Sequence record: OZ195934.1
Direction: 5' to 3' (one strand)
Length of the DNA: 64,000 bases
Shown here: piece after piece, positions 1-64,000 of the stretch
Layout: each line of letters begins with the position of its first letter
Position numbering within the stretch: the first letter of the stretch is position 1
Notes under the pieces: generated by a model
Database searches by the model: none
What the model saw: only the letters and a program-made list of their open reading frames with translations
Told to the model about the DNA's origin: nothing
Program-made: the position numbers and the translations under genes

Positions 1-320
1 AACTAGCAGCGAACACTAAGCTTTCTCCACACTTCGAAGCTTTAATCTCGCGCTCAATCTACCTTGACCTTGGTGTTCACACTAAAGAAGAAATCATGGT
101 ACGCATTAAGCAAGTAGTTTCTGCTTCAACTATGCTAGAAGATCTTGGTCTAGTTACTGAACAAATCGTAGACATGCTAACGTGGATCGAGTCTCACATC
201 TTCGAATTGCGTTCACTTTCTCTTCGTACTTGTTTACACATCGCTGATATGATGTTAACCTCTCCTACGAAGTGGAAATCACTTGCTAAGATGACTATGC
301 TTACAAAGAAGCGTAAATAG
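1..320 (+). CDS. C-terminal part of AAA+/P-loop ATPase-like protein (truncated at window edge)
   Basis: Frame open from position 3 (LAANTKLSPHFEALISRSIYLDL...) into ORF 96-320; AL-SR box resembles AAA+ arginine-finger region. Confidence 0.5.
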   Translation, partial: LAANTKLSPHFEALISRSIYLDLGVHTKEEIMVRIKQVVSASTMLEDLGLVTEQIVDMLTWIESHIFELRSLSLRTCLHIADMMLTSPTKWKSLAKMTMLTKKRK

Positions 321-331
321 ATTTTTAAACT

Positions 332-350
332 GGGGCTTTCGAGCCCCTTT
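332..350 (+). terminator. Rho-independent terminator
   Basis: GGGGCT-TTCG-AGCCCC followed by TTT. Confidence 0.65.
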
Positions 351-367
351 GTCAACTGAGGAAAACG

Positions 368-1654
368 ATGGAGAGAAAACTTACAGATATTGTAAATGAT
401 GAAGCACTTGAATATGCAATGTACACAATCGAGAATCGAGCTTTAGCAAATGGCGTTGATGGTTTGAAACCAGTTCAACGCTTTGTGCTTTATAGCGTTC
501 TGCGCGACGCATCGACATCGTTTGATAAGGTAGCAGCACTCGGTAGCTCAGTTTCAAAGATTGGTTACAATCACGGTGAGACTTCAGCCCAAGACGCTCT
601 AGCGTTAATGGCAGCTAACTGGAAAAACAACTTGTCGATTGTTGAAGGGCGCGGTAACTTCGGTTCGCGAATGGTTCAAGAGCCCGCGAGTGCTCGTTAC
701 GTGTACGCGAAGCTGCACGAAAACTTCAAGCAATACTTCAAAGATATTCACCTTGCACCGGAACACAAAGACGTTGAACACGTCCCACCACAGTTCTACG
801 TGCCCGTGATACCGACAATTCTATTGAATGGCGTGTTCGGTGTTGCGACCGGCTTTGCGTGTAACATTCTACCGCACGATCCGAAATGGGTTAAGAAAGC
901 AGTTGTTGAATATCTCAGCGGCAAAGAAATCAGTGAGCCAGTGATCATGTATCCCGAGTTCAACGGTCGCGTTGAAAAGCTTGAGCATAACAAGTACGCA
1001 CAGATTGGTACAGTTGAGATTAGCGGTCTGACAGCAGTCGTTACAGAAGTTCCGACGACGTTCGATCACACAAAATATCTCGCAGTGCTTGACAAACTCA
1101 CAGAATCGGGTAAAATCAGTAGCTATGTTGATGAGACTAGCGAGACGTTTCAATTCAGAGTGCGTTGCAAGCGCGGGACGAAGATGGACGAAGCGAATAT
1201 CATCAAACTGTTAAAGCTTCAGTCTAATGCGACTCAGAACATCAACGTTATCGACGAGAACTATGAGATTCGTCATTTTAACGATGTCAGAGAGCTTGTG
1301 AAGTGGTTCGTTGACTACAGACTAACGTTCTTACCAACTCGCATCAAAGACGCGATACAGACGACTACAGCGCGTTCTAGTTTAGCGATTGCGAAAGCAT
1401 CGTTCATCAAAGACGTTGTTAGTGGTAGGATTGTATTGTTCGGTAAGAAGCGTGCTGAAGTTTCAAAAGAGCTGAAAGCAGACGAGCGATATTCACCGCA
1501 CGTAACTGAGCTTCTAAATATGTCGGTTGATAAAATGACCGACGATGAGATTGCAAAACTCGATAAAGACTCAGAATCAGCGTTGAAAGAACTCGATTAC
1601 TGGAATAAGACAACTCCGCAAAAAGAGTTTATCAAAGATCTAAAGGGTATATAA
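368..1654 (+). CDS. gp52: DNA topoisomerase II medium subunit (GyrA/ParC-like)
   Basis: DGLKPVQR, YNHGETS, GRGNFGSR and ARY active-site motifs. Confidence 0.95.
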   Translation: MERKLTDIVNDEALEYAMYTIENRALANGVDGLKPVQRFVLYSVLRDASTSFDKVAALGSSVSKIGYNHGETSAQDALALMAANWKNNLSIVEGRGNFGSRMVQEPASARYVYAKLHENFKQYFKDIHLAPEHKDVEHVPPQFYVPVIPTILLNGVFGVATGFACNILPHDPKWVKKAVVEYLSGKEISEPVIMYPEFNGRVEKLEHNKYAQIGTVEISGLTAVVTEVPTTFDHTKYLAVLDKLTESGKISSYVDETSETFQFRVRCKRGTKMDEANIIKLLKLQSNATQNINVIDENYEIRHFNDVRELVKWFVDYRLTFLPTRIKDAIQTTTARSSLAIAKASFIKDVVSGRIVLFGKKRAEVSKELKADERYSPHVTELLNMSVDKMTDDEIAKLDKDSESALKELDYWNKTTPQKEFIKDLKGI

Positions 1655-1896
1655 TGAACAACATAATCGTAAATAACGGTTTTGTTCAAGTCACAGATCA
1701 TGCTACACTATTCGGCGACGAAGAAGTTATCTTCGTCGAACCGATGAATCTCACTGATTTAGTGTGTTCACTTGGCTTGTACAAATCGAAATCTCAAGCT
1801 CGTCAAGCAAAGCGCGTTGGTGAGATACCTCCCGGTTACTCAGAATTCAAAGGCAACAAGAAAACGCCTCTGTACGTCTGGAACCCAACAGAATAG
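1654..1896 (+). CDS. Small S4-like RNA-binding domain protein
   Basis: LTDLVCSLGLYKSKSQARQA...G resembles S4/TyrRS C-terminal motif. Confidence 0.5.
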   Translation: MNNIIVNNGFVQVTDHATLFGDEEVIFVEPMNLTDLVCSLGLYKSKSQARQAKRVGEIPPGYSEFKGNKKTPLYVWNPTE

Positions 1897-2772
1897 GTGA
1901 AAATAATGGTAAAATGGACTGAAATGTTCTACTCAATTCAGGGCGAAGGCAAATACACTGGTCAAGCTAGTTTATTCTTTCGCTTCTGGGGCTGCAACTT
2001 AGAATGTCACGGCTTTGGTCAAGACGATCCAACCGATCCCGATTCGTACGTACTTGACTTTAAAGAGTATGACCCGAAGGCGCACAACGTAGAATCAGTC
2101 GAAGATTTACCAGTATGGACACGCGGCTGTGACTCAAGCTACACATGGGCGAAGAAATACGCGCATCTAGCTTCTAAGTCTTCAGTCGAAGATGTTTGTG
2201 AAGCTATGCTTGACAAACTACCGAATCGTCAATGGGGTGATATTCATCTTGTATTGACTGGCGGCGAAACGATGATGAATCAAAAATCTATCGCTGCTAT
2301 TCTTGCGTACTTCGCACAAATTGGCAATTTTCCGAAGAACGTAACAATCGAAACTAACGGTACGAAAAAAATGTCGAGCGAGTTCGGTGACTTCATCGAG
2401 ACAATATCGTTCTACACTAAAGTTAGTTTCAGCGTATCTTTCAAGCTTTTCAACGTTACTGGCGAACTGTCAGAAAAAGCTATCTGTCCGAGCGTAGTTA
2501 ATCGCTATGCTCGATACGCAGAGACATGGCTCAAGCCCGTTGTCGTCGATACTGACGCGTGTTGGGATGAAGTTGATATGCATATCGCGCAATACAAAGC
2601 GTGCAGTGCTCTTCACAACGTTCCAATCTATATCATGCCTTGTGGTGCTACTCAAGAAGAGCAAGAACAAGACGGGTATATGGCATCGATTGCAAACAAA
2701 GCATTGAGTCGTGGTTATAATTTCTCAATCAGAGCACATGTGTTTATTTGGGGAAATGCGGTCGGCACATAA
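1897..2772 (+). CDS. queE: 7-carboxy-7-deazaguanine synthase-like radical SAM enzyme (start probably 1906)
   Basis: EMFYSIQGEG, FFRFWGCNLEC...CDS, VLTGGE, TIETNGT, SIRAHVFIWGN. Confidence 0.88.
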   Translation: MKIMVKWTEMFYSIQGEGKYTGQASLFFRFWGCNLECHGFGQDDPTDPDSYVLDFKEYDPKAHNVESVEDLPVWTRGCDSSYTWAKKYAHLASKSSVEDVCEAMLDKLPNRQWGDIHLVLTGGETMMNQKSIAAILAYFAQIGNFPKNVTIETNGTKKMSSEFGDFIETISFYTKVSFSVSFKLFNVTGELSEKAICPSVVNRYARYAETWLKPVVVDTDACWDEVDMHIAQYKACSALHNVPIYIMPCGATQEEQEQDGYMASIANKALSRGYNFSIRAHVFIWGNAVGT

Positions 2773-2801
2773 GTGCCGTTTTAACTTAAAGAGAAATTGA
2801 A

Positions 2802-3116
2802 ATGATTCTATTTGGACACATTGTAGGCACGCTTGGTATGATTCTTATCTGTCTTGCGTTTTGGTTTGTAACTAGCGAGAAATACGGTCCCAAAGACAAC
2901 ACGTATCTTTGGACTAACTTGACTGGTGCAGTCTTGCTTACAATTAGCTTGCTGATTAACTTCAATCTCGGTAGCTTTATGATTGAGCTATTCTGGATGG
3001 CTATTTCTGGGTCAGCACTATATAAAAACTATACAGGCAAAGAAATTAAATTGACTCTGAATGAGAAATTTAACGTCTTTCGCAATTCGACTACTAATAA
3101 AGGTGGTCCGAAGTAA
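2802..3116 (+). CDS. Small 3-TM membrane protein (CBU_0592/SemiSWEET-like)
   Basis: IVGTLG..LI, YLWTNLTGAVLLTISL, FMIELFW pattern. Confidence 0.6.
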   Translation: MILFGHIVGTLGMILICLAFWFVTSEKYGPKDNTYLWTNLTGAVLLTISLLINFNLGSFMIELFWMAISGSALYKNYTGKEIKLTLNEKFNVFRNSTTNKGGPK

Positions 3117-3119
3117 ATA

Positions 3120-3148
3120 GTTTACTTCATTGTCGTTTCGTGTATAAT
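3120..3148 (+). promoter_or_regulatory. Early sigma70-type promoter
   Basis: GTTTAC-17 bp-TATAAT. Confidence 0.75.
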
Positions 3149-3184
3149 CAACTGCGAAACGACAATCTAACAGAGAACAATAAA

Positions 3185-3373
3185 ATGTCTAGAAAATCAA
3201 AGAACAAAAAGAAGCAGAAGCAACGCGATGCTTTAGAAAACAAGCCACGTGATTTCGTCGCGAAGTACATGAATGAGTTCAATCATGCTACGGTCGAGAC
3301 TGATCGCAAGAAAGAAGAGAAACGACGCACACCGCGTAAAATGAAACACAAAGGGAAAGCCTATGGGGATTGA
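3185..3373 (+). CDS. Small basic phage protein
   Basis: ORF downstream of promoter; RDFVAKYMNEFN, Lys/Arg-rich. Confidence 0.6.
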   Translation: MSRKSKNKKKQKQRDALENKPRDFVAKYMNEFNHATVETDRKKEEKRRTPRKMKHKGKAYGD

Positions 3374-3695
3374 TCAAGAGCTAGATATTTTCGACGACTG
3401 GCCAGTGGCGTCAGCGTCTATACCTATGCCGAAAGCACCTGCTAAATTTGAGCCAGAAAATGAGCTTCATCAGTTCTTTCATGACTGTTCGAAGTTCGAT
3501 TGGTATTACAACTACAGCGATGATCATCGTGTGTGGACGCGTGGTGAACGCGAATCGAAAGCTCTTCAGGCGCGTAGTCGTGCAAACTCTGTGACGACAG
3601 CGATTTACGAAGCATGGTCAAAGTACATGTTCACGGGACCGAACTACGGTAATGAACGTGCACCTAAGCCAAAATGGGAAGATTATCGTGCATAA
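3363..3695 (+). CDS. Hypothetical protein
   Basis: ORF overlapping upstream stop. Confidence 0.65.
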   Translation: MGIDQELDIFDDWPVASASIPMPKAPAKFEPENELHQFFHDCSKFDWYYNYSDDHRVWTRGERESKALQARSRANSVTTAIYEAWSKYMFTGPNYGNERAPKPKWEDYRA

Positions 3696-3960
3696 AGACG
3701 TGCTTCAAAATACAATTGAAATGAAAGACATTGTTTTTCGTCTGTCAAAAGAGCGATTGTGCGTTGAGCCGTGTATTGTTGTCGGTTTTACTGAACACAA
3801 AGTTTTACTAAACGATGGCTTGCAATGTGATCCGAATCGCGTTGTAGTTATTACTGAACAAATTCAAAATAACGGTGTTGATCTCTGGTCTACTGTGCTA
3901 GAATTCAAATATCGAGAATACATCATCAAGGGCTTTAAACGCCTCAAACAACAAAAGTGA
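3652..3960 (+). CDS. Hypothetical protein (true start probably 3688-3721)
   Basis: ORF in operon context. Confidence 0.55.
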   Translation: MNVHLSQNGKIIVHKDVLQNTIEMKDIVFRLSKERLCVEPCIVVGFTEHKVLLNDGLQCDPNRVVVITEQIQNNGVDLWSTVLEFKYREYIIKGFKRLKQQK

Positions 3961-3967
3961 GCAAAAC

Positions 3968-4246
3968 ATGAAATTTCTACAAAAAATCTGGGCAGTTCTA
4001 ACAGGCGACACAACTCCACGTACACCTGAAGACATCATCGCTGATATGAACAAAGGTGCGGTTGAGCTTCGAGCGCGTTCGACATTCGATAAAGATCAAA
4101 TCGACAAGAACGTAGCAGAGCAAGCAGAAATTGCCGCAGAAGCTGCGCGTAAAACTGCCGAGCTTGACGCAATCAACACTGGTCACGCTGCTTCAGCAGA
4201 ACATGCAGATCGCGTTGCTAAACGCTTCGAAGATCTGACTGCGTAA
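3968..4246 (+). CDS. Hypothetical alpha-helical protein
   Basis: ORF, Ala-rich helical pattern, followed by terminator. Confidence 0.65.
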   Translation: MKFLQKIWAVLTGDTTPRTPEDIIADMNKGAVELRARSTFDKDQIDKNVAEQAEIAAEAARKTAELDAINTGHAASAEHADRVAKRFEDLTA

Positions 4247-4275
4247 TGCGTTAAAACATACGCATTAACCGAATT

Positions 4276-4320
4276 AAAGCCCCTTAATGAGTGCATTTGC
4301 ATACATTAAGGGGCTTTTTT
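4276..4320 (+). terminator. Rho-independent terminator
   Basis: AAAGCCCCTTAATG...CATTAAGGGGCTTTTTT hairpin plus T-tract. Confidence 0.8.
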
Positions 4321-4359
4321 GTTTCTGTCATAAATACAAGTAAACAAATGAGAGACGCT

Positions 4360-5463
4360 ATGAAAAAATTAAACACATTCATGGAAGAACTTCAGGCACT
4401 TAATGAAGTGTTCGTTCGTGGCGGCAAACCGCGCAACGGGTCTAAAGTTCTTGCAAACGGAAAAAACATTTGGGTATGGAATAACGAGCGTGAGCTTGAA
4501 CGTCTATTGCCTTTCATCAACAAAGAATTCAACACTGATTTCGAAGATCAATACGAAATCGATGAGTGGTACATGAGTGGCGCTGACGCAGTGTACGGGG
4601 AGATTGAACACGGCAGACTAGATATGTCCGGTGATTCGACTTATCGCCCGTCTACAGCGTCTGACACGCTCAGAAAGACGATTAAAGCACTGAATCTAAG
4701 TGGCGTGACTCGTCGTTCACGTTCTTTTACTACTGATTATGACGAAATCGACCACGACTTTGAAACGTCGCGTGCTGAATTCAACAAAAAGCTAGGTCAA
4801 AAAACGTTCTATCACGGTACATCGACGACTTACATCGAATCGATGCTCAAGATCGGTCTAAAACCAGACGTAGGTGAATCGCAGTTCGATAAGATTGAAC
4901 ACAGCGACAAGGTGTTCGTCACGACTGAGCTTGATAAAGCAATGTTCCACGCGACTCATTCAGCGAATCAAAACAGTTCATTCCCTGTAATAATCGAGCT
5001 GAAGATTCCAGACGAGGCTAAACTAGTGTCTGATTACGACGTTGTTATCGACACGCTAGGTGCTGATTCTGACGAAGCACTTGAACTTGGCTACTCTGAC
5101 ATCTATTACGGTGCAGTAAATGGTCGCGATGACGGCAAAAAATACGACGATATGCACCAACGATTTGGTAAGCGTATCGGCAATCTATCGACTAAATTCG
5201 GTGTGTTCGGCTACAAGGGTCGCATCCCTGCAAGTCATTTCACGAAGATTCTAGCAGATACTGACGTAATCGAAGATGAAATCTCGATGAACTTCTATGA
5301 AATGGAAGACGAGTTCAATCTATCTGCGATGACATCAGAAGCGGGAAATCATCGTTCAATTGACTACTGGTCTGAACAACGACCTGACAAATTCATATCG
5401 AATCTTGAAGACCGTTGGGAAGAGATTCGAGACGAGAACGAAGAAGAAGACGATTGGGATTAA
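4360..5463 (+). CDS. Putative ADP-ribosyltransferase-fold protein, possibly head-packaged
   Basis: FYHGTS...GLKP, VFVTT, VIIELKIP; N-terminus MKKLNTFMEELQALNE; late-like CATAAATA at 4329. Confidence 0.65.
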   Translation: MKKLNTFMEELQALNEVFVRGGKPRNGSKVLANGKNIWVWNNERELERLLPFINKEFNTDFEDQYEIDEWYMSGADAVYGEIEHGRLDMSGDSTYRPSTASDTLRKTIKALNLSGVTRRSRSFTTDYDEIDHDFETSRAEFNKKLGQKTFYHGTSTTYIESMLKIGLKPDVGESQFDKIEHSDKVFVTTELDKAMFHATHSANQNSSFPVIIELKIPDEAKLVSDYDVVIDTLGADSDEALELGYSDIYYGAVNGRDDGKKYDDMHQRFGKRIGNLSTKFGVFGYKGRIPASHFTKILADTDVIEDEISMNFYEMEDEFNLSAMTSEAGNHRSIDYWSEQRPDKFISNLEDRWEEIRDENEEEDDWD

Positions 5464-5506
5464 ATACTAGGGAGCATTTAGCTCCCTTTTTTATTGAGGT
5501 AAGAAA

Positions 5507-5986
5507 ATGTACAAATGTAAATATTTCGAAATATATGAACTCGTAACTCCGCAGATGTATGAAGCGTGGGGCGAGAAATGTTGGCAACTATTCGACGAGC
5601 GCGTTCTAATCACGCTAGACGCTCTCAGAAAGAAGTTCGGCTCATGCGTAGTCAATGACTGGAAGTGGGGCGGAAGATTCGATGACAGCGGTTTTAGAGA
5701 CGTTCACTTCTATAGTTCAGTCGATGCGTACTTGAAGAGTCGTTCGCAGCACAAATATGGTCGCGCAGTCGATGCAAAATTCAAAGTACCCGCTCACGAA
5801 GTGCGTAAATACATATTAGAGAACCCCGACGAATTCCCACACGTGAAATTCATCGAAGTGGGTCCGTTAAAAGACGGCTCTGATATGTCATGGGTTCACA
5901 TCGATGTTCGCAACGGTGACTTGCTATGTTGGTCGCCATTAGAGGGTGTCGTTTCAAAAGAAGATGTGATTCGTCGAAAACTTTAG
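5507..5986 (+). CDS. Peptidase M15A-like Zn peptidase, candidate endolysin
   Basis: SGFR, SQHKYGRAVD, WVHIDVR motifs. Confidence 0.8.
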   Translation: MYKCKYFEIYELVTPQMYEAWGEKCWQLFDERVLITLDALRKKFGSCVVNDWKWGGRFDDSGFRDVHFYSSVDAYLKSRSQHKYGRAVDAKFKVPAHEVRKYILENPDEFPHVKFIEVGPLKDGSDMSWVHIDVRNGDLLCWSPLEGVVSKEDVIRRKL

Positions 5987-6057
5987 TTTAACACTCGATG
6001 TTTTAGCATTAATATAACATTGTCAACAAGACATTTATCAACTAAAAGGTCTACTAC

Positions 6058-6768
6058 ATGGGCAAAAAGAAAACTCAAGAAGATCCGCGCTCAAGTCAAC
6101 GCGTCGAGTTACTTTCATTCAATCAAGAGCAGTACGCAGCCGCGATTCACGAAGAGATTAAAGAAGACGGCTCAGGTGCATTTGTGTTCGCGATTGGGTC
6201 AGCAGGTACCGGTAAAACGTGGCTAGCGACTACTCTCGGTGCTGACATGTATTCTATGTTTGAGTACACGCAGTTCATCATTCTAAAGCCGACACTTTCG
6301 TGTGGTGAAGAACTGGGTTACTTACCGGGAACACTTGAAGAGAAAATGGAACCTTGGATTCAAACTGTCACACAGCCGTTGAAAGACCGCTTGGGTGCAG
6401 ATAAGTTCAAATGTGATTGGAACAAACGAATTCATGCAGAGCCTATTCAGTTCGTACGTGGTAAAACGTTCGATAACTGTTTCATTATAGTAGATGAAGC
6501 TCAGAACTTAACTAAAACTGAAATTCAGACGATCATGACTCGTATCGGTGAAAATACGAAGATGGTATTTTGTGGCGACTTGAAACAAGACGACCATAAG
6601 ATGATCTATCGTACTGGTCAGAAAGAAATCAGTGGTCTAGCGTGGATGGTTAACGAGATTCAGCGTCAACAACGCGCAGGTATCGAGATCATTCAATTCA
6701 CTAACGCTGACGTTGTACGTTCTGGCGCATGTAAGATGGCTCTAGAAATTATCGACAAGGCAGATTAA
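6058..6768 (+). CDS. phoH: PhoH-like ATPase
   Basis: GSAGTGKT, LGYLPGTLEEKMEPW, RGKTF, VDEAQN, TRIG, GDLKQ. Confidence 0.95.
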   Translation: MGKKKTQEDPRSSQRVELLSFNQEQYAAAIHEEIKEDGSGAFVFAIGSAGTGKTWLATTLGADMYSMFEYTQFIILKPTLSCGEELGYLPGTLEEKMEPWIQTVTQPLKDRLGADKFKCDWNKRIHAEPIQFVRGKTFDNCFIIVDEAQNLTKTEIQTIMTRIGENTKMVFCGDLKQDDHKMIYRTGQKEISGLAWMVNEIQRQQRAGIEIIQFTNADVVRSGACKMALEIIDKAD

Positions 6769-7076
6769 TGAAGAAAGAAACAAACAACGTCACGTGCAAA
6801 ATCACTGACGTTGGTAATTTCAATGTGCTCGTTAAATCGTGGTATGTTGAGGGTGACTTCGTTCGCGGGGTCACGCTTGAAGTAGGGGATGTCGTTAACA
6901 TCAAAGAATACAACGACCCGTTGGTCTCTGGCGGCGTATATTCCGCTATCAAAGTATCAAAAGATGGGAACGTTTACTCAACTACGGTCTTAGGTCGGTT
7001 AGTATTCGACCGAACAGACTCGTCATACGTCATGAAGAACGACAAACATCGCATTCAGTACACTACGACACTATAA
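6768..7076 (+). CDS. Hypothetical protein
   Basis: ORF coupled to phoH stop, followed by terminator. Confidence 0.6.
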   Translation: MKKETNNVTCKITDVGNFNVLVKSWYVEGDFVRGVTLEVGDVVNIKEYNDPLVSGGVYSAIKVSKDGNVYSTTVLGRLVFDRTDSSYVMKNDKHRIQYTTTL

Positions 7077-7184
7077 CAAAAGCGCCTACGGGCGCTTTTT
7101 TTGTTTAGAATGCATCATTTCTGAAGTAAAATAAATGACGGGAGGTGTCAATGACATACAAACAACAGCACATCGGGGCGATTA

Positions 7185-7916
7185 ATGGAAAGAACAGAAA
7201 TCATAATTCCTACCAAGAGCATCAGAAATGCAGGTTATGAATTCGATGTAATAGATACAAGCAAACTAGATCACTTTCACGTTCGATGCGTGACAAATAC
7301 GTTATACGACAACAGCATACAAGGTTCACAACTCGACGGATTTCGTGCCGAGATTACTCTAATGGACGCAGAATCACTAATCTTCTTGAACTCAATGAAT
7401 CTTTATGCTAACTTTACTGAGTCGAACCGTGCAAATAATGGCATGAAGCGCATTAAGTCGGCTCGATATGACTATCATCATTATTATCAACAACAAGAGG
7501 ACTGGTTTAAAGGCATACTACGAAAGAACAGAGTCACCGTAAAATATCCGAACGGGGAAAAGCGAGAAAAGCTTCCTACGTTCTACACGTGCGGGTTGCG
7601 TTTATCAAACGTAAGACGTTCAGCAGATAAAGCTTGTGCCATGCTCGTACTCGATGAGAACGGGAAGCCCAAGATGTATGCGTTCGCTATCGGAAAACTA
7701 AGATACATTTTCGACGCGTACGACCGGTCAGAAAACCTAAACTGCCCCGCGCAAATCGGGAAGAAAACAGTTGACGTAATCGAGTGTTTAGATTACAATG
7801 ACGGAGACGATTGGAATGACGAAAACGAGTTCGAAGAAACGCGTAAATTAATGTCGATTCCAGATGTATCCGATTTAGACAAAGTATTAATGTCATTAGA
7901 CGAAGAAGAGTTTTAG
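7185..7916 (+). CDS. Hypothetical protein with acidic C-terminus
   Basis: 243-aa ORF. Confidence 0.65.
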   Translation: MERTEIIIPTKSIRNAGYEFDVIDTSKLDHFHVRCVTNTLYDNSIQGSQLDGFRAEITLMDAESLIFLNSMNLYANFTESNRANNGMKRIKSARYDYHHYYQQQEDWFKGILRKNRVTVKYPNGEKREKLPTFYTCGLRLSNVRRSADKACAMLVLDENGKPKMYAFAIGKLRYIFDAYDRSENLNCPAQIGKKTVDVIECLDYNDGDDWNDENEFEETRKLMSIPDVSDLDKVLMSLDEEEF

Positions 7917-7917
7917 T

Positions 7918-8211
7918 ATGAATGAAGTAACAACTTACACCGACACAAAAGAACTAGCACTAGACATCGCAGCATACGCATCACTATTAGTTAAGATGGG
8001 ATATTGCGAATGTGTTGAAAATCAAAAACTCTTTGTTGAAATGTGTAACGAAGCAGGGTTCAGAACAGTAACCGGAAAAGAATTTTCTCAAATGTCATTT
8101 CGACAGATGTTCGCTCGACTTCCAGCACGCATTAGTGAAGAAATCAAAGCACAATTCTCATGGGGTAACAACGCACCAAATGAGTCTATTCTTGAAAGCG
8201 TTTACGTATAG
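7918..8211 (+). CDS. asiA: Anti-sigma70 factor AsiA
   Basis: ASLLVKM...VENQKLFVEMCNEAG...FSQMSFRQM aligns by eye with T4 AsiA (ASILIKF...VENRANFIAFLNEIG...LNQNSFRKI). Confidence 0.8.
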   Translation: MNEVTTYTDTKELALDIAAYASLLVKMGYCECVENQKLFVEMCNEAGFRTVTGKEFSQMSFRQMFARLPARISEEIKAQFSWGNNAPNESILESVYV

Positions 8212-8218
8212 GTAACAC

Positions 8219-8512
8219 ATGGACTTCGGAAAAGCACTAGAAGCACTGAAATCAGGTCAAAAAGTAGCACGCGCAGGTTGGAACGGTCAGGGAATGTTTA
8301 TCGTTCTTATGCCCGAACTATATCTCCCATCGTTTAACACTCAAGACACGTTCAAAAAAGTAAATGATCGAACCGCGAAACACATCGGCAAAGACACTCC
8401 ACTAGACAGTCAGCCGTATATCGCTATGTTCACATCAGATGAAAAGTGGCAGCCAGGTTGGGTTGCGTCGCAAGCTGATCTTCTAAGCGAAGATTGGGCG
8501 ATTGTAGAATAA
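8219..8512 (+). CDS. tad2: DUF2829 / Thoeris anti-defence Tad2-like sponge
   Basis: MDFGKALEALKSGQKVARAGWNG, QPYI, GWVASQADLLSEDW. Confidence 0.85.
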   Translation: MDFGKALEALKSGQKVARAGWNGQGMFIVLMPELYLPSFNTQDTFKKVNDRTAKHIGKDTPLDSQPYIAMFTSDEKWQPGWVASQADLLSEDWAIVE

Positions 8513-8550
8513 AAAAAAGGGCAGTCTGCGTAATGCAAACTGCCCTTTTT
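8511..8550. terminator. Bidirectional terminator
   Basis: A8-GGGCAGT...ACTGCCC-T5 between convergent genes. Confidence 0.85.
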
Positions 8551-8562
8551 GTTGGTCACTCG

Positions 8563-9126
8563 TTATTTCTGGTCGGTTAATTTCTCTACCCTAACATCTA
8601 ACGCGTCAATGCGTTCTTTCAGCATGTCCGCCTCAGAACCAGTAAATCGGTCGCTGTTAACTGCCTCAAATTGAGTTTGCACTTTAGCAAGTTCAGCTTC
8701 AAAACGTCCATCTTTCTGGTTTCGAGCATCGATCTTGATACCCAATTCTTTCTGAGATTCGTATAATGCATCATACGAATTGCGCAGATTTTCATCCGCT
8801 GCTTGTGATGTTGCTCTTAGAGATTCTACACTTGATCCAAGTCTGCCGTACTGCACTAACATTTCATCTTGTTTTTTCACGATGAGAGATTGTTGTCCCT
8901 CTAGCGAAATAAGTTGCTGTGCTTGTGTAGCATCGGTTAATTTAATGTCGGTAATCTCTTTCATAATCGCGTCGTACTGCTTGATGTTGGTCTCGCCTTG
9001 CGCTTGCACTATTTCTAGTGCTTCCTGCATTCCACCATACTGAGTCGCGACGCTCAATGAAGATATTGATAGAGGAATAAGAATCGTCCCAACCACAGCT
9101 AATGCCACTTGCCAGAACTTTGTCAT
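8563..9126 (-). CDS. Membrane-anchored coiled-coil protein (possible holin or lysis protein by position)
   Basis: N-terminal TM segment plus coiled coil; lies directly after distal fibre genes like T4 t. Confidence 0.45.
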   Translation of the reverse strand: MTKFWQVALAVVGTILIPLSISSLSVATQYGGMQEALEIVQAQGETNIKQYDAIMKEITDIKLTDATQAQQLISLEGQQSLIVKKQDEMLVQYGRLGSSVESLRATSQAADENLRNSYDALYESQKELGIKIDARNQKDGRFEAELAKVQTQFEAVNSDRFTGSEADMLKERIDALDVRVEKLTDQK

Positions 9127-9169
9127 AGTATTGGTTCCTATGTTCGTTAATCTTAGTCTTCAATCGTAT

Positions 9170-11947
9170 TTATAAGCCCAGAATTTTCTTCCACCAAGGT
9201 TTTTTAAGCTCGTGTACTTCGCTCTGAAGCGTCTCAACTTTCTCGTTAAGCTCTTTAATCGATTCAATCAAAAGACCGCTTAGATTGCCGTACGCGACGC
9301 TTAAATGGTCTTCACCCTCGACAACAGCCTCAGGTAGAACAGCTTGCACCTCTTGAGCAATCACGCCCGTTTGTCGGTCGCAATCAACATCCGCACGATC
9401 AAACGTATACCCGTTCAATTGAGTCACTTTATCAAGAGCATCATCGATCTTCTCGATGTTCTTCTTCAAGCGAATATCAGAGTATGCAGTAACGTTACCA
9501 GAACACGTGAAATCACCGCCAGTCACTGACAGCAAGTTAGACGCTGAACAATCCAATCGAATATCATAGTCGGCGGTACTATTCGTCGTATGAAAATCAA
9601 TATATCTCGCGACTTCAAGAACACCCGATGTTGATACCTTTCCTAGATACTTCCCTGCGATGTCAGCATATGTTTGCAGCGTTGCAAACTCGCTATATTG
9701 CGCAAATCGCGCATCAGATTCTGTTTCGGTGTAGTAACGACCATCATGCGAGTGACTATCGTTTGCAACAGTAGTCGTAATCGATACTGTTTTGTTTCCA
9801 CTACCGTCAACTGACATACTAGCAGAACCTGACACGTCACCTGTAAGTGTCGTTGTCAACGTACGAGCAGTTGTCCATTTATCAGCATTCGGGTGATAGT
9901 TGTCCATGAAAATGCGTTGTTGCGCATGATCAGCAGCCGTTGTGCTCGTGTTGTTTCGATACGCGTAATGCAGTTGGTCAATAGCACCAGTCTCTGAATA
10001 TAGCGTATGTCTGAACTTCGAGCCGCCATTATGACCCCACTGAATCCAGTTGATAAATGCAGTAGTTGGTGCGCCTGCAACATTCGAAGCTGAACCCGTT
10101 CTGAATTCATCAGTTTGAGTATTCCAGTTCGCGTTTAGCGGGTCTAGTCGTGTGTGCATGTGACTATCGTTTGCAACAGTTGTCGTGATCGATACTGTTT
10201 TGTTCCCACTACCATCGACTGACATACTAGCAGAACCCGTGACATCACCAGTTAGCGTTGTTGTCAACGTTCTTGCAGTTGTCCATTTCGCCGCGCTAGT
10301 CGCAGTAGAAGCATTACCCTGAAGTGCACCGACAAATTTAACCGCATTCACTGTACCGTCATTCAACGTCATAAAGATGCGTTTAACAAACGAATCAGTT
10401 TCGTAGAAATTAACTTCGTTATCAGAGCCGATTTCTAGTGTTCCAGACGCAGGTCCTTGTCTAACAAACGACCACGCCCCGTTAAACCCAGACGCGGCTT
10501 CGTTTAGATGACCGAAGTACAGACCTTTATACGAAGATGAACCCCACTGAATCGAACCAGTCATAGTATCGCCAGACTTCGCTACATATCCCGCGCCGTT
10601 GATAGGCGCGAATCGAGAATCAGATTCTGTTTCAGTGTAGTAACGACCGTCATGCGAGTGACTATCGTTTGCAACAGTTACAGAAATTGTTGCGTTAGTT
10701 GAGCCATCCCATACTACTGAACCACTAGCATCACCTGATAGCGTCAGCGTACGCGCATTCGTCCATTTATCAGCATTTGGGTGATACGCATCGTGAAATG
10801 CACGTGCTGTAGCACCCAAGCCGATGTACAATTCACCAGCCGCAGTCAGATTTGCAGAACGCGTCCATGACCCATCTTTGTTGTATGAAACGCCGAAGAT
10901 CGTGCCAGTCGTTTCAGAATCCCCTAGTACGATTGCTTGATTCAACCCACCTTGGTCGTTGCGGATCGCAGACGCATTACCGTGAGTGAACGTAAATCCA
11001 TAGTCGTCTGTATAGATCTGCTCAAGTCTCATGTAATTGTCACCTGACACATTACCAACTTTAATCATACTATCTTCGACGACTAAATCACCAGTCATCG
11101 TATCACCTGCAACGTTCACATAACGCGCATCAGATTCTGTTTCAGTGTAGTAACGACCGTCATGCGAGTGACTATCGTTTGCAACCGTTACCGACAATGA
11201 AGCATTTGCAGATCCGTCCCATGACACTGAGCCACTAACGTCACCTGAAAGTGTTAGCGTTCTTGCCGTCGTCCATTTGTCAGCATTTGGGTGATACGCA
11301 TTGTGAAAAACGCGATTGCCTTGAAACTGAAATATAGTAGGCGTTACGTACAATCCATTTGTAGTAGTTGTACCAACATACAATTCACCATCAGTGCGAA
11401 CGCGAGACGAACCAAAGTAAATACCATCAGTGAACTCACCAGTATCGTTGATTCGTAGCCATGAATCGTACGAGCGAAATGCCGTCTTGCCGCGTAGATT
11501 GAAATTATCAACGTTTAGATTTACGACGTTAGTCTCAATCGACACACGCGTAGTTGATGTTGTATCTTCGCGAACTGTTAAATTGCCACCATCACCAACC
11601 ACGAACCATTTCTTCGAATCAGTCCAGTCCAGTAACGTCAAGCGAGGCGAGCTGCCTTGAATTTCAATATCATTACCAGAAGTAGTCAACTTACCGGTCA
11701 TTGCATCGCCATCTTTGCGCACATAACCAGCCGTATGAATCGGGGCAAATGTCGCGTTTGATTCTGTTTTTGTATATGCCGAAGTTGTCCCACCGTTGCC
11801 TAGTTCGCTTGGCAGTGGTGTGTCGTGTTCAGTAAAAATCTTATGACCGTTGTACAGAACTGTTTCGCCTTGAGGATCAAAGCGTAAGTTCCCTCCGTGC
11901 CATACTATGTTACCACCGATTGCGGTAGTAGATCTTAGTTCTGCCAT
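9170..11947 (-). CDS. Long tail fibre subunit with C-terminal S74 intramolecular chaperone
   Basis: Repeated YHPNADKWTTARTLT...VANDSH modules; AYSDIRLKKNI, RQTGVIAQEV, VAYGNL. Confidence 0.88.
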   Translation of the reverse strand: MAELRSTTAIGGNIVWHGGNLRFDPQGETVLYNGHKIFTEHDTPLPSELGNGGTTSAYTKTESNATFAPIHTAGYVRKDGDAMTGKLTTSGNDIEIQGSSPRLTLLDWTDSKKWFVVGDGGNLTVREDTTSTTRVSIETNVVNLNVDNFNLRGKTAFRSYDSWLRINDTGEFTDGIYFGSSRVRTDGELYVGTTTTNGLYVTPTIFQFQGNRVFHNAYHPNADKWTTARTLTLSGDVSGSVSWDGSANASLSVTVANDSHSHDGRYYTETESDARYVNVAGDTMTGDLVVEDSMIKVGNVSGDNYMRLEQIYTDDYGFTFTHGNASAIRNDQGGLNQAIVLGDSETTGTIFGVSYNKDGSWTRSANLTAAGELYIGLGATARAFHDAYHPNADKWTNARTLTLSGDASGSVVWDGSTNATISVTVANDSHSHDGRYYTETESDSRFAPINGAGYVAKSGDTMTGSIQWGSSSYKGLYFGHLNEAASGFNGAWSFVRQGPASGTLEIGSDNEVNFYETDSFVKRIFMTLNDGTVNAVKFVGALQGNASTATSAAKWTTARTLTTTLTGDVTGSASMSVDGSGNKTVSITTTVANDSHMHTRLDPLNANWNTQTDEFRTGSASNVAGAPTTAFINWIQWGHNGGSKFRHTLYSETGAIDQLHYAYRNNTSTTAADHAQQRIFMDNYHPNADKWTTARTLTTTLTGDVSGSASMSVDGSGNKTVSITTTVANDSHSHDGRYYTETESDARFAQYSEFATLQTYADIAGKYLGKVSTSGVLEVARYIDFHTTNSTADYDIRLDCSASNLLSVTGGDFTCSGNVTAYSDIRLKKNIEKIDDALDKVTQLNGYTFDRADVDCDRQTGVIAQEVQAVLPEAVVEGEDHLSVAYGNLSGLLIESIKELNEKVETLQSEVHELKKPWWKKILGL

Positions 11948-12018
11948 GTTATTGTCTCAGTTGTTCATTTATCATGTATTTATGCAGATATAAAAAAAGC
12001 CCCTTTCGGAGCTTTTCG

Positions 12019-13599
12019 TTATTTGAAAAGTCGTTTCCACCAAGGCTTCTTCAACTCATCAATTTGTTGTTGCTGTTCTTTGATCGCTTCGATTAGCAAG
12101 CCAACCATGTTCCCGTACGCGACGCTTAAGTGCTCTTTCCCTTCGACTACAGCCTCAGGAAGAACCGCTTGTACCTCTTGAGCAATTACACCCGTCTGTC
12201 TGCTATACTCGTTGTTATCATCATTCGTACGGTTGTACGTGATACCACGAATCTGTTTCACTTTCTCAAGTGGATTTTCGATAACTTCAATATCAGTCTT
12301 CAGTGCAATATCTGAATAAGCAGTGATGTTACCATAACAGTAGAAATCAGCAGCATTTGTAGATGAAGTCCCTGACAATATCAAGCCATTGCTTTCGTGT
12401 CGCAATTGGCATGCAGTATGCCCAGCTCTATGGAAGCCCATCGACGCGTCGCCCGCATCGCTATTCTGAATTTCAAACTGACCAGTCGTATAATTTGGAG
12501 TCGAGCCGACGTTATTCACGATCGACAGCTTGCCAGTCATCGTGTCGCCCGCTTTGTACGTATAGCGTGCATTCGATTCTGTCTCAGTATAATAGCGACC
12601 ATCATGCGTGTGACTATCGTTCGCAACAGTAACTGTTAGTGTTTGATTAGCCGAACCATCGATTGAAACACTACCACTTGCATCACCGCCTAATGTGATT
12701 GTACGAGCAGTCGCCCATTTCGTTGCAGACGATGCATTACCCGATAACGCTCCACTAAACGTTCCGGCAGTCACTGTACCCGTAACAGTGACACCACTTG
12801 TTGTAGTTTCAAGTTTCGTGCTGCTATTGTAATAAAGACGAATGCCTGCACTGTCAGTTGCTTGCCACAACCATACATTACTAGTGTCATCATACAGACC
12901 ACACGTAGTACCATCAGCCATCAACGACCAAACTGTCTCACTTGCGGTATTGTCAATGCATATACCAGCCCACCCCGACGTTTGCGACTCAACCACTAGC
13001 AGGTCTGGTCGATGAGAAGCTTCACCGAGTTTAACACCAGACCCCAATGTGATTGACGTACCACTCAGATTCGTAAATGTATCAGTTGCATCAGAACGCA
13101 AAAACGATGTTGAATTGATGCCATCCAGCAACTGAGCATCGGCTGCTTTTGCAACAGTCACAGACAATGAAGCATTTGCAGAGCCGTCCCAAGACACAGA
13201 ACCGCTCACATCGCCCGTCAGCGTCAACGTACGAGCCGTTGTCCACTTATCTGCGTTAGGGTGGTACGTATCATGAAACACGCGCTGACCCGTTGCATAG
13301 ATTTCCCCCTCGACTTGCAAGTTAACCGTCGCAGCAGTCGAGCCACTTGAACGCAAGATTAGCGCCTGACCAGACCCGTATATATCACCGTCAGTGATTT
13401 CGTGAATCAACTCAGCATTTTGAGCTGCGCTAGTTGTCCACTCGATGCCGGAATTTCCTGTAGCGTAGTTAGTTTCTTCTATAACGAGGCGAGTGCTCAC
13501 ACCGCTAACAACTAAACTTTCGACACTTACATCTTTCAAAGACGCGATTCCGGTCACGTCGATGCTACCATATACTTTAGTAGGGCCTAACTTAGCCAT
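12019..13599 (-). CDS. Second tail fibre subunit with S74 chaperone
   Basis: Same repeat modules; AYSDIALKTDI...GVIAQEV...VAYGNMVG. Confidence 0.85.
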   Translation of the reverse strand: MAKLGPTKVYGSIDVTGIASLKDVSVESLVVSGVSTRLVIEETNYATGNSGIEWTTSAAQNAELIHEITDGDIYGSGQALILRSSGSTAATVNLQVEGEIYATGQRVFHDTYHPNADKWTTARTLTLTGDVSGSVSWDGSANASLSVTVAKAADAQLLDGINSTSFLRSDATDTFTNLSGTSITLGSGVKLGEASHRPDLLVVESQTSGWAGICIDNTASETVWSLMADGTTCGLYDDTSNVWLWQATDSAGIRLYYNSSTKLETTTSGVTVTGTVTAGTFSGALSGNASSATKWATARTITLGGDASGSVSIDGSANQTLTVTVANDSHTHDGRYYTETESNARYTYKAGDTMTGKLSIVNNVGSTPNYTTGQFEIQNSDAGDASMGFHRAGHTACQLRHESNGLILSGTSSTNAADFYCYGNITAYSDIALKTDIEVIENPLEKVKQIRGITYNRTNDDNNEYSRQTGVIAQEVQAVLPEAVVEGKEHLSVAYGNMVGLLIEAIKEQQQQIDELKKPWWKRLFK

Positions 13600-13635
13600 A
13601 AGATTCCTCGTAAAAAAATTAATTCAATGAGATAT

Positions 13636-16600
13636 TTATACCTCATTGAACTCATTGAACATAGCGTCACCATTTGCACCGAAGCTCACATTCCCATTAT
13701 AGTCAACATCTTCACCGTAACTCGGAAGCAGGGGCATTGACTCAGAGCCAGAAAGCAACTCTTCTAGTGTCGGTTGACTGCCGTCCATTACGTCGATTCG
13801 GGGTCTATAAAAGAACTGTTCAGTGTCAGTAGCAGAGCTTTGATACATAAACGCACGCATGTAGTTTTCAGTTGCACCGTCACCCATTGCGTAGTTCGTA
13901 TTAATGCTACTCAAACGATTCCCGTCAACATCGTATATGCCATGATCAATATACGTGTCGTTGTCAGTCGTTCCGTTTGCATATACGTAAGCAACAAGAA
14001 GCACCCATTCATTGTCAAAGTAATTTGTACCGTAATCAAAGTATGGATTCGTGTTTGCAGATCCACTCAAGTTATTTGTCCTTGACCCATTACACCCAAC
14101 ATACCAGTTGCCGTTACCACTCACGCTACGTCGCATCCACAGAGTAAATCTATGATGCTTCGCAGGGTTCATATTAACGTCATGTGCATAAAATCCACCT
14201 GATTGAGTCGTCGAATCTTCTTTATAACCGCGCCACATCACGTCGTCTTCACCCCATGGGTTTTTCGCAACTGCAATGATCGCATTAGAGCCATACACAT
14301 CAAATCCCGGCTGACTTCCTGTGGTTTCTAATGTCCATGTTGAATAGTCAAGCAATCCCGGACGATAATAGCTCTCGACTATCTCACCTGCGTGCATAAC
14401 ACCATCTTTAGTAACTTGCGGCTTATGAAATCCACCAGTCGCAGCGTATTCTTTCGTGTAGTACGAAATTGAACCACTTGAAGCATCATAACGACGTCCA
14501 TCAGAGAACTGAGTCAACAACTCGCCATTCTTGATGCCGATGAAACCCCATGTACCGCGAGACGCAATCGCATGATTCTCAGTGACCCCGAAGTATCGTT
14601 CGAAATATTCACGCAGTGTACCATCTTGCGTCGTACTTGCATCACATCGAGCAGCAGTCATCAGCCAACCATCTTCCATTCGATCAATCGCGTCTTTTAG
14701 ATGATTCGCAGCGGCTTGTGCTGAATCAGGAACATCGTTTGCCGAAGCGACAATCACTTCACCGTCGAACTCGTAATATTGAGCCGTTGTTCCAGAATAC
14801 GTATCAAGACCACCGAACGCACGAAGCGTCATTGTTTGATCGAATATACAGAAGTTAATACCGCGCCAAGAGTCAATATTACCCACCTTAACACCATTCA
14901 AATACGTGCCAGTATTGCCGCTTGAGCTGCTTCGAATCATCAGCGTATTTTCACCGTCATGGTCCCAACCCTCTTGAAACTCTACTGCATGTGCATTGCC
15001 TAGATTATCAACAGACGCCTTCACGTTGTACAAACGAGAAACTTCATCGACTGACAGTGCTTTACCATGAATCGAAACTTCAGTAATATCGCCATTGAAC
15101 GTAGCACCAGTCGTACTAGAATAAGGGTGCATATTCGCGCCAATAGTCCATACGTAGTTTTCTAGCGGCTGAATCACGCCTTCGCTATCAAGCGAGTTTG
15201 CAACTTCACGCACACCATCGACAAACATGTTAGCTAATCGCGTATCGTAATCAAACGTCCATACATAGTGATGCCATTCGCCATCATTAGTATGCGTCGA
15301 ACAAATCGGGTCACTTGAACCCCAACCGTGCATTCTAAATCGATTGCCTTCAAGACACAGCAAAATAGCACCACCAGAGACTTGACTTCCCTCAGTATAA
15401 ATGCCATCATCGTATTTCATGAATGGGTTACGATTATCACCTTGTGTTGTTCTAGCCCAGAATGCAACTGATACTTGACGCGACATGTGATTCGCAGTTG
15501 TTCGAATATGTCTTCGAATATCATTCCAACCAGTACGTCCCGAAGACGGGAAGTGAAAATGACCAGAACCGCGTTCAGTGTCGTTCTCAACATAAGATGG
15601 CGCATAGTCGTATTCAAGAAGAGCATTGTTCTCTAGACCAGTCATATCAGAGACGATAACATCGTCAGCACTGAATTTGCGATATGGGTTTGCCACGTCA
15701 CGATGGCATTCAAATTGAATGTCTTTCGCTTCCATCGTCGCGCCCTCGACTGAGTAATGACCATAGAAGTAAATCGTAATAGAACGATTCACATCAGTGT
15801 CAGAGCCAACAGTCGTCGTATACGATTTGCGTTCCCATTCACCTGCAACGTTTTGCGTGTGTGTTATCTTACCAGATTCCCACTTTGTAGAGTTATCAGC
15901 TCGACGCGTGTAAAATCCAACGTTGAACGTCGCGCCAGTGTGAGTTGAACGCTGCGTCCATGAGACTGTGATTCGGTCGCCAACTTCAAGACCATAATCA
16001 ACTAAATTCCCATGACCGCATGAGATACCCATCCAACGATCCCCGTAACCAAAACGCTGATTATCATTGATATGGCGCATTACAGCTTTACCGTCAATAT
16101 TCACCCATTTCGCGTGATAGCCAATTTCCGGATCAGGGACGCCGCCATTGTAGCCACTTGACCAACTTTCACACAAGATCGCGTCTTTGTTCAGTTCAGT
16201 GTCCCATGTTCCGTTGACGTACGCAGCACCCGGTAGAAAATCAGGGTTACGCGTGCTGTTACGCGGTAGAAACTCGTTCGCCCCGTTCATGTTCCACTTT
16301 GCAACTGTCCCAAGTGCGATGTCTTTCATTTCACGATCTGAAATCGCGTTGTCGTAAAAGCGAACATCTTGCAATCGCACACGAGCACTCGTGTGAGCAA
16401 TCAATGTCACTGCCCCAGTAGGTGGTGATATATCATTCGATACGTTAAACATACGATCAAACTCTGCGTTGATGTATATGCTAACTCTCGTCGGAGTTCT
16501 GCGTATTGTTACGTGATGCCAATCAGCAATAGGCCCGACCCGATAATTGGTTGTAACAACCCCATTACCACTAGTTGCGCCATTGAACCAGTTACACCAG

Positions 16601-16920
16601 TAATCATATTGATTGACATCATCATCAATATTACCACGCTCAAAACGCACCGTTGCTGCGCCAGTCGATGGTTGATAGCTAACAATGTCAGCCCAATCAG
16701 ACCCATCAGAATCACCTTGCACCCAGAAACACAATGTAGCCTCGTCGCCTGAGAGAACTTGATCAAGTTGTTCATTTTTATCGATGTGCAATGTACTCTC
16801 AAGTACATTGCCCCCAATCACACCATTTCCGCTTGTCGAATTTGCACCATGTGCGTGATTCTCAAACCCACTCCAGTCATTGGTGTCTTTGTGGAGCGGG
16901 TACCATGCTAATAATGCCAT
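13636..16920 (-). CDS. Tail-fibre-associated multi-lectin protein (LamG/ConA-like and ILEI/PANDER-like domains)
   Basis: DWHHVT/EWHHYVW...VDG, LQDVRFYDNAIS LamG-type motifs; RGINFCIFD...RGTWGFIGIK. Confidence 0.7.
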   Translation of the reverse strand: MALLAWYPLHKDTNDWSGFENHAHGANSTSGNGVIGGNVLESTLHIDKNEQLDQVLSGDEATLCFWVQGDSDGSDWADIVSYQPSTGAATVRFERGNIDDDVNQYDYWCNWFNGATSGNGVVTTNYRVGPIADWHHVTIRRTPTRVSIYINAEFDRMFNVSNDISPPTGAVTLIAHTSARVRLQDVRFYDNAISDREMKDIALGTVAKWNMNGANEFLPRNSTRNPDFLPGAAYVNGTWDTELNKDAILCESWSSGYNGGVPDPEIGYHAKWVNIDGKAVMRHINDNQRFGYGDRWMGISCGHGNLVDYGLEVGDRITVSWTQRSTHTGATFNVGFYTRRADNSTKWESGKITHTQNVAGEWERKSYTTTVGSDTDVNRSITIYFYGHYSVEGATMEAKDIQFECHRDVANPYRKFSADDVIVSDMTGLENNALLEYDYAPSYVENDTERGSGHFHFPSSGRTGWNDIRRHIRTTANHMSRQVSVAFWARTTQGDNRNPFMKYDDGIYTEGSQVSGGAILLCLEGNRFRMHGWGSSDPICSTHTNDGEWHHYVWTFDYDTRLANMFVDGVREVANSLDSEGVIQPLENYVWTIGANMHPYSSTTGATFNGDITEVSIHGKALSVDEVSRLYNVKASVDNLGNAHAVEFQEGWDHDGENTLMIRSSSSGNTGTYLNGVKVGNIDSWRGINFCIFDQTMTLRAFGGLDTYSGTTAQYYEFDGEVIVASANDVPDSAQAAANHLKDAIDRMEDGWLMTAARCDASTTQDGTLREYFERYFGVTENHAIASRGTWGFIGIKNGELLTQFSDGRRYDASSGSISYYTKEYAATGGFHKPQVTKDGVMHAGEIVESYYRPGLLDYSTWTLETTGSQPGFDVYGSNAIIAVAKNPWGEDDVMWRGYKEDSTTQSGGFYAHDVNMNPAKHHRFTLWMRRSVSGNGNWYVGCNGSRTNNLSGSANTNPYFDYGTNYFDNEWVLLVAYVYANGTTDNDTYIDHGIYDVDGNRLSSINTNYAMGDGATENYMRAFMYQSSATDTEQFFYRPRIDVMDGSQPTLEELLSGSESMPLLPSYGEDVDYNGNVSFGANGDAMFNEFNEV

Positions 16921-16929
16921 TGTATTACC

Positions 16930-18570
16930 TTATGCAAAAATAAAGTCAATTGAGTTCGTTGAAGAATTGTACTCAATCGACGCTGTTCCATCGTCAAATT
17001 TCATTTCAGAACGACCATCGTGTTGCACGATACTATCGTTGTACGTCATTGCGTCTGTATTACTCGCACTTGATGTTGAATCAATTCGAAGCGTATTCCT
17101 ACTACCTGCACCTGCACGCAATTCGATACCCTCAGTCGGACCCGTGCCGTCACCATCAGCTTGTATGATTACACTCGCATTACTTTGCAATGTCGGACCC
17201 GCATTACCGCCCATCAAATCTAAGAAGTAACCAGTTGATGTACCGACAACCCACGCACTACCCATCGTCAAGTTACCAGTCATTGTGTCGCCCGATGCGT
17301 TTACATAACGACCATCAAGTTTTGACGTGTAGTTGCCCATGTGAACAACATCATGTCCGTTAAACTCAAGCGAATTCACATTAGCTGCGCCACCTGCTAC
17401 GCGTAGCGTATTCAAACCAGCTTTCAAGTTCAAGTATCGAGTAGTTTCATTATCGTTCGAGTCTGCTTCGATTGTGATGTCACCAACCGACTCCATCCAA
17501 ATATTCGTCGAATTGAATTTCAATGCGTAGCTCGAAGACTCACCCTCGAATCCGTAACCCGAATCAAATGTGATATTCGACCCCTTCATGTCCAAGCCAC
17601 CGTTGGCAAGAAATTCCCACTTGTTACCAGTCATTCGGTTACCACGAACGCTAATCAACGAGCCGCTTGCCTCACCTAGATACGTCGTGTCTGAATAAAG
17701 ATACGTCGTACCAACACTTGATTGAATGTAGAAATCACCATCTTTGAACGCTGTACGACCCGCAAGATCGCTGAAGAAATAGCCATTGCCTTTAGTATCA
17801 CCGATATACAAACGTTCGTCGGCAATCAAATGATTTGATGCACGAATGTTACCGATACCCTTCCATTCATATGAGTTCATACCCAAACGCGTGAACTGAA
17901 CGATATCATCACCATTATCGTTATTGATGTATCGGACGTTACCGTCTGCAATAGTCCCACCGAAAGTCATCCACGTGCCACCAGTACCGCTGTACTCAAT
18001 AGAACTCTTGGCGTCAATCCCCGCGTTGAATATCACAGCACCGGTAAACGTATCGCCTGCAACGTTAGCATAACGACCGTCTAGTGTTGAGTTAATGTTG
18101 TCAGTGTGCAGCATCATTCGATGAGCTGAACCGTCATAATACTGAAATTCACCGTCATGACCGAACTGCCAGTATTTCGGGTTCGAACCGTACGTACTTG
18201 CAATTCTCAACTCATTGCCCGTTAGCCCCGACGTGGTCCCGACGTAACGAATTTCCCACGAATATGATGTACTAGCCGTACCATTACCCATCGCAATCCA
18301 GTTGTCATAACCGCCAAGGTCGGGGTGTGTTAAGTCTAGAGCACATCCATTAATGACAGGGATGTTTAACGTACCAGACATCGTATCACCGCTACGCTTA
18401 ACAACAGATTCGGTCAAATCAGTATGCGGGTCTGGCTTATCGTTTTCGGTGAATACTTTATAGCCGTCGTAAAGTACAGTCTCGCCCTGTGGGTCAAAAC
18501 GTAAATTACCTCCATGCCATACTATGTTACCGCCAATTGCGGTAGTTGATCTTAATTCTGCCATTAGCAT
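16930..18570 (-). CDS. Tail fibre subunit
   Basis: N-terminus MAELRSTTAIGGNIVWHGGNLRFDPQGETV identical to ORF 9170-11947; GRYVNxSGDTMTG repeats. Confidence 0.8.
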   Translation of the reverse strand: MLMAELRSTTAIGGNIVWHGGNLRFDPQGETVLYDGYKVFTENDKPDPHTDLTESVVKRSGDTMSGTLNIPVINGCALDLTHPDLGGYDNWIAMGNGTASTSYSWEIRYVGTTSGLTGNELRIASTYGSNPKYWQFGHDGEFQYYDGSAHRMMLHTDNINSTLDGRYANVAGDTFTGAVIFNAGIDAKSSIEYSGTGGTWMTFGGTIADGNVRYINNDNGDDIVQFTRLGMNSYEWKGIGNIRASNHLIADERLYIGDTKGNGYFFSDLAGRTAFKDGDFYIQSSVGTTYLYSDTTYLGEASGSLISVRGNRMTGNKWEFLANGGLDMKGSNITFDSGYGFEGESSSYALKFNSTNIWMESVGDITIEADSNDNETTRYLNLKAGLNTLRVAGGAANVNSLEFNGHDVVHMGNYTSKLDGRYVNASGDTMTGNLTMGSAWVVGTSTGYFLDLMGGNAGPTLQSNASVIIQADGDGTGPTEGIELRAGAGSRNTLRIDSTSSASNTDAMTYNDSIVQHDGRSEMKFDDGTASIEYNSSTNSIDFIFA

Positions 18571-18611
18571 AATCCCATTTATTAGATATATGCTTGTATT
18601 TAGTATAGCCG

Positions 18612-18636
18612 AAAAAAAGGACGCTATCTGCGTCCT
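18612..18636 (-). terminator. Rho-independent terminator
   Basis: AGGACGC-AGATA-GCGTCCT-T tract on minus strand. Confidence 0.8.
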
Positions 18637-19148
18637 TTAGTTTTGTTTCTTTTTAGTTTTCGTTTGAGCTTGCGAACTTCTTTACGCTTCGCGATTTTAT
18701 CAGCTCGTCGAACCGCGTCATAATCCGCAGCACAAGACGCTGCAAACGCATCGGGCTTGAATACTGGCTCTTGACCCACATATCCGAAGATCGTGCCCTT
18801 AGCTTCGTTATACGCGACGCTAGACTTGTGTTTAGGGTCTGGGTTAATGTCAACGTGTACTTCAAAGCCGCGAGGGCCGCACATTGGCTTAACTTTCAAC
18901 GCACATTCACCTGCTTTGTATACTTCGTTCATCAAGCGGCTACGAATACCATCAGTAGATGACATATAGGCTTTCTCAGTTTCGATTGTTTTGAATACTT
19001 GAGCGCCTTTACTGCCTTCCAAGTGAATTATGATTACAGTCGCGTAACTGATCATATCACTTTTTCGTTTACTGTCACACCCAACATAGATCGTGCTACT
19101 CGGGTGACTATTTTGAATCGCTGTTTCTACAGCTTCCCAATCGAACAT
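18624..19148 (-). CDS. YkuK/DUF458 RNase H-like protein
   Basis: IYVGCDS, YATVI, RLMNEV, VHVDIN, FKPDAFAASCAAD. Confidence 0.8.
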   Translation of the reverse strand: MFDWEAVETAIQNSHPSSTIYVGCDSKRKSDMISYATVIIIHLEGSKGAQVFKTIETEKAYMSSTDGIRSRLMNEVYKAGECALKVKPMCGPRGFEVHVDINPDPKHKSSVAYNEAKGTIFGYVGQEPVFKPDAFAASCAADYDAVRRADKIAKRKEVRKLKRKLKRNKTKGRR

Positions 19149-19163
19149 GTTTCACCTCGTTAC

Positions 19164-19189
19164 AAAAAAGGGTAGCGACGTGCTACCCT
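19164..19189 (-). terminator. Rho-independent terminator after DUF2828 gene
   Basis: AGGGTAGC-ACGTC-GCTACCCT-T tract. Confidence 0.8.
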
Positions 19190-19197
19190 CTGTGTAC

Positions 19198-20631
19198 TTA
19201 TAAAGCGTATCGGTCGACACCGACAGTCTTCAGCATGATTTTCACTGGCTCAAGCTCACCACCCAACAGCGACGTTAGAATTGAAGGGCTGCAACCCGAC
19301 ACTAACGCTGTGTTCGCTTCACCTGATTTAACAGGCACGTTGTCTAGACGACCACGCAAGTTCCAGAACACTAGTTGCGGCATTTCGTAGCCCGCGTTCG
19401 CATACATGACTTTGATTGCATCGAAGTTCGTAGTGTTACGAGTATGCCAGCCACCGCCAGTACGAGCTTGATCGAATTCCATATCGCTCATGATAAGCAA
19501 TTTGGTTGGCATTTCGTCTTGCGACAAGTTTGCCGTACGAGCGCGTTCAAGAAGAACTTCGAAGCATCGTGTGATGTTCGTGCTCATATCTTCGCCAGAT
19601 CGTTGCATGTTGTCAAGACGCGACTTCAAGCTATCACCCGTCAACTTGTGAAAGTGCGGATCACTTGAGAACGAAATGAATTGATCTTTGAAGATACCCT
19701 CATTACGTTCAGCGACGTAGATGCCAAGAGACATCGCAACTTCTTTACAAGTCACACTACCACCGTGTTCACCGTTGATACCACAGCCCATAGAGCCAGA
19801 AACATCAACAACTGGAATCACGCGCTCGTCAGAGCCTTCCATGTAGTTCGGTAGAGCTTTCCATTGCTCATTTGCAACACGATGGTCACCCATTTTAACG
19901 CTGCGAACAACATCGTACGGGTAAACAGCACCTGCATTGATCTTCGCTTCACCTTTCACAAGCGATGTGATGTACTCACCGTATGCAGATTCAGCGTTAC
20001 GACCGAATGCTTTCTGATAGCGTGCAGACGCTACAGATGGCAGTTTGCCGAACTCGATCTCGTCCCAATTACGAGCACACATCTTCTGTTCAACAGTGTC
20101 AGACAAAAGAGAGATCACTTTACGCCACTGCTTCGCGTTTACACCAACCGACTTGATTGTGCGCTTGAACACGATAGCGTTTTTGCTGCGCTCACGAGGA
20201 AACCACTTAGCAGCAAGCGCGTTTTTGTCATTGACAATCGCGTGTGTCCACAGAGTGATAGCATCAGCTTCAAGAGAAGTACCGAACGCAGATACTAAGT
20301 CATCGAAACGACCAAGTTCTGGGATCTTGCGCATAACTAGACGCGCCACTTCTGGTTGTTCTTTACACAGACGTGCAAAGATTTTGCGGAAAGTACCGCG
20401 CTCACCTGCACCGCCACGCACGTCGCGAGACCATAGCAAGATGCGAGTTGCAAGCTCAGGGTTTTCACCGAATGCGCGATTAAACGCAGTTAGTGACTGA
20501 TCATTACCGCGCATAGCGCCGATAGTGAAGAACAAGTTTAGACACTCGTTACCCGAAGTGCTGTGTGTTACTGCACCGTTTGCTGTACGTGAATCGTTAG
20601 ATTGCATAGCGTTCATAAATAAACTAGTCAT
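19198..20631 (-). CDS. DUF2828 Ro60/TROVE-related protein with C-terminal vWA domain
   Basis: RDVRGGAGER, AAKWFPRE, VYPYDV, VVDVSGSM (MIDAS), SDMEFD, LVFWNL; GGAG SD before ATG 20631. Confidence 0.85.
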   Translation of the reverse strand: MTSLFMNAMQSNDSRTANGAVTHSTSGNECLNLFFTIGAMRGNDQSLTAFNRAFGENPELATRILLWSRDVRGGAGERGTFRKIFARLCKEQPEVARLVMRKIPELGRFDDLVSAFGTSLEADAITLWTHAIVNDKNALAAKWFPRERSKNAIVFKRTIKSVGVNAKQWRKVISLLSDTVEQKMCARNWDEIEFGKLPSVASARYQKAFGRNAESAYGEYITSLVKGEAKINAGAVYPYDVVRSVKMGDHRVANEQWKALPNYMEGSDERVIPVVDVSGSMGCGINGEHGGSVTCKEVAMSLGIYVAERNEGIFKDQFISFSSDPHFHKLTGDSLKSRLDNMQRSGEDMSTNITRCFEVLLERARTANLSQDEMPTKLLIMSDMEFDQARTGGGWHTRNTTNFDAIKVMYANAGYEMPQLVFWNLRGRLDNVPVKSGEANTALVSGCSPSILTSLLGGELEPVKIMLKTVGVDRYAL

Positions 20632-20667
20632 TGCTGTAAGCTCCAAATATCAAGGATCAGAAAAATA

Positions 20668-21258
20668 ATGTTTCATATTGTATATCAAATAACAAATTTA
20701 ATAAACAACAAAATTTACGTCGGTAAGCATTCAACCGAAAACATTCATGACGAATACATGGGTTCGGGAAAGCTTTTGCTCAGAGCCATTAAAAAGTATG
20801 GCAAGGAGAATTTCACAAAAGACATACTGTTCGTATCATTAGACGAAAAGGATGCATATAAAGCAGAACATGAGATCGTGAATGAAGATTTTGTTCTCCG
20901 TGAAGACACATATAATCTCAAAGTTGGCGGTCTTGGTGGATCATCAGGAATAGAATCTCCATGCAAAGGTCGTCAACTGAGTGAAGATACTAAACTAAAA
21001 ATGAGAAAAAGTAAACAATTTTCTCAAAAACATTTAGATTATCTCTCAACTAAATTATCTGAGTACAACAAATCTAGACAAGGTGTTCAAAGAGACGATC
21101 TAAAGGGTAACTCAAACCCAATGCATCGAGGTAATTGGCATACACCCCACGGAATATTTGAAACATCAAGCGAAGCAGCGTGTGCCATAAAATGTAGTCA
21201 ATCAACAATTGTTAGACGTTGCAAAAATCCAAATTTTGAGGATTGGTACATCAAATAA
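20668..21258 (+). mobile_element. Free-standing GIY-YIG (Seg-like) homing endonuclease
   Basis: IVYQITNLINNKIYVGKH, YMGSG, YNL; AT-rich, antisense to neighbours. Confidence 0.88.
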
Positions 21259-21567
21259 CTATCGTTGTCTGTGCAACGATGTGCCATTCTTATGAATTTC
21301 GATCAGAATCGTGCCGCCAGTTTCGTAGTTCGTACGAACAGAACGATAGTCGTATTTCTCAAAGAAGTTGCGAATAATAGTCGCACCTTTCTTATCAGTA
21401 TCGGTAAGATGCACATCAACTTTGATGCGAATCGGGAAATCTGCGTTATTCTTGACAGCCGCCATGAATTCGCGTTCGCACTGCTTAGTGTAGTGCTCAG
21501 AAAGAACGCGACGTTCTTCTAGCACTCGCTCTTCGATGTTTTTACGTAGCTCGTCATGTTTAATCAT
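21259..21567 (-). CDS. Hypothetical protein
   Basis: ORF from MIKHDEL in minus-strand operon. Confidence 0.6.
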   Translation of the reverse strand: MIKHDELRKNIEERVLEERRVLSEHYTKQCEREFMAAVKNNADFPIRIKVDVHLTDTDKKGATIIRNFFEKYDYRSVRTNYETGGTILIEIHKNGTSLHRQR

Positions 21568-21569
21568 AA

Positions 21570-21896
21570 TTAAGAACCGTGATTTTTGTTGATAGTTAGT
21601 GTAACGTATGAATACGAACAAGAATTGTATTCACGCGGGTCAGAATCAGTGCGACCGAACTCGGCAGTGAAGTTATTAAACCCCTCTTTGCGCATAAGCT
21701 CTTTGATGATCGTCATGAACTGCGAGTTTGCTTCTGTTTGACTCTTCAATGTCACTTGAACAGTCACAGGAAACGCATAGCCATTCACTGAGTTGATTCG
21801 TTTCTCGAACGATTTGCGCATATCGCGACCAAACTCTTCCATGCGAGTCGTCTTGTTGTTCTCAACGCGTTCGACTAGTTGTTCGTATAAACTCAT
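21570..21896 (-). CDS. Hypothetical protein
   Basis: ORF from MSLYEQ with SD. Confidence 0.6.
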   Translation of the reverse strand: MSLYEQLVERVENNKTTRMEEFGRDMRKSFEKRINSVNGYAFPVTVQVTLKSQTEANSQFMTIIKELMRKEGFNNFTAEFGRTDSDPREYNSCSYSYVTLTINKNHGS

Positions 21897-21897
21897 A

Positions 21898-22197
21898 TTA
21901 CACCCCAAGAACATTTGGCAATTGCGAAATGGTATATGTGCTTTCTTGCACACGACCGCGAAACTTCACAAGCATACGATGACTGAAGTCGTCTGGGTGC
22001 TCATCTAAAAGATCAGCATACTTCCACAAGCCACATTCATTGCGCATACTCTGACCGATTGAGTGATGATACACTGCTAAATCAGATTCATCAGCAAGAA
22101 ACGCTTCACGATGCTCTTTCGGAGTATCTTGCCAGATGCCTTTTAACCAACGCTGACAGTGCGCTTCTAAGATCTTTTTAACAATTGCAGTTTTCAT
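21898..22197 (-). CDS. Hypothetical protein
   Basis: ORF; HHSIGQSMRNECGLW, HPDDFS. Confidence 0.65.
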   Translation of the reverse strand: MKTAIVKKILEAHCQRWLKGIWQDTPKEHREAFLADESDLAVYHHSIGQSMRNECGLWKYADLLDEHPDDFSHRMLVKFRGRVQESTYTISQLPNVLGV

Positions 22198-22562
22198 TGA
22201 TAGTCCTTAATGTCGTTGTCGAAGTGACGAATGCACGAGCTATCAAGTCTCGGGCGATCATCGTCTTCAGTGATTGATGGTAGTGTGTAATTATCGTTGA
22301 ACGGCTGACCGCTTGCTTTAGCGATTTCGTACGCGTCTGCACGATTGAAATACTCACCACAATAGTTGATGAAACCTTGCCCGCGATCACCGAGTTCTTT
22401 TCGATGTTCGATTGTACAGCCCGCTTTCTTCAGTGCTTTCATTACACCAGACATGTTGCGACCGAAGTGACAGCTATCAGCTATCACAAGTTCTTCAGTC
22501 GAACCATCGGGGTATGTTACGCGTATCGCGTTTGCAGCAGCAGAAATAATGTTTACGTGCAT
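22194..22562 (-). CDS. Conserved hypothetical phage protein
   Basis: QGFINYCGEYFNRADAYEIA..GQ pattern. Confidence 0.6.
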   Translation of the reverse strand: MHVNIISAAANAIRVTYPDGSTEELVIADSCHFGRNMSGVMKALKKAGCTIEHRKELGDRGQGFINYCGEYFNRADAYEIAKASGQPFNDNYTLPSITEDDDRPRLDSSCIRHFDNDIKDYQ

Positions 22563-22909
22563 GTATCGAGCCTCATAAAAATGTTACCGATTTTCTTGTA
22601 CTGTTTAGACGCCATGATCATGTTCGTCATCTTCAAGTTACCGACCGGATTGCTCGTTACAAGAACAATCGTGTACGGATAATTGCGATGATCCATAGCG
22701 TGTGATAGAATATCGCTTCCCTCTTTGCCGACTACATCACCGAGATCATTGTCCATTAGCAACGTAATGTCAGTCAAGTTCGTGTGCTTCACGAAATTCA
22801 TTCCCTGTTCGAACGTTCGAAGTGTCAGCTTTTGAGCTGCATTCACTGTGTCGTTCGTCAACTTGTTGATGTCTCGAAGATCATCAATCAAAATATACAT
22901 GTGTTTCAT
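22553..22909 (-). CDS. Cyclic-phosphate-processing receiver (cREC)-like protein
   Basis: ILIDDLR, LMDNDLG, EGSDIL, TSNPVG match stand-alone receiver pattern LDD.R / DHDLG / S.Np.G. Confidence 0.7.
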   Translation of the reverse strand: MKHMYILIDDLRDINKLTNDTVNAAQKLTLRTFEQGMNFVKHTNLTDITLLMDNDLGDVVGKEGSDILSHAMDHRNYPYTIVLVTSNPVGNLKMTNMIMASKQYKKIGNIFMRLDTCT

Positions 22910-23155
22910 TACACAACCTCTAACCAATATGCTAATTCATTTGCTGAAGCTAAAGCAGGCGTATAAGAAATCCAGTAGTCTAGATTCTGAGTCATCGACT
23001 CAAGATAGCAATACTCTGAGTCTGCGCTGAAACGATAAATAAACTCATCGTCTTTATACGCATCGACCACTTTAGAACGAGGATTGACTTTAACATCGAA
23101 CCCCGCGTTCTTAAACAACGCAATTGCTGTCTCGTGTTCTGCTTCAAGTAGCGTC
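22909..23155 (-). CDS. Hypothetical protein
   Basis: ORF from MTLLEAEH downstream of a TTGACA promoter. Confidence 0.55.
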
Positions 23156-23216
23156 ATATTATTCTCAGTAGTTGTTTTGATAAATACAAGATACAGAAAA
23201 ACTATACGAGTGTCAA

Positions 23217-23585
23217 ATGAAAAGTGAAAAAAGAACAGACTTTTCTTCGTATCTAGAGGAATCATGGATTCAGAAGAAATACACAGAGTATCAAAATGGG
23301 GCTGAAGCGCGTGCTATGAGACGCATCGGCAAACATCTAACGCGACTGAACAAGCTTGAGAAGAAAGCCGAATCAAACAAACACAAGCCAGAAGTGCAAC
23401 GATTCAACTTGATGGACATTTCATTGACGGTAAATGAAGCTAGACACGACATCAAGAAGCTTCGACGCAAGAACATGAGCAAAGACATGCACGATGAACT
23501 AATCGAAGTAGAGCGCGAACTAGACCGATTTAAGCAGTATTCCGATGAGGGATTGAACTACTTGATGATTAATCAGTTAATTTAG
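23217..23585 (+). CDS. Hypothetical basic helical protein
   Basis: ORF with late-like GATAAATA upstream; ends at bidirectional terminator 23589-23615. Confidence 0.6.
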   Translation: MKSEKRTDFSSYLEESWIQKKYTEYQNGAEARAMRRIGKHLTRLNKLEKKAESNKHKPEVQRFNLMDISLTVNEARHDIKKLRRKNMSKDMHDELIEVERELDRFKQYSDEGLNYLMINQLI

Positions 23586-23619
23586 ACCAAAAAAAGCCCG
23601 CTAAATGCGGGCTTTGTCG

Positions 23620-23832
23620 TTAATAGTTATGGCGTAACTTGCGATTGATCGTTTGATCAACAATCGTGGAGTACATCAAATGCTCTTTGTAATATTTCTC
23701 ATCAACTCGATTGCATTGAAATTGTCGAAAGTCTTTGCGCAGTCTCGCAATGAATTTATTCAGTGCTTTGCGAACTTTGCAGACTTCGTTTAATTCCATG
23801 TTTTTCAGTGTTTCTTCAGAAAGTATTTCCAT
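23620..23832 (-). CDS. Hypothetical protein
   Basis: ORF from MEILSEE with AGAGG SD. Confidence 0.55.
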   Translation of the reverse strand: MEILSEETLKNMELNEVCKVRKALNKFIARLRKDFRQFQCNRVDEKYYKEHLMYSTIVDQTINRKLRHNY

Positions 23833-23862
23833 GATTGTTACCTCTAGGTTATTAGACATAAA

Positions 23863-23905
23863 GGCGAGGTCGGGACTCGAACCCAAACATTGCACCATTC
23901 TCACC
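23863..23905 (-). pseudogene. tRNA minihelix-like remnant (acceptor stem plus T-arm only)
   Basis: GGTGAGA-12 nt-TTGGG TTCGAGT CCCGA-CCTCGCC, no CCA. Confidence 0.5.
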
Positions 23906-23932
23906 ATCGAGAAAGTTACACCATCTTACAGC

Positions 23933-24157
23933 TTAGTGTGCCATAGCTTGAAGTCTGCGCATACGATCACGCAGTTCAAGTTCAGATAAGTCTTCGACTT
24001 TCTCTTCCACTTTGAATTCTTCTACCGGCTCGCCGTCTTTCTTAGCATTGGGACCAATGTTATCCCACAATGGCGAGTTGTGCCACGCGTCTGAACATTG
24101 ATTACCCATACCGCGCCCTTGACGAGCACTTGATTTATCGTGAATTGATTTTGCCAT
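23933..24157 (-). CDS. Hypothetical protein
   Basis: ORF coupled to upstream gene. Confidence 0.6.
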   Translation of the reverse strand: MAKSIHDKSSARQGRGMGNQCSDAWHNSPLWDNIGPNAKKDGEPVEEFKVEEKVEDLSELELRDRMRRLQAMAH

Positions 24158-24381
24158 TATTCGTTTGACTTCTTAGTTACTTGTCGACCAACACCAACTG
24201 CGGCACCTACAGCAGCAGCACCGGCAGCTTTACCCGCTTTCTTAGCACCAGACTTGGCAGCAGACTTAGCACGATCTTTCACTGACGGCTTTTTCTTAGC
24301 AGGCTTTTTCTTGTCATCGGACGGCTTTTCTTTTTCTTCGTCTAACTGAGACATAAATTGATCAAATGTTTTGTCACTCAT
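24157..24381 (-). CDS. Lys/Ala-rich basic protein, candidate internal head protein
   Basis: MSDKTFDQFMSQLDE N-terminus, histone-like tail, TCTAAATA late-like promoter upstream. Confidence 0.55.
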   Translation of the reverse strand: MSDKTFDQFMSQLDEEKEKPSDDKKKPAKKKPSVKDRAKSAAKSGAKKAGKAAGAAAVGAAVGVGRQVTKKSNE

Positions 24382-24412
24382 GTGAGTTCTCCATTGTTGT
24401 AGTTAAATGTAT

Positions 24413-24793
24413 TTAGACAAACAACTTTCGGGATAGCTGCACATCGAATTCACGACGAAATGTACAACGCTCATCACCCATCAAAACATCATCAAGCGTA
24501 AAACGCTGACGCTTACGAGAAGTCGCAGTTTCCATCCAACGCGTCATAGCGTCTTCTGTATCGAATTCTAAGCGTCTGCAACGCTGATTAGGTGCATTGT
24601 GTTGACTTCTATCGGTATACGTCTCATAGAGAAACATGCCGCGAACTAGAGCAGCATCAAGCGTGCTTCTGAACTTAACTGTCACGCCATCGATGTCATC
24701 GAACGAACGCATAGTTAAAATCACAGTCGTGTCTTTTTCTTTAGCTATTCGCTTCATCTTCTCGATTGAAACTAGCTTTTCACTTTTGAACAT
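24413..24793 (-). CDS. Hypothetical protein
   Basis: ORF with SD and promoter upstream. Confidence 0.6.
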   Translation of the reverse strand: MFKSEKLVSIEKMKRIAKEKDTTVILTMRSFDDIDGVTVKFRSTLDAALVRGMFLYETYTDRSQHNAPNQRCRRLEFDTEDAMTRWMETATSRKRQRFTLDDVLMGDERCTFRREFDVQLSRKLFV

Positions 24794-24852
24794 ATATTGT
24801 ACCTTTCATTTCACTTTTCTTCAGCATACTGCATTTTCTAACCGACATAAAC

Positions 24853-24879
24853 AAAAAAACCCGCCTAAAGAGGCGGGTT
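24853..24879 (-). terminator. Terminator ending the tRNA/ncRNA array
   Basis: AACCCGCC-TCTTTA-GGCGGGTT-T tract. Confidence 0.85.
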
Positions 24880-24893
24880 CATCGTGCATAAAC

Positions 24894-25084
24894 AGACATT
24901 CGTGAACAGTTTTAAAGTCTTTCGCATTAATCACATTTGACTTTCATGTTTAACGATACATGAATCCCTACCAACAAGTTGATAGTCGTACCTTCGAGTT
25001 TATTGCTTTAAGTCACCGAGAATGCGGCTATGCGTTACTCTATCTCTTATTTAAGTTTTGTTAGTTGGTTGCTGTACAATGTCT
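24894..25084 (-). ncRNA. Motif RNA E1 (end-paired, ACAGCAACC motif)
   Basis: 5' AGACATT-GT-ACAGCAACC ... ACG-AATGTCT 3'. Confidence 0.7.
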
Positions 25085-25094
25085 TTGCAAAATT

Positions 25095-25183
25095 TGGCGG
25101 AGATACTGGGAGTCGAACCCAGAGAACGCTATTAACGTCCGACACCTTAGCAGGGTGCTGTCATACCATTAGACCATATCTCC
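25095..25183 (-). tRNA. tRNA-Ser(GCT)
   Basis: Cloverleaf, long variable arm, CCA. Confidence 0.95.
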
Positions 25184-25314
25184 AGTTCGGAATGCTGCTC
25201 TCATTCTCAACTACATATTTGCTCTTATCGCTGCCGTGTAGTACGAGCTTCGCAGGTTCGCTTTCGATAATTTTAAGAGCAGGGCGACTCATACCAGCTC
25301 TATTCAAGCGAACT
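25184..25314 (-). ncRNA. Putative structured RNA (~130 nt)
   Basis: AGTTCG/CGAACT, GAAT/ATTC and GCTCTTA/TAAGAGC stems in a tRNA spacer. Confidence 0.4.
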
Positions 25315-25320
25315 TGAATT

Positions 25321-25398
25321 TGGTGCCCAACCCGAGATTCGAACTCGGAACTTCTAGCGTTTGAAACTAGCGACTCTGCCAGATTGGCCTAGTTGGGC
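25321..25398 (-). tRNA. tRNA-Leu(CAA)
   Basis: Cloverleaf, loop TTCAAAC, short variable arm, CCA. Confidence 0.9.
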
Positions 25399-25404
25399 AA
25401 TGTT

Positions 25405-25481
25405 TGGTACGCGTGGGCGGATTCGAACCGCCATCCCTGAGATTTTAAGCCTCATGCCTCTGCCAATTGGACCACACGCGC
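25405..25481 (-). tRNA. tRNA-Leu(TAA)
   Basis: Cloverleaf, loop CTTAAAA, CCA. Confidence 0.92.
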
Positions 25482-25483
25482 AT

Positions 25484-25557
25484 TGGAGCTCGTACACAGA
25501 ATCGAACTGTGACCAAGTGATTTGCAATCACTTATACTACCGTTATACGATACGAGC
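25484..25557 (-). tRNA. tRNA-Cys(GCA)
   Basis: Cloverleaf, loop TTGCAAA, U73, CCA. Confidence 0.93.
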
Positions 25558-25567
25558 AAATGTACTT

Positions 25568-25644
25568 TGGGGTGACAGACGGGGACCGAACCCGCATTTT
25601 CCGGAATCACAACCCGGAGGTATTTCCACTTCACCCACTGCCAC
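25568..25644 (-). tRNA. tRNA-His(GTG)
   Basis: Loop TTGTGAT, C73; atypical T-loop TTCGGTC; flanked by TGTACTTTGG/CCAAAGTACA inverted repeat. Confidence 0.85.
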
Positions 25645-25715
25645 ACCAAAGTACACTCTGGGACATATAACGTTTATCAACCGGACTCATTTACGTGGGT
25701 CATTCGAGCAAAGCA

Positions 25716-25961
25716 CTACTTTGCTAGTAAGTTTTCTTTCTTGAGATATATACTATCACTTGAGAGTTCGCGAGTAAACATATTTCTGAAATAAATTTGC
25801 ACATCGTCTTCAGTCGTGTTCGACTCAATTTTCTGCGCTAATTCGAGAATTTTGCTTCGCTTGTATCCCTTTCGCCAACAGTCAAACATCAGTTTGTCCA
25901 TTTCTTTCAGTTTTTCGACCTGATTCGGGTGTACATATTCGCGTGTTTCAAGTAATGACAT
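25716..25961 (-). CDS. Hypothetical protein in tRNA array
   Basis: ORF from MSLLETR; contains a promoter (TTTACT-17-TAGTAT, 25750-25778) for downstream tRNAs. Confidence 0.55.
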   Translation of the reverse strand: MSLLETREYVHPNQVEKLKEMDKLMFDCWRKGYKRSKILELAQKIESNTTEDDVQIYFRNMFTRELSSDSIYLKKENLLAK

Positions 25962-25981
25962 AGTATATTGCTCATAAAGAA

Positions 25982-26056
25982 TGGTAGTCCCTGAGAATTT
26001 CGAAATCTCGACCTTCGCCATGTAAAAGCGGTGCTCTGCCTCTGAGCTAAGGGACT
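25982..26056 (-). tRNA. tRNA-Val(TAC)
   Basis: Cloverleaf, loop TTTACAT, CCA. Confidence 0.9.
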
Positions 26057-26061
26057 ATAAT

Positions 26062-26137
26062 TGGAACGTGTAACGAGATTCGAACTCGTACCTTCGGTTT
26101 GGAAGACCGTAATGCTACCGTTAAACACCATACACGC
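26062..26137 (-). tRNA. tRNA-Gly(TCC)
   Basis: Cloverleaf, loop CTTCCAA, CCA. Confidence 0.93.
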
Positions 26138-26429
26138 ATTGTTAATCAGACGCATTGAACAAGTCTTGAATTGCTTTCAAGTTGCTCAACTCTACTTCAA
26201 GTGTTCTTATAAAGAACGGGTTAGTCTCTACAGAGAGACGATATTCAACATCGCGAATGAATCGACCGATGTTGCCCTTGCTTAGTGTAAAGTAGTCATG
26301 CTTCTTTCTCTTCGTTTGAGGTTAGAATTAGATGAACGTGTTCGTTAACTTCTTGCTCAATCTGCCATTGTTCATAGACATATTCAGCATACAAAAGTGT
26401 TTCGTACATAATTCACCTTTCTTAAAATG

Positions 26430-26506
26430 TGGTAGTGACTCTGAGGTTCGAACTCAGTACCAGCGGCGTATGAAACCACGACTTTACCATCATAAGCTAA
26501 GTCACC
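26430..26506 (-). tRNA. tRNA-Met(CAT)
   Basis: Cloverleaf, loop TTCATAC, CCA. Confidence 0.85.
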
Positions 26507-26614
26507 AAAGCAGATATTAACGTATTTAATCAGCACACGGGCTTGACACCACATTGTTTGTGGTCTACGTGAAGAACCTCTGCACAACAATCCCGCTCTA
26601 ATTGCGTTATGTGG

Positions 26615-26920
26615 TGACTGTCACGAGGAATCTAGTCTTCTTTAAGTGCCTTTCGGCTGTAATAAAGTACAGACAATAACGAAGTGTTTTTTCGTCTTTT
26701 ACATAAATCGCAGTTGACTATCTTGTTACTCTAACAAGCAAGTATCGACTACCTCAGCGTCGCGCCTAGACTGTGTATTTCTACACGCCACATCTTTCGT
26801 TACAAGTCTCGACCTAGCACGTTGTTGCTGTGCTGAACGTCTCGAACCCACGCTAAGACCTAATCATTGTTTTAGTAGATTAGTAGTTTGGTTGCTGCAT
26901 ATTGTCTTACGTGACAGTCA
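26615..26920 (-). ncRNA. Large motif RNA E2 (nested end-pairing)
   Basis: 11-bp IR TGACTGTCACG/CGTGACAGTCA enclosing AGACAATA-TGCAGCAACC...TATTGTCT (26671-26907). Confidence 0.7.
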
Positions 26921-27002
26921 AACACACAATGCCGAAACAATATGCCGAGACGTTCACGCTCTTATTTTTCAAGTTCACACTATCGTAGTGACTCTCGTGA
27001 TA

Positions 27003-27078
27003 TGGCATCCCCAGAAAGATTTGAACTTTCAACCCCGAATTTAGAAGATTCGTGCTCTTCCAATTGAGCTATGAGGAC
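27003..27078 (-). tRNA. tRNA-Arg(TCT)
   Basis: Cloverleaf, loop CTTCTAA, CCA. Confidence 0.93.
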
Positions 27079-27154
27079 ATCAATAAGATTCGAACCATAA
27101 GATCTTGTGACACGATGGTAGTAAAGAGAGTGTCTATCTCATGTGTTCGAAATT

Positions 27155-27230
27155 TGGTGGAGCTTGAGGGTTACGATCCCTCTACTTCTCCGTGCAAGGG
27201 AGATGTTTTACCGATTAGCACTAAAGCCCC
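27155..27230 (-). tRNA. tRNA-Ala(TGC)
   Basis: G3:U70, loop CTTGCAC; atypical T-loop ATCGTAA. Confidence 0.9.
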
Positions 27231-27237
27231 AAATTGT

Positions 27238-27450
27238 CTATTTTAACTCTGTGACGCCTATATTTTTCCAATCAAACAGACCATCGACATCTTCAAGCGA
27301 TTCGCCAGTCACGTCTGCAATATAAGCAGCGACTTTCGATTCGATTTCGTCATTACTTAGAGACTCATCAACAGTGAAAATCTCTTCGTTGTTATTACCA
27401 CCGAATGTGCCGTTAATGTCGTATTCACACCAAACTGATATGTATTTCAT
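27238..27450 (-). CDS. Small acidic hypothetical protein
   Basis: 70-aa ORF with GAGA SD. Confidence 0.6.
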   Translation of the reverse strand: MKYISVWCEYDINGTFGGNNNEEIFTVDESLSNDEIESKVAAYIADVTGESLEDVDGLFDWKNIGVTELK

Positions 27451-27475
27451 AATGTCTCACAAAGTTAATAAAATA

Positions 27476-27550
27476 TGGTGCTCCCGGACAGACTCGAACT
27501 GCCATAACCTGATTACAAAACAGGGATAATCGCCTTTATATTACGGGAGC
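27476..27550 (-). tRNA. tRNA-Thr(TGT)
   Basis: Cloverleaf, loop TTTGTAA, CCA. Confidence 0.9.
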
Positions 27551-27556
27551 GAAACT

Positions 27557-27666
27557 GAGTGTCGTTTATACCGCGTCTCCAAGACCTGAGATACCAACTC
27601 AGCATGGGATTCGAACCCACCGACGTTTCTTGTATCGAAAGAAATTTTAAATTGCTGTAAACACTC
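27557..27666 (-). ncRNA. Circularly permuted tRNA-like RNA E3 (YrlA-like topology)
   Basis: GAGTGT-T-TACAGCAA, anticodon-like hairpin, GTGGG TTCGAAT CCCAT T-arm, loop-closed acceptor, D-like hairpin, AAACG-ACACTC. Confidence 0.8.
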
Positions 27667-27675
27667 TTAGTATTT

Positions 27676-27749
27676 TGGCTGGGGATAACGGACTCGAACC
27701 GATACTGCGAAAGTCAAAGTTTCGTATGCTGCCATTACATCAATCCCCT
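27676..27749 (-). tRNA. tRNA-Gln(TTG)
   Basis: Cloverleaf, loop CTTTGAC, CCA. Confidence 0.92.
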
Positions 27750-27757
27750 ATTGTTCT

Positions 27758-27982
27758 TTAGCGACTCGAATTGATCTCATCGATCATTCGTTTAGCTAGT
27801 TTCGTAGCTAGTGCTTTATCAGCATCGCCAGTTGTTTCTATGTCGTATGCAATTTTACTCACATACTTTGAGTCTAGCGCACCCGCTGATTGTTTAGACC
27901 AGTGATCCTTGACTTTCTGATATTTCGTCATGTCAATCGAATCTTTTGTCGCTTCACCCAAAAATTCTGCTAATGTTTTCAT
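27758..27982 (-). CDS. Candidate internal head protein (T4 IP-like)
   Basis: MKTLAEFLGEA capsid-targeting-like N-terminus; TATAAATA at 28012-28019. Confidence 0.7.
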   Translation of the reverse strand: MKTLAEFLGEATKDSIDMTKYQKVKDHWSKQSAGALDSKYVSKIAYDIETTGDADKALATKLAKRMIDEINSSR

Positions 27983-28022
27983 ATCTCTATTCTTATTAAA
28001 GTGTAAAAACATATTTATATGC

Positions 28023-28171
28023 AAGATAACATACACGACGGCGTAAGTAGTCGTTCTTATGTTTAGACTAGAAATCCACGTCACATCATTAATGCTATAA
28101 TTGCGCCACTCTCTACTATGAATATGTTATGCATTATTCATGCAGACTCTTCTTGCGCTGTAAATTATCTT
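28023..28171 (-). ncRNA. Motif RNA E4
   Basis: AAGATAA-T-TTACAGCGCAA ... ATG-TTATCTT; starts right after tRNA-Asp CCA. Confidence 0.65.
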
Positions 28172-28247
28172 TGGCGGAACTGACGGGGCTCGAACCCGCT
28201 TCCTTCTCCGTGACAGGGAGGTATGCACCCAGTTACACCTCAGCTCC
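28172..28247 (-). tRNA. tRNA-Asp(GTC)
   Basis: Cloverleaf, loop CTGTCAC, G73. Confidence 0.94.
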
Positions 28248-28250
28248 CCA

Positions 28251-28340
28251 AAGATAACTCTTTGTATTAAGACACTGTAATCGTTTGGTTTTTTCTTCAA
28301 ATAAAAAATACTGGTTTGTTTGCAGAATGATTACTATCTT
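28251..28340 (-). ncRNA. Motif RNA E5 (CTGCAAAC subtype)
   Basis: AAGATAG-T-AATCATTCTGCAAAC ... GAG-TTATCTT. Confidence 0.6.
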
Positions 28341-28345
28341 AAATC

Positions 28346-28421
28346 TGGCAGGGACACTCAGATTCGAACTGAGACCAACGGGTTTGGAATCCGTCATGCT
28401 GCCATTAAACACCATGTCCCT
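28346..28421 (-). tRNA. tRNA-Trp(CCA)
   Basis: Cloverleaf, loop TTCCAAA, G73. Confidence 0.9.
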
Positions 28422-28469
28422 ATTGCGTATGAGGTGGCTTAAATCAGTGGCCACTCTCACGCTAAAATT

Positions 28470-28543
28470 TGGTACTCACGAAGAGAATCGAACTCTTATC
28501 TGACGGTTATCAGCCGTCTGCTTTACCGTTAAGCTACGCGAGT
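28470..28543 (-). tRNA. tRNA-Ile(GAT)
   Basis: Cloverleaf, loop CTGATAA. Confidence 0.94.
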
Positions 28544-28608
28544 AAAGTACGCTCGAAAGCGCACAATGTTAATCGGTTAAGTGACTAGCTCGACCAATGT
28601 AACATATT

Positions 28609-28701
28609 TGGAGGAAGATAACGGAGTCGAACCGTCACCGCGCTACTAACGCAATGGGCTGGTTTTCAAGACCAGTTGCGAACCACATCGCCCTATCTTC
28701 C
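28609..28701 (-). tRNA. tRNA-Ser(TGA)
   Basis: Loop CTTGAAA, long variable arm, CCA. Confidence 0.9.
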
Positions 28702-28706
28702 TTTAA

Positions 28707-28955
28707 TTACTTATGTCGTCCCCAATACATCTTATCAAAGCTGTTTAGGTATTCTTCGACTTTAGCTACATCAGCCGCACTAACAACCCATTCGTTGTCT
28801 TGAGTCGTGCGTTTATTCGCAGGAACTGCTTTAGCGCCTAATTTAGCCATTGTGTTTCTGTGTCGTTCGCGATCCATTGATCCACTAAAAAGTGAGCCAG
28901 ATACGCCGTACGTAACGTCCGTTGCTTCTGCAAGAAACTCTTGTAAAGTTTTCAT
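28707..28955 (-). CDS. Candidate internal head protein (T4 IP-like)
   Basis: MKTLQEFLAEA N-terminus; TCTAAATA late-like promoter near 28981. Confidence 0.7.
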   Translation of the reverse strand: MKTLQEFLAEATDVTYGVSGSLFSGSMDRERHRNTMAKLGAKAVPANKRTTQDNEWVVSAADVAKVEEYLNSFDKMYWGRHK

Positions 28956-28999
28956 GTTTTCCACCATTGTCTTAAAACAATATTTAGACGTTTAAAAAT

Positions 29000-29076
29000 T
29001 GGATGCGTGGGAGTGGATTCGAACCACTGACCTCCGGCTTATGAGACCGACGAGCTGACCGCTGCTCTACCCCGCA
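29000..29076 (-). tRNA. tRNA-fMet-like (CAT)
   Basis: TGCGGGGTAGAGCAG initiator-like 5' end, loop CTCATAA; one extra A in acceptor 3' strand. Confidence 0.8.
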
Positions 29077-29080
29077 ATTA

Positions 29081-29266
29081 TTACTTACTGAACTGCACTA
29101 CACAAGTATCTGATTGATACACTATCGTGCCAGTTGCTTCCGCGTCTATTTGAACGATGCAGCCATTTGCCCCATCTTCACCGCGTGATGCTACATCTTT
29201 AATCGAAATGCCACTTGAACAAGCTGTCAATGACAGTGCAAGTGCTAATGCTGCTATTGCTTTCAT
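29081..29266 (-). CDS. Small lipoprotein
   Basis: Signal peptide with lipobox LTAC; two further Cys. Confidence 0.7.
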   Translation of the reverse strand: MKAIAALALALSLTACSSGISIKDVASRGEDGANGCIVQIDAEATGTIVYQSDTCVVQFSK

Positions 29267-29282
29267 GATGTTCACCTTAATT

Positions 29283-29369
29283 TGGTGGTTCGCCTAGGAC
29301 TCGAACCTAGAAGCCCGTTCAAGGGCGAGGGATTTACAATCCCCTGACTTACCATTAGTCTAACGAACC
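29283..29369 (-). tRNA. tRNA-Tyr(GTA)
   Basis: Loop TTGTAAA, long variable arm, CCA. Confidence 0.94.
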
Positions 29370-29375
29370 AGAATT

Positions 29376-29449
29376 TGGTACTCCGTACGGGAGTCGAACC
29401 CGTCCCTTTAGATTGAAAGTCTAACGATCTACCAATAATCTAACGGAGC
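29376..29449 (-). tRNA. tRNA-Glu(TTC)
   Basis: Cloverleaf, loop CTTTCAA. Confidence 0.93.
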
Positions 29450-29572
29450 ATTGAAAAATTATTTATTAGCAAACTAGCAAGTTATCTGAGATAATCATTT
29501 AACGGGCCCAGCTAGTAAACTAATAGATAATTTCTCATCTAGAGATAGTTTAGTGACTTCTCAACGGTCAAT
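29450..29572 (-). ncRNA. Putative rod-like RNA (~120 nt)
   Basis: AAATTAT/ATAATTT, ATTAG/CTAAT, ACTAGC/GCTAGT stems separated by 2x2 internal loops. Confidence 0.45.
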
Positions 29573-29573
29573 T

Positions 29574-29648
29574 TGGTGCGTCGCCTGAGATTCGAACTCA
29601 GACTTTTCTGGTTAAAAGCCAGATGTACTACCATTATACGAACGACGC
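29574..29648 (-). tRNA. tRNA-Lys(TTT)
   Basis: Cloverleaf, loop CTTTTAA. Confidence 0.94.
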
Positions 29649-29654
29649 ATTAAC

Positions 29655-29729
29655 TGGTGCACCCTCTCGGAATCGAACCGAGCACTGTGGGACTTCACTC
29701 CACCGCTTTTCCTGATAAGCTAAGGGTAC
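29655..29729 (-). tRNA. tRNA-Phe(GAA)
   Basis: Cloverleaf, atypical loop GTGAAGT. Confidence 0.85.
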
Positions 29730-29735
29730 TTTATT

Positions 29736-29810
29736 TGGCGGACGTGGAGAATTTCGAAATCTCGACCCCGGTGTTAACAGCACCGCGCTCTGCCTCTGAG
29801 CTACACATCC
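29736..29810 (-). tRNA. tRNA-Asn(GTT)
   Basis: Cloverleaf, loop CTGTTAA, G73. Confidence 0.94.
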
Positions 29811-29815
29811 AAATT

Positions 29816-29892
29816 TGGTACGCAGAGAGAGATTCGAACTCTCAACTCCTAGTTTCTAAGACTAGCGGCTCTGCCAATTGGCCTACCTGCGC
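29816..29892 (-). tRNA. tRNA-Leu(TAG)
   Basis: Cloverleaf, loop CTTAGAA. Confidence 0.92.
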
Positions 29893-29905
29893 ACTGTGTA
29901 AATAA

Positions 29906-29980
29906 TGGTCGGAGTAGAAGAATTCGAATCTTCACCGCTCGGCCCCAAACCGACTATGCTGCCATTAACACCATACTCCG
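29906..29980 (-). tRNA. tRNA-Pro(TGG)
   Basis: Cloverleaf, loop TTTGGGG. Confidence 0.92.
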
Positions 29981-30008
29981 AAAAACTTTTGTAGAACTTC
30001 GTTCTTAC

Positions 30009-30202
30009 ATTGTACATGATGTTTTCTTCGTTGTAAACATCTTTTTTGAAAAACTTTTCGTTCGTTTTCGAACGTTTAAATGCTTTTCTCTATTGTACAT
30101 GATGTTTTCGTCATTGTAAACATCTTTTTTAAATCTTTTTGAATGACTTAACGTTTTTGTTTTAACACGTTAATCATATCACTCGTTTACGACTCGTTAA
30201 AC
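30009..30202 (-). promoter_or_regulatory. Three tandem early promoters driving the tRNA array
   Basis: TTTACA-17-TACAAT twice (30009-30037, 30092-30120, near-duplicate) and TTTAAC-17-TATGAT (30173-30201). Confidence 0.8.
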
Positions 30203-30278
30203 ACTTATTTGTGAATAATTTCGTTAAATTCTATCATCGCGACAGTAGATAACGAGACACGGTCCTAAACGTATCGTT

Positions 30279-30354
30279 TGGCACTCGATATAAGATTCGA
30301 ACTTATAACCTGCGCCTTCGTAGGACGCTGCTCTTCCAATTGAGCTAATCGAGC
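30279..30354 (-). tRNA. tRNA-Arg(ACG)
   Basis: Cloverleaf, loop CTACGAA. Confidence 0.93.
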
Positions 30355-30381
30355 ATTAAAGCTTGTTTGCTTTCTTTGTTT

Positions 30382-30410
30382 ATCATACTCTGCTTTGAAA
30401 GCATGTTAAA
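30382..30410 (-). promoter_or_regulatory. Early promoter
   Basis: TTTAAC-17-TATGAT. Confidence 0.7.
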
Positions 30411-30437
30411 CAAAGAATTTCAGTTTATTTCGCCCAT

Positions 30438-30462
30438 AAAAAAGGACGCTAATCTGCGTCCT
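30438..30462 (-). terminator. Rho-independent terminator
   Basis: AGGACGC-AGATTA-GCGTCCT-T tract. Confidence 0.8.
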
Positions 30463-30723
30463 CAAGTATACTTCTATGTTATACTTTCGGACTACATTCG
30501 TGGATCCCATTTCTGGTTGCCAAACGTCGGATTCGCCAGATATACCGATACTGAGCTAAAGCGCATTTCGCTTCGTAAAATCTCAATATGTGTATTAGAA
30601 TGTGGCATCGTGGCTCTCTTTTCGAACGTAAAAATTGTTGTTTTGTTTTTTCTATAATTGTACTTATAAGACTAAAATCGAGGTTTCGTGCGTTTTTTGC
30701 AAAAAACCTCGAAAAAAGTGAAA

Positions 30724-30963
30724 TTATTTTTTAAAGTGCTTTCTTTTATTGCACTCAGCTAAGATTTCATTGTCATAATGATTCTGAAGCTGCTTGAATT
30801 TCTTGTGCTGATCTGGCGTTAGCTCATTCTCATCACGAAGATTTTTCAAGAACCCAAGAGGTTTACGAAACGACTTGCGATACGAGTCTAAACGCTGATC
30901 AGTCAAACCGACTAGTTGTTTAGGCGTTAGCAATGTCTTATTAATGTCAAAGTTCTTACTCAT
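30724..30963 (-). CDS. Hypothetical basic protein
   Basis: 79-aa ORF with AAGGGG SD. Confidence 0.65.
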   Translation of the reverse strand: MSKNFDINKTLLTPKQLVGLTDQRLDSYRKSFRKPLGFLKNLRDENELTPDQHKKFKQLQNHYDNEILAECNKRKHFKK

Positions 30964-30985
30964 GTGTTACCCCTTGTATTGAAAT

Positions 30986-31100
30986 TGGCTGACCGATGCG
31001 GGACTCGAACCCACGACCACGTGCTTAACAGGCAATTAGAAATGCGGTAGCGATACTTATCAATATCATTTACGTGCTCTACCACTGAGCTAATCGGTCA
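30986..31100 (-). ncRNA. tRNA-Asn(GTT)-like RNA with 38-nt insertion after nt 28
   Basis: Removing 31035-31072 restores CGTGC-CTGTTAA-GCACG arm; 8-bp acceptor, G73, CCA. Confidence 0.8.
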
Positions 31101-31105
31101 ATTGT

Positions 31106-31349
31106 TTAGTTCGCTTTTGCAGTGCACCGAGCCACCTCAGAATTGATACATTTCGTTTGACGCGCATTCGGATGGTTACGCTTTGCGTCGTGAGTCTGTC
31201 AGCGATGCATGGCATACACACACCCCGTTTCTCACCTACTCTGCCCTACAGACGTTATCTGCTTGGTTAACAATTGCACTCGCATTAGGTATAACATGTC
31301 ACCGTCATCTTCCGGACGATTTCAGTGTATGCACTCAAAAGCGAACTAA
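31106..31349 (-). ncRNA. Putative 244-nt RNA closed by a 20-bp terminal stem
   Basis: TTAGTTCGCTTTTGAGTGCA pairs with TGCACTGCAAAAGCGAACTAA. Confidence 0.65.
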
Positions 31350-31362
31350 TGTTGATTCTATT

Positions 31363-31911
31363 CTACTTCTCTCGCAATGTAAACAGCAGATTGCGATAAT
31401 CGAAGTTTCGTTTGTTCTTTGTATTGTAGAAGCTAGTCCAGTCGATTGCAACGGGACAATTCTTACTACCGACACGAGCAATGAATATCTCGTGTGTCGC
31501 GCTGTGCTTCGCGTTATAAGCTCTTACTCGTTTTTCATAGTGAGCTATGTATTCTGCACAAGCAGCGTTGTAATCAGCTCTAGAGAACGTCTTACCTTTC
31601 ATAAAGCGTGCATCAAGATACGGACGAATAACCCGAACGCGTTCTCCCGACCATGCCATATTAAAGCTGTTTTCAATTTCACCTAGAATTTGACCAGTCT
31701 TTAAGTTACGGCTCAGTATGACCCAACAGCGTGTACGACGATAGTCTTCAAAACGCATCACCTTAATGTGTGCATTAATGAATTCATCGCGTTTAGCGTT
31801 GCACTCAATGCGTGCTGCACGACGCTGTTCTTCAGTCATCGACTCTCGAACTTCTTTCGGATACAATGTAGCAAAGCGTTTCGGGCAATCTGCCATCGTT
31901 AGCTTTTTCAT
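31363..31911 (-). CDS. Hypothetical basic protein
   Basis: 182-aa ORF coupled to upstream gene. Confidence 0.65.
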   Translation of the reverse strand: MKKLTMADCPKRFATLYPKEVRESMTEEQRRAARIECNAKRDEFINAHIKVMRFEDYRRTRCWVILSRNLKTGQILGEIENSFNMAWSGERVRVIRPYLDARFMKGKTFSRADYNAACAEYIAHYEKRVRAYNAKHSATHEIFIARVGSKNCPVAIDWTSFYNTKNKRNFDYRNLLFTLREK

Positions 31912-32117
31912 ATCATACCTCTCTTGCGTTTAAGTTGCGAACGCTCAATTTGATTGAAGACTTGCTTATCTTTTGCTTTATTGCGTCGAGAATTACCCCA
32001 ACGACTTCCAGCACATACACCAAAGCGGTCTTTTTTAAGCTTCTTAGCTAACCACAATGGTACTTCGACACGAGCACGTAAGTAGTGCTTTGCGATGTCT
32101 TTATAAGTCTTGCCCAT
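31908..32117 (-). CDS. Small basic protein
   Basis: ORF from MGKTYKD with AGAGGA SD. Confidence 0.6.
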   Translation of the reverse strand: MGKTYKDIAKHYLRARVEVPLWLAKKLKKDRFGVCAGSRWGNSRRNKAKDKQVFNQIERSQLKRKRGMI

Positions 32118-32130
32118 GATAATTTCCTCT

Positions 32131-32371
32131 TGTTGCCGCTCCGTGGAATCGAACCACGTCAAACACAACACCTCGTCAGCCCAATAAGAGTTTCGAAGTA
32201 AGAGCTTACTAGCACATTAAAGCACGGGGCATTATTTCTCTCAAGCAGTTTTCGACCACCGCGTGAGCTTTCTTATCCCCAGTCCCAGTGATTCAGAACG
32301 AAACATGATAGCGAGTCATGAGTTGAACTAATGTTGGGAAAACACTGCGTATTGTACACCGAGTAAGCGGC
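32131..32371 (-). ncRNA. tmRNA-shaped 241-nt tRNA-like RNA
   Basis: GCCGCTT/GAGCGGC acceptor, CGTGG TTCGATT CCACG T-arm, ACAATAC/GTGTTGT helix. Confidence 0.7.
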
Positions 32372-32385
32372 ATTGTTAATAAACT

Positions 32386-32505
32386 TGGTGCCCTACGTGA
32401 ACGTTGAACGTTTTTCTACTTAGCTTCCATCTACCTCACTCAACGAAGAGCTATAGATTCCGTCAAGGTCTACTTCCACTTGACTAAGCGATTCAAACGT
32501 AGGAC
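32386..32505 (-). ncRNA. 120-nt CCA-terminated non-cloverleaf RNA
   Basis: GTCCTACG/CGTAGGGC-ACCA end; internal CTTAG/CTAAG, TCAAG/CTTGA, TCTAT/GTAGA stems. Confidence 0.7.
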
Positions 32506-32544
32506 ATATTTTGAAAGTAGTCTCGTAAAACTACTTTGAGAATA

Positions 32545-32622
32545 TGGTGACCCTCGTGGGACTCGAACCCAACTATCTTTCGGTTATGAGCCGACTGCTT
32601 TTACCAGTTAAGCTAAAGGGCC
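32545..32622 (-). tRNA. tRNA-Met or Ile2 (CAT)
   Basis: GGCCCTT acceptor (ileX-like), loop CTCATAA, CCA. Confidence 0.85.
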
Positions 32623-32623
32623 A

Positions 32624-32989
32624 TTATGTTTCTAGCCATCTACCAATCTTTGCAGCGAAGATGTTTTCTTCTTCGTTGATTAGCGCAGTCGATTTCATTT
32701 GATGAAACATATCTTGCTTGTGAAGCGTATCAAGTTTGACTGCACATTGCAACAACTCTTTTACGCTTCGCATAATTTCTTCTGAATCAAGCTGCGACGT
32801 TTCAGGATGATAAATCAAATTCTGAAGCACAGCTTCTATGTTGCCGTAACAACCCATACCAATAAAATTGATGATAAGTCGATACTGCATTTCTACTGAG
32901 AATGAACAATGCTTGCGCAAATTGCGCTTAACGACTTCACATACTAGCAACTTCTCTTCGAGTTCTTGCTTTATTGCTGTAAACTTCAT
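32624..32989 (-). CDS. Hypothetical protein
   Basis: 121-aa ORF with GAGGTG SD. Confidence 0.65.
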   Translation of the reverse strand: MKFTAIKQELEEKLLVCEVVKRNLRKHCSFSVEMQYRLIINFIGMGCYGNIEAVLQNLIYHPETSQLDSEEIMRSVKELLQCAVKLDTLHKQDMFHQMKSTALINEEENIFAAKIGRWLET

Positions 32990-33005
32990 TGTTCACCTCT
33001 TAAAA

Positions 33006-33128
33006 TGGTGGAGAGTGCGGGATTCGAACCACGCGGCCAAAAGATTTACTTAGTTAGTGTTTGCAGCATGAATACTTGACAATATTCTGTCAACGTTCTT
33101 TTGCTCTACCAGACTGAGCTAACTCTCC
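33006..33128 (-). ncRNA. tRNA-Tyr(GTA)-like RNA with ~45-nt insertion in anticodon loop
   Basis: Canonical acceptor, D and T arms; AAAGA/TCTTT stem enclosing 52 nt that end AAGTAAA. Confidence 0.8.
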
Positions 33129-33140
33129 ATTTAAAACACA

Positions 33141-33264
33141 TTGAGCAGGGTGCAGGATTCGAACCTGCGTCACGATCTTAGAATGATATGCTGTTTGGGT
33201 TGCTGAATACAAGCTATACAACTTGCGTTTATGCTACGTGTGCTAGCCACTACACCAACCCTGC
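33141..33264 (-). ncRNA. tRNA-Arg(TCT)-like RNA with 49-nt insertion after nt 28
   Basis: Removing 33188-33236 gives CGATC-ATTCTAA-GATCG; ends CAA; 17-bp flanking IR. Confidence 0.8.
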
Positions 33265-33517
33265 TCAATGTGTTCTAGTGCAATGCCATATGAACTCACA
33301 TGGCATCACTGAACCTGTTTTATATTGCCTTAGCTAACCAACACAATCTGAAATCGTGCGCTTTAATAAAGGGAGGGCGTCCCTCTTCGCCAGTTAGCAT
33401 AGATGTGTTGCTATGCACCCATTTGTCAATCATGTCCAAGGCAAACAGAACAATGAATACGAGTGCGAGAAGATATACAATCAAATTGAAACACCTCGCT
33501 AAAAAGTTAGAGCATAT

Positions 33518-33639
33518 TGGTCGTGCGTACTAGAATCGAACTAGTCCTACGATCTCCTAATGATATGCGTTATTGGTTGCTGAATACTTACTTGTCAGTA
33601 AGCGTTATGCTACGTGTGCTGCCACTACACCAACGCACG
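33518..33639 (-). ncRNA. tRNA-Leu(TAG)-like RNA with 48-nt insertion after nt 28
   Basis: Removing 33565-33612 gives CGATC-ATTAGGA-GATCG; ACCA end; 21-bp perfect flanking IR. Confidence 0.8.
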
Positions 33640-33654
33640 ACCAATATGCTCTAG

Positions 33655-33809
33655 ATTATTTAATTTGCGTGCTACTTGCACGACGACTGAGCGAATTATA
33701 ACTCAGCTAGTTTTTGTTCGAGAACTCGGCGGCTAAGCCTATTCACTGCTTGTCAGAACTTAGAACTGACCTCATGTTTTCATTGCGTCTAACACGCAAA
33801 TTAAATAAT
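33655..33809 (-). ncRNA. Putative 155-nt RNA closed by a 17-bp perfect stem
   Basis: ATTATTTAATTTGCGTG/CACGCAAATTAAATAAT; internal GTCAG/CTGAC and CTGAG/CTCAG hairpins. Confidence 0.65.
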
Positions 33810-33921
33810 TCTTATCTTCAGTAAAGAGCAGAAACGATAAGACTAGTCTGTTTAATCAATCGTGTTCATCTTCAAGAAGAGGCGAAAACGATGAACTTAG
33901 TTCGCTTAATCAACTGTGTTA

Positions 33922-34046
33922 ATCTTAGCAGCTTTTTCGCTGAAGTCAAACACTTTTTTCAAATTTCTTTCATCGAATCAAGAGTTTGTGTTGCTGTCTC
34001 TCGACTCGATGAAATACATTCTACAGGAAAACAAAGCGAAGTCAAC
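33922..34046 (-). promoter_or_regulatory. Two tandem early promoters heading the ncRNA array
   Basis: TTTGAC-17-TAAGAT (33922-33950) and GTTGAC-17-TAGAAT (34018-34046). Confidence 0.75.
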
Positions 34047-34063
34047 AAGTATTTTCAACTTTT

Positions 34064-34315
34064 TTACGATTGAATGATAATACCGCTTTCCGTCTCACCG
34101 CGCTCAAGAGCTGCGTGCTTAATCTGTAGTTGTGCTACTGCTTGTTGAAGTTCTGTGATCGTCTGATCATATAGCTTCATGTTGCTTTGCATGTGTTTAA
34201 TCTGATCGCTCTGCAAACCAACGATATAGGTAAGCAAGATGATGCTTTCATTATCTTGCAGTTCTTCACCGTCGTTGTATTTCTTCAGAACAGATTGGAT
34301 TGTAATATCAGCCAT
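34064..34315 (-). CDS. Coiled-coil hypothetical protein
   Basis: ORF from MADITIQ. Confidence 0.6.
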   Translation of the reverse strand: MADITIQSVLKKYNDGEELQDNESIILLTYIVGLQSDQIKHMQSNMKLYDQTITELQQAVAQLQIKHAALERGETESGIIIQS

Positions 34316-34763
34316 TGTTTTCAGCCCATGACAAATCGAGTGGTTCAACGTATTCGTCTACAAGTCGAACTTCGGCTTCGACGAACAAGGGAGTGATTGC
34401 ATCGTCATACGAAAGCGTGACGTGCGGAGTATAGTCAGGGTAATCGTGAGTACCACCGATAGAGATAAGGTCTTCATGACGCGCTACAAGCTCAGGACAT
34501 TTCATCTTCGCAACAACTGCGTGATTACCGTCTTGAGTTTTCCAGCAATCGATATACTCAATAGTTGCTACGAATGTCGTATCAACGGCAGGCACATCAA
34601 TTTGATTGCGACTGTATAGAACAGTGACGTGAAATTTATCTGGATCTAAAGGATTTGCTAGACGAAGCGATGTCTGCAAGCGAACTAACTCTTGTTTACT
34701 CGATTCGTCTAGTTTGATACCAACGTACGTCCCCTGACTTTCAAGGAACGTAGATAGTTTCAT
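34308..34763 (-). CDS. acb1: 2H phosphoesterase, T4 57B / anti-CBASS Acb1 family
   Basis: Two HxT motifs (FHVTVLYSR, PHVTLSY); synteny 57B-57A-1-3. Confidence 0.85.
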   Translation of the reverse strand: MKLSTFLESQGTYVGIKLDESSKQELVRLQTSLRLANPLDPDKFHVTVLYSRNQIDVPAVDTTFVATIEYIDCWKTQDGNHAVVAKMKCPELVARHEDLISIGGTHDYPDYTPHVTLSYDDAITPLFVEAEVRLVDEYVEPLDLSWAENNG

Positions 34764-35032
34764 TATTCTGCTTCTTTTTCTTCAGTTGGTTCAGCAGGGC
34801 GTTCAGCCTTGCCAGTAAGAATCGCGATCTCGTCAACGTAGTTTTGAAGAGACGCTGCTTTCTCTTGATCGAAATCAAGTAGCTGTGCAAGTACACCCAC
34901 GAATTGACCGAAAGACTGACGTTCAGCTTGTAGAGTTTCTTGAGTGTCGAATTGACGAACTTTCAGATCTTTTACTTGAGCTTGAAGAGTTTCGATTACT
35001 TGTTCTGGAGTTTGTTGTGACATTCTGTTCAC
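34763..35032 (-). CDS. gp57A: Tail fibre chaperone
   Basis: Coiled coil, LKVRQFDTQE; synteny. Confidence 0.75.
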   Translation of the reverse strand: MNRMSQQTPEQVIETLQAQVKDLKVRQFDTQETLQAERQSFGQFVGVLAQLLDFDQEKAASLQNYVDEIAILTGKAERPAEPTEEKEAE

Positions 35033-35033
35033 C

Positions 35034-35675
35034 TTAAATTTTTAATTGATTAATTTGATCATGTAGCTCAGATAGTGAGCCGTTATTATCTATTTGAATG
35101 GCTTCGAGTATAAACCCAAGCTCTGTGTCGCTAATGTGATTAGATGCCAGTGAACCGTTTCGGTTAACTTGAAGCATTGTCCCATCAAGCTCTTGTACTA
35201 ACGCTAATTCGTTTTCGAATCGCACATCAGTAATTATAAACTTTAAATCTGGTGTATTAAACACCAATTCGTTGTATTTGTTTCTAGCGTAATTGATCCA
35301 GTGCTGTTCGTCTATCGAACGCGCTACATCGGTGCCGGTCATTTGTAGTAAGTCGCGAATACTGAATAGTCCCGTATGCGGTAGCAAGCAAAAGTAGACA
35401 TAATCATAGTCAGCGTCTACGTTGGCGTACTCACAAGCAAGAAGAACGATTTCAACCGCTTCATCAAAAGTGAATGTTGGGATTTCTCTATCGAAGTCAT
35501 CTTGACCATCTATATCAGCATATTCATACCCATAGTCTTGAAGCCCGATAAGCAATCCCTCTTTAATAGGATCAGCAAATTTGTAAATGTAAGTCTGATC
35601 ACTATGGGATTCTTTAATGACGGTTGCTACAGTATCTTTGCCTGAGCGTTTTTGTCCATTTATTCCGATTATCAT
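35034..35675 (-). CDS. gp1: Deoxynucleoside monophosphate kinase
   Basis: IIGINGQKRSGKDT, FADPIK, IITDVRFENE. Confidence 0.92.
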   Translation of the reverse strand: MIIGINGQKRSGKDTVATVIKESHSDQTYIYKFADPIKEGLLIGLQDYGYEYADIDGQDDFDREIPTFTFDEAVEIVLLACEYANVDADYDYVYFCLLPHTGLFSIRDLLQMTGTDVARSIDEQHWINYARNKYNELVFNTPDLKFIITDVRFENELALVQELDGTMLQVNRNGSLASNHISDTELGFILEAIQIDNNGSLSELHDQINQLKI

Positions 35676-35771
35676 AGTGTTACCAGTTTAGTGTTGTTCA
35701 TAAGCTAATTATACGCGCCAATCACCATATTCTAAACAAGTAGCGATTTAGGTTCCTATTCTCTAATACTT

Positions 35772-35840
35772 CTAATATCACTAACTTCACTAAAACTACT
35801 AATACTACTAAGATGATGCGGAATTTTTCCGCCTCGTCCA
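35772..35840. repeat. Copy 1 of a 69-bp long-range inverted repeat (9-bp CTAA iterons plus hairpin)
   Basis: 66/69 identical to reverse complement of 61717-61785. Confidence 0.9.
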
Positions 35841-35890
35841 ATCCTGCCGCTGACGCTCAGACCTAAAAAAGCCCCTGACGGGGCTCTTGA

Positions 35891-36421
35891 TTAAACTATC
35901 GGGCTTATAACAACTTCTTTGCCATCTATCTTGTGTATCATTTCAAAGTAAGCGTATTCAAACTCAACGTCACATGTTACGACTTCAACATCACCTGCTT
36001 CTGTATAGTTCCATTCAACTTGACTTAATGACTTAGGGAACGCATTGATAAAACGATACGTTGCTACAATCTTGTCTTTGTTGTTGTCTAGAATATGAAG
36101 CAGAAGCGTTGATGGAACTTTACCATCGGGATTACTTGGTCCATTCGGATTGTTCATCGTTAACATCCAACGATATAGCTCTGCGTATGTCTTGAGATCT
36201 TCATCGACTAGAAACTGAATCGATAGCGAGTCGTAACTTGTTGCAGACCCTGCAATGTTGTTGTCAGCTAGTTTCGCGTATTTTGGACCTCTTGCGATAC
36301 TAGCAACTTCCATATTGACACCTGGGATAGCGGCAGATTGAATCTGCCACACGAACGTTTCAGTTGCGTTATTATCTGGTATGTCGATTCGGAAGTTATT
36401 CTTCATCGTTACGTTTTTCAT
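35891..36421 (-). CDS. gp3: Tail tube terminator / tail completion protein
   Basis: QSAAIPG, FLVDEDLKTY.ELY.WM, LHILDNNK. Confidence 0.85.
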   Translation of the reverse strand: MKNVTMKNNFRIDIPDNNATETFVWQIQSAAIPGVNMEVASIARGPKYAKLADNNIAGSATSYDSLSIQFLVDEDLKTYAELYRWMLTMNNPNGPSNPDGKVPSTLLLHILDNNKDKIVATYRFINAFPKSLSQVEWNYTEAGDVEVVTCDVEFEYAYFEMIHKIDGKEVVISPIV

Positions 36422-38388
36422 TACTGCGATACCCTCTGTGTAGTTCCGTTGTGTTTAGCACCACCACCAGAAACTAATGGACTTGCAAAGTTCGTTGTTT
36501 TTTGCTGCACTGAACTCACTGCTTGATTGACGATGTTGTTACCAACCGATGCTGCGTTTCTAGCAGCTTCTGCCGCTGCTTTCTGCACTGCAAGGGCTTC
36601 TAGTATCACTGCATTAGAAACCGTCTTAGCGCCCGCTACACCCTCTGTAATCATACGCTGTCTTTCAGCTTCAATTGCTGCTTGTTCAGCCATTTGCTTC
36701 TTCTCAAGTTCCATTGACAAGAAGTTGTCTAGACCTTCCGCTGAAGCTGCTAGTCCGTCAACTGGTTTAGAAAGTGTGTTACCAATGCTCTTGGCACTTT
36801 CAACAACGACTTGTCCCGCTGCTTTTGCACCATCGACTACAGCACTACCCATTTTCCCGATATAATCAGTCTCGTAGTTTGCGTTCAATCGTTCTTTGAT
36901 TGCTGCGCTTTCGCCATCTAAGTTTTCGCGTTTAGCTGTCAACTTGTCTTTGGCTAATGAATCTGGTCTATCGATTCCCGGTATCCAGTCAATCATTTCA
37001 GCAGCCATTTCTTGAACACTTAGCATCATTCGTTCGATTGCGTTCATCAGCAACGCGAATGAATCAGGAATGCTCATGAAACTCGCGATGATCTTGTTCA
37101 AGTTGTTGACAAACATGTTGAACGTGCTCTTAACAAACCCGACTACTTTATCAAACGCGCCGACGATTCCTTCGACTGCTCCCTCTGGAACTGCGTCTTT
37201 GATGTTGTCGCCAACTAATCCGAACCATGCACCGATTCCGTGTATAACGTCGCTGAACCATTGAGATACTAATCCGAATAGCAATTGTCGTTTCTCTGGG
37301 TCCATGAATATAGATTTCAATGCACCGAAAATGCGATCAATCTCTTCTTCGAAGATCTTATAGATACCGTAACCTGCAACAAGACCGACTAGTGCAACTG
37401 GGTTCAATAGAACTGCAATCACGCGTCCAAGCCCGAAGAATATCTGTCTCGCGACTGACTTCATCATTGTCTTAGCTACTTCACCAAATCCCTGCTCGGC
37501 TAAGATTTTAATCATCTTACCACTGCCGCCAGTCAATTTACCAAATCCTGATAGAGCCATTGCAGCGAGTTGTCCTAGTTTGCCGAACTTCGTAGCAGTC
37601 GCAGCCGCAGTTCCCATCGCACTACTGAAAGTCACGATTTGACCGCCAAGCATCATCAAGCCAACGCCGACGATTCTGAACAACTTAGCAATCCATCCAA
37701 GCTGACGACCAGTTAGGTGATTCGCAATACGTTTTAGATCACTTGCTTGATTGCGCTGAACTTTCATGTTCGCTTTATAGCGATGCAATTCAGTTTTACG
37801 GTCACGCGTACGCGAAACTGTTTCATATGCGAAGATCTTCTGATACAATGCGCTTATAAAGCCCACAGTGAGCGGTGAGTTATTACCCCGACCCGATGTT
37901 AGGAAACTATTCAAATCGTCGGCAGTCGTCTTCTGAAGCCCGATTATGCGCTTCATATCGTTCACTCTGAAGATTAGACGCTCGAACCAACGAGTGAATC
38001 CCTCTTGCATACGCATGAATCCGAGTTTAGCCGTCACTTTCATTTCTTGAATGCCGCGATCAATGCGCGACAAATGACCTTTAAAGTCGAGTGTCGTTTT
38101 GATCACATCGGTCAGTGAAATGATCGACGCTCGTAGTTTATTTGATCCTTCTTGGAAGTTCTCGCCAATTCGCTGAAACAGTGATTTTTGCTGAATCGTT
38201 TGCTTTTCATTGACTTTGAAAACAGACTTCATCGTGTCGAGCAATGACGTGGTGCTCACGTCTATATTGGCGACGTGACGAGCCACACGCTGCATCGTGT
38301 AGACTTCTGGTCTGTCTTCTTGTTGTAAAATCACATGATCTAATCGGTTGATTATCTCTTGTAATTTTTTGTTATTATCAGCCGACAT
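36421..38388 (-). CDS. gp29: Tape-measure / baseplate hub gp29-like protein
   Basis: 655-aa helical protein with central hydrophobic segments; position next to gp26/51. Confidence 0.6.
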   Translation of the reverse strand: MSADNNKKLQEIINRLDHVILQQEDRPEVYTMQRVARHVANIDVSTTSLLDTMKSVFKVNEKQTIQQKSLFQRIGENFQEGSNKLRASIISLTDVIKTTLDFKGHLSRIDRGIQEMKVTAKLGFMRMQEGFTRWFERLIFRVNDMKRIIGLQKTTADDLNSFLTSGRGNNSPLTVGFISALYQKIFAYETVSRTRDRKTELHRYKANMKVQRNQASDLKRIANHLTGRQLGWIAKLFRIVGVGLMMLGGQIVTFSSAMGTAAATATKFGKLGQLAAMALSGFGKLTGGSGKMIKILAEQGFGEVAKTMMKSVARQIFFGLGRVIAVLLNPVALVGLVAGYGIYKIFEEEIDRIFGALKSIFMDPEKRQLLFGLVSQWFSDVIHGIGAWFGLVGDNIKDAVPEGAVEGIVGAFDKVVGFVKSTFNMFVNNLNKIIASFMSIPDSFALLMNAIERMMLSVQEMAAEMIDWIPGIDRPDSLAKDKLTAKRENLDGESAAIKERLNANYETDYIGKMGSAVVDGAKAAGQVVVESAKSIGNTLSKPVDGLAASAEGLDNFLSMELEKKQMAEQAAIEAERQRMITEGVAGAKTVSNAVILEALAVQKAAAEAARNAASVGNNIVNQAVSSVQQKTTNFASPLVSGGGAKHNGTTQRVSQ

Positions 38389-38555
38389 TATTGTGCTTCC
38401 TTATTCTTTTCTTGAATATAATGAATTAGCTGTGCGGCGTAGATATCACGCTCGAATAGAACCATCGTTTCAACGTCATGAAGAGAGAAATTGCCATGAG
38501 TGATCATGGCAAAGTTTTCTTTGTAATACTCTTCAAGTGAGTATCCACCGAGCAT
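38388..38555 (-). CDS. gp51: Baseplate hub assembly gp51-like protein (55 aa, absent from ORF track)
   Basis: MLGGYSLEEYYKENFAMITHGNFSLHDVETMVLFERDIY. Confidence 0.7.
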   Translation of the reverse strand: MLGGYSLEEYYKENFAMITHGNFSLHDVETMVLFERDIYAAQLIHYIQEKNKEAQ

Positions 38556-39409
38556 TAGACGAAAAAATCTTCGATTCCTCGTAGTGTTACCTTTTCGCTG
38601 TTACCACACTTAGGGCAAACAACATCAATATGAGTAGTCAGACGCGGAACAGAATCGACGAATGTTTGAACTTTCGTGAATGTGTTTGTGTCAATCTCAC
38701 CCATGATATTGATTAGCATGTTTTGTTGTTCAAGTTCTTCTTTGGTGTATACAACTTCGCCCACGTGAACTTCGTGAATCGATGCTACAGCGATATTGAA
38801 TAAACCCTCAGGTGTATTCGGATCGTTGTTCTCGTATACTTTAATGTTCGGGTGTTTCAGCTTGATTACAACGTTGTCGTTCACTTTAACCGTGTCATCG
38901 CCTTTGAACTTCGGTACGTGCGCTTGATTCAAATCAATGTGCGCGTGAATCTGCGTGCCGCATAGCTCTTTATCGGGCGCGAACACAGCTTCGATTGCTT
39001 CGTCGTCAGACTGATTCACGATTTCTGCGAACAGTTCATCGGCAGACTTCGCAAGCTCTGCTTCTTCTTCTGCGCTGATCTCTGCTAGTTCTTCTTCAGT
39101 TTTCGTTCCTTCTGCACAACAGTTATATGTTGCTTGGATGTTTGTCACACCGTTGCTGTTCATATACATGTGCATGAATAGAAATTCACCATCACCGACT
39201 GTCAGTTCTTCCATTTTGATGTCAGACATGATGCAATTTTCAAGTGCTTGCTCGATTGCGTCAACTTTCTGATCTGACTCGTTCGCGATTAGCAACGCTT
39301 TGTGCTCTTTTGCAAGCATAGCGCGAAGCTTAATCTCTTCACCCGTCGATGGTAGTTTAACTGTGTATTGTGGTGCTGCCAGTACGTTTAAATCAAATGT
39401 TTTAGTCAT
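38555..39409 (-). CDS. gp26: Baseplate hub assembly protein
   Basis: LPSTGEEIKLR...KEHKALL, CPKCG...LRGIEDFF. Confidence 0.85.
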   Translation of the reverse strand: MTKTFDLNVLAAPQYTVKLPSTGEEIKLRAMLAKEHKALLIANESDQKVDAIEQALENCIMSDIKMEELTVGDGEFLFMHMYMNSNGVTNIQATYNCCAEGTKTEEELAEISAEEEAELAKSADELFAEIVNQSDDEAIEAVFAPDKELCGTQIHAHIDLNQAHVPKFKGDDTVKVNDNVVIKLKHPNIKVYENNDPNTPEGLFNIAVASIHEVHVGEVVYTKEELEQQNMLINIMGEIDTNTFTKVQTFVDSVPRLTTHIDVVCPKCGNSEKVTLRGIEDFFV

Positions 39410-39418
39410 GATATTACC

Positions 39419-40159
39419 TTAAAAAAGACCCGTGATTGCTTCTGAGCCCGTATTGTAAATGCTGTTATATGTCTTCTCGAATTCTTGCGAAATCTCTAGT
39501 TGACTTGAAATCTCGTTTTTAATATCTTCGGACAAGTATGTTGCGCTCTCGTACACAAATTCAACTTCGAATTCAGCGATTGCGTTGTTGTTTTCGTAGC
39601 CTAACTGAACGCCACCAACACGCGTCGGGAATGCATTCTTCAAACTAGTCATAGTAACCATGTTCGAGTTGCGGTCATACGTGTAGATTTCAATTGTACG
39701 AGCATAGTTCGCCATGAATCCTACCTGTGCAGTCGCGCTAGTGTAAATCTGTTTGAACCAGCCAAGCATCATTTTACGCTCTGGGTGAGTCGGTGACAGA
39801 TACATTGTCATGGTCACTGTTTCGTCAGTTTTCGATTTGACTATGTGATTTGGCGTGCGTCGAGTCTTATCGACATCAGTTTCGTACGATGACCCCGGGA
39901 TGTTAGTCGATTTCACCATCATTCCGATGTTGCGTTCGTACTCAAACCCCGCGCCGAACAGTTCAATCGTAGACATGAACGCATCTTGAACGCCAACGCC
40001 CTTGACTGAATCAGTCGCAGCGTTGTACATAGTTTCGCCCGTGTTCATAACTTGTTTCGCTGTGTCTTGCAGCGATGCGAAACGCACCGCGTACAAGTTT
40101 TGACGAGCCAAGTCGTTCTTGGTGATTTGCGCCAAGAACTTCTTAACGTCAATGCTCAT
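39419..40159 (-). CDS. gp54: Baseplate-tail tube initiator
   Basis: DLARQNLY, AFPT.V..VQL..ENNN, FEVEF.Y. Confidence 0.75.
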   Translation of the reverse strand: MSIDVKKFLAQITKNDLARQNLYAVRFASLQDTAKQVMNTGETMYNAATDSVKGVGVQDAFMSTIELFGAGFEYERNIGMMVKSTNIPGSSYETDVDKTRRTPNHIVKSKTDETVTMTMYLSPTHPERKMMLGWFKQIYTSATAQVGFMANYARTIEIYTYDRNSNMVTMTSLKNAFPTRVGGVQLGYENNNAIAEFEVEFVYESATYLSEDIKNEISSQLEISQEFEKTYNSIYNTGSEAITGLF

Positions 40160-40161
40160 TT

Positions 40162-40758
40162 TTATCTCCCACGTCTATAACGATCATCGTAAGCACGTAC
40201 AGCAGAAATATTACGACCATTTTTAGCAACGAATTGCTGTAGAGGCATATGAATAACATTGAACCAGTCAGCAGGTTTGACTTCTTCGAGCGAGCCTTTA
40301 ACGCGCTTCAAGATGTACAATTTAACCATGTGTTTACTGAACTTCATGTTCTTCACTCGACCCCAGTCGATAATCAACTTTGTCTTGTTACTTACTGTTT
40401 TCGTGTTCGCGTATCTAAGTATTCTTTCCATGAACTTCTCACGTTCCTTTGGCGGAATGTAGTGTAAGTTCAATCCGAGCATGTATCCCTTGCTAACGCC
40501 TAGACAAACAACGCAAGGGAACTTATCCCAATACGGTAGTTTTGCTTTCGTCTTCGCGTCGTATGCGAATACATACATGTTTCCCTTGTGCGGGACTTGT
40601 ACTTTTTTGCTTCGAATCGCATCATGCACGCGCTTCTTGAACCACGCTATTGATTTGCGCTGATTCTTCGCGACTGGCTGACGACCCATTTCATGCACTT
40701 GTGCTTTGAAACTTTGAAGCAAGCTTTCTTTTTTCTTCGGTGCGCCTGTTTTAGCCAT
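40162..40758 (-). CDS. gp2: DNA end protector
   Basis: FAYDAKTKAKLPYWDKFP, GLNLHYIPP. Confidence 0.92.
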   Translation of the reverse strand: MAKTGAPKKKESLLQSFKAQVHEMGRQPVAKNQRKSIAWFKKRVHDAIRSKKVQVPHKGNMYVFAYDAKTKAKLPYWDKFPCVVCLGVSKGYMLGLNLHYIPPKEREKFMERILRYANTKTVSNKTKLIIDWGRVKNMKFSKHMVKLYILKRVKGSLEEVKPADWFNVIHMPLQQFVAKNGRNISAVRAYDDRYRRGR

Positions 40759-41213
40759 TAGATTCTAAGTCCTATGAGTTTTCTCAAGCCATGCTCAGTG
40801 AGCACTTTAAACTGCCAGCCTTTTTGCTTCGCGAACTTAATCGCAGCAGCCCATTTATCTTGATTGACTTGAAATGTGTATACCTCGTGAATGAGACGCT
40901 TTTTTGCTTTCTCAGTCAGTCGTTGAGGCTTTTCAGGTGGCTGAGTTTCTTTATGAGGCTTAACCTCGAAGATGAACTCGCGACCATCGCTGAACTTCAC
41001 GTAAAAGTCCATAAAATATCTACGTTTTTTACCGCCATCAGCACTGCTCACGTACGGTATAACGATTTCTTCACTGTTCCAACGAACAACGTCAGGGTTG
41101 TTATCGCACCAACGCATGAAAGATAGCTCCCATGAGCTGCGATATTCTATCTTCTGATAGTTGCCTTTGTACTTTTGTTTGTTCGATGGGACGAATTTTC
41201 CAGAATATGCCAT
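40758..41213 (-). CDS. gp4: Head completion nuclease
   Basis: MAYSGKF.P.N..KYKG, YRSSWE, RYFMDF, EVKP. Confidence 0.92.
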   Translation of the reverse strand: MAYSGKFVPSNKQKYKGNYQKIEYRSSWELSFMRWCDNNPDVVRWNSEEIVIPYVSSADGGKKRRYFMDFYVKFSDGREFIFEVKPHKETQPPEKPQRLTEKAKKRLIHEVYTFQVNQDKWAAAIKFAKQKGWQFKVLTEHGLRKLIGLRI

Positions 41214-41281
41214 AAACGTCTCCTTTCTTATATTTAGTGAACTTCTAAATACGAGTATTACACATGAATAGGAGCCGACAT

Positions 41282-42418
41282 ATGTCTTGGATCGGTCTGA
41301 CAGGAAAACAAACAAATACCGCCGAACGAATCTTATCGATGGAATCGGGACCGTCTGGCGGAGTAACAGAAACTAAAGAAATCACAGACGATGAGAAAGA
41401 TGCCAAAGCTCAGGGAAGTAGCAATGTCGCGCTGACATATCCCGCTAATCTTGGTGCAATGGGCGGTCATCCGAACTTCTTTATGTTTCGAGCATACGAC
41501 ATGGCGAGCACTACAAAGCAGCATTACACTGATATGCGTAGCTCGTTCACGTCAAATCAAAGCGAACGCGAAAGTGCAGATAAAATCCCTCAAGAATTGA
41601 TGGCTACCATCGCACTGTACGCACCGAACGTAGTAGAAGAAGTCTCACACGAGTTTGACAAAACGGCAACGTCTGTTTTCTCAGACTTCTTAGCCGATGC
41701 CGCAGCAGCAGTTGGGGCAGATTCAACGCAAGGTAAAGTTGAAGGGGCAGGCAAAGCGATTCGAACTGGTGTTGGTGCGACACTAGCACAAGCAAAACGC
41801 TCGTTCATTCAGCAGAATGCAGCAGCACAATTGGAGAAGAATAGCTCAGTTGTTACCGATAACGTAACAGTTTCTTCGTACAAGGGTACATCACAGCGTC
41901 AACAGACATTAGTGTATATCTTCCACCCGAAATCACTTGATGAATTGAAAACAGTCGGTCAGATTATTAAGACGTTCTACAGTCTTTCGCTTCCGATTAA
42001 AACGAGTATATCAGGTGATGATGTAGTCGGATATGACTCTACGGGTGCCGATGGCGCAGCGGGTTTTGCTAAGTATGCAACTCTTTTGAAAACACCACCA
42101 GTATGGTTGATTGAAGAAGTTTCAGATTCGAGTGCTGACAGATGGACACCTCGTTTCATTTTCGGTCCCGCGGGTATCACGTCAGTGAAATTGAACAGAA
42201 CACCAGATCAATACTGGCGCACGTTCAGAGGCACAGCAGGTGACCCGTCTGGTATTGAAATGGAAATTACGTTTACTGAACTTATTCCGCTTGATCGCGC
42301 TATGTATCTTCGTGATGTTAATAGTAGCATTAACGGGTATCAAGATAACACGGTCACTGCATCAGGTGATAGTGAAGATAGCGGTAGCTTTATCGACGAT
42401 GTTAAGGGGATTTTCTAA
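41282..42418 (+). CDS. gp48: Baseplate tail tube cap
   Basis: FHPKSLDEL, PP.W, FGPAGITSVK, LTFTE; divergent CTAAATA late promoters 41230-41252. Confidence 0.8.
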   Translation: MSWIGLTGKQTNTAERILSMESGPSGGVTETKEITDDEKDAKAQGSSNVALTYPANLGAMGGHPNFFMFRAYDMASTTKQHYTDMRSSFTSNQSERESADKIPQELMATIALYAPNVVEEVSHEFDKTATSVFSDFLADAAAAVGADSTQGKVEGAGKAIRTGVGATLAQAKRSFIQQNAAAQLEKNSSVVTDNVTVSSYKGTSQRQQTLVYIFHPKSLDELKTVGQIIKTFYSLSLPIKTSISGDDVVGYDSTGADGAAGFAKYATLLKTPPVWLIEEVSDSSADRWTPRFIFGPAGITSVKLNRTPDQYWRTFRGTAGDPSGIEMEITFTELIPLDRAMYLRDVNSSINGYQDNTVTASGDSEDSGSFIDDVKGIF

Positions 42419-42996
42419 TGATTTTTTCAATATTCGATAAAACAGAATATGGTGACGTTGAGACAGCCGATATTTTCAAGAACTTGAATTATTACCACAA
42501 GCAATTGATTGGCTCATTCGATGTCATACAATACACAATTGTCGGCGACTTTCGACCAGAACAGATCGCGTATCGTCTATATGGCGATACGTCGCTGTAT
42601 TGGATGATTCTTCTACTAAACGAACGCGTTGATCCGTTCTATGATTGGGTTCAGCCCAATGAAACAGTCGCGGAAAATGCAGAGTATCGCTATCAGTGGA
42701 TTGGTGGCCACGAGCAAGTGCATCATCATGTAGATGAACAAGGGCGTTTGTGGTACGATATGGTAGAAGACCCCGACAACCCGCGAAACTGGTACAATGA
42801 ATTTGACTTCATCAACAACGCGCCTGAAGAGGGGCAAGAAGATCATCGCGAGATTTTATATCACGGTGTCATGATTCCTGTGTCGGTTGATGAATATGAG
42901 TTCAACACAAATGAAAACTCGCGAGTGATCAACATACTATCGAAAGACGATGTTAGTACGTATGTCAGCTCGTTTATGAAATTAGCAGGGGTATAA
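42418..42996 (+). CDS. gp53: Baseplate wedge subunit
   Basis: RPEQIAYRLYGDTSLYWMILLLN...DPFYDW. Confidence 0.9.
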   Translation: MIFSIFDKTEYGDVETADIFKNLNYYHKQLIGSFDVIQYTIVGDFRPEQIAYRLYGDTSLYWMILLLNERVDPFYDWVQPNETVAENAEYRYQWIGGHEQVHHHVDEQGRLWYDMVEDPDNPRNWYNEFDFINNAPEEGQEDHREILYHGVMIPVSVDEYEFNTNENSRVINILSKDDVSTYVSSFMKLAGV

Positions 42997-42997
42997 C

Positions 42998-44269
42998 ATG
43001 TTTGAAATGCGCTCGGCTAACCCCGTTGAGAACTTCGTGGTTAGCTCAATACAGATTCGAGGCGTAAATTACAGTGCAGGTGTCGAGAACGAGATCACGC
43101 ACTTGGAAATTTACGAATCGCTTGATGGCTTAACGTCAGGGATCTTCATGTTCACTGACACTGCGGGTATCGCAGACACATTACGACCAATGGGATTTGA
43201 AGCGGTTGACATCGAATTCGCGTCTCTCGTCGGGGCGCAAGCACACAAGGTTTATAAAAAGTCGTTTCGTTGTACTGGTATTACTCGTCAGCCATCAAAA
43301 ACTGGTGGCTATGAGACGGTAATGATTCGATTCACGAACAACTTAATCACGATGAATGACTATGTGAAACGCCCGTATGTTTTCAAGAAAACAAGTATCT
43401 CGAATATCATCACGGCAATTCTAGATGGTCTTGGTGATGAAGTACCGGTATATGACATCGAGCAGTCGCTATATCAGCGTGATTTTGTCACGTCGATTAC
43501 AAAGCCGTTCGATACGATCATGAGCTTAGTGGATTATGCGAGTACCGACGTGAATAACTCGTGTAAGTTCAAGTTCTATGAAGATCGCGATGGTCTGAAG
43601 TTCAAATCACTCGGTACGATTCGCGATCAAGATTACGACTTCATCATTCGCAAGGGTGCGAATACGGGCGACGGTAAGTGGACGTCGGGTGAAGGTAACG
43701 CGATTACTGCGCTTCGTGTTGTCGTGAAAGAACAATCAAATATGCACGAAATCAGTAGCGGAATATTCGGCGCACGAACGTACGCACACAGCTTGATTAA
43801 TAAAAAGCTGACGACTAGTGATGTTCGACGTAATGACTATATCGCGAGTGTTGGTATTTTAAATGACACTGCTCACATGTACACGAGCGAAGACGTGTTT
43901 CCTAGTGAAGTTACCGAGTCTGAACAGCCATTGAACAGCATTCAGCTTGTATCACACGACGGGTTTTATGAAAAAGACACGCAACACCCACTAGGGTCAA
44001 CGCATAGCGTGTCTATCATGGAAGAAACGTACATCAGATCTAAGACGATCATCGTTGAAATCCCGGGAAATACGAATATGACTGTAGGTGAAGTCGTTTA
44101 CATGGACTTGCATTCAGTAACGGGTGAGAATCACGCGAGTTTAGACGCGTCAGGTCGATGGGTAATTCAAGAGCTGAAGCACCGCGTTGAACTGAATCAA
44201 TTTATAACGACACTTGAGCTAGTCAGTGATTCATCATTGAACGTAGCAGTGGCGGGGAGTGACACATAA
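42998..44269 (+). CDS. Baseplate hub (gp27-like)
   Basis: Position between 53 and 5; FYED, IPGNTNMTVG, SGRWVI..LKH. Confidence 0.75.
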   Translation: MFEMRSANPVENFVVSSIQIRGVNYSAGVENEITHLEIYESLDGLTSGIFMFTDTAGIADTLRPMGFEAVDIEFASLVGAQAHKVYKKSFRCTGITRQPSKTGGYETVMIRFTNNLITMNDYVKRPYVFKKTSISNIITAILDGLGDEVPVYDIEQSLYQRDFVTSITKPFDTIMSLVDYASTDVNNSCKFKFYEDRDGLKFKSLGTIRDQDYDFIIRKGANTGDGKWTSGEGNAITALRVVVKEQSNMHEISSGIFGARTYAHSLINKKLTTSDVRRNDYIASVGILNDTAHMYTSEDVFPSEVTESEQPLNSIQLVSHDGFYEKDTQHPLGSTHSVSIMEETYIRSKTIIVEIPGNTNMTVGEVVYMDLHSVTGENHASLDASGRWVIQELKHRVELNQFITTLELVSDSSLNVAVAGSDT

Positions 44270-45534
44270 TGTTTATGGGATTAGAGGGCTTTGAATGGTG
44301 GACTGGTGTGGTTGAAGATCGCACTAGCGACCCGCTCAAGCTTGGTAGATTAAAAGTACGAATGATTGGCTTGCATCCCGAGAAGAAAAACTCTGAGCAA
44401 GGCATCAAGACTGAAGATTTGCTTTGGGTTCACCCGATGCAGTCGCTTGATAACGCAGCAATGAACGGAATTGGTAATGCATCAATCGGTGTCGTTGAGG
44501 GTACGTGGCTGTTCGGCTTCTATCGCGACAAACTTAGACAAGATGCAGTTGCGATTGGTTCACTTCCCGGTATTCCCGGTGAAGCTGCTAACGGCTCACG
44601 TGGGTTCAATGACCCGAATGAGAAATATCCGTTAGCTGACAAGCTCAATGAGCCAGACACGAATCGACTTGCGCGTAACGACGTTTCGACAGACGAATAC
44701 GACGAGCAAACAGCAGTCGATGAATTCAACAACGGCACGACTGATTACGTGCATAGACCGCACCCTGTTATCGCAGCGAAACGCGCTTTAGATGAAACAG
44801 AAATACCAACAGCGGGATATAACGAAGACGGAGTGCCGTATGATGAGCCTAGCACCCCGTATAACGCTCAGTATCCGTTCAATCACGTTCGTGAGAGTGA
44901 GAGTGGGCATATACAAGAAATCGACGACACAGAGGGCGTAGAGCGTCTTCATACGTATCATAGAACAGGCACGTTTGAAGAAATTCATCCCGACGGCACG
45001 AAAGTGACTCGAATCATAGGTGACGACTTTGAGATCGTGAAGCGCGATCAGAACTTGCTTGTAAAAGGCAACTTGAATATCACGGTAGTTGGCGATGCGA
45101 CGTTCTACTGTCAAAGCAATGTAACGCAGCAAATCGACGGTAACTTGAAACAACACGTGAAAGGCAATGTTGATCAGCACGTTGAAATGGACGTGACGCA
45201 GACAGTTGACCAGAACGTGAATCAAACTGTACATCAAAACGTGACTCAAGAAGTCGATGGTAACGTATCACAGACAGTTCATCAGAACGTCACACAGCAG
45301 GTTGATCAGAATGTGACTCAAACAGTGGGCGGAAACGTACAAAGCACTGTCTCAGGGGATTACACGCAGAATATCAGCGGTAATTATTCGATAACAGTCG
45401 GTGGCTCGATGTCTGAAAGTGTAAGTTCGTCTTATACGAGATCAGCAGCTTCTATCTCAGACGATGGTGGCGGTGCAACATTGAGTCTTGCAGGTGCAGC
45501 AGCACTAGACGGTTCAACAGTGAGCTTAGGCTAA
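44269..45534 (+). CDS. gp5: Baseplate central spike gp5 (OB fold plus beta-helix, no lysozyme)
   Basis: GVVEDR.DPLKLGR, YPFNHV.ESESGH..E.DDT, V...V.Q octad repeats. Confidence 0.92.
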   Translation: MFMGLEGFEWWTGVVEDRTSDPLKLGRLKVRMIGLHPEKKNSEQGIKTEDLLWVHPMQSLDNAAMNGIGNASIGVVEGTWLFGFYRDKLRQDAVAIGSLPGIPGEAANGSRGFNDPNEKYPLADKLNEPDTNRLARNDVSTDEYDEQTAVDEFNNGTTDYVHRPHPVIAAKRALDETEIPTAGYNEDGVPYDEPSTPYNAQYPFNHVRESESGHIQEIDDTEGVERLHTYHRTGTFEEIHPDGTKVTRIIGDDFEIVKRDQNLLVKGNLNITVVGDATFYCQSNVTQQIDGNLKQHVKGNVDQHVEMDVTQTVDQNVNQTVHQNVTQEVDGNVSQTVHQNVTQQVDQNVTQTVGGNVQSTVSGDYTQNISGNYSITVGGSMSESVSSSYTRSAASISDDGGGATLSLAGAAALDGSTVSLG

Positions 45535-46016
45535 TGGCTAGTATTCTTCCGCTTTTGCTAGAAGAAACACCAGAATCGGAGAATGTCGATGTGACGTTCT
45601 CCGCTGTTCTTGAAGAGGGCGAGACTCTTGATAGCATTAGCATAACATCGCACAGAGAAAATAACGGCATAACAGTAGTCGGCGCGAGATTTCACGGTCA
45701 ATACGTCGATTCGTTCGATTTGGGTCCGAGTGGCTTGCAGTATCGCGATACGCGAGATAATAGCTATCACTCAGTGAGTGGCTTTGATGAGCTACCCGAA
45801 AATCCACAAAACGGTCACGTGTATCGATTCGAAGCACCGAGTCCGTTGACGACTGATTATGACTACACAGTAACTTTAAATTACACGTATGAAGACCCAT
45901 TAGTACCGGGAATGCCAGAAGAGTTGGAGATCGTAGAGACGTTTACGCAGACTGTAAAAGGCAAATATGACGCTTGGGGTCAACAATTGCGTGATTACAT
46001 AGCATTGGGGAATTAA
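45534..46016 (+). CDS. gp5.1-like protein
   Basis: Synteny between gp5 and PAAR. Confidence 0.6.
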   Translation: MASILPLLLEETPESENVDVTFSAVLEEGETLDSISITSHRENNGITVVGARFHGQYVDSFDLGPSGLQYRDTRDNSYHSVSGFDELPENPQNGHVYRFEAPSPLTTDYDYTVTLNYTYEDPLVPGMPEELEIVETFTQTVKGKYDAWGQQLRDYIALGN

Positions 46017-46017
46017 T

Positions 46018-46314
46018 ATGCCAGCTTTAGCGAGATCAGGTGACCCGACAACAGGTCACGGGACGTATCCGCCAACTAACGTAGTGGGTGGTAGTCCGAA
46101 AGTAAGCGCACAGGGGATTGGAGTTTTGTCACAAGCAAACTTAGTTCACGTGACGCATTGCAATACAGTAAAACCGCATGATTGCCATGCGGGTTCAGCA
46201 GCAACGTACAGCGATAAAGTTTTTATCGAAGGAAGCCCCGCAGTTCGCATAGGTGATATGCTAACTTGCGGAGATACTGTAGCGGGTGGTGCAGGGAAAG
46301 TTGTTAGTTCTTAG
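46018..46314 (+). CDS. PAAR spike-tip protein (gp5.4)
   Basis: GDPTTGHG, SDKVFIEGSPAVRIGD..TCG. Confidence 0.9.
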   Translation: MPALARSGDPTTGHGTYPPTNVVGGSPKVSAQGIGVLSQANLVHVTHCNTVKPHDCHAGSAATYSDKVFIEGSPAVRIGDMLTCGDTVAGGAGKVVSS

Positions 46315-46660
46315 AGTGTGAACGAATTTCATCTTCACGCGTTGGTGACGTATCAACAGGCTCTGGCTTGAACGAGTTGTCGTTTGCAGTCGGAGCAACT
46401 AGAACAATATCAGCGTCAACTTTGTGCGCGCCAGTGTCATCGACTACTTCAGTCATCACAGGGCGCGTGATTGGCGATGTTACTAGCTTCACACCAGATG
46501 CAACTACAGTGAACACAACGATTGTTAAGATGATTTTAGCGAACGGTACTTCAACGTTCTTTGTCTTTGTCAGTTTCATTACGAACCATATGAAAAACAG
46601 TGCTAGAAGTAAGAACGCGGCGATACCAAGAACAGGTAATACGGGTAGTAAGAATTCCAT
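46304..46660 (-). CDS. Two-TM membrane protein
   Basis: Two hydrophobic segments. Confidence 0.65.
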   Translation of the reverse strand: MEFLLPVLPVLGIAAFLLLALFFIWFVMKLTKTKNVEVPFAKIILTIVVFTVVASGVKLVTSPITRPVMTEVVDDTGAHKVDADIVLVAPTANDNSFKPEPVDTSPTREDEIRSHSKN

Positions 46661-46715
46661 TTTATTTCCTTTTTAAAAAAGAAGAGCGACTATTTAGCCG
46701 CTCTTGAGTTTTTGA

Positions 46716-47591
46716 TTACTTAACTTGAGAAGTCAGGTTAAGATTGTCAATCATACCGCTTGGTACGAACACTTTGTTTGTGCCTTGAGCCATCATTCGA
46801 AGTGTTTTCTGCTCTTCAAGGAATCGAACGTTGTCGTTCATTAGCTTGTCAGCAACAAGTTTCTTCGTTTCAGCTTCGTACAGTTCGATTTCACGCTCTT
46901 TCTTCGATACTTCTTCACGAGTCTTGATAGTCAACAGGTCAAGTTTACGCTGTGCATTCACAGTATCTTCTTGTTGGCGACGTTCAGCAGATTTAATCTG
47001 TGCATCAGTGATTGTATCTGGGTAAACAACATCAGTCACACCAACTACTTTGATTACGAACGGTGTATCAGCTAGTTCTTGATTCAGACGTTGTTTCACA
47101 AATTCGTTCAGTTTCTGACGAGTGGACGCGACTTCTGCGATAGAGTATTCAGCGATAATCGACGGAATAATCGTATTCAGTTTTGCACGCGCATAACGTT
47201 CGAACACTGCTTTCTGTTCAATTACACCAACTTGGTCAGCGAGTGATTTAAACGGAACTTTAGTAAACACGAAGTTGTATTTCTTCGGGTTCATCGCCAT
47301 CGTCATTTCGATGTCGTACTTCAGCATCAGTTCGTCTTTCGGCATGAACGTGTTGAAGTTCATTTCGTAGAAGCTGTCTGACACATCAAGCATTACTAGA
47401 CGGTCAGGGTAGCGCCACGCCCAATCTAGACGAAACTTAGAAGGACCACGTGGTTGAGCTGACGCATCGAAGCCATCTTTCGTCTGAATCTTGCCGACGT
47501 AACCAGTCGGGATTTCAGCAGGCGTACCACAGCCAACAAGTGCTAGACCTAGTGCAGCGACTGAAAGTAGTTTTGCGATTTTCTTAATCAT
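46716..47591 (-). CDS. SPFH/band-7 family lipoprotein
   Basis: Lipobox LVGC, IPTGYVG, C-terminal coiled coil; TTGACA-17-TACTAT promoter 47657-47685. Confidence 0.8.
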   Translation of the reverse strand: MIKKIAKLLSVAALGLALVGCGTPAEIPTGYVGKIQTKDGFDASAQPRGPSKFRLDWAWRYPDRLVMLDVSDSFYEMNFNTFMPKDELMLKYDIEMTMAMNPKKYNFVFTKVPFKSLADQVGVIEQKAVFERYARAKLNTIIPSIIAEYSIAEVASTRQKLNEFVKQRLNQELADTPFVIKVVGVTDVVYPDTITDAQIKSAERRQQEDTVNAQRKLDLLTIKTREEVSKKEREIELYEAETKKLVADKLMNDNVRFLEEQKTLRMMAQGTNKVFVPSGMIDNLNLTSQVK

Positions 47592-47723
47592 GTTTTTCTC
47601 TCTTAGTTAATGATGTTTACTTCATTGTTTGTGCGCTTCGTTGCGCTGAGGAGTACATAGTAGGCAAATTCGATGCACCTGTCAACACTTTTTCTATAAA
47701 TAATTAAAAATACGGAGAATAAC

Positions 47724-48143
47724 ATGGCAATTTCAGAGCTAAACACGCTGAAACCCGGGAAATATTACTACAGTGATATACCCGCGAACTTCAGTAAGAG
47801 TGTTGTAAACAATGACTTGAGCGCGTCATACGACTTAAAAGCAGTTCAAGAATCGATTGTCGGGATCGTGAGTACAAATAAAGGCGAACGTCCTTTCAAT
47901 CCTGAGTTTGGTTGTGATATCAACAATCAACTATTCGAGAATATTTCACCTGCGAGTGCTTTTGCAATAAAGTACAGCATTGAGAACGCGATTTCTCAAT
48001 GGGAGCCGCGTGTAATACTCAAGCGTGTTGAGGTTAGACCGTTGTACGATCAGAATACGTATCAAGTAGAGGTTCAATATCGCTTGAGAACAAACGTAGA
48101 CCGCACATTCGCGACGACAACTACACTCGCTAGTCGAACTTAA
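47724..48143 (+). CDS. gp25: Baseplate wedge subunit
   Basis: STNKGERPFNPEFGCDI..QLFE, WEPRV; TATAAATA at 47695. Confidence 0.93.
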   Translation: MAISELNTLKPGKYYYSDIPANFSKSVVNNDLSASYDLKAVQESIVGIVSTNKGERPFNPEFGCDINNQLFENISPASAFAIKYSIENAISQWEPRVILKRVEVRPLYDQNTYQVEVQYRLRTNVDRTFATTTTLASRT

Positions 48144-48225
48144 TAGAAGCCCGCCATTTGAGCGGGTTTTTTTGTGCATTAAATATAAGAAACGAATTCT
48201 ACGAGAAATTTATCAAGGGGATAAC

Positions 48226-50184
48226 ATGACAACTAACTCGAATTTGCCTGTTAGTTCTGGATCTTTTGAGACTATCAAGCAAGACCTTATCAAATACTTG
48301 AAAGGTCAAGATCAGTTCAAAGATTATGACTTTAAAGGTAGTCGTCTGAACGTACTAACAGATTTGCTTGCGTACAACACAATGTACATGCAGCACTACT
48401 CAAACGCAGCACTGTTTGAGGGTTTTATTCGCACTGCGCAAAAACACAGCAGTGTGGTTCAGCACGCGCAAGATATGGGTTACGCGCCAAGCTCCCTATC
48501 TGCTTCAACTCATACAATCGGAATCAAAGCGTACAACGCTGCGAACCCAGTTGAAATTACTCTAGGTACAGGTACGCGATTCAGTGCTGACGTTGATGGT
48601 ATCGAGAACTACGGCTACATCGTATGGGAACCGCACATTCTAATCGGTGCTAAAGAAGACGCGCTTGACCCTGCATCACCGCTTGTGTATCAAGATCAGA
48701 TTGATGTCGTACAAGGTACGCTTGGTCGTTACGAAACAACTTTCTCAGAAACGCAATCAATCACGATCAAAGACCCTGATTTAGACCGCAACTACGTGCG
48801 TGTGTTCGTAGATAGCGCGGAATGGACAAACTGGACTGATAAGTCGATTGTGAACGTATCGGGTGGTTCAAACGTGTTCTACTTGCGTGAGACAGTTGAT
48901 GGCTATACTGAAGTGTACTTCGGTGAGGGTGAACTAACAGATTTCACAGAAACGGCAGGCGCATACGACCCACAATACATTGGCGGTCTACGTCCGATTG
49001 AAGGGCAGCGTGTTCGTGTTCAATATGTGAAAACTCAAGGTCCCGTTGCAAACGGCTCGAAGAACTTCACATGGGCAGATGATATTCCGAACTTCCAACT
49101 TGATGACAAGAACATCGACGACAACCCGAATGACGATGAAAACTTCGTTGGTTCGATTGGCGGTGGTTATGCAGAAGGCACAGAGCGTATTCGCGAACTT
49201 GCACCTGTATTCCGCGAGTCGCAACGTCGCTGTGTTACTAAGCTTGATTACGAAACGTTCGTGTCTCAGAAATTCGGTAACATTGTTCAAGCAGTACAAG
49301 CATTCGGTAGCACTGAAAAGCCAGGTTACGTGTTTATCTCAATCAAGCCGAAGAGTGGTTTGACGCTACCGCAAGTTGCACGCGCAGATATAGAAGATTA
49401 CTTGAAAGAATTCAACATCGTGACAATCACGCCGAAAGTTGTTGACCCAGATTACTTGTACATCAAGCACAATCTAGTCGTGAACTACAGAACTGGTTCA
49501 TTGTCAGAGGGTGCGGATTACTTGAAAGCTCAGATCACCGACGCGATTAGCGATTACTACTACAACGACGTTGAGATCTTCAACGCATCGTTCCACGTAT
49601 CGAAGATGCTTGGCTATGTAGATGACGCGCACGACTCGATTTTAGGTTCACGCTGTGATATCTCACTGATTCGCGAACTAGTGAACTTCAGTCAGACACC
49701 GATGAGCGGCTATAGCTTCTTGAATCCGATCCTTGAACGTTCGGTGAATTCTGAAGCGATTACTTACATCGCGCATGATTGCGAAGTGTTTATCAAGTCA
49801 ACGGATCGACGCACGACAGAGACGCAAGAAGACATCGGTACATTGCTATTGGGTCCGTTCTCAGAAGGCACAATCACTGACCCGATTGACCCTGAGACTG
49901 GCGCGCCAACGACTGAATACACAGGCGATGATTTTAATCGCGAAGTTATCGACGGTCGTTCGCTGTACTACAGAATCGGTACAGTCAACTATGCAACTGG
50001 TATGTTGGATTACGAGTTCGCAAACTTGGGTGTAAATACATCAGAATGGGATGTCGTTGGCAATCTTGTTGTTTCAGCATCGCCTACGCGTTCAAACATA
50101 TACACAGACGACGGTAGCTTAATCGTTTATGAAAACGAGCTACGTCCTCAATACACTGATATTTTCCTAGAGGGTATTTCTTAA
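48226..50184 (+). CDS. gp6: Baseplate wedge subunit
   Basis: FKDYDFKGSRLNVL.DLLAYNT, QRRCVT..DY. Confidence 0.95.
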   Translation: MTTNSNLPVSSGSFETIKQDLIKYLKGQDQFKDYDFKGSRLNVLTDLLAYNTMYMQHYSNAALFEGFIRTAQKHSSVVQHAQDMGYAPSSLSASTHTIGIKAYNAANPVEITLGTGTRFSADVDGIENYGYIVWEPHILIGAKEDALDPASPLVYQDQIDVVQGTLGRYETTFSETQSITIKDPDLDRNYVRVFVDSAEWTNWTDKSIVNVSGGSNVFYLRETVDGYTEVYFGEGELTDFTETAGAYDPQYIGGLRPIEGQRVRVQYVKTQGPVANGSKNFTWADDIPNFQLDDKNIDDNPNDDENFVGSIGGGYAEGTERIRELAPVFRESQRRCVTKLDYETFVSQKFGNIVQAVQAFGSTEKPGYVFISIKPKSGLTLPQVARADIEDYLKEFNIVTITPKVVDPDYLYIKHNLVVNYRTGSLSEGADYLKAQITDAISDYYYNDVEIFNASFHVSKMLGYVDDAHDSILGSRCDISLIRELVNFSQTPMSGYSFLNPILERSVNSEAITYIAHDCEVFIKSTDRRTTETQEDIGTLLLGPFSEGTITDPIDPETGAPTTEYTGDDFNREVIDGRSLYYRIGTVNYATGMLDYEFANLGVNTSEWDVVGNLVVSASPTRSNIYTDDGSLIVYENELRPQYTDIFLEGIS

Positions 50185-53100
50185 TGTCAAATTTACAAGC
50201 CCCACCAATTATGGGCGTGTACATCGACAAACTGACGCGAAACTATGTTGATTTGCGTTGGGATGGTGTCGGCGAGAACTTCAGATACGAAATACAAGTA
50301 CGTTCGGCTGGCTCAGCCGAACATGTACTGTCTGAAACTTACCAACCACTATACCCAAACCCGTATACAGGCGAAACAAGTCTGTTTGCGCAGATCAATG
50401 AATCAGTGCGCTACTACCAGTGGCGCATTCGTGCCGTTTACACGAATTTCGATCCGGGTGAATGGACAGCATCAGATATCGGCTACACGTCAGATTCAAA
50501 CGATTACGAAATCGTTACACAATCGACGTTCACGGCTGCTCAGTCGTTCATCGAAGCGCGTTTGAACAACGATAACGACAAATACCTGAATGAGCGTAAC
50601 GAGCTACAAGCAACATTAGTACGCCCGGGGTATGAGTTCGATACGAACATGTTCAACGTAGATTCGGCTGCATATTGGTTCGTTACAAACCCAGGGTTTA
50701 GTGCGAATTACGGTGAAGTTCCAAACGTGTGTCAGAACAACATGCGCGTGATCCCATCAGTTATCGATGACGTGATCTATGCATTCGAGCGTTGGCAAGA
50801 AGTGTGTAAGATCTCGAACAACGGCGGTCAAACATGGCAGACGTATCGTGCAACGAACAGTCGTCTAGGCAATCCCGTGTACGATTGTATCTGTAAGCAG
50901 TCAGAAACGTTCAGTTACTTGTTAGGGTACGATTACCTTATTCAGGGCGTTGCGTCTAGTGACGTTGATTACTCACACGATAACGGTACTGAATACAGCC
51001 ACGCGTCGGTCGACTTGACGTTCGATAAGCTTGATTTCGATTTAGGCTTCGGCTTTGACGTTGAGCGTTTTAAAGATCTTGCAGTTTTACCACCACAAGT
51101 GCGTCACAAAGCAGATGCATTTGGCGTTGATAACGTAATGACAGTTATAACCGCAGGTAATACGTACGTATGGCACAACAACAGAATCCCGACTATTTGG
51201 GAAGATGTCGTGAGTGACCTATACGGCGAGCGTATCTTTGAAACAGTCGGTACGTCTAACAACGAGCCAGTATACTTCGAATCATACGTCGTTCGCGATG
51301 ACGTGTCAAGACCTGATTTTGACGAAACGACGGCTGACGTGTGTGTGAAGAAAATCGAATACTTTGATGATCCAGAAGTCGGTATCGACTATCAAGACGG
51401 TAAAATGTACGCTCTCGTGACCGGTGAATGGGTACACGATGAAAACGGCAAGCGTATATCAGTTTCAGACGACAACGAAATTCGTGGCGTGTATCGCATG
51501 AACCGCGACGAAATCATGGACGGTGACATCGTAGTTGGTTACGAAAACATCGAATGGATTCGTGTATATGGTAACATTGAACCAGAGCGCGACTTGATCA
51601 ACGAACGCAGTGTTATTTCTCGCGATACTGAACATCTAATTCTAGGTCATGACTTGACGCGTGCATACGGTGAAGAAGGCGACCCTGAATACGACAATCG
51701 TCAAGAGTCTAGCGGTGCACCGGGTGAATATCACTCTCAATCGGGAGATCACTACGGTACAATCGATGATGCAGCACTTGTTCAAGACAATGCAGAAGTT
51801 AACGAAGCTGTTCGCATGTTCAGCAAGCCGTACTACACGACGCACGCAAAGCCGATGTCACAGATCGTTGCGACTAAAGACGGTGACACGTGGGAATATA
51901 AGCCGCAAGATTACTACGGTAACGCGCATTTCAACTGGATGGAACGTGCGAAGACACGCGACTGGAAATCTTGGTCAAATCAGATCATGTATTACAAGTC
52001 AGATTCGCTATTCCGTCGTGATTTTGACAATTTAGACTCGGTAAAATGGTCTGAAGTTCTTGAAAACGGCTCGTACAAGTTCGAAGCACCGAATCTAGAC
52101 GTGTTCGGCTTCAATGGCTACTGTGACGGTGCGATTATTCACACTGCAAACGATAACAAGGTAATTGGTTACTACAAATTCCCGTATCGCGTTAGCATCA
52201 CAGCTCCGATTCACTGGTCGCCAATCCGTACTGTAATTACAGGCGAGTTGACGAATTACACGCCAGTTACAATCGAAGAGCCAGAAGCAGATCCGACTAA
52301 ACTTCTCGATCCGACGTTGACGCCATTGATTTACAAGATGATGCCAGAGAATTACCTTGATTCTGACGGATTTTACAAAGATTTCGCAAAAAGCTATCTT
52401 GATTTCATCAGTAAAGGTGACGGTACAGCGTACAACAACGTGTATAACTTGCTGAACAGCAAATACCCGCGTGACGAACACTACGAAGAATATCTGTACA
52501 AGATGGTATACGAACGTAATCGTATTCTTGAACCAGAGAAGCGCGACGCAGTTGTGAAATTCTTCTTGAGTAGACGCGCAGACTTCTACAGCACGAAAGG
52601 TATCATCGACTCGTACGAGTTCTTGTTCAAATTGCTGTACAACGAGACGGTTGAGGTTGAGATCGAATCACTGAACGCGTTTGAGTATGCGATTACGGTT
52701 GCATCGAACGACGTGACAGATGACATTGTAGGTCGTCGTATTTTCACAGAGGGCGGTCAAGCTGACGTGACATACATCGAGCGTGAATACATTGATGGTC
52801 GCAGACACTGGAAACTGACGCTGAATAACTTAATCGGTGAATTCAAAGCCGGTGCTGAAATCGGAATTGCGGGATACGATTTTGAAGCAACAGCGTTGAC
52901 GGGCGTTAAGGGTGAGCGTATCGATTATGACTCGAATGAGTATCTTGATCGAAGCAAAACGTACTACGTCATGAAGCTACGTTCTGAAATGCAATTGAGT
53001 CAGTACAAAGACGATATCATTCGTTTCGTACACCCAATCGGCTTCGGCTTCGTGGGTATCACATTGCTGACAGTTCTTGTGAATCACGGCATTTCAGTTG

Positions 53101-53678
53101 ACCATCACGAAACAATTGTCGATTCGTATCGTTCAGTTCGAATTGATAACGGCATCGGTCTTTCGTACACGGAATTGACTGGTTTACTAGACGATGACTT
53201 GAACAGACAGTACAACGATTTCGGTGAGTTGTTGACTAAAGATCACCCGATTTACGGTCAAACTCCGATTGATAACGTGATACATGACAGAATCAACGGT
53301 ACGCAAGGCGTTACAGTAACAGAGTACAACGATTACTGGGCGAATGCACGTGAAATTCTAGTTCGCGAGAATATGGTCGAAGATAATGAACGATATATAG
53401 AAACAGACACGGGCGACGTTGACGATGAATTTGGCGGTAAACAGCGAGTTATTAACCCTGATTACAACCCGATTGCACAAGTTCAAGTTGCAGACGTGAA
53501 TGGTTCTATTCAATGGGGAATGACCGCGTACGAGCGTGCTCCAGCATTTATGTTCGATACGTCGTGCGCTTCACTATCAATCAGTGACATGTACGCGGAT
53601 GATGAGAATCGTCTGAAAGACAATGTTGGTAACCCATACGATCCGACTGAGCCGACTCAGAAATTTATAGGTGAATAA
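50184..53678 (+). CDS. gp7: Baseplate wedge initiator
   Basis: FY..KG...SY.FLFKLLYNE.V, RFVHPIGF. Confidence 0.9.
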   Translation: MSNLQAPPIMGVYIDKLTRNYVDLRWDGVGENFRYEIQVRSAGSAEHVLSETYQPLYPNPYTGETSLFAQINESVRYYQWRIRAVYTNFDPGEWTASDIGYTSDSNDYEIVTQSTFTAAQSFIEARLNNDNDKYLNERNELQATLVRPGYEFDTNMFNVDSAAYWFVTNPGFSANYGEVPNVCQNNMRVIPSVIDDVIYAFERWQEVCKISNNGGQTWQTYRATNSRLGNPVYDCICKQSETFSYLLGYDYLIQGVASSDVDYSHDNGTEYSHASVDLTFDKLDFDLGFGFDVERFKDLAVLPPQVRHKADAFGVDNVMTVITAGNTYVWHNNRIPTIWEDVVSDLYGERIFETVGTSNNEPVYFESYVVRDDVSRPDFDETTADVCVKKIEYFDDPEVGIDYQDGKMYALVTGEWVHDENGKRISVSDDNEIRGVYRMNRDEIMDGDIVVGYENIEWIRVYGNIEPERDLINERSVISRDTEHLILGHDLTRAYGEEGDPEYDNRQESSGAPGEYHSQSGDHYGTIDDAALVQDNAEVNEAVRMFSKPYYTTHAKPMSQIVATKDGDTWEYKPQDYYGNAHFNWMERAKTRDWKSWSNQIMYYKSDSLFRRDFDNLDSVKWSEVLENGSYKFEAPNLDVFGFNGYCDGAIIHTANDNKVIGYYKFPYRVSITAPIHWSPIRTVITGELTNYTPVTIEEPEADPTKLLDPTLTPLIYKMMPENYLDSDGFYKDFAKSYLDFISKGDGTAYNNVYNLLNSKYPRDEHYEEYLYKMVYERNRILEPEKRDAVVKFFLSRRADFYSTKGIIDSYEFLFKLLYNETVEVEIESLNAFEYAITVASNDVTDDIVGRRIFTEGGQADVTYIEREYIDGRRHWKLTLNNLIGEFKAGAEIGIAGYDFEATALTGVKGERIDYDSNEYLDRSKTYYVMKLRSEMQLSQYKDDIIRFVHPIGFGFVGITLLTVLVNHGISVDHHETIVDSYRSVRIDNGIGLSYTELTGLLDDDLNRQYNDFGELLTKDHPIYGQTPIDNVIHDRINGTQGVTVTEYNDYWANAREILVRENMVEDNERYIETDTGDVDDEFGGKQRVINPDYNPIAQVQVADVNGSIQWGMTAYERAPAFMFDTSCASLSISDMYADDENRLKDNVGNPYDPTEPTQKFIGE

Positions 53679-54702
53679 AGTGGCAAAAATTTACAGATCA
53701 ACAATCACAACTGAATATCGAGTGAACAACTTGATGAACTTCTACGATAGCGTCGGTGACGGCGCTGACGAGAATTCAATATATCTCATGTTCGGTCGAA
53801 ATGAGTCATGGTCAGACCGCGAAGATGAAATAAACTTCGCGCCACCTTACCCGAACGATACAACAGACGGCAAAGCTGACGTTTGGGCTCGTTCGCTTGG
53901 TATGATCAAGATTCCAAAGTCGCAGCTACGACCAGTATTGCCGCGCAAAGATTGGGGCGACCCGAATCTAAACAATTCACTGAAATTCACTTTCGGTGAC
54001 ATTGTTACAGTAAACACAATCACGCTGAACGCGCACCCGAGTGCATTGAACGGCTACATGGTTTATCGATGCATTGATATCCCAGAAACAGACGCGAATA
54101 ACTCAAACATTCGCGGTACATGTTCAGTGCCTACAATCACGAACAAAAGCGACTGTGTAGCAGTTGGCGGTACGTGGGATGCACCGAGTTCACCGGGTAA
54201 CCAAGAGAACATTCCTCACGGTACAGGTAACGCGATTGACACAGGTGATGGCTATGTGTGGGAATACATGTACACGATTCCACCGTCAGAAGTTCTAACA
54301 AGTGTTTCGCGTGAATACATCGTATGTCCATTCCCTGACGAAGTGATCGATGATCGCGAAGCGTGGGGATTAGATCAGAACATCATCTTCAATGAAAACT
54401 ACGATGAGACGATCTTCAGCATCGGTGCAGTCAACTTGCGGTTCCGAGCTAAATTAGCAGGCAGTGATTTCATTCACTTGTTCGGGCCCAACAACAACGG
54501 TTATCGTCAGATTACACTTGTTCAGAACCCATTGCTAGTGCGTGAACCCGGTGCGACTGACGACATAAAAGCAACTGAATTGCTGTACAACCCTCACGAA
54601 ATTCAAGAGGGTACAGGTCAGATTATCTACATGGAAAATCGACAGCCAATTCGCAAGACGTTAGACCAAGTAGAAGAGTTCAACCTGATCTACACATTCT
54701 AA
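53671..54702 (+). CDS. gp8: Baseplate wedge subunit
   Basis: PPYPND, VLPRKDWGD, GDGYVWEYMYTIP, YMENR.PI. Confidence 0.93.
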   Translation: MNKVAKIYRSTITTEYRVNNLMNFYDSVGDGADENSIYLMFGRNESWSDREDEINFAPPYPNDTTDGKADVWARSLGMIKIPKSQLRPVLPRKDWGDPNLNNSLKFTFGDIVTVNTITLNAHPSALNGYMVYRCIDIPETDANNSNIRGTCSVPTITNKSDCVAVGGTWDAPSSPGNQENIPHGTGNAIDTGDGYVWEYMYTIPPSEVLTSVSREYIVCPFPDEVIDDREAWGLDQNIIFNENYDETIFSIGAVNLRFRAKLAGSDFIHLFGPNNNGYRQITLVQNPLLVREPGATDDIKATELLYNPHEIQEGTGQIIYMENRQPIRKTLDQVEEFNLIYTF

Positions 54703-54756
54703 TAAATATATAAAACATACATCGGGCTTGATGTCAAGCCCTTTATGGAGATTAAA

Positions 54757-55713
54757 ATGGGAAGAAGTAGACTAGAAACTGGTACTGCGGGTTCAGTTGG
54801 TACAGGTGATACGATTCACAACGGTGGTAATAAGCTGCGCGATAACTCAGACGAGTTTTATCACATTAACGCTGACTTCGAATTGACTGAATCAGGCGAA
54901 CCGTATATTCCAGCCGTGAATGATTCAGCACCGCGTCCACATGCCGGTGGCTACTGGCAGAGAATTCCGCCAAGCTCAACAGCGGGTGGCTCAGGTGGTC
55001 CGAACGCTGCAAACTTGCTTACATCTATTGTAACAGGCGGCAAGTACGATGTCGATACATCATCACTAGGGGGCGGCGCTGTAATGACGCTAAATCTACC
55101 TAAAATCGGCACGAGTGCAGGTCAAGCAAAACGCGGTGAGAAGATTTCATTTCAAAACACAACCTCTACACTAGACACAAATCCACTCGTACTGCGTTCT
55201 AGTGCAGGCGATGCTATTGTAGGCGCAAGCGAGACGAATGGCGATCATACGATTCGCACGAATTACGCTCAGATAACATGCACCGTGATTGATGACGGTA
55301 CAGGCATTGCAGGGACACCACAATGGGGTTTCAAAATTGACCCGATTATCGGTGATTTCGGTGCACCAGTTAATGACACAATTTACACGATTCCGAACAC
55401 AGTGACTCGTTCACTTGCTCTATTCGATGTACTGTCATACGCAGCCGTGAAACTCATGATTTACGCTGAAAATAGCGACCCTGCTCAGGGCGGCATCGTT
55501 ACACGCAGAACAACGTCAGAAATGTTGCTGCTAAATAACATTACAAATGCGTATATTGATGAATACTCAGTAATCAATACGGACAGTGATTTCGGTAACT
55601 TATTGTTAATCGTTCCTCGCGTTGAAGATGGTGTCGTTTATGTTGACATCACATCGAACGACGACAATGTATCAATGGCTATCAAATCAATCGAAACTAT
55701 CAGACTATCGTAA
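54757..55713 (+). CDS. gp9: Baseplate-long fibre connector
   Basis: GTGDTIHNGGNKL N-terminus; synteny. Confidence 0.8.
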   Translation: MGRSRLETGTAGSVGTGDTIHNGGNKLRDNSDEFYHINADFELTESGEPYIPAVNDSAPRPHAGGYWQRIPPSSTAGGSGGPNAANLLTSIVTGGKYDVDTSSLGGGAVMTLNLPKIGTSAGQAKRGEKISFQNTTSTLDTNPLVLRSSAGDAIVGASETNGDHTIRTNYAQITCTVIDDGTGIAGTPQWGFKIDPIIGDFGAPVNDTIYTIPNTVTRSLALFDVLSYAAVKLMIYAENSDPAQGGIVTRRTTSEMLLLNNITNAYIDEYSVINTDSDFGNLLLIVPRVEDGVVYVDITSNDDNVSMAIKSIETIRLS

Positions 55714-55722
55714 GGGACAAAA

Positions 55723-57969
55723 ATGAAACAGACGATCAACGTCGGACAAGTTGTCGATGACGGTACAGGTGACTATCTAAGACAGGGTGGCATCAAAACT
55801 CGTGACAACTTCAACGAAATTTATAGTCATCTAGGCGACGGTAGTACACTTTATGCTGCCGGTGCGTGGCGCAAATGGAGATTTGCTGCTACTTACTTGA
55901 ACGGTGACACTACATACAACGCAGCAAATGCCGAGAACTATTACGACGAAAACGGCGATGGTCAAGGTCCCGAGCTGCACGCTGCATTCGGTGAATCGTG
56001 GACAGTTGATACTACTCTAGGCGCAGTTGATGTGTATCTACCGAGTGGTGTCGAAGAAGCAGACTACGGTAAAGCGATTCGCGTACGCGACGTTAAGGGT
56101 ACGTGGGACAAGCAGCCACTAACTGTATACCCAGACTCAAAAGACTCGATTAAGCGCGTTGCAAGTAGCACAAACCGCGAACTCGGCACAGGCGCTGAGT
56201 TCACAAACGCATATCAAGATTTAGAACTTGTATTCACGCCACCGCGTCACTGGGAATATGTTGCTCAGAAATACGTAAACGGCATGACATTTGGTGATGT
56301 TCCGAGCGTATTGCGTCGTGCATTGCTATCGCGTCAGGGTCAGCGTGATTTCAATATGTCACTTGAACTAGCGGGCGGTGATTACAATGCAACTGCGGTT
56401 GAGATCTATCGTCGCGGTAACTTGATGTACTACGGGAACGAACTGAATGACTTTTCAGATTACGGCTCAATCCCGCTACACACAGTCGAAAGTTGGGAAG
56501 CTTCGCGTTCTGAACCATACTACGTAGGCGATTTAGTTCGTGGTGACGTTGCAGGTTCGCGTGATGACCGCATTTGGCAGTGTATAGAAGAACACAACTC
56601 AATCGGTACATGGGACTCTGACAAATGGGCAGAATTCAGCGATTACCCTGATTACGAAGAGCACGCAGGTAGCACCCCTTATAGCGCGTCAACAGTCGTA
56701 ACGCAAGAACATGACGGGTTCGTGCAGACGTTCGAGTGTCTAATCACGCATACTTCTGCGGCTGGTTACACTGATCTCACGACAGATAACAACTGGAAAC
56801 AGCTTACAAACGATGATCTTGCACCGCTTGACGGGAAGACAATTCGTTTGCGTCTAGCAGCCAATGCAGGTGACCCAATCGCGATGGTAACATACTTGAG
56901 CGATGTGTCAAGCTTCCGTAGCAGCTACATGCTGAAATCGATCAAGCTAATTGACACGAATAACTTCGGTGTTGAGGAATCGACTGGGTCCGTTGTTCGT
57001 AAAGACTTCGTACCTGGGATGACAGTCAAGTTAATTGACTTTGGTCTACCTAGTTACACTCAGTTTAACACTGAGACGCTTGAACTTCTAGTGAATGGTA
57101 CACAATTGACTCGCTCGAATACGGCTGGTCAAGGTGACTCTGATAATGGCGGCGATTACGACTACGACTATAAGCAAGACGCGGAAGGTCTATGGAACAC
57201 GCTTGTATTCAGCGAAGCTCTAGCTGATAGCGATATTGTAACAGTTCGTTGGTACGATAATGTAATCGGCACACTATTATCCTGGGATGAAGGCGAAGAC
57301 AACTTACAAGTTCGCACGCGTGAGTTATTCGTTTCTCGTGATGATTGGGCAGATGTTCGCCGTGTTAACAAACTTGCGTATTCAGACACTGATAATCCGA
57401 GCGCGGCAGTTGCTGAAGTTCTACCTGACTCAGAAACATTCGCACCGGGTGGTACACTGACATCATTGATGGAAAGTATCTTCCCTATTGGCTCGATTTA
57501 CACGAACGCAAATAACCCGAGCAACCCCGCTGATTACATGGGCTTCGGTAAATGGGTTCGTTATGCTGAAGGGCGTACAATCGTTGGTTGGAATAGCGAA
57601 GATGACGGAAGTTTTCACCGCAACAACAACAACGAAAATATCGTTCAAGCGGGTGGTACTGGCGGTGCAATCGGTGTGACTCTTACACAAGAGAACATTC
57701 CAGAGCTGATAAGTACAACAAACGATGATCACGCGAACGACTCTAGTCGCGATATTGGTAACATCACAGAGCAATACAGCTTAGTAGCTCGTGCTGCAAC
57801 GTCTGGCGGTGATATCAACTTGAATGGTTGTTTAGGTGACCCTGAAAACACGACGCCTTTAGCGTACTACGCTGAAGAGCCAATCAAAGTGAATCATGGT
57901 CAAATCGCACAAGCGGTTGATGTAACTCAACCTTACATTACTGCATACACTTGGATAAGGACTGCATAA
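55723..57969 (+). CDS. gp10: Baseplate wedge subunit and tail pin
   Basis: MKQTINVGQVVDDGTGDYLRQGG, FPIGSIY, QPYITAYTWIRTA. Confidence 0.93.
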   Translation: MKQTINVGQVVDDGTGDYLRQGGIKTRDNFNEIYSHLGDGSTLYAAGAWRKWRFAATYLNGDTTYNAANAENYYDENGDGQGPELHAAFGESWTVDTTLGAVDVYLPSGVEEADYGKAIRVRDVKGTWDKQPLTVYPDSKDSIKRVASSTNRELGTGAEFTNAYQDLELVFTPPRHWEYVAQKYVNGMTFGDVPSVLRRALLSRQGQRDFNMSLELAGGDYNATAVEIYRRGNLMYYGNELNDFSDYGSIPLHTVESWEASRSEPYYVGDLVRGDVAGSRDDRIWQCIEEHNSIGTWDSDKWAEFSDYPDYEEHAGSTPYSASTVVTQEHDGFVQTFECLITHTSAAGYTDLTTDNNWKQLTNDDLAPLDGKTIRLRLAANAGDPIAMVTYLSDVSSFRSSYMLKSIKLIDTNNFGVEESTGSVVRKDFVPGMTVKLIDFGLPSYTQFNTETLELLVNGTQLTRSNTAGQGDSDNGGDYDYDYKQDAEGLWNTLVFSEALADSDIVTVRWYDNVIGTLLSWDEGEDNLQVRTRELFVSRDDWADVRRVNKLAYSDTDNPSAAVAEVLPDSETFAPGGTLTSLMESIFPIGSIYTNANNPSNPADYMGFGKWVRYAEGRTIVGWNSEDDGSFHRNNNNENIVQAGGTGGAIGVTLTQENIPELISTTNDDHANDSSRDIGNITEQYSLVARAATSGGDINLNGCLGDPENTTPLAYYAEEPIKVNHGQIAQAVDVTQPYITAYTWIRTA

Positions 57970-58655
57970 TGACAAGTAAAGCAAGACATTCATCAAGAGT
58001 ATGGACGAACGATTCTAGCAAGAAGATCTTCGACCAAGACTCGATTAGCGACGCTGGGCTATATCCCGGCGACCGCTTCAACTTTCGAGGCGCTATTTTA
58101 GGCGACTCGACAGTTGACGAAATTCAAAACGGTGCATGGGATCCCAATGTACAATCGGCATTAATGCAGTTAGCAATGGCTGCGATTTTACCAGTTGGGT
58201 CAGTTCTAATGTCTACTGACGCATCGAACCCGTTTAACACAAACCAGTTCAATGAAACGATTTCGTATACGGGCACATCGCTAGTTGATAACATCAACTT
58301 GTATGGCGTGTCAGTGTCGCTTTCAGTCGGAGACTCAGACAACGACATCGCAGAGAAAGTATTCACTGCAATGCACGCGTCTCAGTTGTTTGACACAGTA
58401 CCGACAGATCACGTACCACCGTCGAACACATTCTTACTGAAGCACCGAAGCTCAAGACCGCATAATACTGCGTACACTTCAACGTACGCTGATATTCTAG
58501 ACTCGAACGGTGATACTACGGGTATACAAGCTAAAAGCGTCGTAACGGGCGAATCAGACGGCGAGACGAGCTTAGGTTATGGGGAATGGGAGCTGTATCA
58601 CACAGATACGACAACATACCCGTCAACAATGTACTTTTATAGAAGGATTGGTTAA
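57969..58655 (+). CDS. gp11: Baseplate wedge / short fibre connector
   Basis: LPVGSV, LGYGEW; synteny. Confidence 0.8.
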   Translation: MTSKARHSSRVWTNDSSKKIFDQDSISDAGLYPGDRFNFRGAILGDSTVDEIQNGAWDPNVQSALMQLAMAAILPVGSVLMSTDASNPFNTNQFNETISYTGTSLVDNINLYGVSVSLSVGDSDNDIAEKVFTAMHASQLFDTVPTDHVPPSNTFLLKHRSSRPHNTAYTSTYADILDSNGDTTGIQAKSVVTGESDGETSLGYGEWELYHTDTTTYPSTMYFYRRIG

Positions 58656-60196
58656 TGTCAGGTACAAACATATTCACGCACGTAAGCGACGAAGCGCAAT
58701 ATGTTTACCTACAGCCGTTCACATCACCGGGCAAGGCGTTCGAGACTGGTGGTGATGTTCAGAGTCTTTTAGAACAGATTCACGTGAACGCTCTTGAGCC
58801 GTTGCCAACTTTACCGTTCGCGACGACCGATGAGCAAGGTTCGGTCGAATACTCAACTCAAGCAGAAGCAAATGCTTTAGATGACGTTTTGACCGTATTG
58901 ACACCACAATCACTTGATGGTGTCAATACACACGTTTCTCCGTCTACGACGACTCAGTTAGGTAACTTACGCGAAGTTCGTACGAGTGATTTGACACGCG
59001 TTACTGCGTCGTCAGATGATACACGATTGATGTCATATCGTCGATTGGATGAAATGACGAGTGTACGAAATGCGTTAGCAGACGATGGTAGCGTCGAGTC
59101 TCAAGGCTTCGCTAGACATTCGACTTTATCAGAAGCACTCGCATACAACCCGACAAATTTCATTTCACCGCAAAAGACGTGGAATTTGATCAAAACCGAA
59201 ATACCAAACCCGTGGACTCAAGCAACTGAAACGGAATCTGGCGTATTACGAACGGTAGGTCAGCGAGACGCACTTAAATCAGATCGCACAATTGCAATCA
59301 CAGTTGGTGGATTGAATCACGTTAACGCTACGACATCGAAACGCGGTGCGTTCAAGATAACTGACAATAATCTAAGTCGTGATGACGAATTCGCAAACGA
59401 GTATGCGATTACACCCGCGACAATTGCAAACTTAATCGGCACAGAAACGCAGTCAGGATTCTTTTCACTACCGACTTCGTTCGCCGATGAATCTAGCGAA
59501 GTAACTAGTGCAGCACGCGGTTTCGAGTTAGGTCAAAAGCTTGGCCCAGATGGCGGTGTGATTACAGGAACATTAAACTGTGACAACATCGTATCGAAGA
59601 TCACGCAATCAGTCAAGAAAACCACGTCTGGTGGCGGTACGTATTACGTAGATGAAACACGCAAGCGCGAATTGTTCCCATCAGATCACATCGACCGTGA
59701 AATTGGATTAGAAGGGCGACCAGTTGGTAGTATATTTCACTGTACTCGCAACGTAGACCCAAACACTCAGTTCGGTGGGGTATGGTATCGCGTACAAGGC
59801 GGGCGTACTATGATCGGTGCAGGTACTGGTAATGATTACGTGAGAAAGCGTAGCTTCAGTGCAGGGTCGCAAGGTGGGAATCGTCGTGAGCGTTTAGCAG
59901 AGAAGCACTTGCCAGTTCACAAACACGCGAGTTGGGGTGAAACGTACTCAACAAAGAACAGCACATGCATAAAGTACGAAGAAGTTCGTAACCCATATGG
60001 TGTTACATATTACTGTAAAGAATATTCAACCGTCAATTACTGGAAGTTCGGTAAAACCGGCTCTAGAAATAACCCGGGAATGGGTAGCACTGACAGCGAC
60101 AACTACATGTACTACAATTCACCAGTGGGCGGCAACGGATATCACGAAAACATGATGCCGTATTACACAGTTTACATTTGGAGACGAGTTAAATGA
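58655..60196 (+). CDS. gp12: Short tail fibre paralogue 1
   Basis: HVSDEAQYV, ATETESG repeats, HxH, PYYTVYIWRRVK. Confidence 0.8.
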   Translation: MSGTNIFTHVSDEAQYVYLQPFTSPGKAFETGGDVQSLLEQIHVNALEPLPTLPFATTDEQGSVEYSTQAEANALDDVLTVLTPQSLDGVNTHVSPSTTTQLGNLREVRTSDLTRVTASSDDTRLMSYRRLDEMTSVRNALADDGSVESQGFARHSTLSEALAYNPTNFISPQKTWNLIKTEIPNPWTQATETESGVLRTVGQRDALKSDRTIAITVGGLNHVNATTSKRGAFKITDNNLSRDDEFANEYAITPATIANLIGTETQSGFFSLPTSFADESSEVTSAARGFELGQKLGPDGGVITGTLNCDNIVSKITQSVKKTTSGGGTYYVDETRKRELFPSDHIDREIGLEGRPVGSIFHCTRNVDPNTQFGGVWYRVQGGRTMIGAGTGNDYVRKRSFSAGSQGGNRRERLAEKHLPVHKHASWGETYSTKNSTCIKYEEVRNPYGVTYYCKEYSTVNYWKFGKTGSRNNPGMGSTDSDNYMYYNSPVGGNGYHENMMPYYTVYIWRRVK

Positions 60197-61617
60197 CACA
60201 AAAAGGCACTCAGATTTTCGACCACGTTTTAGACAATGCGGGTACCGTGACGGTCAACGTTGAAAGTACAGCATTCGATGGATTGACGGGTGGAAATGAT
60301 GATTTACAAACTTGTCTTGAGTTGATCCAAGAACATGCAGTGATGGAGATACCGGACTTCCCAGTCGCGAGTACATCACAGCAAGGGATTACTCAACTGA
60401 GTGATGAAAGTGCAGTTGCTGACGAGACGAATGATTCGTCGGCAGTAACACCATCCGCACTTAATTACTGGTTTGAAAATCACGCAACGGCAACCGAAGT
60501 TCAGTATGGATTCGTGAAGCTGATTAGCAACAATACGATTGACACGGTCGAACCATCAGCGTCTGTAGAAGAAGCTCAGAAACACGCGTTTACGCTTCGC
60601 ACGTTGAACTATGCACTTGACAATCGCTTTTACGCGACTGAAACAGATGCAGGTGCAGTTCGTCTAGCTACAGAAGCGCAAGCAACTACAACTGGTACGC
60701 TTTCAACTACAGTGGCAATGACACCGCAACGCGTTAAGCAAATGCTGGACGTTTGGGCTAATACTACAGCATCAGATGCGAGTGAGTCAACAAAAGGTTT
60801 GATTCGTCTGGCGAATGGAACTGAAGTGAATAGCACATCAGCTTCAGAGAATGACTTAGCGATTTCACCGTATCGTTTCAACGATAGAACAGCAAGCACT
60901 TCGAGAAAGGCGGGTTTCTTTTTAGCAACTCAAGCAATCGCAGATGCGCGTACGTCAAACGAACACGCTGTTACAGTCGGGACACTTTCGTTATTTGATG
61001 CTACATCAACTCGCGTCGGTGTTGCTAAAGTTGCAAACAACTTGACGACAAATGATGCTACTCAAGCACTAAGCGCAGCGATGGGCTTTAAGCTGAACAA
61101 CGAGAAGATCGGTGCACCGGGTGGTACAGTCAACGGGACACTGAACATTAACAACGTTCAGTCTGTGGCGGGCGTTCAGTTGATGCAAAATGGCTTGATT
61201 ACATCGCGTGCGATGTTAAACATGTATCCAGTAGGGGCGATTTACATGAGCGTATCTAGCACTTCTCCCGCTACGCTATTTGGCGGCGGCTGGTCGAGAA
61301 TTGCTAACGGTCGAGTTCTCGTTTCAGAGGGTTCATATGACGGTAAAACGTTCAGTGTCCGATCACAAGGCGGTGAGTATGCAGTTACGCTAACTGAAAG
61401 CACTATGCCAACGCATAAGCACGCAGGTTGGGGCGAACACTATGATGGCAATGGTATCGGATTCGGTGTAGCTAAACAATATGGGCGTAATAACCCAGGG
61501 TCGAAAAAGACCGACAGTGATAACTACTTGTATTACTCAGAGCCAAAAGGTGGTAGTGAAGCTCACCCGAACATTCAGCCGTATTACACGGTTTATATGT
61601 GGGAACGAACTTCTTAA
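60193..61617 (+). CDS. gp12: Short tail fibre paralogue 2
   Basis: ASTSQQGITQL repeats, YPVGAIYMS, HKH, QPYYTVYMWERTS. Confidence 0.85.
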   Translation: MTQKGTQIFDHVLDNAGTVTVNVESTAFDGLTGGNDDLQTCLELIQEHAVMEIPDFPVASTSQQGITQLSDESAVADETNDSSAVTPSALNYWFENHATATEVQYGFVKLISNNTIDTVEPSASVEEAQKHAFTLRTLNYALDNRFYATETDAGAVRLATEAQATTTGTLSTTVAMTPQRVKQMLDVWANTTASDASESTKGLIRLANGTEVNSTSASENDLAISPYRFNDRTASTSRKAGFFLATQAIADARTSNEHAVTVGTLSLFDATSTRVGVAKVANNLTTNDATQALSAAMGFKLNNEKIGAPGGTVNGTLNINNVQSVAGVQLMQNGLITSRAMLNMYPVGAIYMSVSSTSPATLFGGGWSRIANGRVLVSEGSYDGKTFSVRSQGGEYAVTLTESTMPTHKHAGWGEHYDGNGIGFGVAKQYGRNNPGSKKTDSDNYLYYSEPKGGSEAHPNIQPYYTVYMWERTS

Positions 61618-61716
61618 AGACAAGCATAGTATACATTGAAAGTCAATGAAATTAAACGGGTGAGACAAGTTCTTGCCCGTTTTTGTATCTGAAGAATCCA
61701 GAGCGAAGCGAAAGAA

Positions 61717-61785
61717 TGGACGAGGCGGAAAAATTCCGCATCATCTTAGTAGTATTAGGGGTTTTAGTGAAGTTAGGGATATTAG
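61717..61785. repeat. Copy 2 of the 69-bp long-range inverted repeat
   Basis: Follows terminator 61654-61684, precedes TATAAATA at 61795. Confidence 0.9.
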
Positions 61786-61923
61786 TATTATTAGTATAAA
61801 TACCTTGTTTAACTCAGTTCGCTTGACTGCTAAAATAGACGCATAAAGACAATCCCTTCTTGATCCTTTGTATTGCTATAAATAGTAGTAAGCTATGTTC
61901 ATTTACAATACAAGGGAACAAAC

Positions 61924-63585
61924 ATGACAATTCAAAAGCCTATCATTGAAGAGCTTAGATATGTAAATGGTCAACCAGATCCATCACTTCGTCCCGACCA
62001 AACTCGAATCAATTGGGCGAAAAACGGTGAAAGCATTCTTGGTGCTACTGGTGACACGACTTCTGACGGCGTACTTAACCGTGCTCCTGTGCAGATTCAA
62101 GAAAACATTCTGAACTCTCATAACAACACTAAAGCACAGCAAGAAACAATCGGTCAGCTTGTTGATACTGTAAACGAACTAACAGGCGGCGAAGATGCTG
62201 ACTTGGGTTCGCGTATGACAACTGCGGAGTTTGATATCAACGTTCTTGAGACTGAAGTTAATAATCTTCAATCTGACGTTGGCGCGGCATCAACAGAGAC
62301 TGCACTTGCTACTGGCATTCATCTAACAACTGAAAATATTGTTGATGACATTGGTGTTCGTAATCCACAAGATATCCCAAATGACGTTGAGAACAACGAC
62401 ACTGTACGCAAAGACTTGTACTTCATCAAGCGTCGTATCGGTAACGACCGTAACTATGACGTGAACGGCAATTTAGTTCCTGATACTGCACCTACGGGTA
62501 TGAAGTTTCAGATTGATGACTTGTACAACAAAGTAGCGACCGTCAACCAAGAGATTGGCGAGAACGTTACACCGGGTACGATCAATGGTCGATTGACTGA
62601 TCTTGAGCAGAATTCACAAGCAGGGTCTGTTACTGCAATTCGTGCAGAACTAGGCGATTCGGCTGACGCAGTTGAAGGGCGTTCGGTATACTTGCGTCTT
62701 GATGACATCGAAAGTCAAAATGCTGATTTTGTGATCGATATTGCTGCACTTGATGCAACTCTAGTGACTCCTGTTACTGGTCTTGTTCCGCGTGTTACTG
62801 CGCTAGAAACTGAAGTTGCGGGCGCGATTTCACAAGCAGATGCAAACGAATTGAGCATCACAACGATTTCTAACGACGTTGGTGTGTATTCAGTAGGCGA
62901 CACGTACTCTTCTACGATTAAAGAGCGTCTAAGCTCACACAGCACTGATTTGACATCATTGTGGACTCGTGTCGGTGCGACAGATGACGATATCGGCTCA
63001 ATCGGCAATCGAGTTAAAGAACTTGAATCAACCGTCGGTGATGTGAACTCACCTGCTGAATTTACAGCATGGTATGAAATCGCTCAGAATGCAGGTGATA
63101 TTGTTCAGCTACGTGCAGATGTCGATGCTATGGGGCCGTCTACATTACAAACACGTCTGGCAACGCTTGAAGCTGCCGAAGCTGCCGCTCTTATTGCGTC
63201 AGAAACGCCAGATGAAATCACAATCCCGACGACGCTAACTAACGTTGTTGATGTGATTGACGAAGAAGTTGAACTAGTCGGATACACATTTGTCGATGGT
63301 GCGTTGATTAGTAATGCTGCACGCACTGCTCCATTGACGATTGCATGGGTTATGTACGAACCGCACAATCACACTCATTTGATCACGATTCGAGTTGAGA
63401 TCACTCACCCTGATACTTCAGTTGAGATTCATGATTATACTCGTAAGTTGCGCGGTAATCTAGTGACACCTATTGCGATTTCTCATACTGCTACGTTAGT
63501 TGCTGGTAGTGCAGTGAAAGTTTATGTTCAATCGGATTCAGTTGGTAGTTCAGTTGAGCACGATTCGCTATTCATTCGAATTTAA
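61924..63585 (+). CDS. wac: Fibritin (neck whiskers)
   Basis: LRYVNGQP...RINWAKNGE, GVLNRA.VQIQ.N, long heptad coiled coil. Confidence 0.9.
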   Translation: MTIQKPIIEELRYVNGQPDPSLRPDQTRINWAKNGESILGATGDTTSDGVLNRAPVQIQENILNSHNNTKAQQETIGQLVDTVNELTGGEDADLGSRMTTAEFDINVLETEVNNLQSDVGAASTETALATGIHLTTENIVDDIGVRNPQDIPNDVENNDTVRKDLYFIKRRIGNDRNYDVNGNLVPDTAPTGMKFQIDDLYNKVATVNQEIGENVTPGTINGRLTDLEQNSQAGSVTAIRAELGDSADAVEGRSVYLRLDDIESQNADFVIDIAALDATLVTPVTGLVPRVTALETEVAGAISQADANELSITTISNDVGVYSVGDTYSSTIKERLSSHSTDLTSLWTRVGATDDDIGSIGNRVKELESTVGDVNSPAEFTAWYEIAQNAGDIVQLRADVDAMGPSTLQTRLATLEAAEAAALIASETPDEITIPTTLTNVVDVIDEEVELVGYTFVDGALISNAARTAPLTIAWVMYEPHNHTHLITIRVEITHPDTSVEIHDYTRKLRGNLVTPIAISHTATLVAGSAVKVYVQSDSVGSSVEHDSLFIRI

Positions 63586-63596
63586 GAGGTAAGGTC

Positions 63597-64000
63597 ATGA
63601 ACACATATAATGCAACTTCTCCACGTGAAATGAAAGACCTGATTTTAAGGCGCCTTGGTGCGCCTATTGTCAACGTCGAAGTGACCGAAGACCAAGTGTA
63701 CGACTGTATTTCTCGTGCGCTTGAGTTGTTCATTGAATATCACCCAGACGGTGTTAATAAAACGTACTCTATCATATCACTATCTGCCGAGCAAGCATCG
63801 ACTGGTATCATTCAGTTAGATATCCCTGCCGAAGCTGTGACTAAGATTCTGCGCGGTGAAAGCACGTTCTGGACTATGGATGGTAACGCAACTTACTCAT
63901 GGTTCAGTGACTTCTTGACTGGTCTTGCAGGCGGTGCGATGGGTAATGGTTCATCAAACTCGTATCACAACGGGATGTTGGGTGGCTCAAGTGGTCTATC
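63597..64000 (+). CDS. gp13: Neck protein (5' part, truncated; absent from ORF track)
   Basis: MKDLILRRLGAPIVNVEVTEDQVYDCISRALELF. Confidence 0.92.
   Translation, partial: MNTYNATSPREMKDLILRRLGAPIVNVEVTEDQVYDCISRALELFIEYHPDGVNKTYSIISLSAEQASTGIIQLDIPAEAVTKILRGESTFWTMDGNATYSWFSDFLTGLAGGAMGNGSSNSYHNGMLGGSSGL

What the first reader, a model, noticed from the sequence alone, without database searches (positions are those of the whole stretch)
33141..33264. tRNA-Arg(TCT)-like gene with 49-nt motif insertion at the same 28/29 position
The insert TAGCATAAACG-CAAGTT-GTAT-AGCTTG-T-ATTCAGCAACC-CAAACAGCAT follows CG of the anticodon stem, as in the Asn-like and Leu-like genes. Removing it gives CGATC-ATTCTAA-GATCG. 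The gene ends in CAA rather than CCA and sits in a 17-bp perfect inverted repeat (33135-33151 / 33258-33274). An intact tRNA-Arg(TCT) exists at 27003.
Basis: seen in the sequence. Interest (0 to 1): 0.75.

Follow-up and report, generated by a model that had tools for sequence, protein, structure and literature searches.

The report
tRNA-shaped Y-RNA-like phage gene
This is not a broken or split arginine tRNA gene but a conserved tRNA-shaped small RNA of a KVP40-like Vibrio phage; its 49-base "insert" is a module also found beside Ro60-like protein genes in many unrelated phages, so it is most likely the phage's version of a Y RNA.

Summary
On the minus strand, 33141-33264 is a tRNA cloverleaf with 49 extra bases (33188-33236) between anticodon-stem pairs 28 and 29. 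It ends in UCAA and sits in a 17-bp perfect inverted repeat, which is 20 bp with wobble pairs.

The interpretation needs changing. Fourteen orthologues in KVP40-like vibriophages keep the insert and the long closing helix with heavy covariation: 98.7% of cells paired, 31 of 41 pairs changed on both sides. The "anticodon" loop drifts in sequence and length (7-9 nt), so it is neither an Arg decoder nor a pseudogene.

The insert has three parts:
- an A-rich ..AAAC stretch
- a 7-bp hairpin
- the motif UCAGCAA

Circularly permuted, the same module forms the terminal stem of small RNAs encoded beside Ro60-like (DUF2828) genes in FelixO1, Listeria A511, Campylobacter CPX, mycobacteriophage LeBron and 79 metagenomic loci. 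In those 79 loci there are 42 stem-adjacent motifs on the gene strand against 2 on the other, and 36 of the 42 lie within 1 kb of the gene. The window encodes such a protein (19198-20646), whose model matches Ro60 structures.

Best reading: a permuted YrlA-type Y RNA embedded in a tRNA scaffold. Binding and function are inferred, not shown.

The parts
33132..33277 (-). Whole RNA gene as conserved ('class A'): tRNA-shaped core plus a 13-bp extension of the acceptor helix, followed by a U-run
   Evidence: CM R1 scores it at 156 bits over all 146 positions. MFE is -52.7 kcal/mol, z = -4.76. Covariation.
33258..33277 (-). 5' strand of the 20-bp closing helix (the acceptor-equivalent 7 nt are 33258-33264)
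   Evidence: 16 of 21 helix columns change on both sides across 19 sequences, 99.5% paired. G-U pairs fit only this strand's RNA.
33132..33151 (-). 3' strand of the closing helix (acceptor-equivalent 33145-33151; then U-CAA paired with the leader; UUUU at the end)
33240..33255 (-). D-arm GUGU-AGUGGCUA-GCAC
   Evidence: Invariant or compensated. Nearly identical to the D-arm of the FelixO1 Y-like RNA.
33188..33236 (-). The 49-nt 'insert' between C27-G28 (33237-33238) and position 29; candidate docking module for the Ro60-like protein
33227..33236 (-). A-rich linker UAGCAUAAAC that precedes the module hairpin
   Evidence: The same ..AAAC element precedes the 3' stem strand of RNAs beside Ro-like genes in other phages.
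33209..33226 (-). Module hairpin GCAAGUU-GUAU-AGCUUGU (7 bp; orthologues have GNNA-type loops)
   Evidence: All 6 tested pairs change on both sides, 99.1% paired.
33193..33208 (-). Single-stranded motif AUUCAGCAACCCAAAC (core UCAGCAA at 33200-33206)
   Evidence: C.GCAA is invariant in 19 sequences. It matches the ACAGCAA signature beside Ro-like genes.
33175..33187 (-). Small hairpin AUC-AUUCUAA-GAU, the 'anticodon-like' loop; closed below by C-G pairs 33237-33238 with 33173-33174
   Evidence: The stem is kept (2 of 3 pairs compensated in the D479 paralogues). The loop varies from 7 to 9 nt among orthologues.
33152..33168 (-). T-arm GCAGG-UUCGAAU-CCUGC
   Evidence: 4 of 5 pairs compensated.
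33508..33653 (-). Paralogue 'class B': same D-arm and module (GCUUACU-GACA-AGUAAGU, AUUCAGCAACCAAUAAC), 21-bp closing helix, loop AUUAGGA
   Evidence: R1 scores 146 bits.
33009..33128 (-).
   Evidence: Rfam tRNA 49.8 bits with a 52-nt insertion. R1 42.5 bits..
30990..31099 (-). 'Class E' (Asn-like; homologue of KVP40 Pseudo-3): module at 28/29, conserved CUGUUAA loop, encoded CCA
   Evidence: (58 bits).
19198..20646 (-). Gene for the Ro60-like protein (DUF2828 + DUF7788; annotated start is probably the ATG at 20631), the proposed protein partner
   Evidence: Pfam; PHROG 850 'RNA-binding protein'. AF2 model pLDDT 80, pTM 0.81. Foldseek top six hits are all Ro60, probability 1.0, TM 0.54-0.63 over the full length.
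27556..27668 (-). Unpermuted relative in the same genome: terminal stem GAGUGU/ACACUC, UUACAGCAAUUUAAAA, hairpin, T-arm, closed acceptor-like hairpin, small D-like hairpin, ..AUAAAC (YrlA topology)
   Evidence: The KVP40 orthologue has a compensatory change in the closed hairpin.

Best explanation
The locus encodes a stable non-coding RNA of about 120-146 nt, made from the minus strand. It folds like a tRNA (acceptor, D and T arms), but its anticodon arm opens into a three-way junction that carries a protein-docking module.

The module reads: A-rich ..AAAC, a 7-bp hairpin, then single-stranded UCAGCAAC.

The same module is seen in small RNAs encoded beside Ro60-like (DUF2828) genes in many phages. 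There it forms the terminal stem: the 5' strand is followed by ACAGCAA and the 3' strand is preceded by ..AAAC. Some of those RNAs also carry a T-arm, a closed acceptor-like hairpin and a D-arm, which is the YrlA topology. Cutting such an RNA at the closed acceptor loop and closing its terminal stem with a tetraloop gives exactly the order of parts seen here. The gene is therefore a circularly permuted Y-RNA-like tRNA mimic.

Proposed working:
- The phage's Ro60-like protein (19198-20646) binds the module.
- The tRNA-shaped body gives stability and processing, and presents a tRNA-like surface to tRNA-handling proteins of the host or phage.
- The resulting particle acts in RNA surveillance or counter-defence during infection.

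Shown: the gene's conservation, its structure, and the module's identity and association with Ro-like genes. Inferred: binding, the mature ends and the biological role.
For: 1. It is a real, selected RNA.
- 51 Vibrio phage records hold it.
- In the alignment of 19 A/B-type sequences, 98.7% of cells are paired and 31 of 41 pairs change on both sides. No shuffle out of 500 reaches this, and structures slid by 1-3 columns pair only 30-48%. RNAalifold finds the same helices.
- G-U pairs fit only the minus-strand transcript.

2. The insert is the conserved part. C.GCAA is invariant, all hairpin pairs covary, and the pseudo-anticodon loop varies.

3. The window encodes a Ro60-fold protein on the same strand at the edge of the tRNA island. 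Homologues at 30-34% identity in actinophages are annotated 'Ro-like RNA binding protein'.

4. That gene abuts tRNA clusters in FelixO1, A511 and CPX. The gaps beside it hold stem-ACAGCAA RNAs: three in A511, two in CPX, three in LeBron, four in FelixO1.

5. Statistics.
- Seven annotated loci (118.6 kb): ACAGCAA occurs 23 times on the gene strand and once on the other. 15 are stem-adjacent, against a shuffled mean of 1.2 and maximum of 6.
- 79 IMG/VR loci (660 kb): 120 against 26; stem-adjacent 42 against 2; shuffled mean 7.5, maximum 13. 29 of the 42 lie within 500 nt of the gene and 36 within 1 kb.

6. LeBron 6520-6639 (Rfam YrlA 39.8 bits, E 2e-5), FelixO1 about 12570-12710, metagenomic L038 881-1012 and window 27556-27668 join this module to T-arm, closed hairpin and D-arm. 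The table shows that classes A-E are colinear with them under permutation.

7. Aeromonas phage AsFcp_1, which has the Ro-like gene, also has tRNA-embedded modules.

8. Published precedent.
- Y RNAs mimic tRNA and lie near Ro60 genes, also in phages (PMC4201824).
- A phage Ro60 binds phage Y-like RNAs and host PNPase (PMC12135203).
- Bas63 gp130, Ro60-like and directly upstream of tRNA genes, counters the Ppl defence. Its authors guessed that some of the 'tRNA genes' are Y RNAs (10.1101/2024.10.10.617714).
Against: - No binding or expression data exist.
- The finding lies 12.5 kb from the Ro-like gene. Published Y RNAs lie within about 4 kb.
- Its motif is UCAGCAA (ACGGCAA in KVP40), not the exact ACAGCAA, and classes C-E are more degenerate.
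- The canonical Ro-binding motif GNCGAAN0-1G is absent. Rfam YrlA does not reach its gathering score anywhere, and its 28-bit hit here spans two adjacent genes, which is an artefact.
- The Ro60 relation of the protein rests on fold alone. A sequence profile against PDB gives only E 0.73 for the phage TROVE protein.
- Only 32 of 79 metagenomic loci show the strict motif.
- The 20-bp closing helix and the anticodon-like hairpin have no assigned role.
Confidence: 0.6

Rival explanations
1. It is a tRNA-scaffolded non-coding RNA whose module serves something other than the Ro-like protein. Examples: a decoy or sponge for host anticodon nucleases or tRNA-modifying enzymes, or a docking site for another phage factor. 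On this view the link to Ro-like genes is indirect, because both simply live in tRNA islands.
For: - Conservation and structure are as for the best explanation.
- The anticodon-like loops keep U33 and a purine at 37 in many members, and differ between orthologues as in an arms race.
- Class E keeps an exact tRNA-Asn loop CUGUUAA across Vibrio and Aeromonas phages.
- The gene is 12.5 kb from the Ro-like gene.
- Phage tRNAs are known to neutralise tRNA-targeting defences (PMC11464382, listed).
Against: - The motif tracks the Ro-like gene itself, not tRNAs in general. 36 of 42 stem-adjacent motifs lie within 1 kb of it, on its strand.
- It occurs beside the gene in LeBron, where no tRNA is annotated in the 11.4 kb examined around the gene.
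- The T4 tRNA region has no ACAGCAA at all.
Confidence: 0.25
2. It is an intron-containing tRNA-Arg(UCU) gene. The 49 nt are cut out by a protein endonuclease, the halves are joined by a phage RNA ligase, and a working tRNA results.
For: - Removing the 49 nt restores a perfect cloverleaf with a 7-nt loop, U33 and A37.
- The junction is at the same stem position in several genes.
- T4-like phages are generally known to carry RNA repair enzymes (background knowledge, not checked here).
Against: - Orthologues have 8- and 9-nt loops and different triplets.
- There is no CCA, unlike 25 of the 26 tRNAs here.
- The covarying 13-bp leader-trailer helix would hinder RNase P.
- The 'intron' is the most conserved part.
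- No intron or ribozyme family matches.
- An intact tRNA-Arg(tct) already exists.
- The neighbouring 57B is Acb1.
- The same module occurs in RNAs with no tRNA exons at all.
Confidence: 0.04
3. It is a decaying tRNA pseudogene that picked up a junk or mobile insertion, as the 'tRNA-Pseudo' and 'tRNA-OTHER' labels in KVP40 and 6E35.1a imply for its sister genes.
For: - Database annotation.
- tRNA finders reject it.
- There is no CCA.
Against: - Purifying selection with compensatory changes runs through every helix.
- The insert is kept over phages whose flanking DNA is only about 75% identical.
- There are several paralogues per genome.
Confidence: 0.02
4. The signal is at the DNA level. The inverted repeat and hairpin would be a recombination or homing site, or a promoter/terminator cassette, rather than a functional RNA.
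For: - A long perfect inverted repeat is followed by a T-run.
- Homing endonuclease genes sit in phage tRNA clusters. TCU-VP03 has one where this gene lies in its relatives.
- TTGAYA-like hexamers occur in some hairpins (inspection).
Against: - G-U wobble pairs occur at many helix positions and would be A-C mismatches on the other strand or in a cruciform.
- The D- and T-arm tertiary nucleotides are kept.
- The motif shows strand bias of 120 to 26, and 42 to 2 when stem-adjacent.
Confidence: 0.04

Closest known systems
YrlA-type bacterial and phage Y RNAs (Rfam RF02553), partners of Ro60/Rsr
   Same: - A tRNA mimic with T- and D-arms.
- A separate protein-docking stem with a short conserved single-stranded motif just after one strand.
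- Encoded on the same strand as a Ro60-fold protein gene, with several copies per genome.
- Unpermuted relatives with YrlA topology exist in this same window (27556-27668), in FelixO1 and in LeBron.
   Different: - Circularly permuted: the RNA ends are at the acceptor stem and the docking stem is closed by a tetraloop.
- The motif is WCRGCAA plus ..AAAC instead of GNCGAAN0-1G.
- The protein is DUF2828/DUF7788, which Pfam does not recognise as TROVE.
- The gene is 12.5 kb from the protein gene.
- The RNA scores below the Rfam threshold.
KVP40 'tRNA-Pseudo-3/-4/-5' and 'tRNA-OTHER' annotations in Schizotequatrovirus genomes
   Same: These are the sister genes (classes E, D and C) of this locus, with the same module in the anticodon arm.
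   Different: The finding's own orthologue (KVP40 181318-181451) and class B are not annotated at all. The label 'pseudogene' is contradicted by the covariation.
T4 RNAC and RNAD (species 1 and 2 RNAs)
   Same: Small stable RNAs of unknown role in the tRNA cluster of a T4-type phage. The gene order 1-57A-57B-tRNA region is shared. RNAC has a T-arm and paired ends.
   Different: No sequence similarity was seen. There is no ACAGCAA motif anywhere in the 6.5-kb T4 region.
tRNA genes with introns (group I in bacteria and phages; bulge-helix-bulge introns at non-canonical positions in archaea)
   Same: Extra sequence inside the anticodon arm of an otherwise perfect cloverleaf.
   Different: - 49 nt with no ribozyme core.
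- The host domain has no splicing endonuclease.
- The 'exons' do not keep a decoding identity.
- The insert is itself the conserved element.
tmRNA, including its circularly permuted two-piece forms, and engineered tRNA scaffolds for RNA display
   Same: tRNA-like ends are used as a stable chassis for another functional RNA module. There is precedent for circular permutation of a tRNA-like RNA gene (general knowledge).
   Different: There is no tag reading frame and no alanine identity. The cargo here is a protein-docking hairpin.

Membership tests
Functional tRNA-Arg(UCU) gene | Recognised as a tRNA by standard detectors as it stands | tested here: not met
   ARAGORN and Rfam tRNA at gathering and at E<=10 give no call. 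A call appears only after deleting 49 nt, or with introns allowed, and then as 'Pyl(cta)'.
Functional tRNA-Arg(UCU) gene | 7-nt anticodon loop with UCU kept in orthologues | tested here: not met
   Loops of 7, 8 or 9 nt with different triplets in 14 orthologues.
Functional tRNA-Arg(UCU) gene | 3' CCA encoded, as in this phage's other tRNAs | tested here: not met
   UCAA here. 25 of the 26 tRNAs end in CCA.
Intron-containing tRNA (group I) | Group I ribozyme core within the insert | tested here: not met
   49 nt; no Rfam intron or ribozyme match at E<=10 in 30400-34000.
Intron-containing tRNA (protein-spliced) | Spliced, ligated product and a cognate endonuclease | not testable with these tools
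   Needs RNA data. The adjacent 57B is Acb1, not a splicing ligase.
tRNA pseudogene | Neutral decay: helices not maintained, insert not conserved | tested here: not met
   98.7% paired, 31 of 41 pairs compensated, 0 of 500 shuffles reach this.
YrlA / bacterial Y RNA (RF02553) | Reaches the Rfam gathering score (69 bits) | tested here: not met
   No hit on the gene itself. The 28.2-bit hit at 33070-33196 bridges two genes. The LeBron relative scores 39.8 bits.
YrlA / bacterial Y RNA (RF02553) | tRNA-like domain with T-arm and D-arm | tested here: met
YrlA / bacterial Y RNA (RF02553) | GNCGAAN0-1G motif near the 5' end | tested here: not met
   Absent. A different motif, WCRGCAA, occupies the analogous place.
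YrlA / bacterial Y RNA (RF02553) | RNA ends at the protein-binding stem, with the acceptor-like stem closed by a loop | tested here: not met
   The order is permuted. The unpermuted form is present at 27556-27668.
YrlA / bacterial Y RNA (RF02553) | Encoded on the same strand as, and within about 4 kb of, a Ro60 orthologue | tested here: inconclusive
   Same strand. A Ro60-fold protein is present, but it is 12.5 kb away and its similarity is at fold level only.
YrlA / bacterial Y RNA (RF02553) | Bound by the Ro60 protein | not testable with these tools
   Needs immunoprecipitation or gel-shift.
Stem-ACAGCAA RNAs beside phage DUF2828 Ro-like genes (family defined here) | 6-9 bp stem; one strand followed within 0-3 nt by WCRGCAA; partner strand preceded by A-rich ..AAAC; on the strand of the Ro-like gene | tested here: met
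   GCAAGUU/AGCUUGU, then AU + UCAGCAA, preceded by CAUAAAC.

The most novel reading that the evidence does not exclude
Phage Ro60-like (DUF2828) proteins are present in at least 710 of 50,697 phage records, including FelixO1, A511, LeBron and KVP40. They would have a dedicated and so far undescribed class of partner RNAs, marked by a stem followed by ACAGCAA.

In T4-like Vibrio and Aeromonas phages this module has been grafted, by circular permutation, into the anticodon arms of several different tRNA scaffolds. These include an exact tRNA-Asn mimic and forms that end in CCA. The result would be a set of tRNA look-alike particles that carry the Ro-like protein to tRNA-handling machinery or to tRNA-directed host defences.
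Probability: 0.45. Interest if true: 0.85.

Novelty: new variant of a known kind. Interest (0 to 1): 0.7.

Why it matters
- It turns a set of genes labelled 'pseudo-tRNA' in the KVP40 record, or left unannotated, into candidate functional RNAs.
- It supplies a concrete, searchable RNA signature for a Ro60-like protein family that is common in tRNA-rich phages. For one member (Bas63 gp130) a counter-defence phenotype has been reported, but no RNA partner has been identified.
- It shows a natural case of a tRNA used as a chassis for a protein-docking module, and of circular permutation between two forms of one RNA family within a single genome.
- It makes a direct test possible of what phage Ro-Y particles do during infection.
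- It warns annotators that 110-150-nt 'tRNAs with introns' in phage tRNA islands may be Y-like RNAs.

Tried and rejected
- **Splicing by the neighbouring '57B RNA ligase'.** Pfam shows it is Acb1.
- **Known small ribozymes or introns in the insert.** No Rfam hit. The CUGAUAAG-type loops in orthologue hairpins lack the hammerhead core, and the loops are better read as a U-A pair plus a GNNA tetraloop (inspection).
- **A pseudoknot between the hairpin loop and GCAUAUCA.** The loop varies while the partner is invariant, so there is no support.
- **RNAalifold's alternative pairing CAU/GUG instead of C27-G28 with C-G.** The D479 paralogue X2 has a compensatory CC/GG at the tRNA-like pairing and breaks the alternative.
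- **A sigma-70 promoter inside the hairpins.** The spacing fits only the Asn-like gene (inspection).
- **Homology with T4 RNAC or RNAD.** None seen.
- **A DNA pattern scan of IMG/VR for more class A/B members.** Only KVP40 and VH7D were true hits; the rest scored as ordinary tRNAs or not at all with R1.
- **The Rfam YrlA hit at 33070-33196.** It is an artefact of a T-arm followed by the next gene's D-arm, the known dimeric-tRNA false positive.
- **A sequence-profile link of the protein to TROVE.** Not significant.
- **A loose motif-plus-6-bp-stem scan.** It was swamped by chance hits and was replaced by the strict scan.
- **The KVP40 genome paper (PMC180978).** Not in the library.
Full report
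**Source and setting.** The window is 100% identical to Vibrio phage 6E35.1a and its relatives D482, K575 and others. These are KVP40-like T4-type phages of about 253 kb. On the minus strand the order is:
- dNMP kinase
- 57A
- 57B (34308-34763), which Pfam identifies as the Acb1 anti-CBASS enzyme
- small ORFs
- a tRNA island with 26 ordinary tRNAs at 25095-32622
- about 4.5 kb further on, a 482-aa 'RNA-binding protein' gene at 19198-20646

**The observation.**
- The minus strand of 33141-33264 reads as a cloverleaf with 49 extra bases after C27-G28.
- The extra bases are window 33188-33236. Removing them in silico gives a 73-nt tRNA-Arg(tct) by ARAGORN.
- As it stands, neither ARAGORN nor the Rfam tRNA model calls it.
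- The 17-bp perfect inverted repeat is real. It extends to 20 bp (33132-33151 with 33258-33277), so the acceptor helix continues 13 bp into leader and trailer and is followed by UUUU.
- The RNA ends UCAA where 25 of the 26 tRNAs of this phage end in CCA.

**It is a selected RNA, not a wreck.**
- blastn finds the gene in 51 Vibrio phage records. In KVP40 it lies at 181318-181451 and is unannotated.
- An alignment of 14 orthologues and one of 19 sequences that adds a paralogous class and two D479 genes were scored against the tRNA-like structure plus the insert hairpin.
- 98.7% of cells pair and 31 of 41 pairs change on both sides. None of 500 shuffles reaches this, and structures slid by 1-3 columns pair only 30-48%.
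- 16 of the 21 closing-helix pairs, all 6 insert-hairpin pairs and 4 of 5 T-stem pairs covary.
- Many G-U pairs fit only the minus-strand transcript.
- RNAalifold recovers the same helices independently.

**It is not an arginine tRNA.**
- The 3-bp hairpin after the insert keeps its stem, but its loop differs among orthologues: AUUCUAA here, AUUCAUAA in KVP40, VS1, F86 and nt-1, AUUUCCAA in VH7D, AUUUCAA in V05, CUUCAAA in 1.081.O, and 9 nt in D479.
- With the insert removed, the core resembles the phage's tRNA-Trp and tRNA-Gly (0.71, 0.70 identity) more than its tRNA-Arg(tct) (0.58).
- The insert holds the invariant bases C.GCAA.

**A family in the same genome.**
- ARAGORN with introns allowed, a T-arm/acceptor scan and a covariance model (R1) show the following in the window: class A (the finding, 156 bits), class B (33508-33653, 146 bits, 21-bp closing helix), class E (30990-31099, Asn-like, 58 bits) and class D (33009-33128, 42 bits).
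- KVP40 annotates the sister genes as tRNA-Pseudo-3, -4 and -5.
- D479 has at least six such genes.
- All share one module: an A-rich stretch ending ..AAAC, a 6-7-bp hairpin usually capped U[GNNA]A, then single-stranded (A/U)C(A/G)GCAA(C/U)(C/U)AA. The motif is more degenerate in classes C-E.
- The module sits at 28/29 in classes A, B and E. In classes C and D it follows a full 5-bp stem.

**The protein lead.**
- The 482-aa protein has Pfam DUF2828 + DUF7788 and PHROG 850 'RNA-binding protein'.
- An AlphaFold2 model built from 32 homologues has pLDDT 80 and pTM 0.81.
- Its six best PDB matches are all Ro60: Thermus phage phiLo 9l5y, and Xenopus and human 2i91, 1yvp, 1yvr and 9nf8. Probability is 1.0, TM 0.54-0.63, and the alignment covers the full length. 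The next hits are bare vWA domains.
- Sequence profiles do not reach Ro60 (E 0.73), so the relation is at fold level.
- tblastn finds the family in 710 phage records. Actinophage members are annotated 'Ro-like RNA binding protein'.

**The module belongs with that protein.**
- The Ro-like gene abuts the tRNA cluster in FelixO1, Listeria A511 and Campylobacter CPX. In LeBron it is followed by a 360-nt gap.
- Those gaps contain tandem small RNAs. Each has a 7-9-bp terminal stem whose 5' strand is followed by (U/A)ACAGCAA(U/A)(U/A)A and whose 3' strand is preceded by an A-rich ..AAAC. There are three in A511, two in CPX, three in LeBron and four in FelixO1.
- Four RNAs add a T-arm, a closed acceptor-like hairpin and a D-arm between the two stem strands, which is the YrlA topology:
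  - LeBron 6520-6639 (Rfam YrlA 39.8 bits, E 2e-5)
  - FelixO1 about 12570-12710
  - metagenomic L038 881-1012
  - window 27556-27668 (conserved in KVP40 with a compensatory change)
- Read around the circle, such an RNA runs: acceptor 5' strand, D-arm, A-rich AAAC, stem strand, [ends], stem strand, ACAGCAA, small hairpin, T-arm, acceptor 3' strand. Class A has exactly this order, with a tetraloop where the ends were and ends where the closed loop was.

**Statistics.**
- In seven annotated loci (118.6 kb), exact ACAGCAA occurs 23 times on the gene strand and once on the other. 15 are stem-adjacent, against 1.2 (maximum 6) in shuffles. 11 of the 23 gene-strand motifs, 10 of them stem-adjacent, lie within 700 nt of the gene.
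- In 79 further IMG/VR loci (660 kb) fetched by the protein, the counts are 120 against 26, and 42 against 2 stem-adjacent (shuffles 7.5, maximum 13). 29 of the 42 lie within 500 nt and 36 within 1 kb of the gene. 32 loci have at least one.
- The T4 tRNA region has none.
- Aeromonas phage AsFcp_1, which has the gene, also has two tRNA-embedded modules.
- No Rfam family matched the stem-ACAGCAA RNAs themselves at the E-value limits used; the only Rfam hit on a module-bearing RNA was the sub-threshold YrlA match to the LeBron RNA.

**What is known.**
- Y RNAs partner Ro60. The bacterial and phage YrlA forms mimic tRNA, carry a short motif after the 5' stem strand and lie near the Ro60 gene. Permutation differences between Y RNA lineages have been noted (PMC4201824).
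- A Thermus phage Ro60 binds two phage Y-like RNAs and host PNPase (PMC12135203).
- In the FelixO1-like phage Bas63, a Ro60-like gp130 directly upstream of tRNA genes counters the Ppl defence. The authors guessed that some of the 'tRNA genes' are Y RNAs.
- I found no paper describing the ACAGCAA module or the KVP40-type embedded forms.
- T4 RNAC and RNAD are analogous tRNA-cluster RNAs of unknown role, but they show no similarity.

**Mechanism.**
- Shown: the gene, its fold, the module and the module's association with Ro-like genes.
- Inferred: the Ro-like protein docks on the hairpin and CAGCAA element. The tRNA body gives nuclease resistance and access to tRNA enzymes. The particle works in RNA surveillance or counter-defence.
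- Unexplained: the 20-bp closing helix (a Y-RNA-like terminal stem, a processing signal or a terminator), the variable anticodon-like loop, and why classes D and E keep CCA and, for class E, an exact tRNA-Asn loop.

**Probabilities.**
- Confidence in the Y-like, Ro-partner reading is 0.6.
- A tRNA-scaffolded RNA with another partner is 0.25.
- Splicing to tRNA-Arg, a pseudogene and a DNA-level element together are about 0.1.

**Verdict.** This is a new variant of a known kind: a permuted, tRNA-embedded Y-like RNA with a new motif, tied to a fold-level Ro60 relative. Interest is 0.7.

Noticed in passing
window 33508-33653 (-): A second gene of the same kind (class B). It has a 21-bp closing helix, the module GCUUACU-GACA-AGUAAGU + AUUCAGCAACCAAUAAC, the loop AUUAGGA, and an encoded ACCA that is paired inside the helix. 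It is conserved in all the KVP40-like loci examined.
   Followed up: yes
window 27556-27668 (-), between tRNA-Gln and tRNA-Thr: An unannotated RNA of about 113 nt in YrlA topology: GAGUGU stem, UUACAGCAAUUUAAAA, hairpin, T-arm, closed hairpin CUGAG/CUCAG, small D-like hairpin, ..AUAAAC, ACACUC. The KVP40 orthologue has CAGAG/CUCUG, which is compensatory. Rfam YrlA does not hit it at E<=1.
   Followed up: partly
window 33968-34014 (-): A 17-bp hairpin with the loop ACAGCAACACAAA lies just downstream of a strong sigma-70-like promoter (34045-34018, TTGACT-16-TAGAAT). A second promoter-like site at 33949-33922 lies upstream of class B.
   Followed up: no
window 26880-26960 (-) and 25065-25075 (-): Two further motif instances lie in gaps of the tRNA island. 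One is the hairpin GCAUAUUGU...ACAAUAUGC followed by AGCAACCAAAC. The other is UACAGCAACCAAC just after tRNA-Ser(gct).
   Followed up: no
window 20625-20650 (-); KVP40 L037 about 1700-1760 (-): The start of the Ro-like gene overlaps the motif (GGAG CUU ACAGCA-AUG). In KVP40 the 5' UTR has the stem GACAUU/AAUGUC enclosing UUACAGCAAUUUAA, the Shine-Dalgarno sequence and AUAAAC next to the AUG. This may be autoregulation by the protein. No clear stem is seen in the window version.
   Followed up: partly
window 18624-19148 (-): An RNaseH-like (PF04308) gene lies directly downstream of the Ro-like gene. The same pair is found in the metagenomic T4-like locus L038 (11747-12289) and in KVP40 (gene 0299).
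   Followed up: no
window 34308-34763 (-): The gene annotated '57B / RNA ligase' in relatives matches Pfam Acb1 (anti-CBASS cyclic-nucleotide phosphodiesterase) at E 9.5e-45.
   Followed up: yes
window 30990-31099 (-); L045 11790-11916: Class E keeps an exact tRNA-Asn anticodon loop CUGUUAA, with compensated stem pairs, across Vibrio and Aeromonas phages, although a normal tRNA-Asn is also present. In the Aeromonas copy it is combined with a long closing helix.
   Followed up: partly
L041 (FelixO1) 11882, 12049, 12503, 12590: Four stem-ACAGCAA RNAs are interleaved with the first tRNAs just downstream of the Ro-like gene. The last one (about 12570-12710) has a T-arm, a closed hairpin and a D-arm. 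None is annotated.
   Followed up: partly
L042 (Listeria phage A511) 3510-4061: A ROOL-like large RNA (Rfam RF03087, 87.5 bits, E 2.7e-16, just under the gathering score of 99.1) lies between the tRNA cluster and the Ro-like gene.
   Followed up: no
L014 (Vibrio phage TCU-VP03-AIR1) 2966-3619: A homing endonuclease gene sits downstream of class B, where relatives carry classes A, C and D. This phage has class B but not class A.
   Followed up: no
L038 1017-1090: A CCA-ended tRNA-like element in a metagenomic T4-like phage has an 8-nt anticodon-type loop (CUUUCAAU). It lies next to a Y-like RNA and is not called by ARAGORN.
   Followed up: no

What the first reader, a model, noticed from the sequence alone, without database searches (positions are those of the whole stretch)
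33508..33653. tRNA-Leu(TAG)-like paralogue with 48-nt insertion and compensatory hairpin change
Nearly the same scaffold as 33141 (TGGTGTAGTGGC..GCACACGTAGCATAA, GTATTCAGCAACC, GCATATCATT, AGATCGT). The insert hairpin is swapped for a different perfect stem (CTTACT-GACA-AGTAAG versus CAAGTT-GTAT-AGCTTG), and the acceptor, T-stem and anticodon (TAG versus TCT) differ. Flanks kept while stems change compensatorily is covariation visible within one genome and argues for selection on structure. The gene lies in a 21-bp perfect inverted repeat.
Basis: partly seen in the sequence, partly recalled or inferred. Interest (0 to 1): 0.8.

Follow-up and report, generated by a model that had tools for sequence, protein, structure and literature searches.

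The report
Phage tRNA-shaped RNA with inserted hairpin
This Vibrio-phage gene is a complete tRNA shape interrupted by a conserved 48-base hairpin module and closed by a 21-bp stem, and it belongs to a widespread phage family usually found beside the gene of a Ro60-like RNA-binding protein, so it is most likely that protein's partner RNA (a phage 'Y RNA') and neither a working tRNA-Leu nor a dead pseudogene.

Summary
Window 33508-33653 (- strand) and its paralogue at 33132-33277 share one scaffold. Each is a canonical tRNA body with a 48-49-nt insertion between nucleotides 28 and 29 of the anticodon stem, and each acceptor stem is lengthened to 20-21 bp by leader-trailer pairing. Every KVP40-like Vibrio phage examined has both copies, so the duplication is old. 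A covariance model found 43 distinct relatives in unrelated uncultured phages. All fit the model, with strong compensatory change (94.7% of cells paired against 67.5% shuffled).

'tRNA-Leu(TAG)' is not a sound label. The anticodon-like loop differs among orthologues and is sometimes 8 nt, and the long variable arm of tRNA-Leu is missing.

The DUF2828/DUF7788 protein at window 19198-20646 has a Ro60 fold: the top 11 PDB matches are all Ro60/TROVE. In at least four other phage lineages, family RNAs lie 0.1-3 kb downstream of a homologue or probable distant relative of that protein on the same strand. One copy is circularly permuted into the topology of YrlA, the bacterial Y RNA.

Best reading: a tRNA-scaffolded Y-RNA-like partner of a phage Ro60. 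Binding and expression are untested. This would be a new variant of a known kind.

The parts
33508..33653 (-). Element B (the finding): the whole 146-nt tRNA-like RNA, including the 21-bp terminal helix
   Evidence: covariance model R1 scores the core 33521-33639 at 122 bits
33633..33653 (-). B, 5' strand of the terminal helix: 14-nt leader extension plus the 7-nt acceptor 5' strand
   Evidence: compensatory changes among Vibrio-phage orthologues
33508..33528 (-). B, 3' strand of the terminal helix: acceptor 3' strand, A73 and an encoded CCA (33518-33520) paired to the leader
33616..33630 (-). B D arm (GUGU / AGUGGCA / GCAC) with a canonical A14, G18G19, A21 loop
   Evidence: A G-C to C-G or U-A change at pair 12-23 in relatives supports this register over the alternative GUGU/ACAC
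33565..33612 (-). B 48-nt insertion between tRNA nt 28 and 29. It starts UAGCA and ends CGCAU
33587..33602 (-). Insertion hairpin CUUACU-GACA-AGUAAG (arm X)
   Evidence: (helix 5: 8 of 9 pairs show changes on both sides)
33575..33584 (-). UUCAGCAACC motif directly 3' of the hairpin. The helix-then-CAGCAA signature is shared with RNAs next to other phage Ro-like genes
33552..33564 (-). Anticodon-like arm: AUC / AUUAGGA / GAU. It stacks on C27-G43 and G28-C42
   Evidence: 3 of 3 pairs in all 43 family members, as AUC/GAU, GAA/UUC, UGA/UCA or AGA/UCU
33529..33545 (-). B T arm: ACUAG / UUCGAUU / CUAGU
33132..33277 (-). Element A, the paralogue: same scaffold, 49-nt insertion at 33188-33236, 20-bp terminal helix
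   Evidence: (119.7 bits)
33009..33128 (-). Third insert-bearing tRNA-like gene (52 nt inside the anticodon stem; hairpin then GUAUUCAUGCUGCAAAC). Homologue of KVP40 tRNA-Pseudo-4
30990..31099 (-). Fourth insert-bearing tRNA-like gene (49-nt insert). Homologue of KVP40 tRNA-Pseudo-3
   Evidence: 55.8 bits
19198..20646 (-). Ro60-fold protein (Pfam DUF2828 + DUF7788; phrog_850 'RNA-binding protein'), the proposed protein partner
33922..34045 (-). Two sigma-70-like promoter matches upstream of B (TTGACT-16-TAGAAT and TTGACT-16-TAAGAT). Consensus matches only

Best explanation
Elements B and A are stable non-coding tRNA mimics that act as the Y-RNA-like partners of the phage's own Ro60-like protein, the DUF2828/DUF7788 gene at 19198-20646. 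Shown: each RNA is a full tRNA body (acceptor, D and T arms, a 5-bp anticodon stem and a 7-nt loop). It carries a conserved module inserted between nt 28 and 29, made of UAGCA, a variable hairpin, UUCAGCAAC, an A/U-rich linker and a closing GCAU. In Vibrio phages a 20-21-bp helix formed by leader and trailer closes the molecule. Inferred: the inserted module (hairpin plus CAGCAA) is the docking site for the Ro-like ring. The tRNA-like body gives stability and recruits tRNA-handling factors, so the RNP acts on tRNA or other structured-RNA metabolism during infection, by analogy with Ro60-Y RNA-PNPase complexes. The family is the unpermuted counterpart of YrlA. In the permuted relative L012 and in a mycobacteriophage YrlA-like RNA, the stem equivalent to the insertion hairpin is formed by the RNA termini, and CAGCAA follows its 5' strand directly.
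For: Structure and selection:
- A and B orthologues are both present in all 8 KVP40-like phages examined.
- 43 distinct family members from Vibrio phages and unrelated metagenomic phages all fit one model.
- 94.7% of cells pair against 67.5% in shuffles; the covariation score is 0.66 against 0.16; 24 of 33 pairs change on both sides.
- No insertion-free copy of the body exists in any locus held.

Protein:
- The AF2 model (pLDDT 80, pTM 0.79) gives Ro60/TROVE structures as its top 11 Foldseek PDB hits. These include Thermus phage phiLo Ro60, Deinococcus Rsr and Xenopus Ro60, at E 5e-9 to 3e-6, TM 0.40 (Rsr) to 0.62, aligned over the full length.
- It is 30-34% identical to mycobacteriophage proteins annotated 'Ro-like RNA binding protein'.

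Linkage:
- Family RNAs lie 0.13-1.1 kb downstream, on the same strand, of a DUF2828 homologue in L012 (43% identity) and of a DUF7788/phrog_850 protein in L031.
- They lie likewise downstream of a 607-646-aa vWA protein in L014, L022, L025, L026, L032, L059 and L068. That protein's link to Ro60 is weaker: hhalign 72%, phrog_850 E 2e-4, and Rsr as its top Foldseek hit.
- In L041 the gap is 3 kb. In Aeromonas phage PX29, three tandem members lie 2.2-2.6 kb downstream.

Topology:
- L012 is circularly permuted and folds like the YrlA-like RNA that follows the Ro-like gene of mycobacteriophage Krypton555.

Motif:
- Helix-then-CAGCAA recurs in that YrlA-like region and in a conserved 390-nt RNA after the DUF2828 genes of marine T4-like phages.
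- The hexamer is 2.2-fold enriched downstream of Ro-like genes, p = 8e-4.

Precedent:
- Y RNAs mimic tRNAs and lie within 4 kb of Ro60 genes on the same strand (PMC4201824). A phage Ro60 binds adjacent Y-like RNAs and host PNPase (PMC12135203).
Against: - No binding or expression data exist.
- In the window itself the protein gene is 12.5 kb from A and B, separated by the tRNA cluster. That is beyond the 4-kb criterion used for YrlA.
- In the rumen huge-phage loci no Ro-like gene lies within the 11 kb or less that is held.
- In Lak-B5 no tRNA-like RNA lies within 12 kb of the homologue.
- Some DUF2828 genes (L074, L075) have no family RNA directly downstream.
- Rfam Y_RNA and YrlA models do not score B. 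The only YrlA hit (28 bits, gathering score 69) is a chimera of A's T arm and the next gene's D arm.
- The published Ro-binding motif GNCGAAN0-1G is absent from B.
- The terminal helix is perfect, without the bulges that metazoan Ro60 needs.
- The CAGCAA enrichment is modest, and the short-insert group carries UUACCA variants instead.
- DUF2828 genes tend to lie near tRNA clusters in general, which could produce some of the linkage without any direct interaction.
Confidence: 0.55

Rival explanations
1. Intron-containing tRNA genes. The 48-nt insertion is an intervening sequence removed by an unknown nuclease plus a phage or host RNA ligase, and the products are working tRNAs. The Ro-like protein could even assist that processing.
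For: Removing the insertion leaves a flawless cloverleaf that ARAGORN calls. B encodes A73-CCA. The lower anticodon stem always pairs and the loop is usually N-U-NNN-R-N. Similar oversized phage tRNA genes were called 'enigmatic introns' in Lak megaphages (bioRxiv 10.1101/356790). PX29's copy is annotated as a two-piece tRNA-Leu. The insertion is flanked by near-repeats of UAGCA, which could mark two cleavage sites.
Against: No bacterial or phage machinery is known for such short introns. The site, in the 5' strand of the stem at 28/29, is neither a group I site nor a bulge-helix-bulge, and Rfam finds no ribozyme. No intron-free allele exists in any locus. The anticodon is not conserved among orthologues, 8-nt loops occur, and position 33 is not U in some members. 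The window already has normal tRNA-Leu(UAG) and tRNA-Arg(UCU) genes. The insertion sequence, and not only its structure, is conserved across very distant phages. The 20-21-bp leader-trailer helix and the permuted L012 copy fit a stable structured RNA better than a precursor.
Confidence: 0.2
2. Free-standing decoys or sponges for host anticodon nucleases or tRNA-modifying enzymes, acting independently of the Ro-like protein. The anticodon-like arm is bait, and the insertion keeps the RNA off the ribosome.
For: The anticodon-like loops evolve quickly on a strongly conserved scaffold, as expected in an arms race. The RNAs lie in an early-region tRNA cluster next to the anti-CBASS gene acb1. Phage tRNAs are known to counter tRNA-targeting defences (general knowledge).
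Against: This does not explain the sequence conservation of the insertion or its recurrence next to Ro-like genes. No cognate nuclease is identified. Loop variation is equally consistent with relaxed constraint.
Confidence: 0.12
3. Decaying tRNA pseudogenes disrupted by a small repeat element, as the KVP40 annotation 'tRNA-Pseudo' implies.
For: KVP40 annotates the neighbouring insert-bearing homologues as tRNA-Pseudo-3/4/5 and leaves its own A and B homologues unannotated. Standard tRNA finders miss A and B.
Against: Both copies are retained in every KVP40-like phage, with compensatory substitutions in all helices. Relatives occur in unrelated phages with the same insertion point and motifs.
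Confidence: 0.03

Closest known systems
YrlA (Rfam RF02553), the tRNA-mimicking bacterial/phage Y RNA bound by Ro60/Rsr (Chen et al. 2014, PMC4201824)
   Same: Both have tRNA-like D and T arms and an acceptor-like stem joined to a separate protein-docking stem. Both are genomically linked to a Ro60-type gene on the same strand. The relative L012 has the same permuted topology as a mycobacteriophage YrlA-like RNA, with CAGCAA after the 5' strand of the terminal stem.
   Different: The window RNAs keep the normal 5'-to-3' tRNA order, with open and extended acceptor ends. The docking-stem equivalent is a closed hairpin inserted at nt 28/29. An anticodon-like arm is retained. The GNCGAAN0-1G motif is absent. 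The Rfam model does not score them. The protein gene is 12.5 kb away.
Deinococcus Yrn1 and metazoan Y RNAs
   Same: A long helix formed by the 5' and 3' ends. Yrn1 keeps the tRNA order, with a T arm and an anticodon-like arm (PMC4201824). B's stem contains UGGUCG, which recalls the Ro-binding GGUCCGA (from memory; a lead only).
   Different: The terminal helix is perfect, with no bulges. There is no Rfam Y_RNA hit. The feature conserved across the whole family is the insertion, not the terminal helix, which is confined to Vibrio phages.
Thermus phage phiLo Ro60 with Yrl1/Yrl2 (PMC12135203)
   Same: A phage-encoded Ro60-fold protein, which is the best structural match to the window protein. It binds phage-encoded small RNAs and host PNPase.
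   Different: Yrl1 and Yrl2 are stem-bulge-stem RNAs directly upstream of the gene and are not described as tRNA-shaped. Protein sequence identity is only about 15%.
'Enigmatic introns' in tRNA genes of Lak megaphages and other huge phages (Devoto et al., bioRxiv 10.1101/356790)
   Same: Oversized, highly conserved phage tRNA genes with short intervening sequences and no known splicing route. Lak-B5 also encodes a DUF2828 homologue.
   Different: No sequence relationship was tested. No family RNA or tRNA lies within 12 kb of the Lak-B5 homologue.
T4 stable RNAs species 1 and 2 (rnaC, rnaD)
   Same: Stable RNAs of 119-139 nt and unknown function inside the tRNA cluster of a T4-type phage. rnaC has a tRNA-like T arm and 3' half.
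   Different: nhmmer and the covariance model detect no homology in the T4 locus. They lie at the distal end of the cluster. T4 has no DUF2828 gene, as far as I know.

Membership tests
tRNA (RF00005) | Cloverleaf recognised by tRNA models | tested here: not met
   Intact B and A are missed by ARAGORN and by Rfam tRNA even at E <= 10. They are called only after the insertion is removed in silico.
tRNA (RF00005) | Anticodon and loop geometry conserved among orthologues (7-nt loop, U33) | tested here: not met
   B loops are AUUAGGA or AUAGGGA. A loops are AUUCUAA, AUUCAUAA, AUUUCCAA or AUUUCAA. Some relatives have C or A at position 33.
tRNA-Leu (bacterial class II) | Long variable arm | tested here: not met
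   The variable region is 4 nt (UAGG) in B.
tRNA | Aminoacylation and use in translation | not testable with these tools
   Needs acid-gel Northern blots or tRNA-seq.
YrlA / Y RNA-like (RF02553) | Score at or above the Rfam gathering threshold | tested here: not met
   No hit on B. A 28.2-bit chimeric hit at 33070-33196 compares with a gathering score of 69.
YrlA / Y RNA-like | tRNA-like D arm, T arm and acceptor-like stem | tested here: met
YrlA / Y RNA-like | Encoded within about 4 kb of a Ro60 orthologue on the same strand | tested here: inconclusive
   In the window it is on the same strand but 12.5 kb away. The criterion is met for relatives in L012, L031, L014, L022, L025, L026, L032, L059, L068, L041 and PX29.
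YrlA / Y RNA-like | GNCGAAN0-1G Ro-binding motif near the terminal stem | tested here: not met
   B has GUCGUGCG and KVP40 B has GUCGAGUG. A different motif, CAGCAA, is the conserved one.
YrlA / Y RNA-like | Physical binding to the Ro60 orthologue | not testable with these tools
   Needs RIP or EMSA.
Ro60/TROVE proteins (for window 19198-20646) | Ring of helical repeats followed by a vWA domain with a MIDAS DxSxS motif | tested here: met
   The top 11 Foldseek hits are all Ro60/TROVE over the full length. The invariant DVSGSM motif is present.
Ro60/TROVE proteins | Sequence-level match to Pfam TROVE or to PDB Ro60 chains | tested here: not met
   Pfam gives only DUF2828 + DUF7788. phmmer and hmmsearch against the PDB find no Ro60.
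Group I or other self-splicing / self-cleaving intron | Ribozyme core recognisable, insertion in the anticodon loop | tested here: not met
   No ribozyme family appears at E <= 10. The insert is 39-58 nt and sits in the stem at 28/29.
Archaeal-type bulge-helix-bulge tRNA intron | Two 3-nt bulges on opposite strands separated by a 4-bp helix | tested here: not met
   Judged by inspecting the model: both insertion ends leave the same strand at one point of a continuous helix.

The most novel reading that the evidence does not exclude
The short 'introns' that make many phage tRNA genes oversized are not introns. They are a portable docking module (hairpin plus CAGCAA-type tail) for a very widespread phage Ro60-like protein (DUF2828/phrog_850, found in more than 700 sequenced phages). 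Together they form a tRNA-scaffolded Y-RNA RNP, of which bacterial and mycobacteriophage YrlA is the circularly permuted form. Phages would use this RNP to control tRNA or structured-RNA turnover, or to blunt tRNA-targeting defences.
Probability: 0.35. Interest if true: 0.85.

Novelty: new variant of a known kind. Interest (0 to 1): 0.7.

Why it matters
It would assign a function to genes that have been annotated as 'pseudo-tRNAs' since the KVP40 genome of 2003. It offers a testable explanation for at least some of the unexplained 'introns' in phage tRNA genes. It links the large DUF2828 family to Ro60 biology through a defined RNA partner. It also shows how a Y RNA can be built from an ordinary tRNA by inserting one module, with YrlA as the permuted form. 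That gives an experimentally accessible phage system, for example KVP40-like phages on Vibrio natriegens, for asking what Ro60-Y RNA particles do. That question remains open in bacteria and animals alike.

Tried and rejected
- **First structural reading.** I first read the D stem as GUGU/ACAC with G26, and the hairpin arm as the anticodon arm. I rejected this because a relative with GUCU...GGAC pairs only in the GUGU/GCAC register, and because CG + AUC / GAU + CG then forms a continuous 5-bp anticodon stem in all 43 members.
- **Rfam YrlA hit at 33070-33196.** It is a chimera of two adjacent genes with unpaired stems.
- **Homology to T4 rnaC/rnaD.** None was detected.
- **Pattern scan ACACGTAGC...CAGCAA...GGTTCRA.** It returned mostly a different insert-bearing tRNA (L018-L020) and one coding false positive.
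- **Metagenome pattern hits.** About half were coding-sequence false positives.
- **Sequence searches of the DUF2828 protein against the PDB.** No Ro60 was found. Only the fold comparison showed the relationship.
- **tblastn of the 607-aa protein against isolate phages.** No match.
- **Lak-B5 neighbourhood of the DUF2828 homologue.** No tRNA and no family RNA within 12 kb.
- **DUF2828 neighbourhoods L072-L079.** They hold no R1-family RNA, but a different conserved RNA instead.
- **Literature searches.** Searches for DUF2828 plus phage, KVP40 pseudo-tRNA, tRNA-like decoys and phage tRNA-intron splicing found no prior description of this link.

Full report
**Context**

The window is a KVP40-like (Schizotequatrovirus) Vibrio phage. 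The region is 100% identical to Vibrio phages D482 and 6E35.1a, and 75-84% identical to KVP40, phi-Grn1, F86, V05, CZ01, VS1, V07 and VH7D. All features discussed here are on the - strand, and transcription runs from high to low window coordinates. In that direction the order is: acb1/57B (34308-34763), an intergenic region with two promoter-like matches, element B (33508-33653), a small ORF, element A (33132-33277), two further oversized tRNA-like genes (33009-33128 and 30990-31099), and then 26 ordinary tRNA genes (32622 down to 25095).

- The 21-bp perfect inverted repeat, the shared scaffold blocks, the two different perfect hairpins and the different acceptor stems, T stems and loops are all present.
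- B folds far better than shuffled sequence, with z = -6.9.
- ARAGORN and Rfam do not call B or A as tRNAs.

**Anatomy**

Aligning B and A with relatives fixes the register:

| Part | Sequence or size |
|---|---|
| Acceptor stem | 7 bp |
| Positions 8-9 | U8, G9 |
| D stem | GUGU/GCAC, with a canonical loop (A14, G18G19, A21) |
| Position 26 | A26 |
| Upper anticodon stem | C27-G43 and G28-C42 |
| Insertion | after nt 28 |
| Lower anticodon stem | three more pairs (AUC/GAU) |
| Loop | 7 nt |
| Variable region | 4 nt |
| T arm | standard, with a UUCGAUU loop |
| Acceptor 3' strand | followed by the discriminator |

- B also encodes A73-CCA.
- The insertion is 48 nt in B and 49 nt in A. In B it reads UAGCA, a spacer, a 6-7-bp hairpin, UAUUCAGCAACC, an A/U-rich linker and CGCAU.
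- With the insertion deleted in silico, ARAGORN calls clean cloverleaves.
- Leader and trailer extend the acceptor helix by 14 bp in B and 13 bp in A. All Vibrio-phage orthologues have this extension, with compensatory substitutions.

**Evolution**

- nhmmer finds one A-type and one B-type copy in each of eight KVP40-like phages, so the pair is old.
- Hairpins have moved between paralogues: the F86 B hairpin is nearly the window's A hairpin.
- Pattern scans of IMG/VR and JGI metagenomes and a covariance model (R1) recovered 50 strong hits, 43 of them distinct.
- All 43 have the insertion (39-58 nt) at the same place, and all three lower-stem pairs form in each (AUC/GAU, GAA/UUC, UGA/UCA or AGA/UCU).
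- On this alignment 94.7% of cells pair (shuffles 67.5%), 24 of 33 pairs change on both sides, and the covariation score is 0.66 against 0.16. Slid controls score 0.08-0.13. The alignment is model-fitted, which favours the structure somewhat, but the margin is large.
- No insertion-free version of the body occurs in any locus held.

**Not a decoding tRNA-Leu**

- The anticodon-like loop is not conserved among orthologues. B is AUUAGGA or AUAGGGA. A is AUUCUAA, AUUCAUAA, AUUUCCAA or AUUUCAA.
- Some loops have 8 nt, and some relatives lack U33.
- There is no long variable arm.
- The phage already has normal tRNA-Leu(UAG) and tRNA-Arg(UCU) genes.
- Many metagenomic members have a UGG/G37 loop with G72/A73, which suggests descent from a tRNA-Pro-like ancestor. 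This is inference.

**The protein**

- Window 19198-20646 encodes a 482-aa protein with Pfam DUF2828 + DUF7788 that belongs to phrog_850 'RNA-binding protein'.
- Sequence searches against the PDB find nothing relevant.
- An AlphaFold2 model built from 37 homologues (pLDDT 80, pTM 0.79) matches only Ro60/TROVE structures in its top 11 Foldseek hits. These are phage phiLo Ro60, Deinococcus Rsr and Xenopus Ro60 with Y RNA or misfolded RNA, at E 5e-9 to 3e-6, TM 0.40 (Rsr) to 0.62, aligned over the full length.
- tblastn finds homologues in 711 phage records. They include mycobacteriophage proteins annotated 'Ro-like RNA binding protein' (30-34% identity), Felixounaviruses, Listeria, Staphylococcus, Campylobacter and Aeromonas phages, and Lak-B5.

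**Genomic linkage**

| Locus | Protein upstream, same strand | Distance to the family RNA |
|---|---|---|
| L012 | 452-aa DUF2828 protein, 43% identical to the window's | about 130 nt |
| L031 | 560-aa DUF7788/phrog_850 protein | about 150 nt; no ordinary tRNA in the contig |
| L014/L047, L022, L025, L026, L032, L059, L068 | 607-646-aa protein | 0.3-1.1 kb, as arrays of 2-4 insert-bearing tRNA-like RNAs |
| L041 | 475-aa phrog_850 relative | 3 kb |
| Aeromonas phage PX29 | DUF2828 gene | 2.2-2.6 kb; three tandem members |
| Felixounavirus BPS17L1 | DUF2828 gene | ends 166 nt before the tRNA cluster |

- The 607-646-aa protein carries a DDSGSM vWA motif. Its link to the family is weaker: hhalign to the DUF2828 group gives 72% probability, phrog_850 gives E 2e-4, and the best Foldseek hit of its model is Deinococcus Rsr at E 3e-4, although that model has a pTM of only 0.55.
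- In the window the gene is on the same strand but 12.5 kb downstream of A and B.
- Negative cases: the rumen huge-phage loci hold no homologue in the 11 kb or less available. Lak-B5 has no tRNA-like RNA within 12 kb of its homologue. L074 and L075 have no family RNA directly downstream.

**Topological bridge to YrlA**

- The L012 RNA is circularly permuted. The 3' half comes first, the acceptor stem is closed by a 10-nt loop, the 5' half follows, and the termini lie in the insertion hairpin.
- Its predicted fold has the same layout as the RNA in the gap after the Ro-like gene of mycobacteriophage Krypton555. The order is terminal stem, single strand starting with CAGCAA, an arm, T arm, closed acceptor-like hairpin, D arm and terminal stem. 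That RNA gives a partial Rfam YrlA hit (38 bits, E 3e-5).
- Chen et al. (PMC4201824) showed that YrlA RNAs mimic tRNA, lie within 4 kb of Ro60 genes on the same strand, and occur in 22 phages.
- The window's A and B therefore look like the unpermuted form of the same design. The insertion hairpin corresponds to the YrlA terminal (Ro-side) stem, and the extended acceptor corresponds to its closed 'AS' hairpin.

**A shared motif**

- A helix strand followed at once by (U)(U/A)CAGCAA occurs in several places: A and B; the rumen members (UUACAGCAAU); PX29 (UUUACAGCAAGCC); three times in the Krypton555 YrlA-like region; and twice at the start of a conserved RNA of about 390 nt, absent from Rfam, that follows DUF2828 genes in marine and freshwater T4-like phages.
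- The bare hexamer is 2.2-fold enriched in the 1.5 kb downstream of Ro-like genes, p = 8e-4. That is supportive but modest.
- The short-insert group carries UUACCA/UUACAA variants instead.

**Interpretation**

The best-supported reading (confidence 0.55) is that A and B are tRNA-scaffolded, Y-RNA-like partners of the phage Ro60-like protein, with the inserted module as the docking site.

- *Shown:* structure, selection, family breadth, the Ro60 fold, linkage in several lineages, and the permutation relationship.
- *Inferred:* physical binding, the identity of the docking site, and what the RNP does. By analogy it would tether Ro to PNPase or to tRNA-handling enzymes; compare phiLo Ro60-Yrl-PNPase (PMC12135203).

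The main rival (0.2) is a true intron of a new kind. The clean cloverleaf and the encoded CCA favour it. The variable loops, the lack of intron-free alleles, the conserved insertion sequence, the long terminal helix and the permuted relative count against it. A Ro-independent decoy (0.12) and a pseudogene (0.03) are less likely. The readings are not fully exclusive, since a Ro-RNP could itself act as a decoy.

**Novelty**

- Y RNAs that mimic tRNAs, and phage Ro60 homologues, are already known.
- What I did not find in the literature held is any link between the oversized 'pseudo' or 'intron-containing' tRNA genes of T4-like and other phages and DUF2828/Ro-like proteins. I also found no description of this unpermuted, insertion-bearing architecture.
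- Devoto et al. called comparable features in Lak phages 'enigmatic introns'. I could not connect those directly to this family.
- I therefore rate the finding as a new variant of a known kind.

Noticed in passing
window 33009-33128 (-) and 30990-31099 (-): Two more oversized tRNA-like genes with 52- and 49-nt inserts inside the anticodon stem. Each has a hairpin followed by GUAUUCAUGCUGCAAAC or GUAUCGCUACCGCA. Rfam calls them tRNA, and KVP40 annotates the homologues as tRNA-Pseudo-4 and -3. They are probably the same kind of module on other tRNA bodies.
   Followed up: partly
L072 11788-12180; L077 6440-6830; L078; L079 6450-6835: A conserved non-coding region of about 390 nt lies directly after the DUF2828 genes of marine and freshwater T4-like phages and ends in an intrinsic terminator. 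It has no Rfam match. It starts with GGUUCC-UUACAGCAA...GGAACC followed by GUAC-AGCAAAAA-GUAC. It is a candidate second class of Ro-like partner RNA.
   Followed up: partly
L012 1318-1457 (-): A circularly permuted member of the family lies directly downstream of a DUF2828 gene. The same locus also holds mini-elements that combine (U)ACAGCAAACC with a T arm, or with a whole tRNA enclosed in a stem (about 940-1120, - strand).
   Followed up: partly
window 18624-19148 (-): An RNaseH_like (PF04308) gene lies immediately downstream of the Ro-like gene. The same DUF2828-then-RNaseH_like synteny appears in L074 and L075. A functional link is possible.
   Followed up: no
window 34308-34763 (-): The T4 57B homologue matches Pfam Acb1, the anti-CBASS 2H phosphoesterase, at E 1e-44. 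It lies just upstream of the tRNA-like cluster.
   Followed up: no
window 33320-33484 (-): A small hydrophobic ORF of 54 aa lies between B and A and is conserved in KVP40 (KVP40.0319). L012 likewise has small hydrophobic ORFs on both sides of its RNA.
   Followed up: no
window 33640-33653 / 33265-33277 and orthologues: The leader-trailer extensions of A and B share sequence (CAYAUUG), not only pairing, across paralogues and species. This suggests a sequence-specific processing or binding site; RNase III is one candidate. It remains unexplained.
   Followed up: partly
L018 1381-1499, L019 7499-7617, L020 2449-2567: An unrelated phage tRNA gene also carries a structured insert of about 45 nt in the anticodon region. 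Oversized tRNA genes are therefore a broader phage phenomenon.
   Followed up: no
L016, L017 (148- and 208-kb rumen phage contigs): Three family members sit in tandem inside a large tRNA cluster that also holds a tmRNA gene. There are very few long ORFs under code 11 (3 of at least 100 aa in 10.8 kb), which hints at an alternative genetic code.
   Followed up: no
L003 1909-2047 (T4 rnaC): T4 species 1 RNA contains GAGUAGCGU twice and has a tRNA-like 3' half. The GUAGC resembles the invariant CGUAGC at the start of the insertion. This may be coincidence.
   Followed up: no
window 20668-21258 (+): A GIY-YIG SegE-like homing endonuclease gene lies next to the Ro-like gene.
   Followed up: no

Follow-up and report, generated by a model that had tools for sequence, protein, structure and literature searches.

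Two copies of an iteron-like element lie in inverted orientation at the ends of a 26-kb block of baseplate, tail and head-completion genes in a KVP40-like Vibrio myophage with a genome of ~253 kb. The window analyzed here is a 64,000-nucleotide stretch of this genome. Such a pair may represent the ends of an invertible segment, an origin of replication, or a regulatory site. The question is therefore which of these functions the sequence of the element and its distribution support. Tentatively, the element is best read as an easily melted protein-loading site, similar to a replication origin, rather than as an inversion switch. It is a conserved module present in six copies between genes. An origin-like or a regulatory protein-binding site is possible.

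Anatomy and distribution of the element

A repeat search of the window confirmed the inverted pair described in an earlier note on this DNA: positions 35763-35843 and 61714-61794 are 93% complementary over 81 nt. This pair is far above chance, since all other inverted pairs in the window reach at most 32 nt at 72-77%. The description of the element as present twice holds for the window, but the genome total is a family of six. The earlier note had proposed a whole-genome search for further copies and a synteny comparison with relatives. The search yielded four copies beyond the window pair: in OZ195931.1, the family lies at ~22.6, 64.6, 109.0, 160.6, 221.3, and 247.2 kb, the last two being the window copies, and TTAG arrays with 9-nt spacing occur exclusively in these six places. 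All six copies are intergenic and co-oriented with the flanking genes, and D491s, KVP40, and VH7D carry them at syntenic positions. The element occurs in ~50 Vibrio phage genomes, with 5-6 matches per complete genome, and six units are also kept in the copies of nt-1, F86, and 1.081.O.

Searches of viral, metagenome, and genome collections with tight patterns found no element outside KVP40-like DNA. A loose IMG/VR pattern (TTAG, 9-nt spacing) was uninformative, returning mainly giant-virus coding repeats. Among 80 viral contigs, an analogous phased array upstream of a gene-1 homologue was found in VH7D only. Rfam 15 contains no match (best E at least 2, far under gathering scores). No description of the element was found in the KVP40 and nt-1 literature covered, a search scope that did not extend to the KVP40 genome paper.

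On the sense strand, the usual order is a terminator, a mini-hairpin of the GCGAAGC type, a hairpin, six 9-nt units, and then a promoter (five of the six copies; Table 1). Direct reading of both window copies reproduced the previously noted CTAA units of 9-nt period (TTAG on the sense strand), the GCGGAA-TTT-TTCCGC hairpin, and the shared orientation relative to the flanking genes. A terminator, with a G+C hairpin and a T-run, precedes each copy; that of copy 1 was missed by a simple terminator scan and was seen by reading and RNA folding. The sense strand over the units, which had been called C-free, is nearly so. Each of the six units follows the pattern TTAG-T-R-R-W-W. The TTAG letters are kept in 129-132 of the 132 units, and C occupies 1.1% of the variable unit positions versus 20.7% genome-wide.

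Table 1. Features of the two window copies, listed in sense-strand order
Copy	Feature	Position	Strand	Basis
1	Terminator-like hairpin and T-run, after gp3 (35891-36421, -)	35865..35887	-	Sequence; RNA fold: 9-bp hairpin, then UUUUUU
1	Mini-hairpin AGCGTCAGCG, variant of AGCGAAGCG (GC-loop-GC)	35848..35857	-	Copy comparison
1	Hairpin GAGGCGGAA-AAA-TTCCGCATC	35815..35835	-	Sequence and RNA fold
1	Array of six 9-nt TTAG-T-R-R-W-W units, C-free sense strand	35758..35811	-	Sequence, position table, duplex stability
1	Array ends, units U1 and U6	U1 35803-35811; U6 35758-35766	-	Sequence
1	Sigma70-like promoter TTTAGA-17-TATAAT, directed away from array and facing gene 1 (dNMP kinase, 35034-35675); conserved in K566, KVP40, VH7D	35708..35736	-	10/12 matches
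2	Terminator-like hairpin and T-run, after gp12-like gene (60193-61617)	61654..61687	+	Sequence, RNA fold
2	Mini-hairpin AGCGAAGCG	61702..61710	+	Copy comparison
2	Hairpin GAGGCGGAA-AAA-TTCCGCATC	61722..61742	+	Sequence, fold, pairing analysis
2	Array of six 9-nt TTAG units	61746..61799	+	Sequence, position table, duplex stability
2	TATAAATA, T4-type late-promoter motif, overlapped by last TTAG unit	61795-61802	+	Sequence
2	Weaker sigma70-like site TTAACT-16-TAAAAT with TG, upstream of fibritin (wac) gene (61924-63585)	61809..61836	+	9/12 matches

The hairpin has the consensus GAGGCGGAA-AAA-TTCCGYCTC. Across 23 copies, 86.5% of its cells pair, and many copies contain a G-T wobble. In three copies, G-C is replaced by C-G at two adjacent pairs, and these copies share genomes with copies keeping the other version. 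A double swap that preserves pairing favors a structure in one strand over a sequence-specific duplex site. The loops of both hairpins are 3 nt long. The sequence d(GCGAAGC) forms an unusually stable DNA mini-hairpin; in distant copies from metagenomes, this position is enlarged to GTGCC-GAA-GGCAC.

The array of each copy belongs to the 0.03-0.18% least stable 54-bp windows of the genome. Its antisense strand contains ~24% C and less than 1% G. With primase sites taken as GTT or GCT, the antisense array therefore offers none, and the sense strand carries a conserved GTT. RNA folding predicts that A-U and G-U self-pairing is possible within the sense RNA of the array, and that the antisense RNA is fully unpaired.

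Four of the six D491s copies have a TTA frame that is open and begins with ATG or TTG, and small ORFs are predicted at the element by automatic annotation. A micro-gene encoding a hydrophobic peptide (MDEAEKFRIILVVLVV...) is nevertheless scarcely credible. In KVP40 and VH7D, most copies either lack a start codon or are closely preceded by an in-frame stop. One copy is frame-shifted, and the hairpin swap alters residues. Leucine is always encoded by TTA, with no synonymous codon. Coding potential was rejected on these grounds: a conserved start and synonymous variation are both missing.

Genomic context, conservation, and recombination

In five of the six copies, the element occupies the gap that separates a terminator from a sigma70-like promoter pointing outward. 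The distance from the array end to the -35 hexamer of the same-strand promoter ranges from overlapping to 22 bp (five of six copies). The 160.6-kb copy has neither terminator nor promoter. It constitutes the whole intercistronic region and is certainly transcribed, because it holds the Shine-Dalgarno sequence and the start region (AUG) of the gene that follows. In KVP40, the 109-kb-type copy comes right after a stop codon, with no terminator in between. One copy is located immediately upstream of the uvsY promoter and another ~1 kb from dam; three of the six sites fall within structural-gene blocks. Spacing between the copies is even (smallest gap, P = 0.009; CV, P = 0.006; a post hoc statistic from one lineage). 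A Pfam scan of eight neighboring proteins returned SprT-like and glutaredoxin domains and a weak DUF, and no initiator (Rep) candidate among them. A DUF2828/DUF7788 'RNA-binding protein' is also encoded in the window, with no evident link to the element.

The earlier note had suggested, among other functions, that recombination at the window pair could invert the gp3-gp12 block, and flipping of this 26-kb baseplate block would spare genes, since both window copies are intergenic. The length, identity, and inverted orientation of the pair agree with such a function. However, all 50 related records show one and the same junction of gene 1, element, and gp3. In assembly contigs of relatives, only the canonical arrangement is seen, and no relative with an inverted block was found in either set. 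In assembled sequencing runs of the window phage (DNA) and of KVP40 (type unstated, DNA-like), contigs break at the repeat, the junctions are canonical, and transcript ends were not seen. The annotation of the block, limited to tail, baseplate, and head-completion genes, lists no site-specific recombinase. Four more copies elsewhere show that the pair is not a dedicated inversion system, and its inverted orientation arises because two of six co-oriented copies sit in divergently transcribed blocks. An invertible segment is thus extremely unlikely.

Recombination between copies has nevertheless left traces. In VH7D, the 109-kb-type and gene-1 copies share 96% identity, a clear case of gene conversion, and the K566 gene-1 copy is partly replaced. 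These events are compatible with a passenger, that is, a functionless segment of the PeSL terminator-promoter cassettes found in T4-like phages, spread and homogenized by recombination. PeSLs (Arbiol 2010; Comeau 2014, PMC4122927) are likewise intergenic, consist of a stem-loop with an early promoter and a gene behind it, and exist as dispersed copies able to recombine. In nt-1 and KVP40, their layout is A3-4G3-loop-C3T3-4 followed by TTGYVH-N17-TAWWAT (PMC4122927). The flanks of five of the six copies fit this order of stem-loop, early promoter, Shine-Dalgarno sequence, and start codon. No such fit is seen for the 160.6-kb copy, which lacks stem-loop and promoter.

In contrast to PeSLs, the element contains an insert of ~100 nt (mini-hairpin, hairpin, six TTAG units) outside the published PeSL description. 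It also occupies only six places, mostly outside hyperplastic regions. The indels and gene swaps in hyperplastic regions by which PeSLs are recognized were not found at the six sites, which are syntenic in the three genomes compared. The copies are of old origin, with synteny extending over several genera, and orthologous copies are more similar (87%) than paralogous ones (81%). The orthologous cores are also better conserved than the coding flanks (87% versus ~78% identity for the surrounding genes), and TTAG is almost invariant. Moreover, dispersed repeats of 80-120 bp constitute a recombination hazard, and useless ones should be purged by selection. A passenger origin of the element is consequently improbable.

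Single-stranded DNA, RNA, or duplex DNA as the active form

The preferred reading, held tentatively, is that the element is a strand-specific unwinding and protein-loading module of origin-like character. We infer the unwinding, the protein loading, and any role in replication from sequence features. Such a cis-acting module would work in single-stranded form, on the strand of the neighboring genes. The 54-bp TTAG array would be the melting part, aided by the negative supercoiling that trails RNA polymerase as it departs from the adjacent outward early promoter, while the upstream terminator would shield the element from incoming transcription. In the opened sense strand, two small hairpins could fold on the 5' side, exposing ~54 nt of structure-poor, C-free DNA with six phased TTAG(T)RR motifs. 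A putative oligomeric or cooperative protein (initiator, loader, or helicase) would bind this array. A 5'-to-3' helicase on the sense strand would travel toward the downstream genes, and its loading there would account for the co-orientation of all copies with transcription.

The points counted for the origin-like reading are the six intergenic, co-oriented copies, their synteny, core identity, and spacing, the low duplex stability, the C exclusion, the hairpin swap, the position in the terminator-promoter gap, the proximity to uvsY and dam, and the strand bias of primase sites. The points against it are the neighboring proteins without an initiator, the transcribed 160.6-kb copy with neither terminator nor promoter, and the KVP40 109-kb-type copy without a terminator. 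A further point is that the origins of T4 share no motif (PMC3016281). A more specific version is possible but uncertain, in which the shared module marks the replication starts of KVP40-like phages as six evenly spaced, one-directional origins. Each would consist of two DNA mini-hairpins and a six-unit single-strand loading pad, and forks would leave with transcription.

Co-orientation with genes is equally expected of an RNA element, and the G-T wobble found in many copies of the hairpin is more typical of RNA than of DNA. The main rival is an RNA platform in read-through or polycistronic transcripts, which is possible but uncertain. The two hairpins and six phased UUAG(U)RR motifs would bind an oligomeric or cooperative RNA-binding protein or RNase E, controlling the decay, processing, or translation of RNA crossing gene blocks as a post-transcriptional insulator. 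In the 160.6-kb copy, the element could act as a translational operator, and both this copy and the KVP40 109-kb-type copy, right after a stop codon, fit an RNA role. RNase E prefers R-N|W-U-U, and each unit fits this preference; TRAP and HutP read phased UAG triplets. The operators of T4 RegA and gp32 are unstructured and the quoted RegA sites nearly C-free (PMC3014915), which resembles the array. However, four to five of the six copies lie after a strong terminator and before the next promoter, the least transcribed position available, and promoter scans of the copies found no promoter driving the element. The missing Rfam match and the predicted self-pairing of the sense RNA also count against this rival, and the even genomic spacing has no RNA rationale. 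RegA as the binder is unsupported, as the start regions of its usual targets in this genome have no TTAG arrays.

The opposite strand of RNA has also to be considered. The unstructured, G-free, C-containing antisense RNA could load host Rho, with six units for six subunits, and the cassette would then stop antisense transcription as a two-way insulator. The composition and predicted unpaired state of this RNA agree with such loading. Rho reads pyrimidine-C dinucleotides, whereas the conserved antisense motif is ACUAA, and promoter scans of the window copies did not find a nearby antisense promoter. This explanation is very improbable.

A duplex-DNA regulatory site, in which a phage or host transcription factor or a nucleoid protein binds an array upstream of a special class of early promoters, is unlikely. 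Short phased repeats are characteristic of DNA arrays to which small dimeric regulators bind side by side, and in the five promoter-bearing copies 0-22 bp lie between the array and the -35 hexamer. On the other hand, this distance varies, and one conserved copy has no promoter. Neither the almost complete absence of C at the five variable positions, all on one strand, nor the compensatory hairpin change would be expected of a duplex site.

Comparison with known systems and significance

The T4 origins oriF (at uvsY), oriG, and oriA resemble the element in having an A+T-rich, easily melted segment beside a promoter, in being several per genome, and in a direction tied to downstream mRNA (PMC3016281). 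In the T4 annotation, the 5' end of uvsY carries oriF and the dam/56 junction carries oriA, each firing toward the downstream mRNA; one element copy lies just upstream of uvsY, the site of oriF. In these best-studied T4 origins, the unwinding element is downstream of the promoter and priming is by an R-loop (PMC3016281). An R-loop origin was one of the earlier proposals, but one of the oriF type does not fit, because the A+T-rich array is upstream of the adjacent promoter in all five promoter-bearing copies. By this geometry, an R-loop from that promoter cannot cover the array. The six copies also share ~100 nt, unlike the T4 origins, which have no common motif. The 'iterons' of T4 oriE were discarded as an analogue, since these 24-nt repeats code for the gp5 beta-helix.

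Iteron origins and oriC-type unwinding elements also combine short phased repeats with an A+T-rich stretch beside a G+C-rich element; here, the six phased 9-nt units themselves form the A+T-rich region. As in the strand-specific initiator systems (DnaA-trios, ssDUE), one strand would be read single-stranded. Iterons measure 17-22 bp and DnaA-trios 3 nt, and the ssDUE shows strand-specific initiator binding. The element differs in its 9-nt units and has neither DnaA boxes nor an adjacent Rep gene.

Among RNA systems, the TRAP and HutP arrays share phased UAG motifs in otherwise variable RNA, and the repeat number of the element suits a small oligomer. These ring proteins bind (G/U)AG triplets, in 11 repeats with 2-3 nt spacers (TRAP) and in 3+3 repeats with 4-nt spacers (HutP), whereas the element has a 5-6 nt spacer (6 nt from UAG to UAG). 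It also has no overlapping, competing terminator or antiterminator, and RNA folds of the copies showed no alternative terminator. To our knowledge, no TRAP- or HutP-like protein exists in these phages or in Vibrio. The T4 gp32 and RegA operators (PMC3014915) resemble the 160.6-kb copy in having a structured 5' element followed by unstructured RNA up to the start codon; in the other five copies, a promoter separates the element from the start codon.

T4 is the classic model of phage replication, with origins that have no recognizable common sequence. A module of 100 nt, conserved throughout a large branch of the T4 family at six syntenic, evenly spaced, and co-oriented sites, is a concrete and mutable handle. 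It may reveal either where these phages open their DNA or a new layer of protein-RNA control at the borders of gene blocks. If the module is an origin signature, it would be the first common one in any T4-like phage and would imply a putative protein reading TTAG(T)RR in single-stranded DNA. For annotation, the small 'hypothetical proteins' called over the element are artefacts. The element also provides a documented case of gene conversion among repeats dispersed through these genomes.

Copy number, synteny and inheritance

KVP40-like phages carry a genuine and strongly conserved cis element, an intergenic module of a mini-hairpin, a hairpin and six 9-nt TTAG units, which forms a six-copy family in them and apparently has not been described before. 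The inverted repeat reported in the earlier note is real: in a repeat search of the window, the arms formed by the copies between gp3 and gene 1 and between gp12 and fibritin (wac) reach 81 nt at 93% complementarity, whereas the other inverted pairs reach at most 32 nt at 72–77%. The 9-nt CTAA/TTAG period, the GCGGAA/TTCCGC hairpin, the upstream terminators, the C-free sense strand and the common orientation of both copies relative to their flanking genes are also visible in the sequence. The count of two, however, is wrong. For copy mapping, the D491s genome (OZ195931.1) was assembled from the public record, and the whole-genome search gave six copies; runs of three or more TTAG spaced 9 nt apart are confined to these six loci across the 253 kb. 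A 96-nt query matched 51 Vibrio phage records, with 5–6 matches per complete genome. An inverted, terminator-like hairpin pair 23 kb apart (AAAAAACCCGCC...GGCGGGTT) was rejected as a further copy, being ordinary terminator similarity.

The synteny in relatives that the earlier note proposed to look for was found. KVP40 and VH7D carry six copies apiece at sites syntenic with those of D491s. Four of these sites lie upstream of a gene, namely uvsY, a glutaredoxin-like gene, dam (at a distance of about 1 kb) and a lipoprotein-like gene; the remaining two separate gp3 from gene 1 and gp12 from fibritin. Copies from nt-1, F86 and 1.081.O, phages of different genera, share the internal layout and likewise have six units. 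Pattern scans of IMG/VR, JGI metagenomes and 185,579 prokaryotic genomes did not find the element outside KVP40-like DNA, and a phased 4-mer array upstream of a gene-1 homologue was present in one of 80 viral contigs, that of VH7D. Mean core identity is 87% between orthologues, 81% between paralogues within a genome and 80% between non-orthologues of different genomes; since orthologues exceed paralogues, the six copies are old and have for the most part been inherited at their present sites. Conservation of the core also exceeds that of the adjoining coding sequence (~78%). Gene conversion between copies occurs occasionally: the VH7D 109-kb-type copy is 96% identical to the VH7D gene-1 copy and shares its hairpin variant. 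The gene-1 copy of K566, with a different hairpin haplotype and two TTCG units between flanks 97.6% identical to D491s and the window, is a patch-wise replacement, probably by gene conversion.

All six copies follow local transcription; the inverted arrangement of the two in the window results from their location in divergent gene blocks. Inversion of the gp3–gp12 block, another suggestion of the earlier note, is not supported. The gene 1/element/gp3 junction is identical in 50 of 50 related records, a 3.7-kb contig from another strain spans the canonical junction, a 57-kb contig holds both the gene-1 copy and the fibritin copy, the latter inverted and 27 kb away, and no recombinase is listed in the annotation of the block. 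An invertible segment is exceedingly improbable.

Anatomy and strand constraints

Read on the strand of the adjacent genes, the layout opens with the upstream gene's stop codon, to which 4–5 of the six copies add an intrinsic-terminator hairpin and T-run. Next comes the motif (A)GCGAAGCG, whose variants GCGTCAGC, GCGTTAGC and GCGCAGC keep a GC-loop-GC shape and which is expanded to GTGCC-GAA-GGCAC in metagenome relatives; this suggests a small hairpin whose triloop consists of purines. A purine-rich spacer of 8–16 nt leads to the hairpin GAGGCGGAA-AAA-TTCCGYCTC, in which 86.5% of cells pair (23 copies). In the gene-1 copies of KVP40 and VH7D and one further VH7D copy, GCGGAA/TTCCGC is replaced by GCCCAA/TTGGGC, a G-C to C-G swap of two adjacent pairs. 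After (TC)ATC, six 9-nt units follow with the consensus TTAG-T-R-R-W-W. TTAG is invariant in 129–132 of 132 units and position 6 is a purine in 127 of 132, with conservation highest in the first three units; at the five variable positions C accounts for 1.1%, against 20.7% in the genome, T substituting for it while G is unchanged. A same-strand sigma70-like promoter overlaps the last unit or lies up to 22 bp beyond it in five copies, matching 10–11 of 12 positions in four of these and 9 of 12 in the one that precedes fibritin. Terminator and promoter are both absent from the 160.6-kb copy, in which unit 5 gives AGGAG and unit 6 the start codon of the next gene.

OZ195931.1 annotates small hypothetical proteins over both window copies, and similar ones across the other four; a comparison of the copies shows that these are artefacts and not genes. 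A start in the TTA frame is found in four of six D491s copies, yet is absent from most copies of KVP40 and VH7D, an in-frame stop closely precedes several copies, one copy carries a frame shift, and no synonymous codon is ever used for Leu. A peptide-coding micro-gene has next to no probability. As a known RNA family, the element had no Rfam match.

Two features point to an element acting in single-stranded form: the hairpin still pairs after a compensatory swap, with other copies of that genome retaining the alternative version, and one strand excludes a single base from all its variable positions. The six phased motifs point to an oligomer or cooperative binding. A regulatory array read as duplex DNA is rather improbable, and a functionless passenger of PeSL, the terminator-promoter cassette of T4-like phages, more so. 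The PeSL paper on nt-1 and KVP40 describes the flanking stem-loop and promoter, and this insert is absent from its text (PMC4122927).

Origin-like and RNA-level readings

An origin or regulatory role is plausible, and the tentatively preferred model, though at less than even odds, is an origin-like unwinding and loading module. Every array lies among the 0.03–0.18% least stable 54-bp duplex windows of the genome, 3.5–4 SD from the mean. Five copies sit between a terminator and an outward promoter, where transcription is least, and one lies directly upstream of the uvsY promoter. The copies are spaced more evenly than chance in a post hoc comparison within one lineage (smallest gap 25.9 kb, P = 0.009; CV P = 0.006).

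In the proposed mechanism, the terminator would shield the array against incoming polymerases. Negative supercoiling arises behind a moving polymerase (the twin-domain effect), and the outward promoter would generate it behind the departing enzyme. The array would melt, and on the sense strand two compact hairpins would fold, leaving a structure-poor pad with six motifs exposed for a putative binder. A 5'-to-3' helicase loaded on this pad would travel along with transcription, which would account for the fixed copy orientation. The sense strand of the array has a conserved GTT and the antisense strand is G-free; as primase sites are GTT or GCT, the antisense strand cannot carry them. A Rho site on that antisense strand is very improbable.

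The T4 record places oriF at the 5' end of uvsY and oriA at the dam/56 junction, both firing in the downstream-mRNA direction. No motif is common to T4 origins, and oriF and oriG consist of a promoter with an unwinding element downstream (PMC3016281). The TTAG array, in contrast, lies upstream of the promoter, an arrangement that does not fit a T4-type R-loop origin. Beside the oriE annotation, even spacing was found only in 24-nt repeats that code for the gp5 beta-helix (GTTGAAGGTAAT...); these are taken to be the 'iterons' reported for oriE and need not bind protein.

Co-orientation with genes, G-U wobbles in the hairpin and the existence of transcribed copies (one inside mRNA, plus a second in KVP40) would suit an RNA element in read-through or polycistronic transcripts. 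Such an element would offer RNase E, or an RNA-binding protein of the ring or cooperative type, a platform, and the 160.6-kb copy would double as an operator. This main rival is only a little less probable than the preferred model; against it stand the element's location after terminators without a promoter of its own, its even genomic spacing, and the lack of support for RegA as the binder.

Source DNA and neighbouring features

Window positions 35000–37000 are 100% identical to oyster and seawater Vibrio phages (D491s, 6E35.1a and others; ~253 kb) and 75–79% identical to KVP40, nt-1, VH7D and other large T4-like Vibrio myophages. In the element region, window coordinates equal those of OZ195931.1 minus 185475. 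Over window 1–15100 the offset shifts from 185520 to 185473 and then 185475; consequently, the window represents a sibling strain that differs by small indels in its early part. The gene order is a 26-tRNA block, gene 1 (dNMP kinase), gp3, head-completion and baseplate genes, short tail fibres and fibritin.

Coordinates of the element copies and other features
Feature	Sequence	Position	Strand	Remarks
Six element copies	D491s	~22.6, 64.6, 109.0, 160.6, 221.3, 247.2 kb
Inverted arms	window	35763-35843 / 61714-61794
VPHD491S_0400	window	35722-35841	-	hypothetical protein
VPHD491S_0426	window	61673-61846	+	hypothetical protein
Terminator-like hairpins	window	24851-24880 / 48146-48175
Gene-1 copy	K566	222571-223166
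oriE annotation	T4	79355
gp5 beta-helix repeats	T4	79402-79569
tRNA cluster	window	25095-32622	-	26 genes, single strand
Direct repeat	window	30009-30050 / 30092-30133		42 nt, 93% identity, 83 nt apart
DUF2828 + DUF7788 protein	window	19198-20646	-	477 aa
185-nt repeat family	window	9708-13278		five copies, 62-84% identity

The gene of the DUF2828/DUF7788 protein, which is publicly annotated as 'RNA-binding protein', neighbours the tRNA block and a homing endonuclease gene; nothing was found to connect the protein with the element. The tRNA cluster includes three tRNA-Met and tRNA-Leu(UAA), and the many tiny ORFs that OZ195931.1 annotates over its tRNAs are probably artefacts. The direct repeat lies between tRNA-Pro and tRNA-Arg. 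The 185-nt family is located inside tail-fibre-like genes, which also contain related repeats of 124–134 nt.
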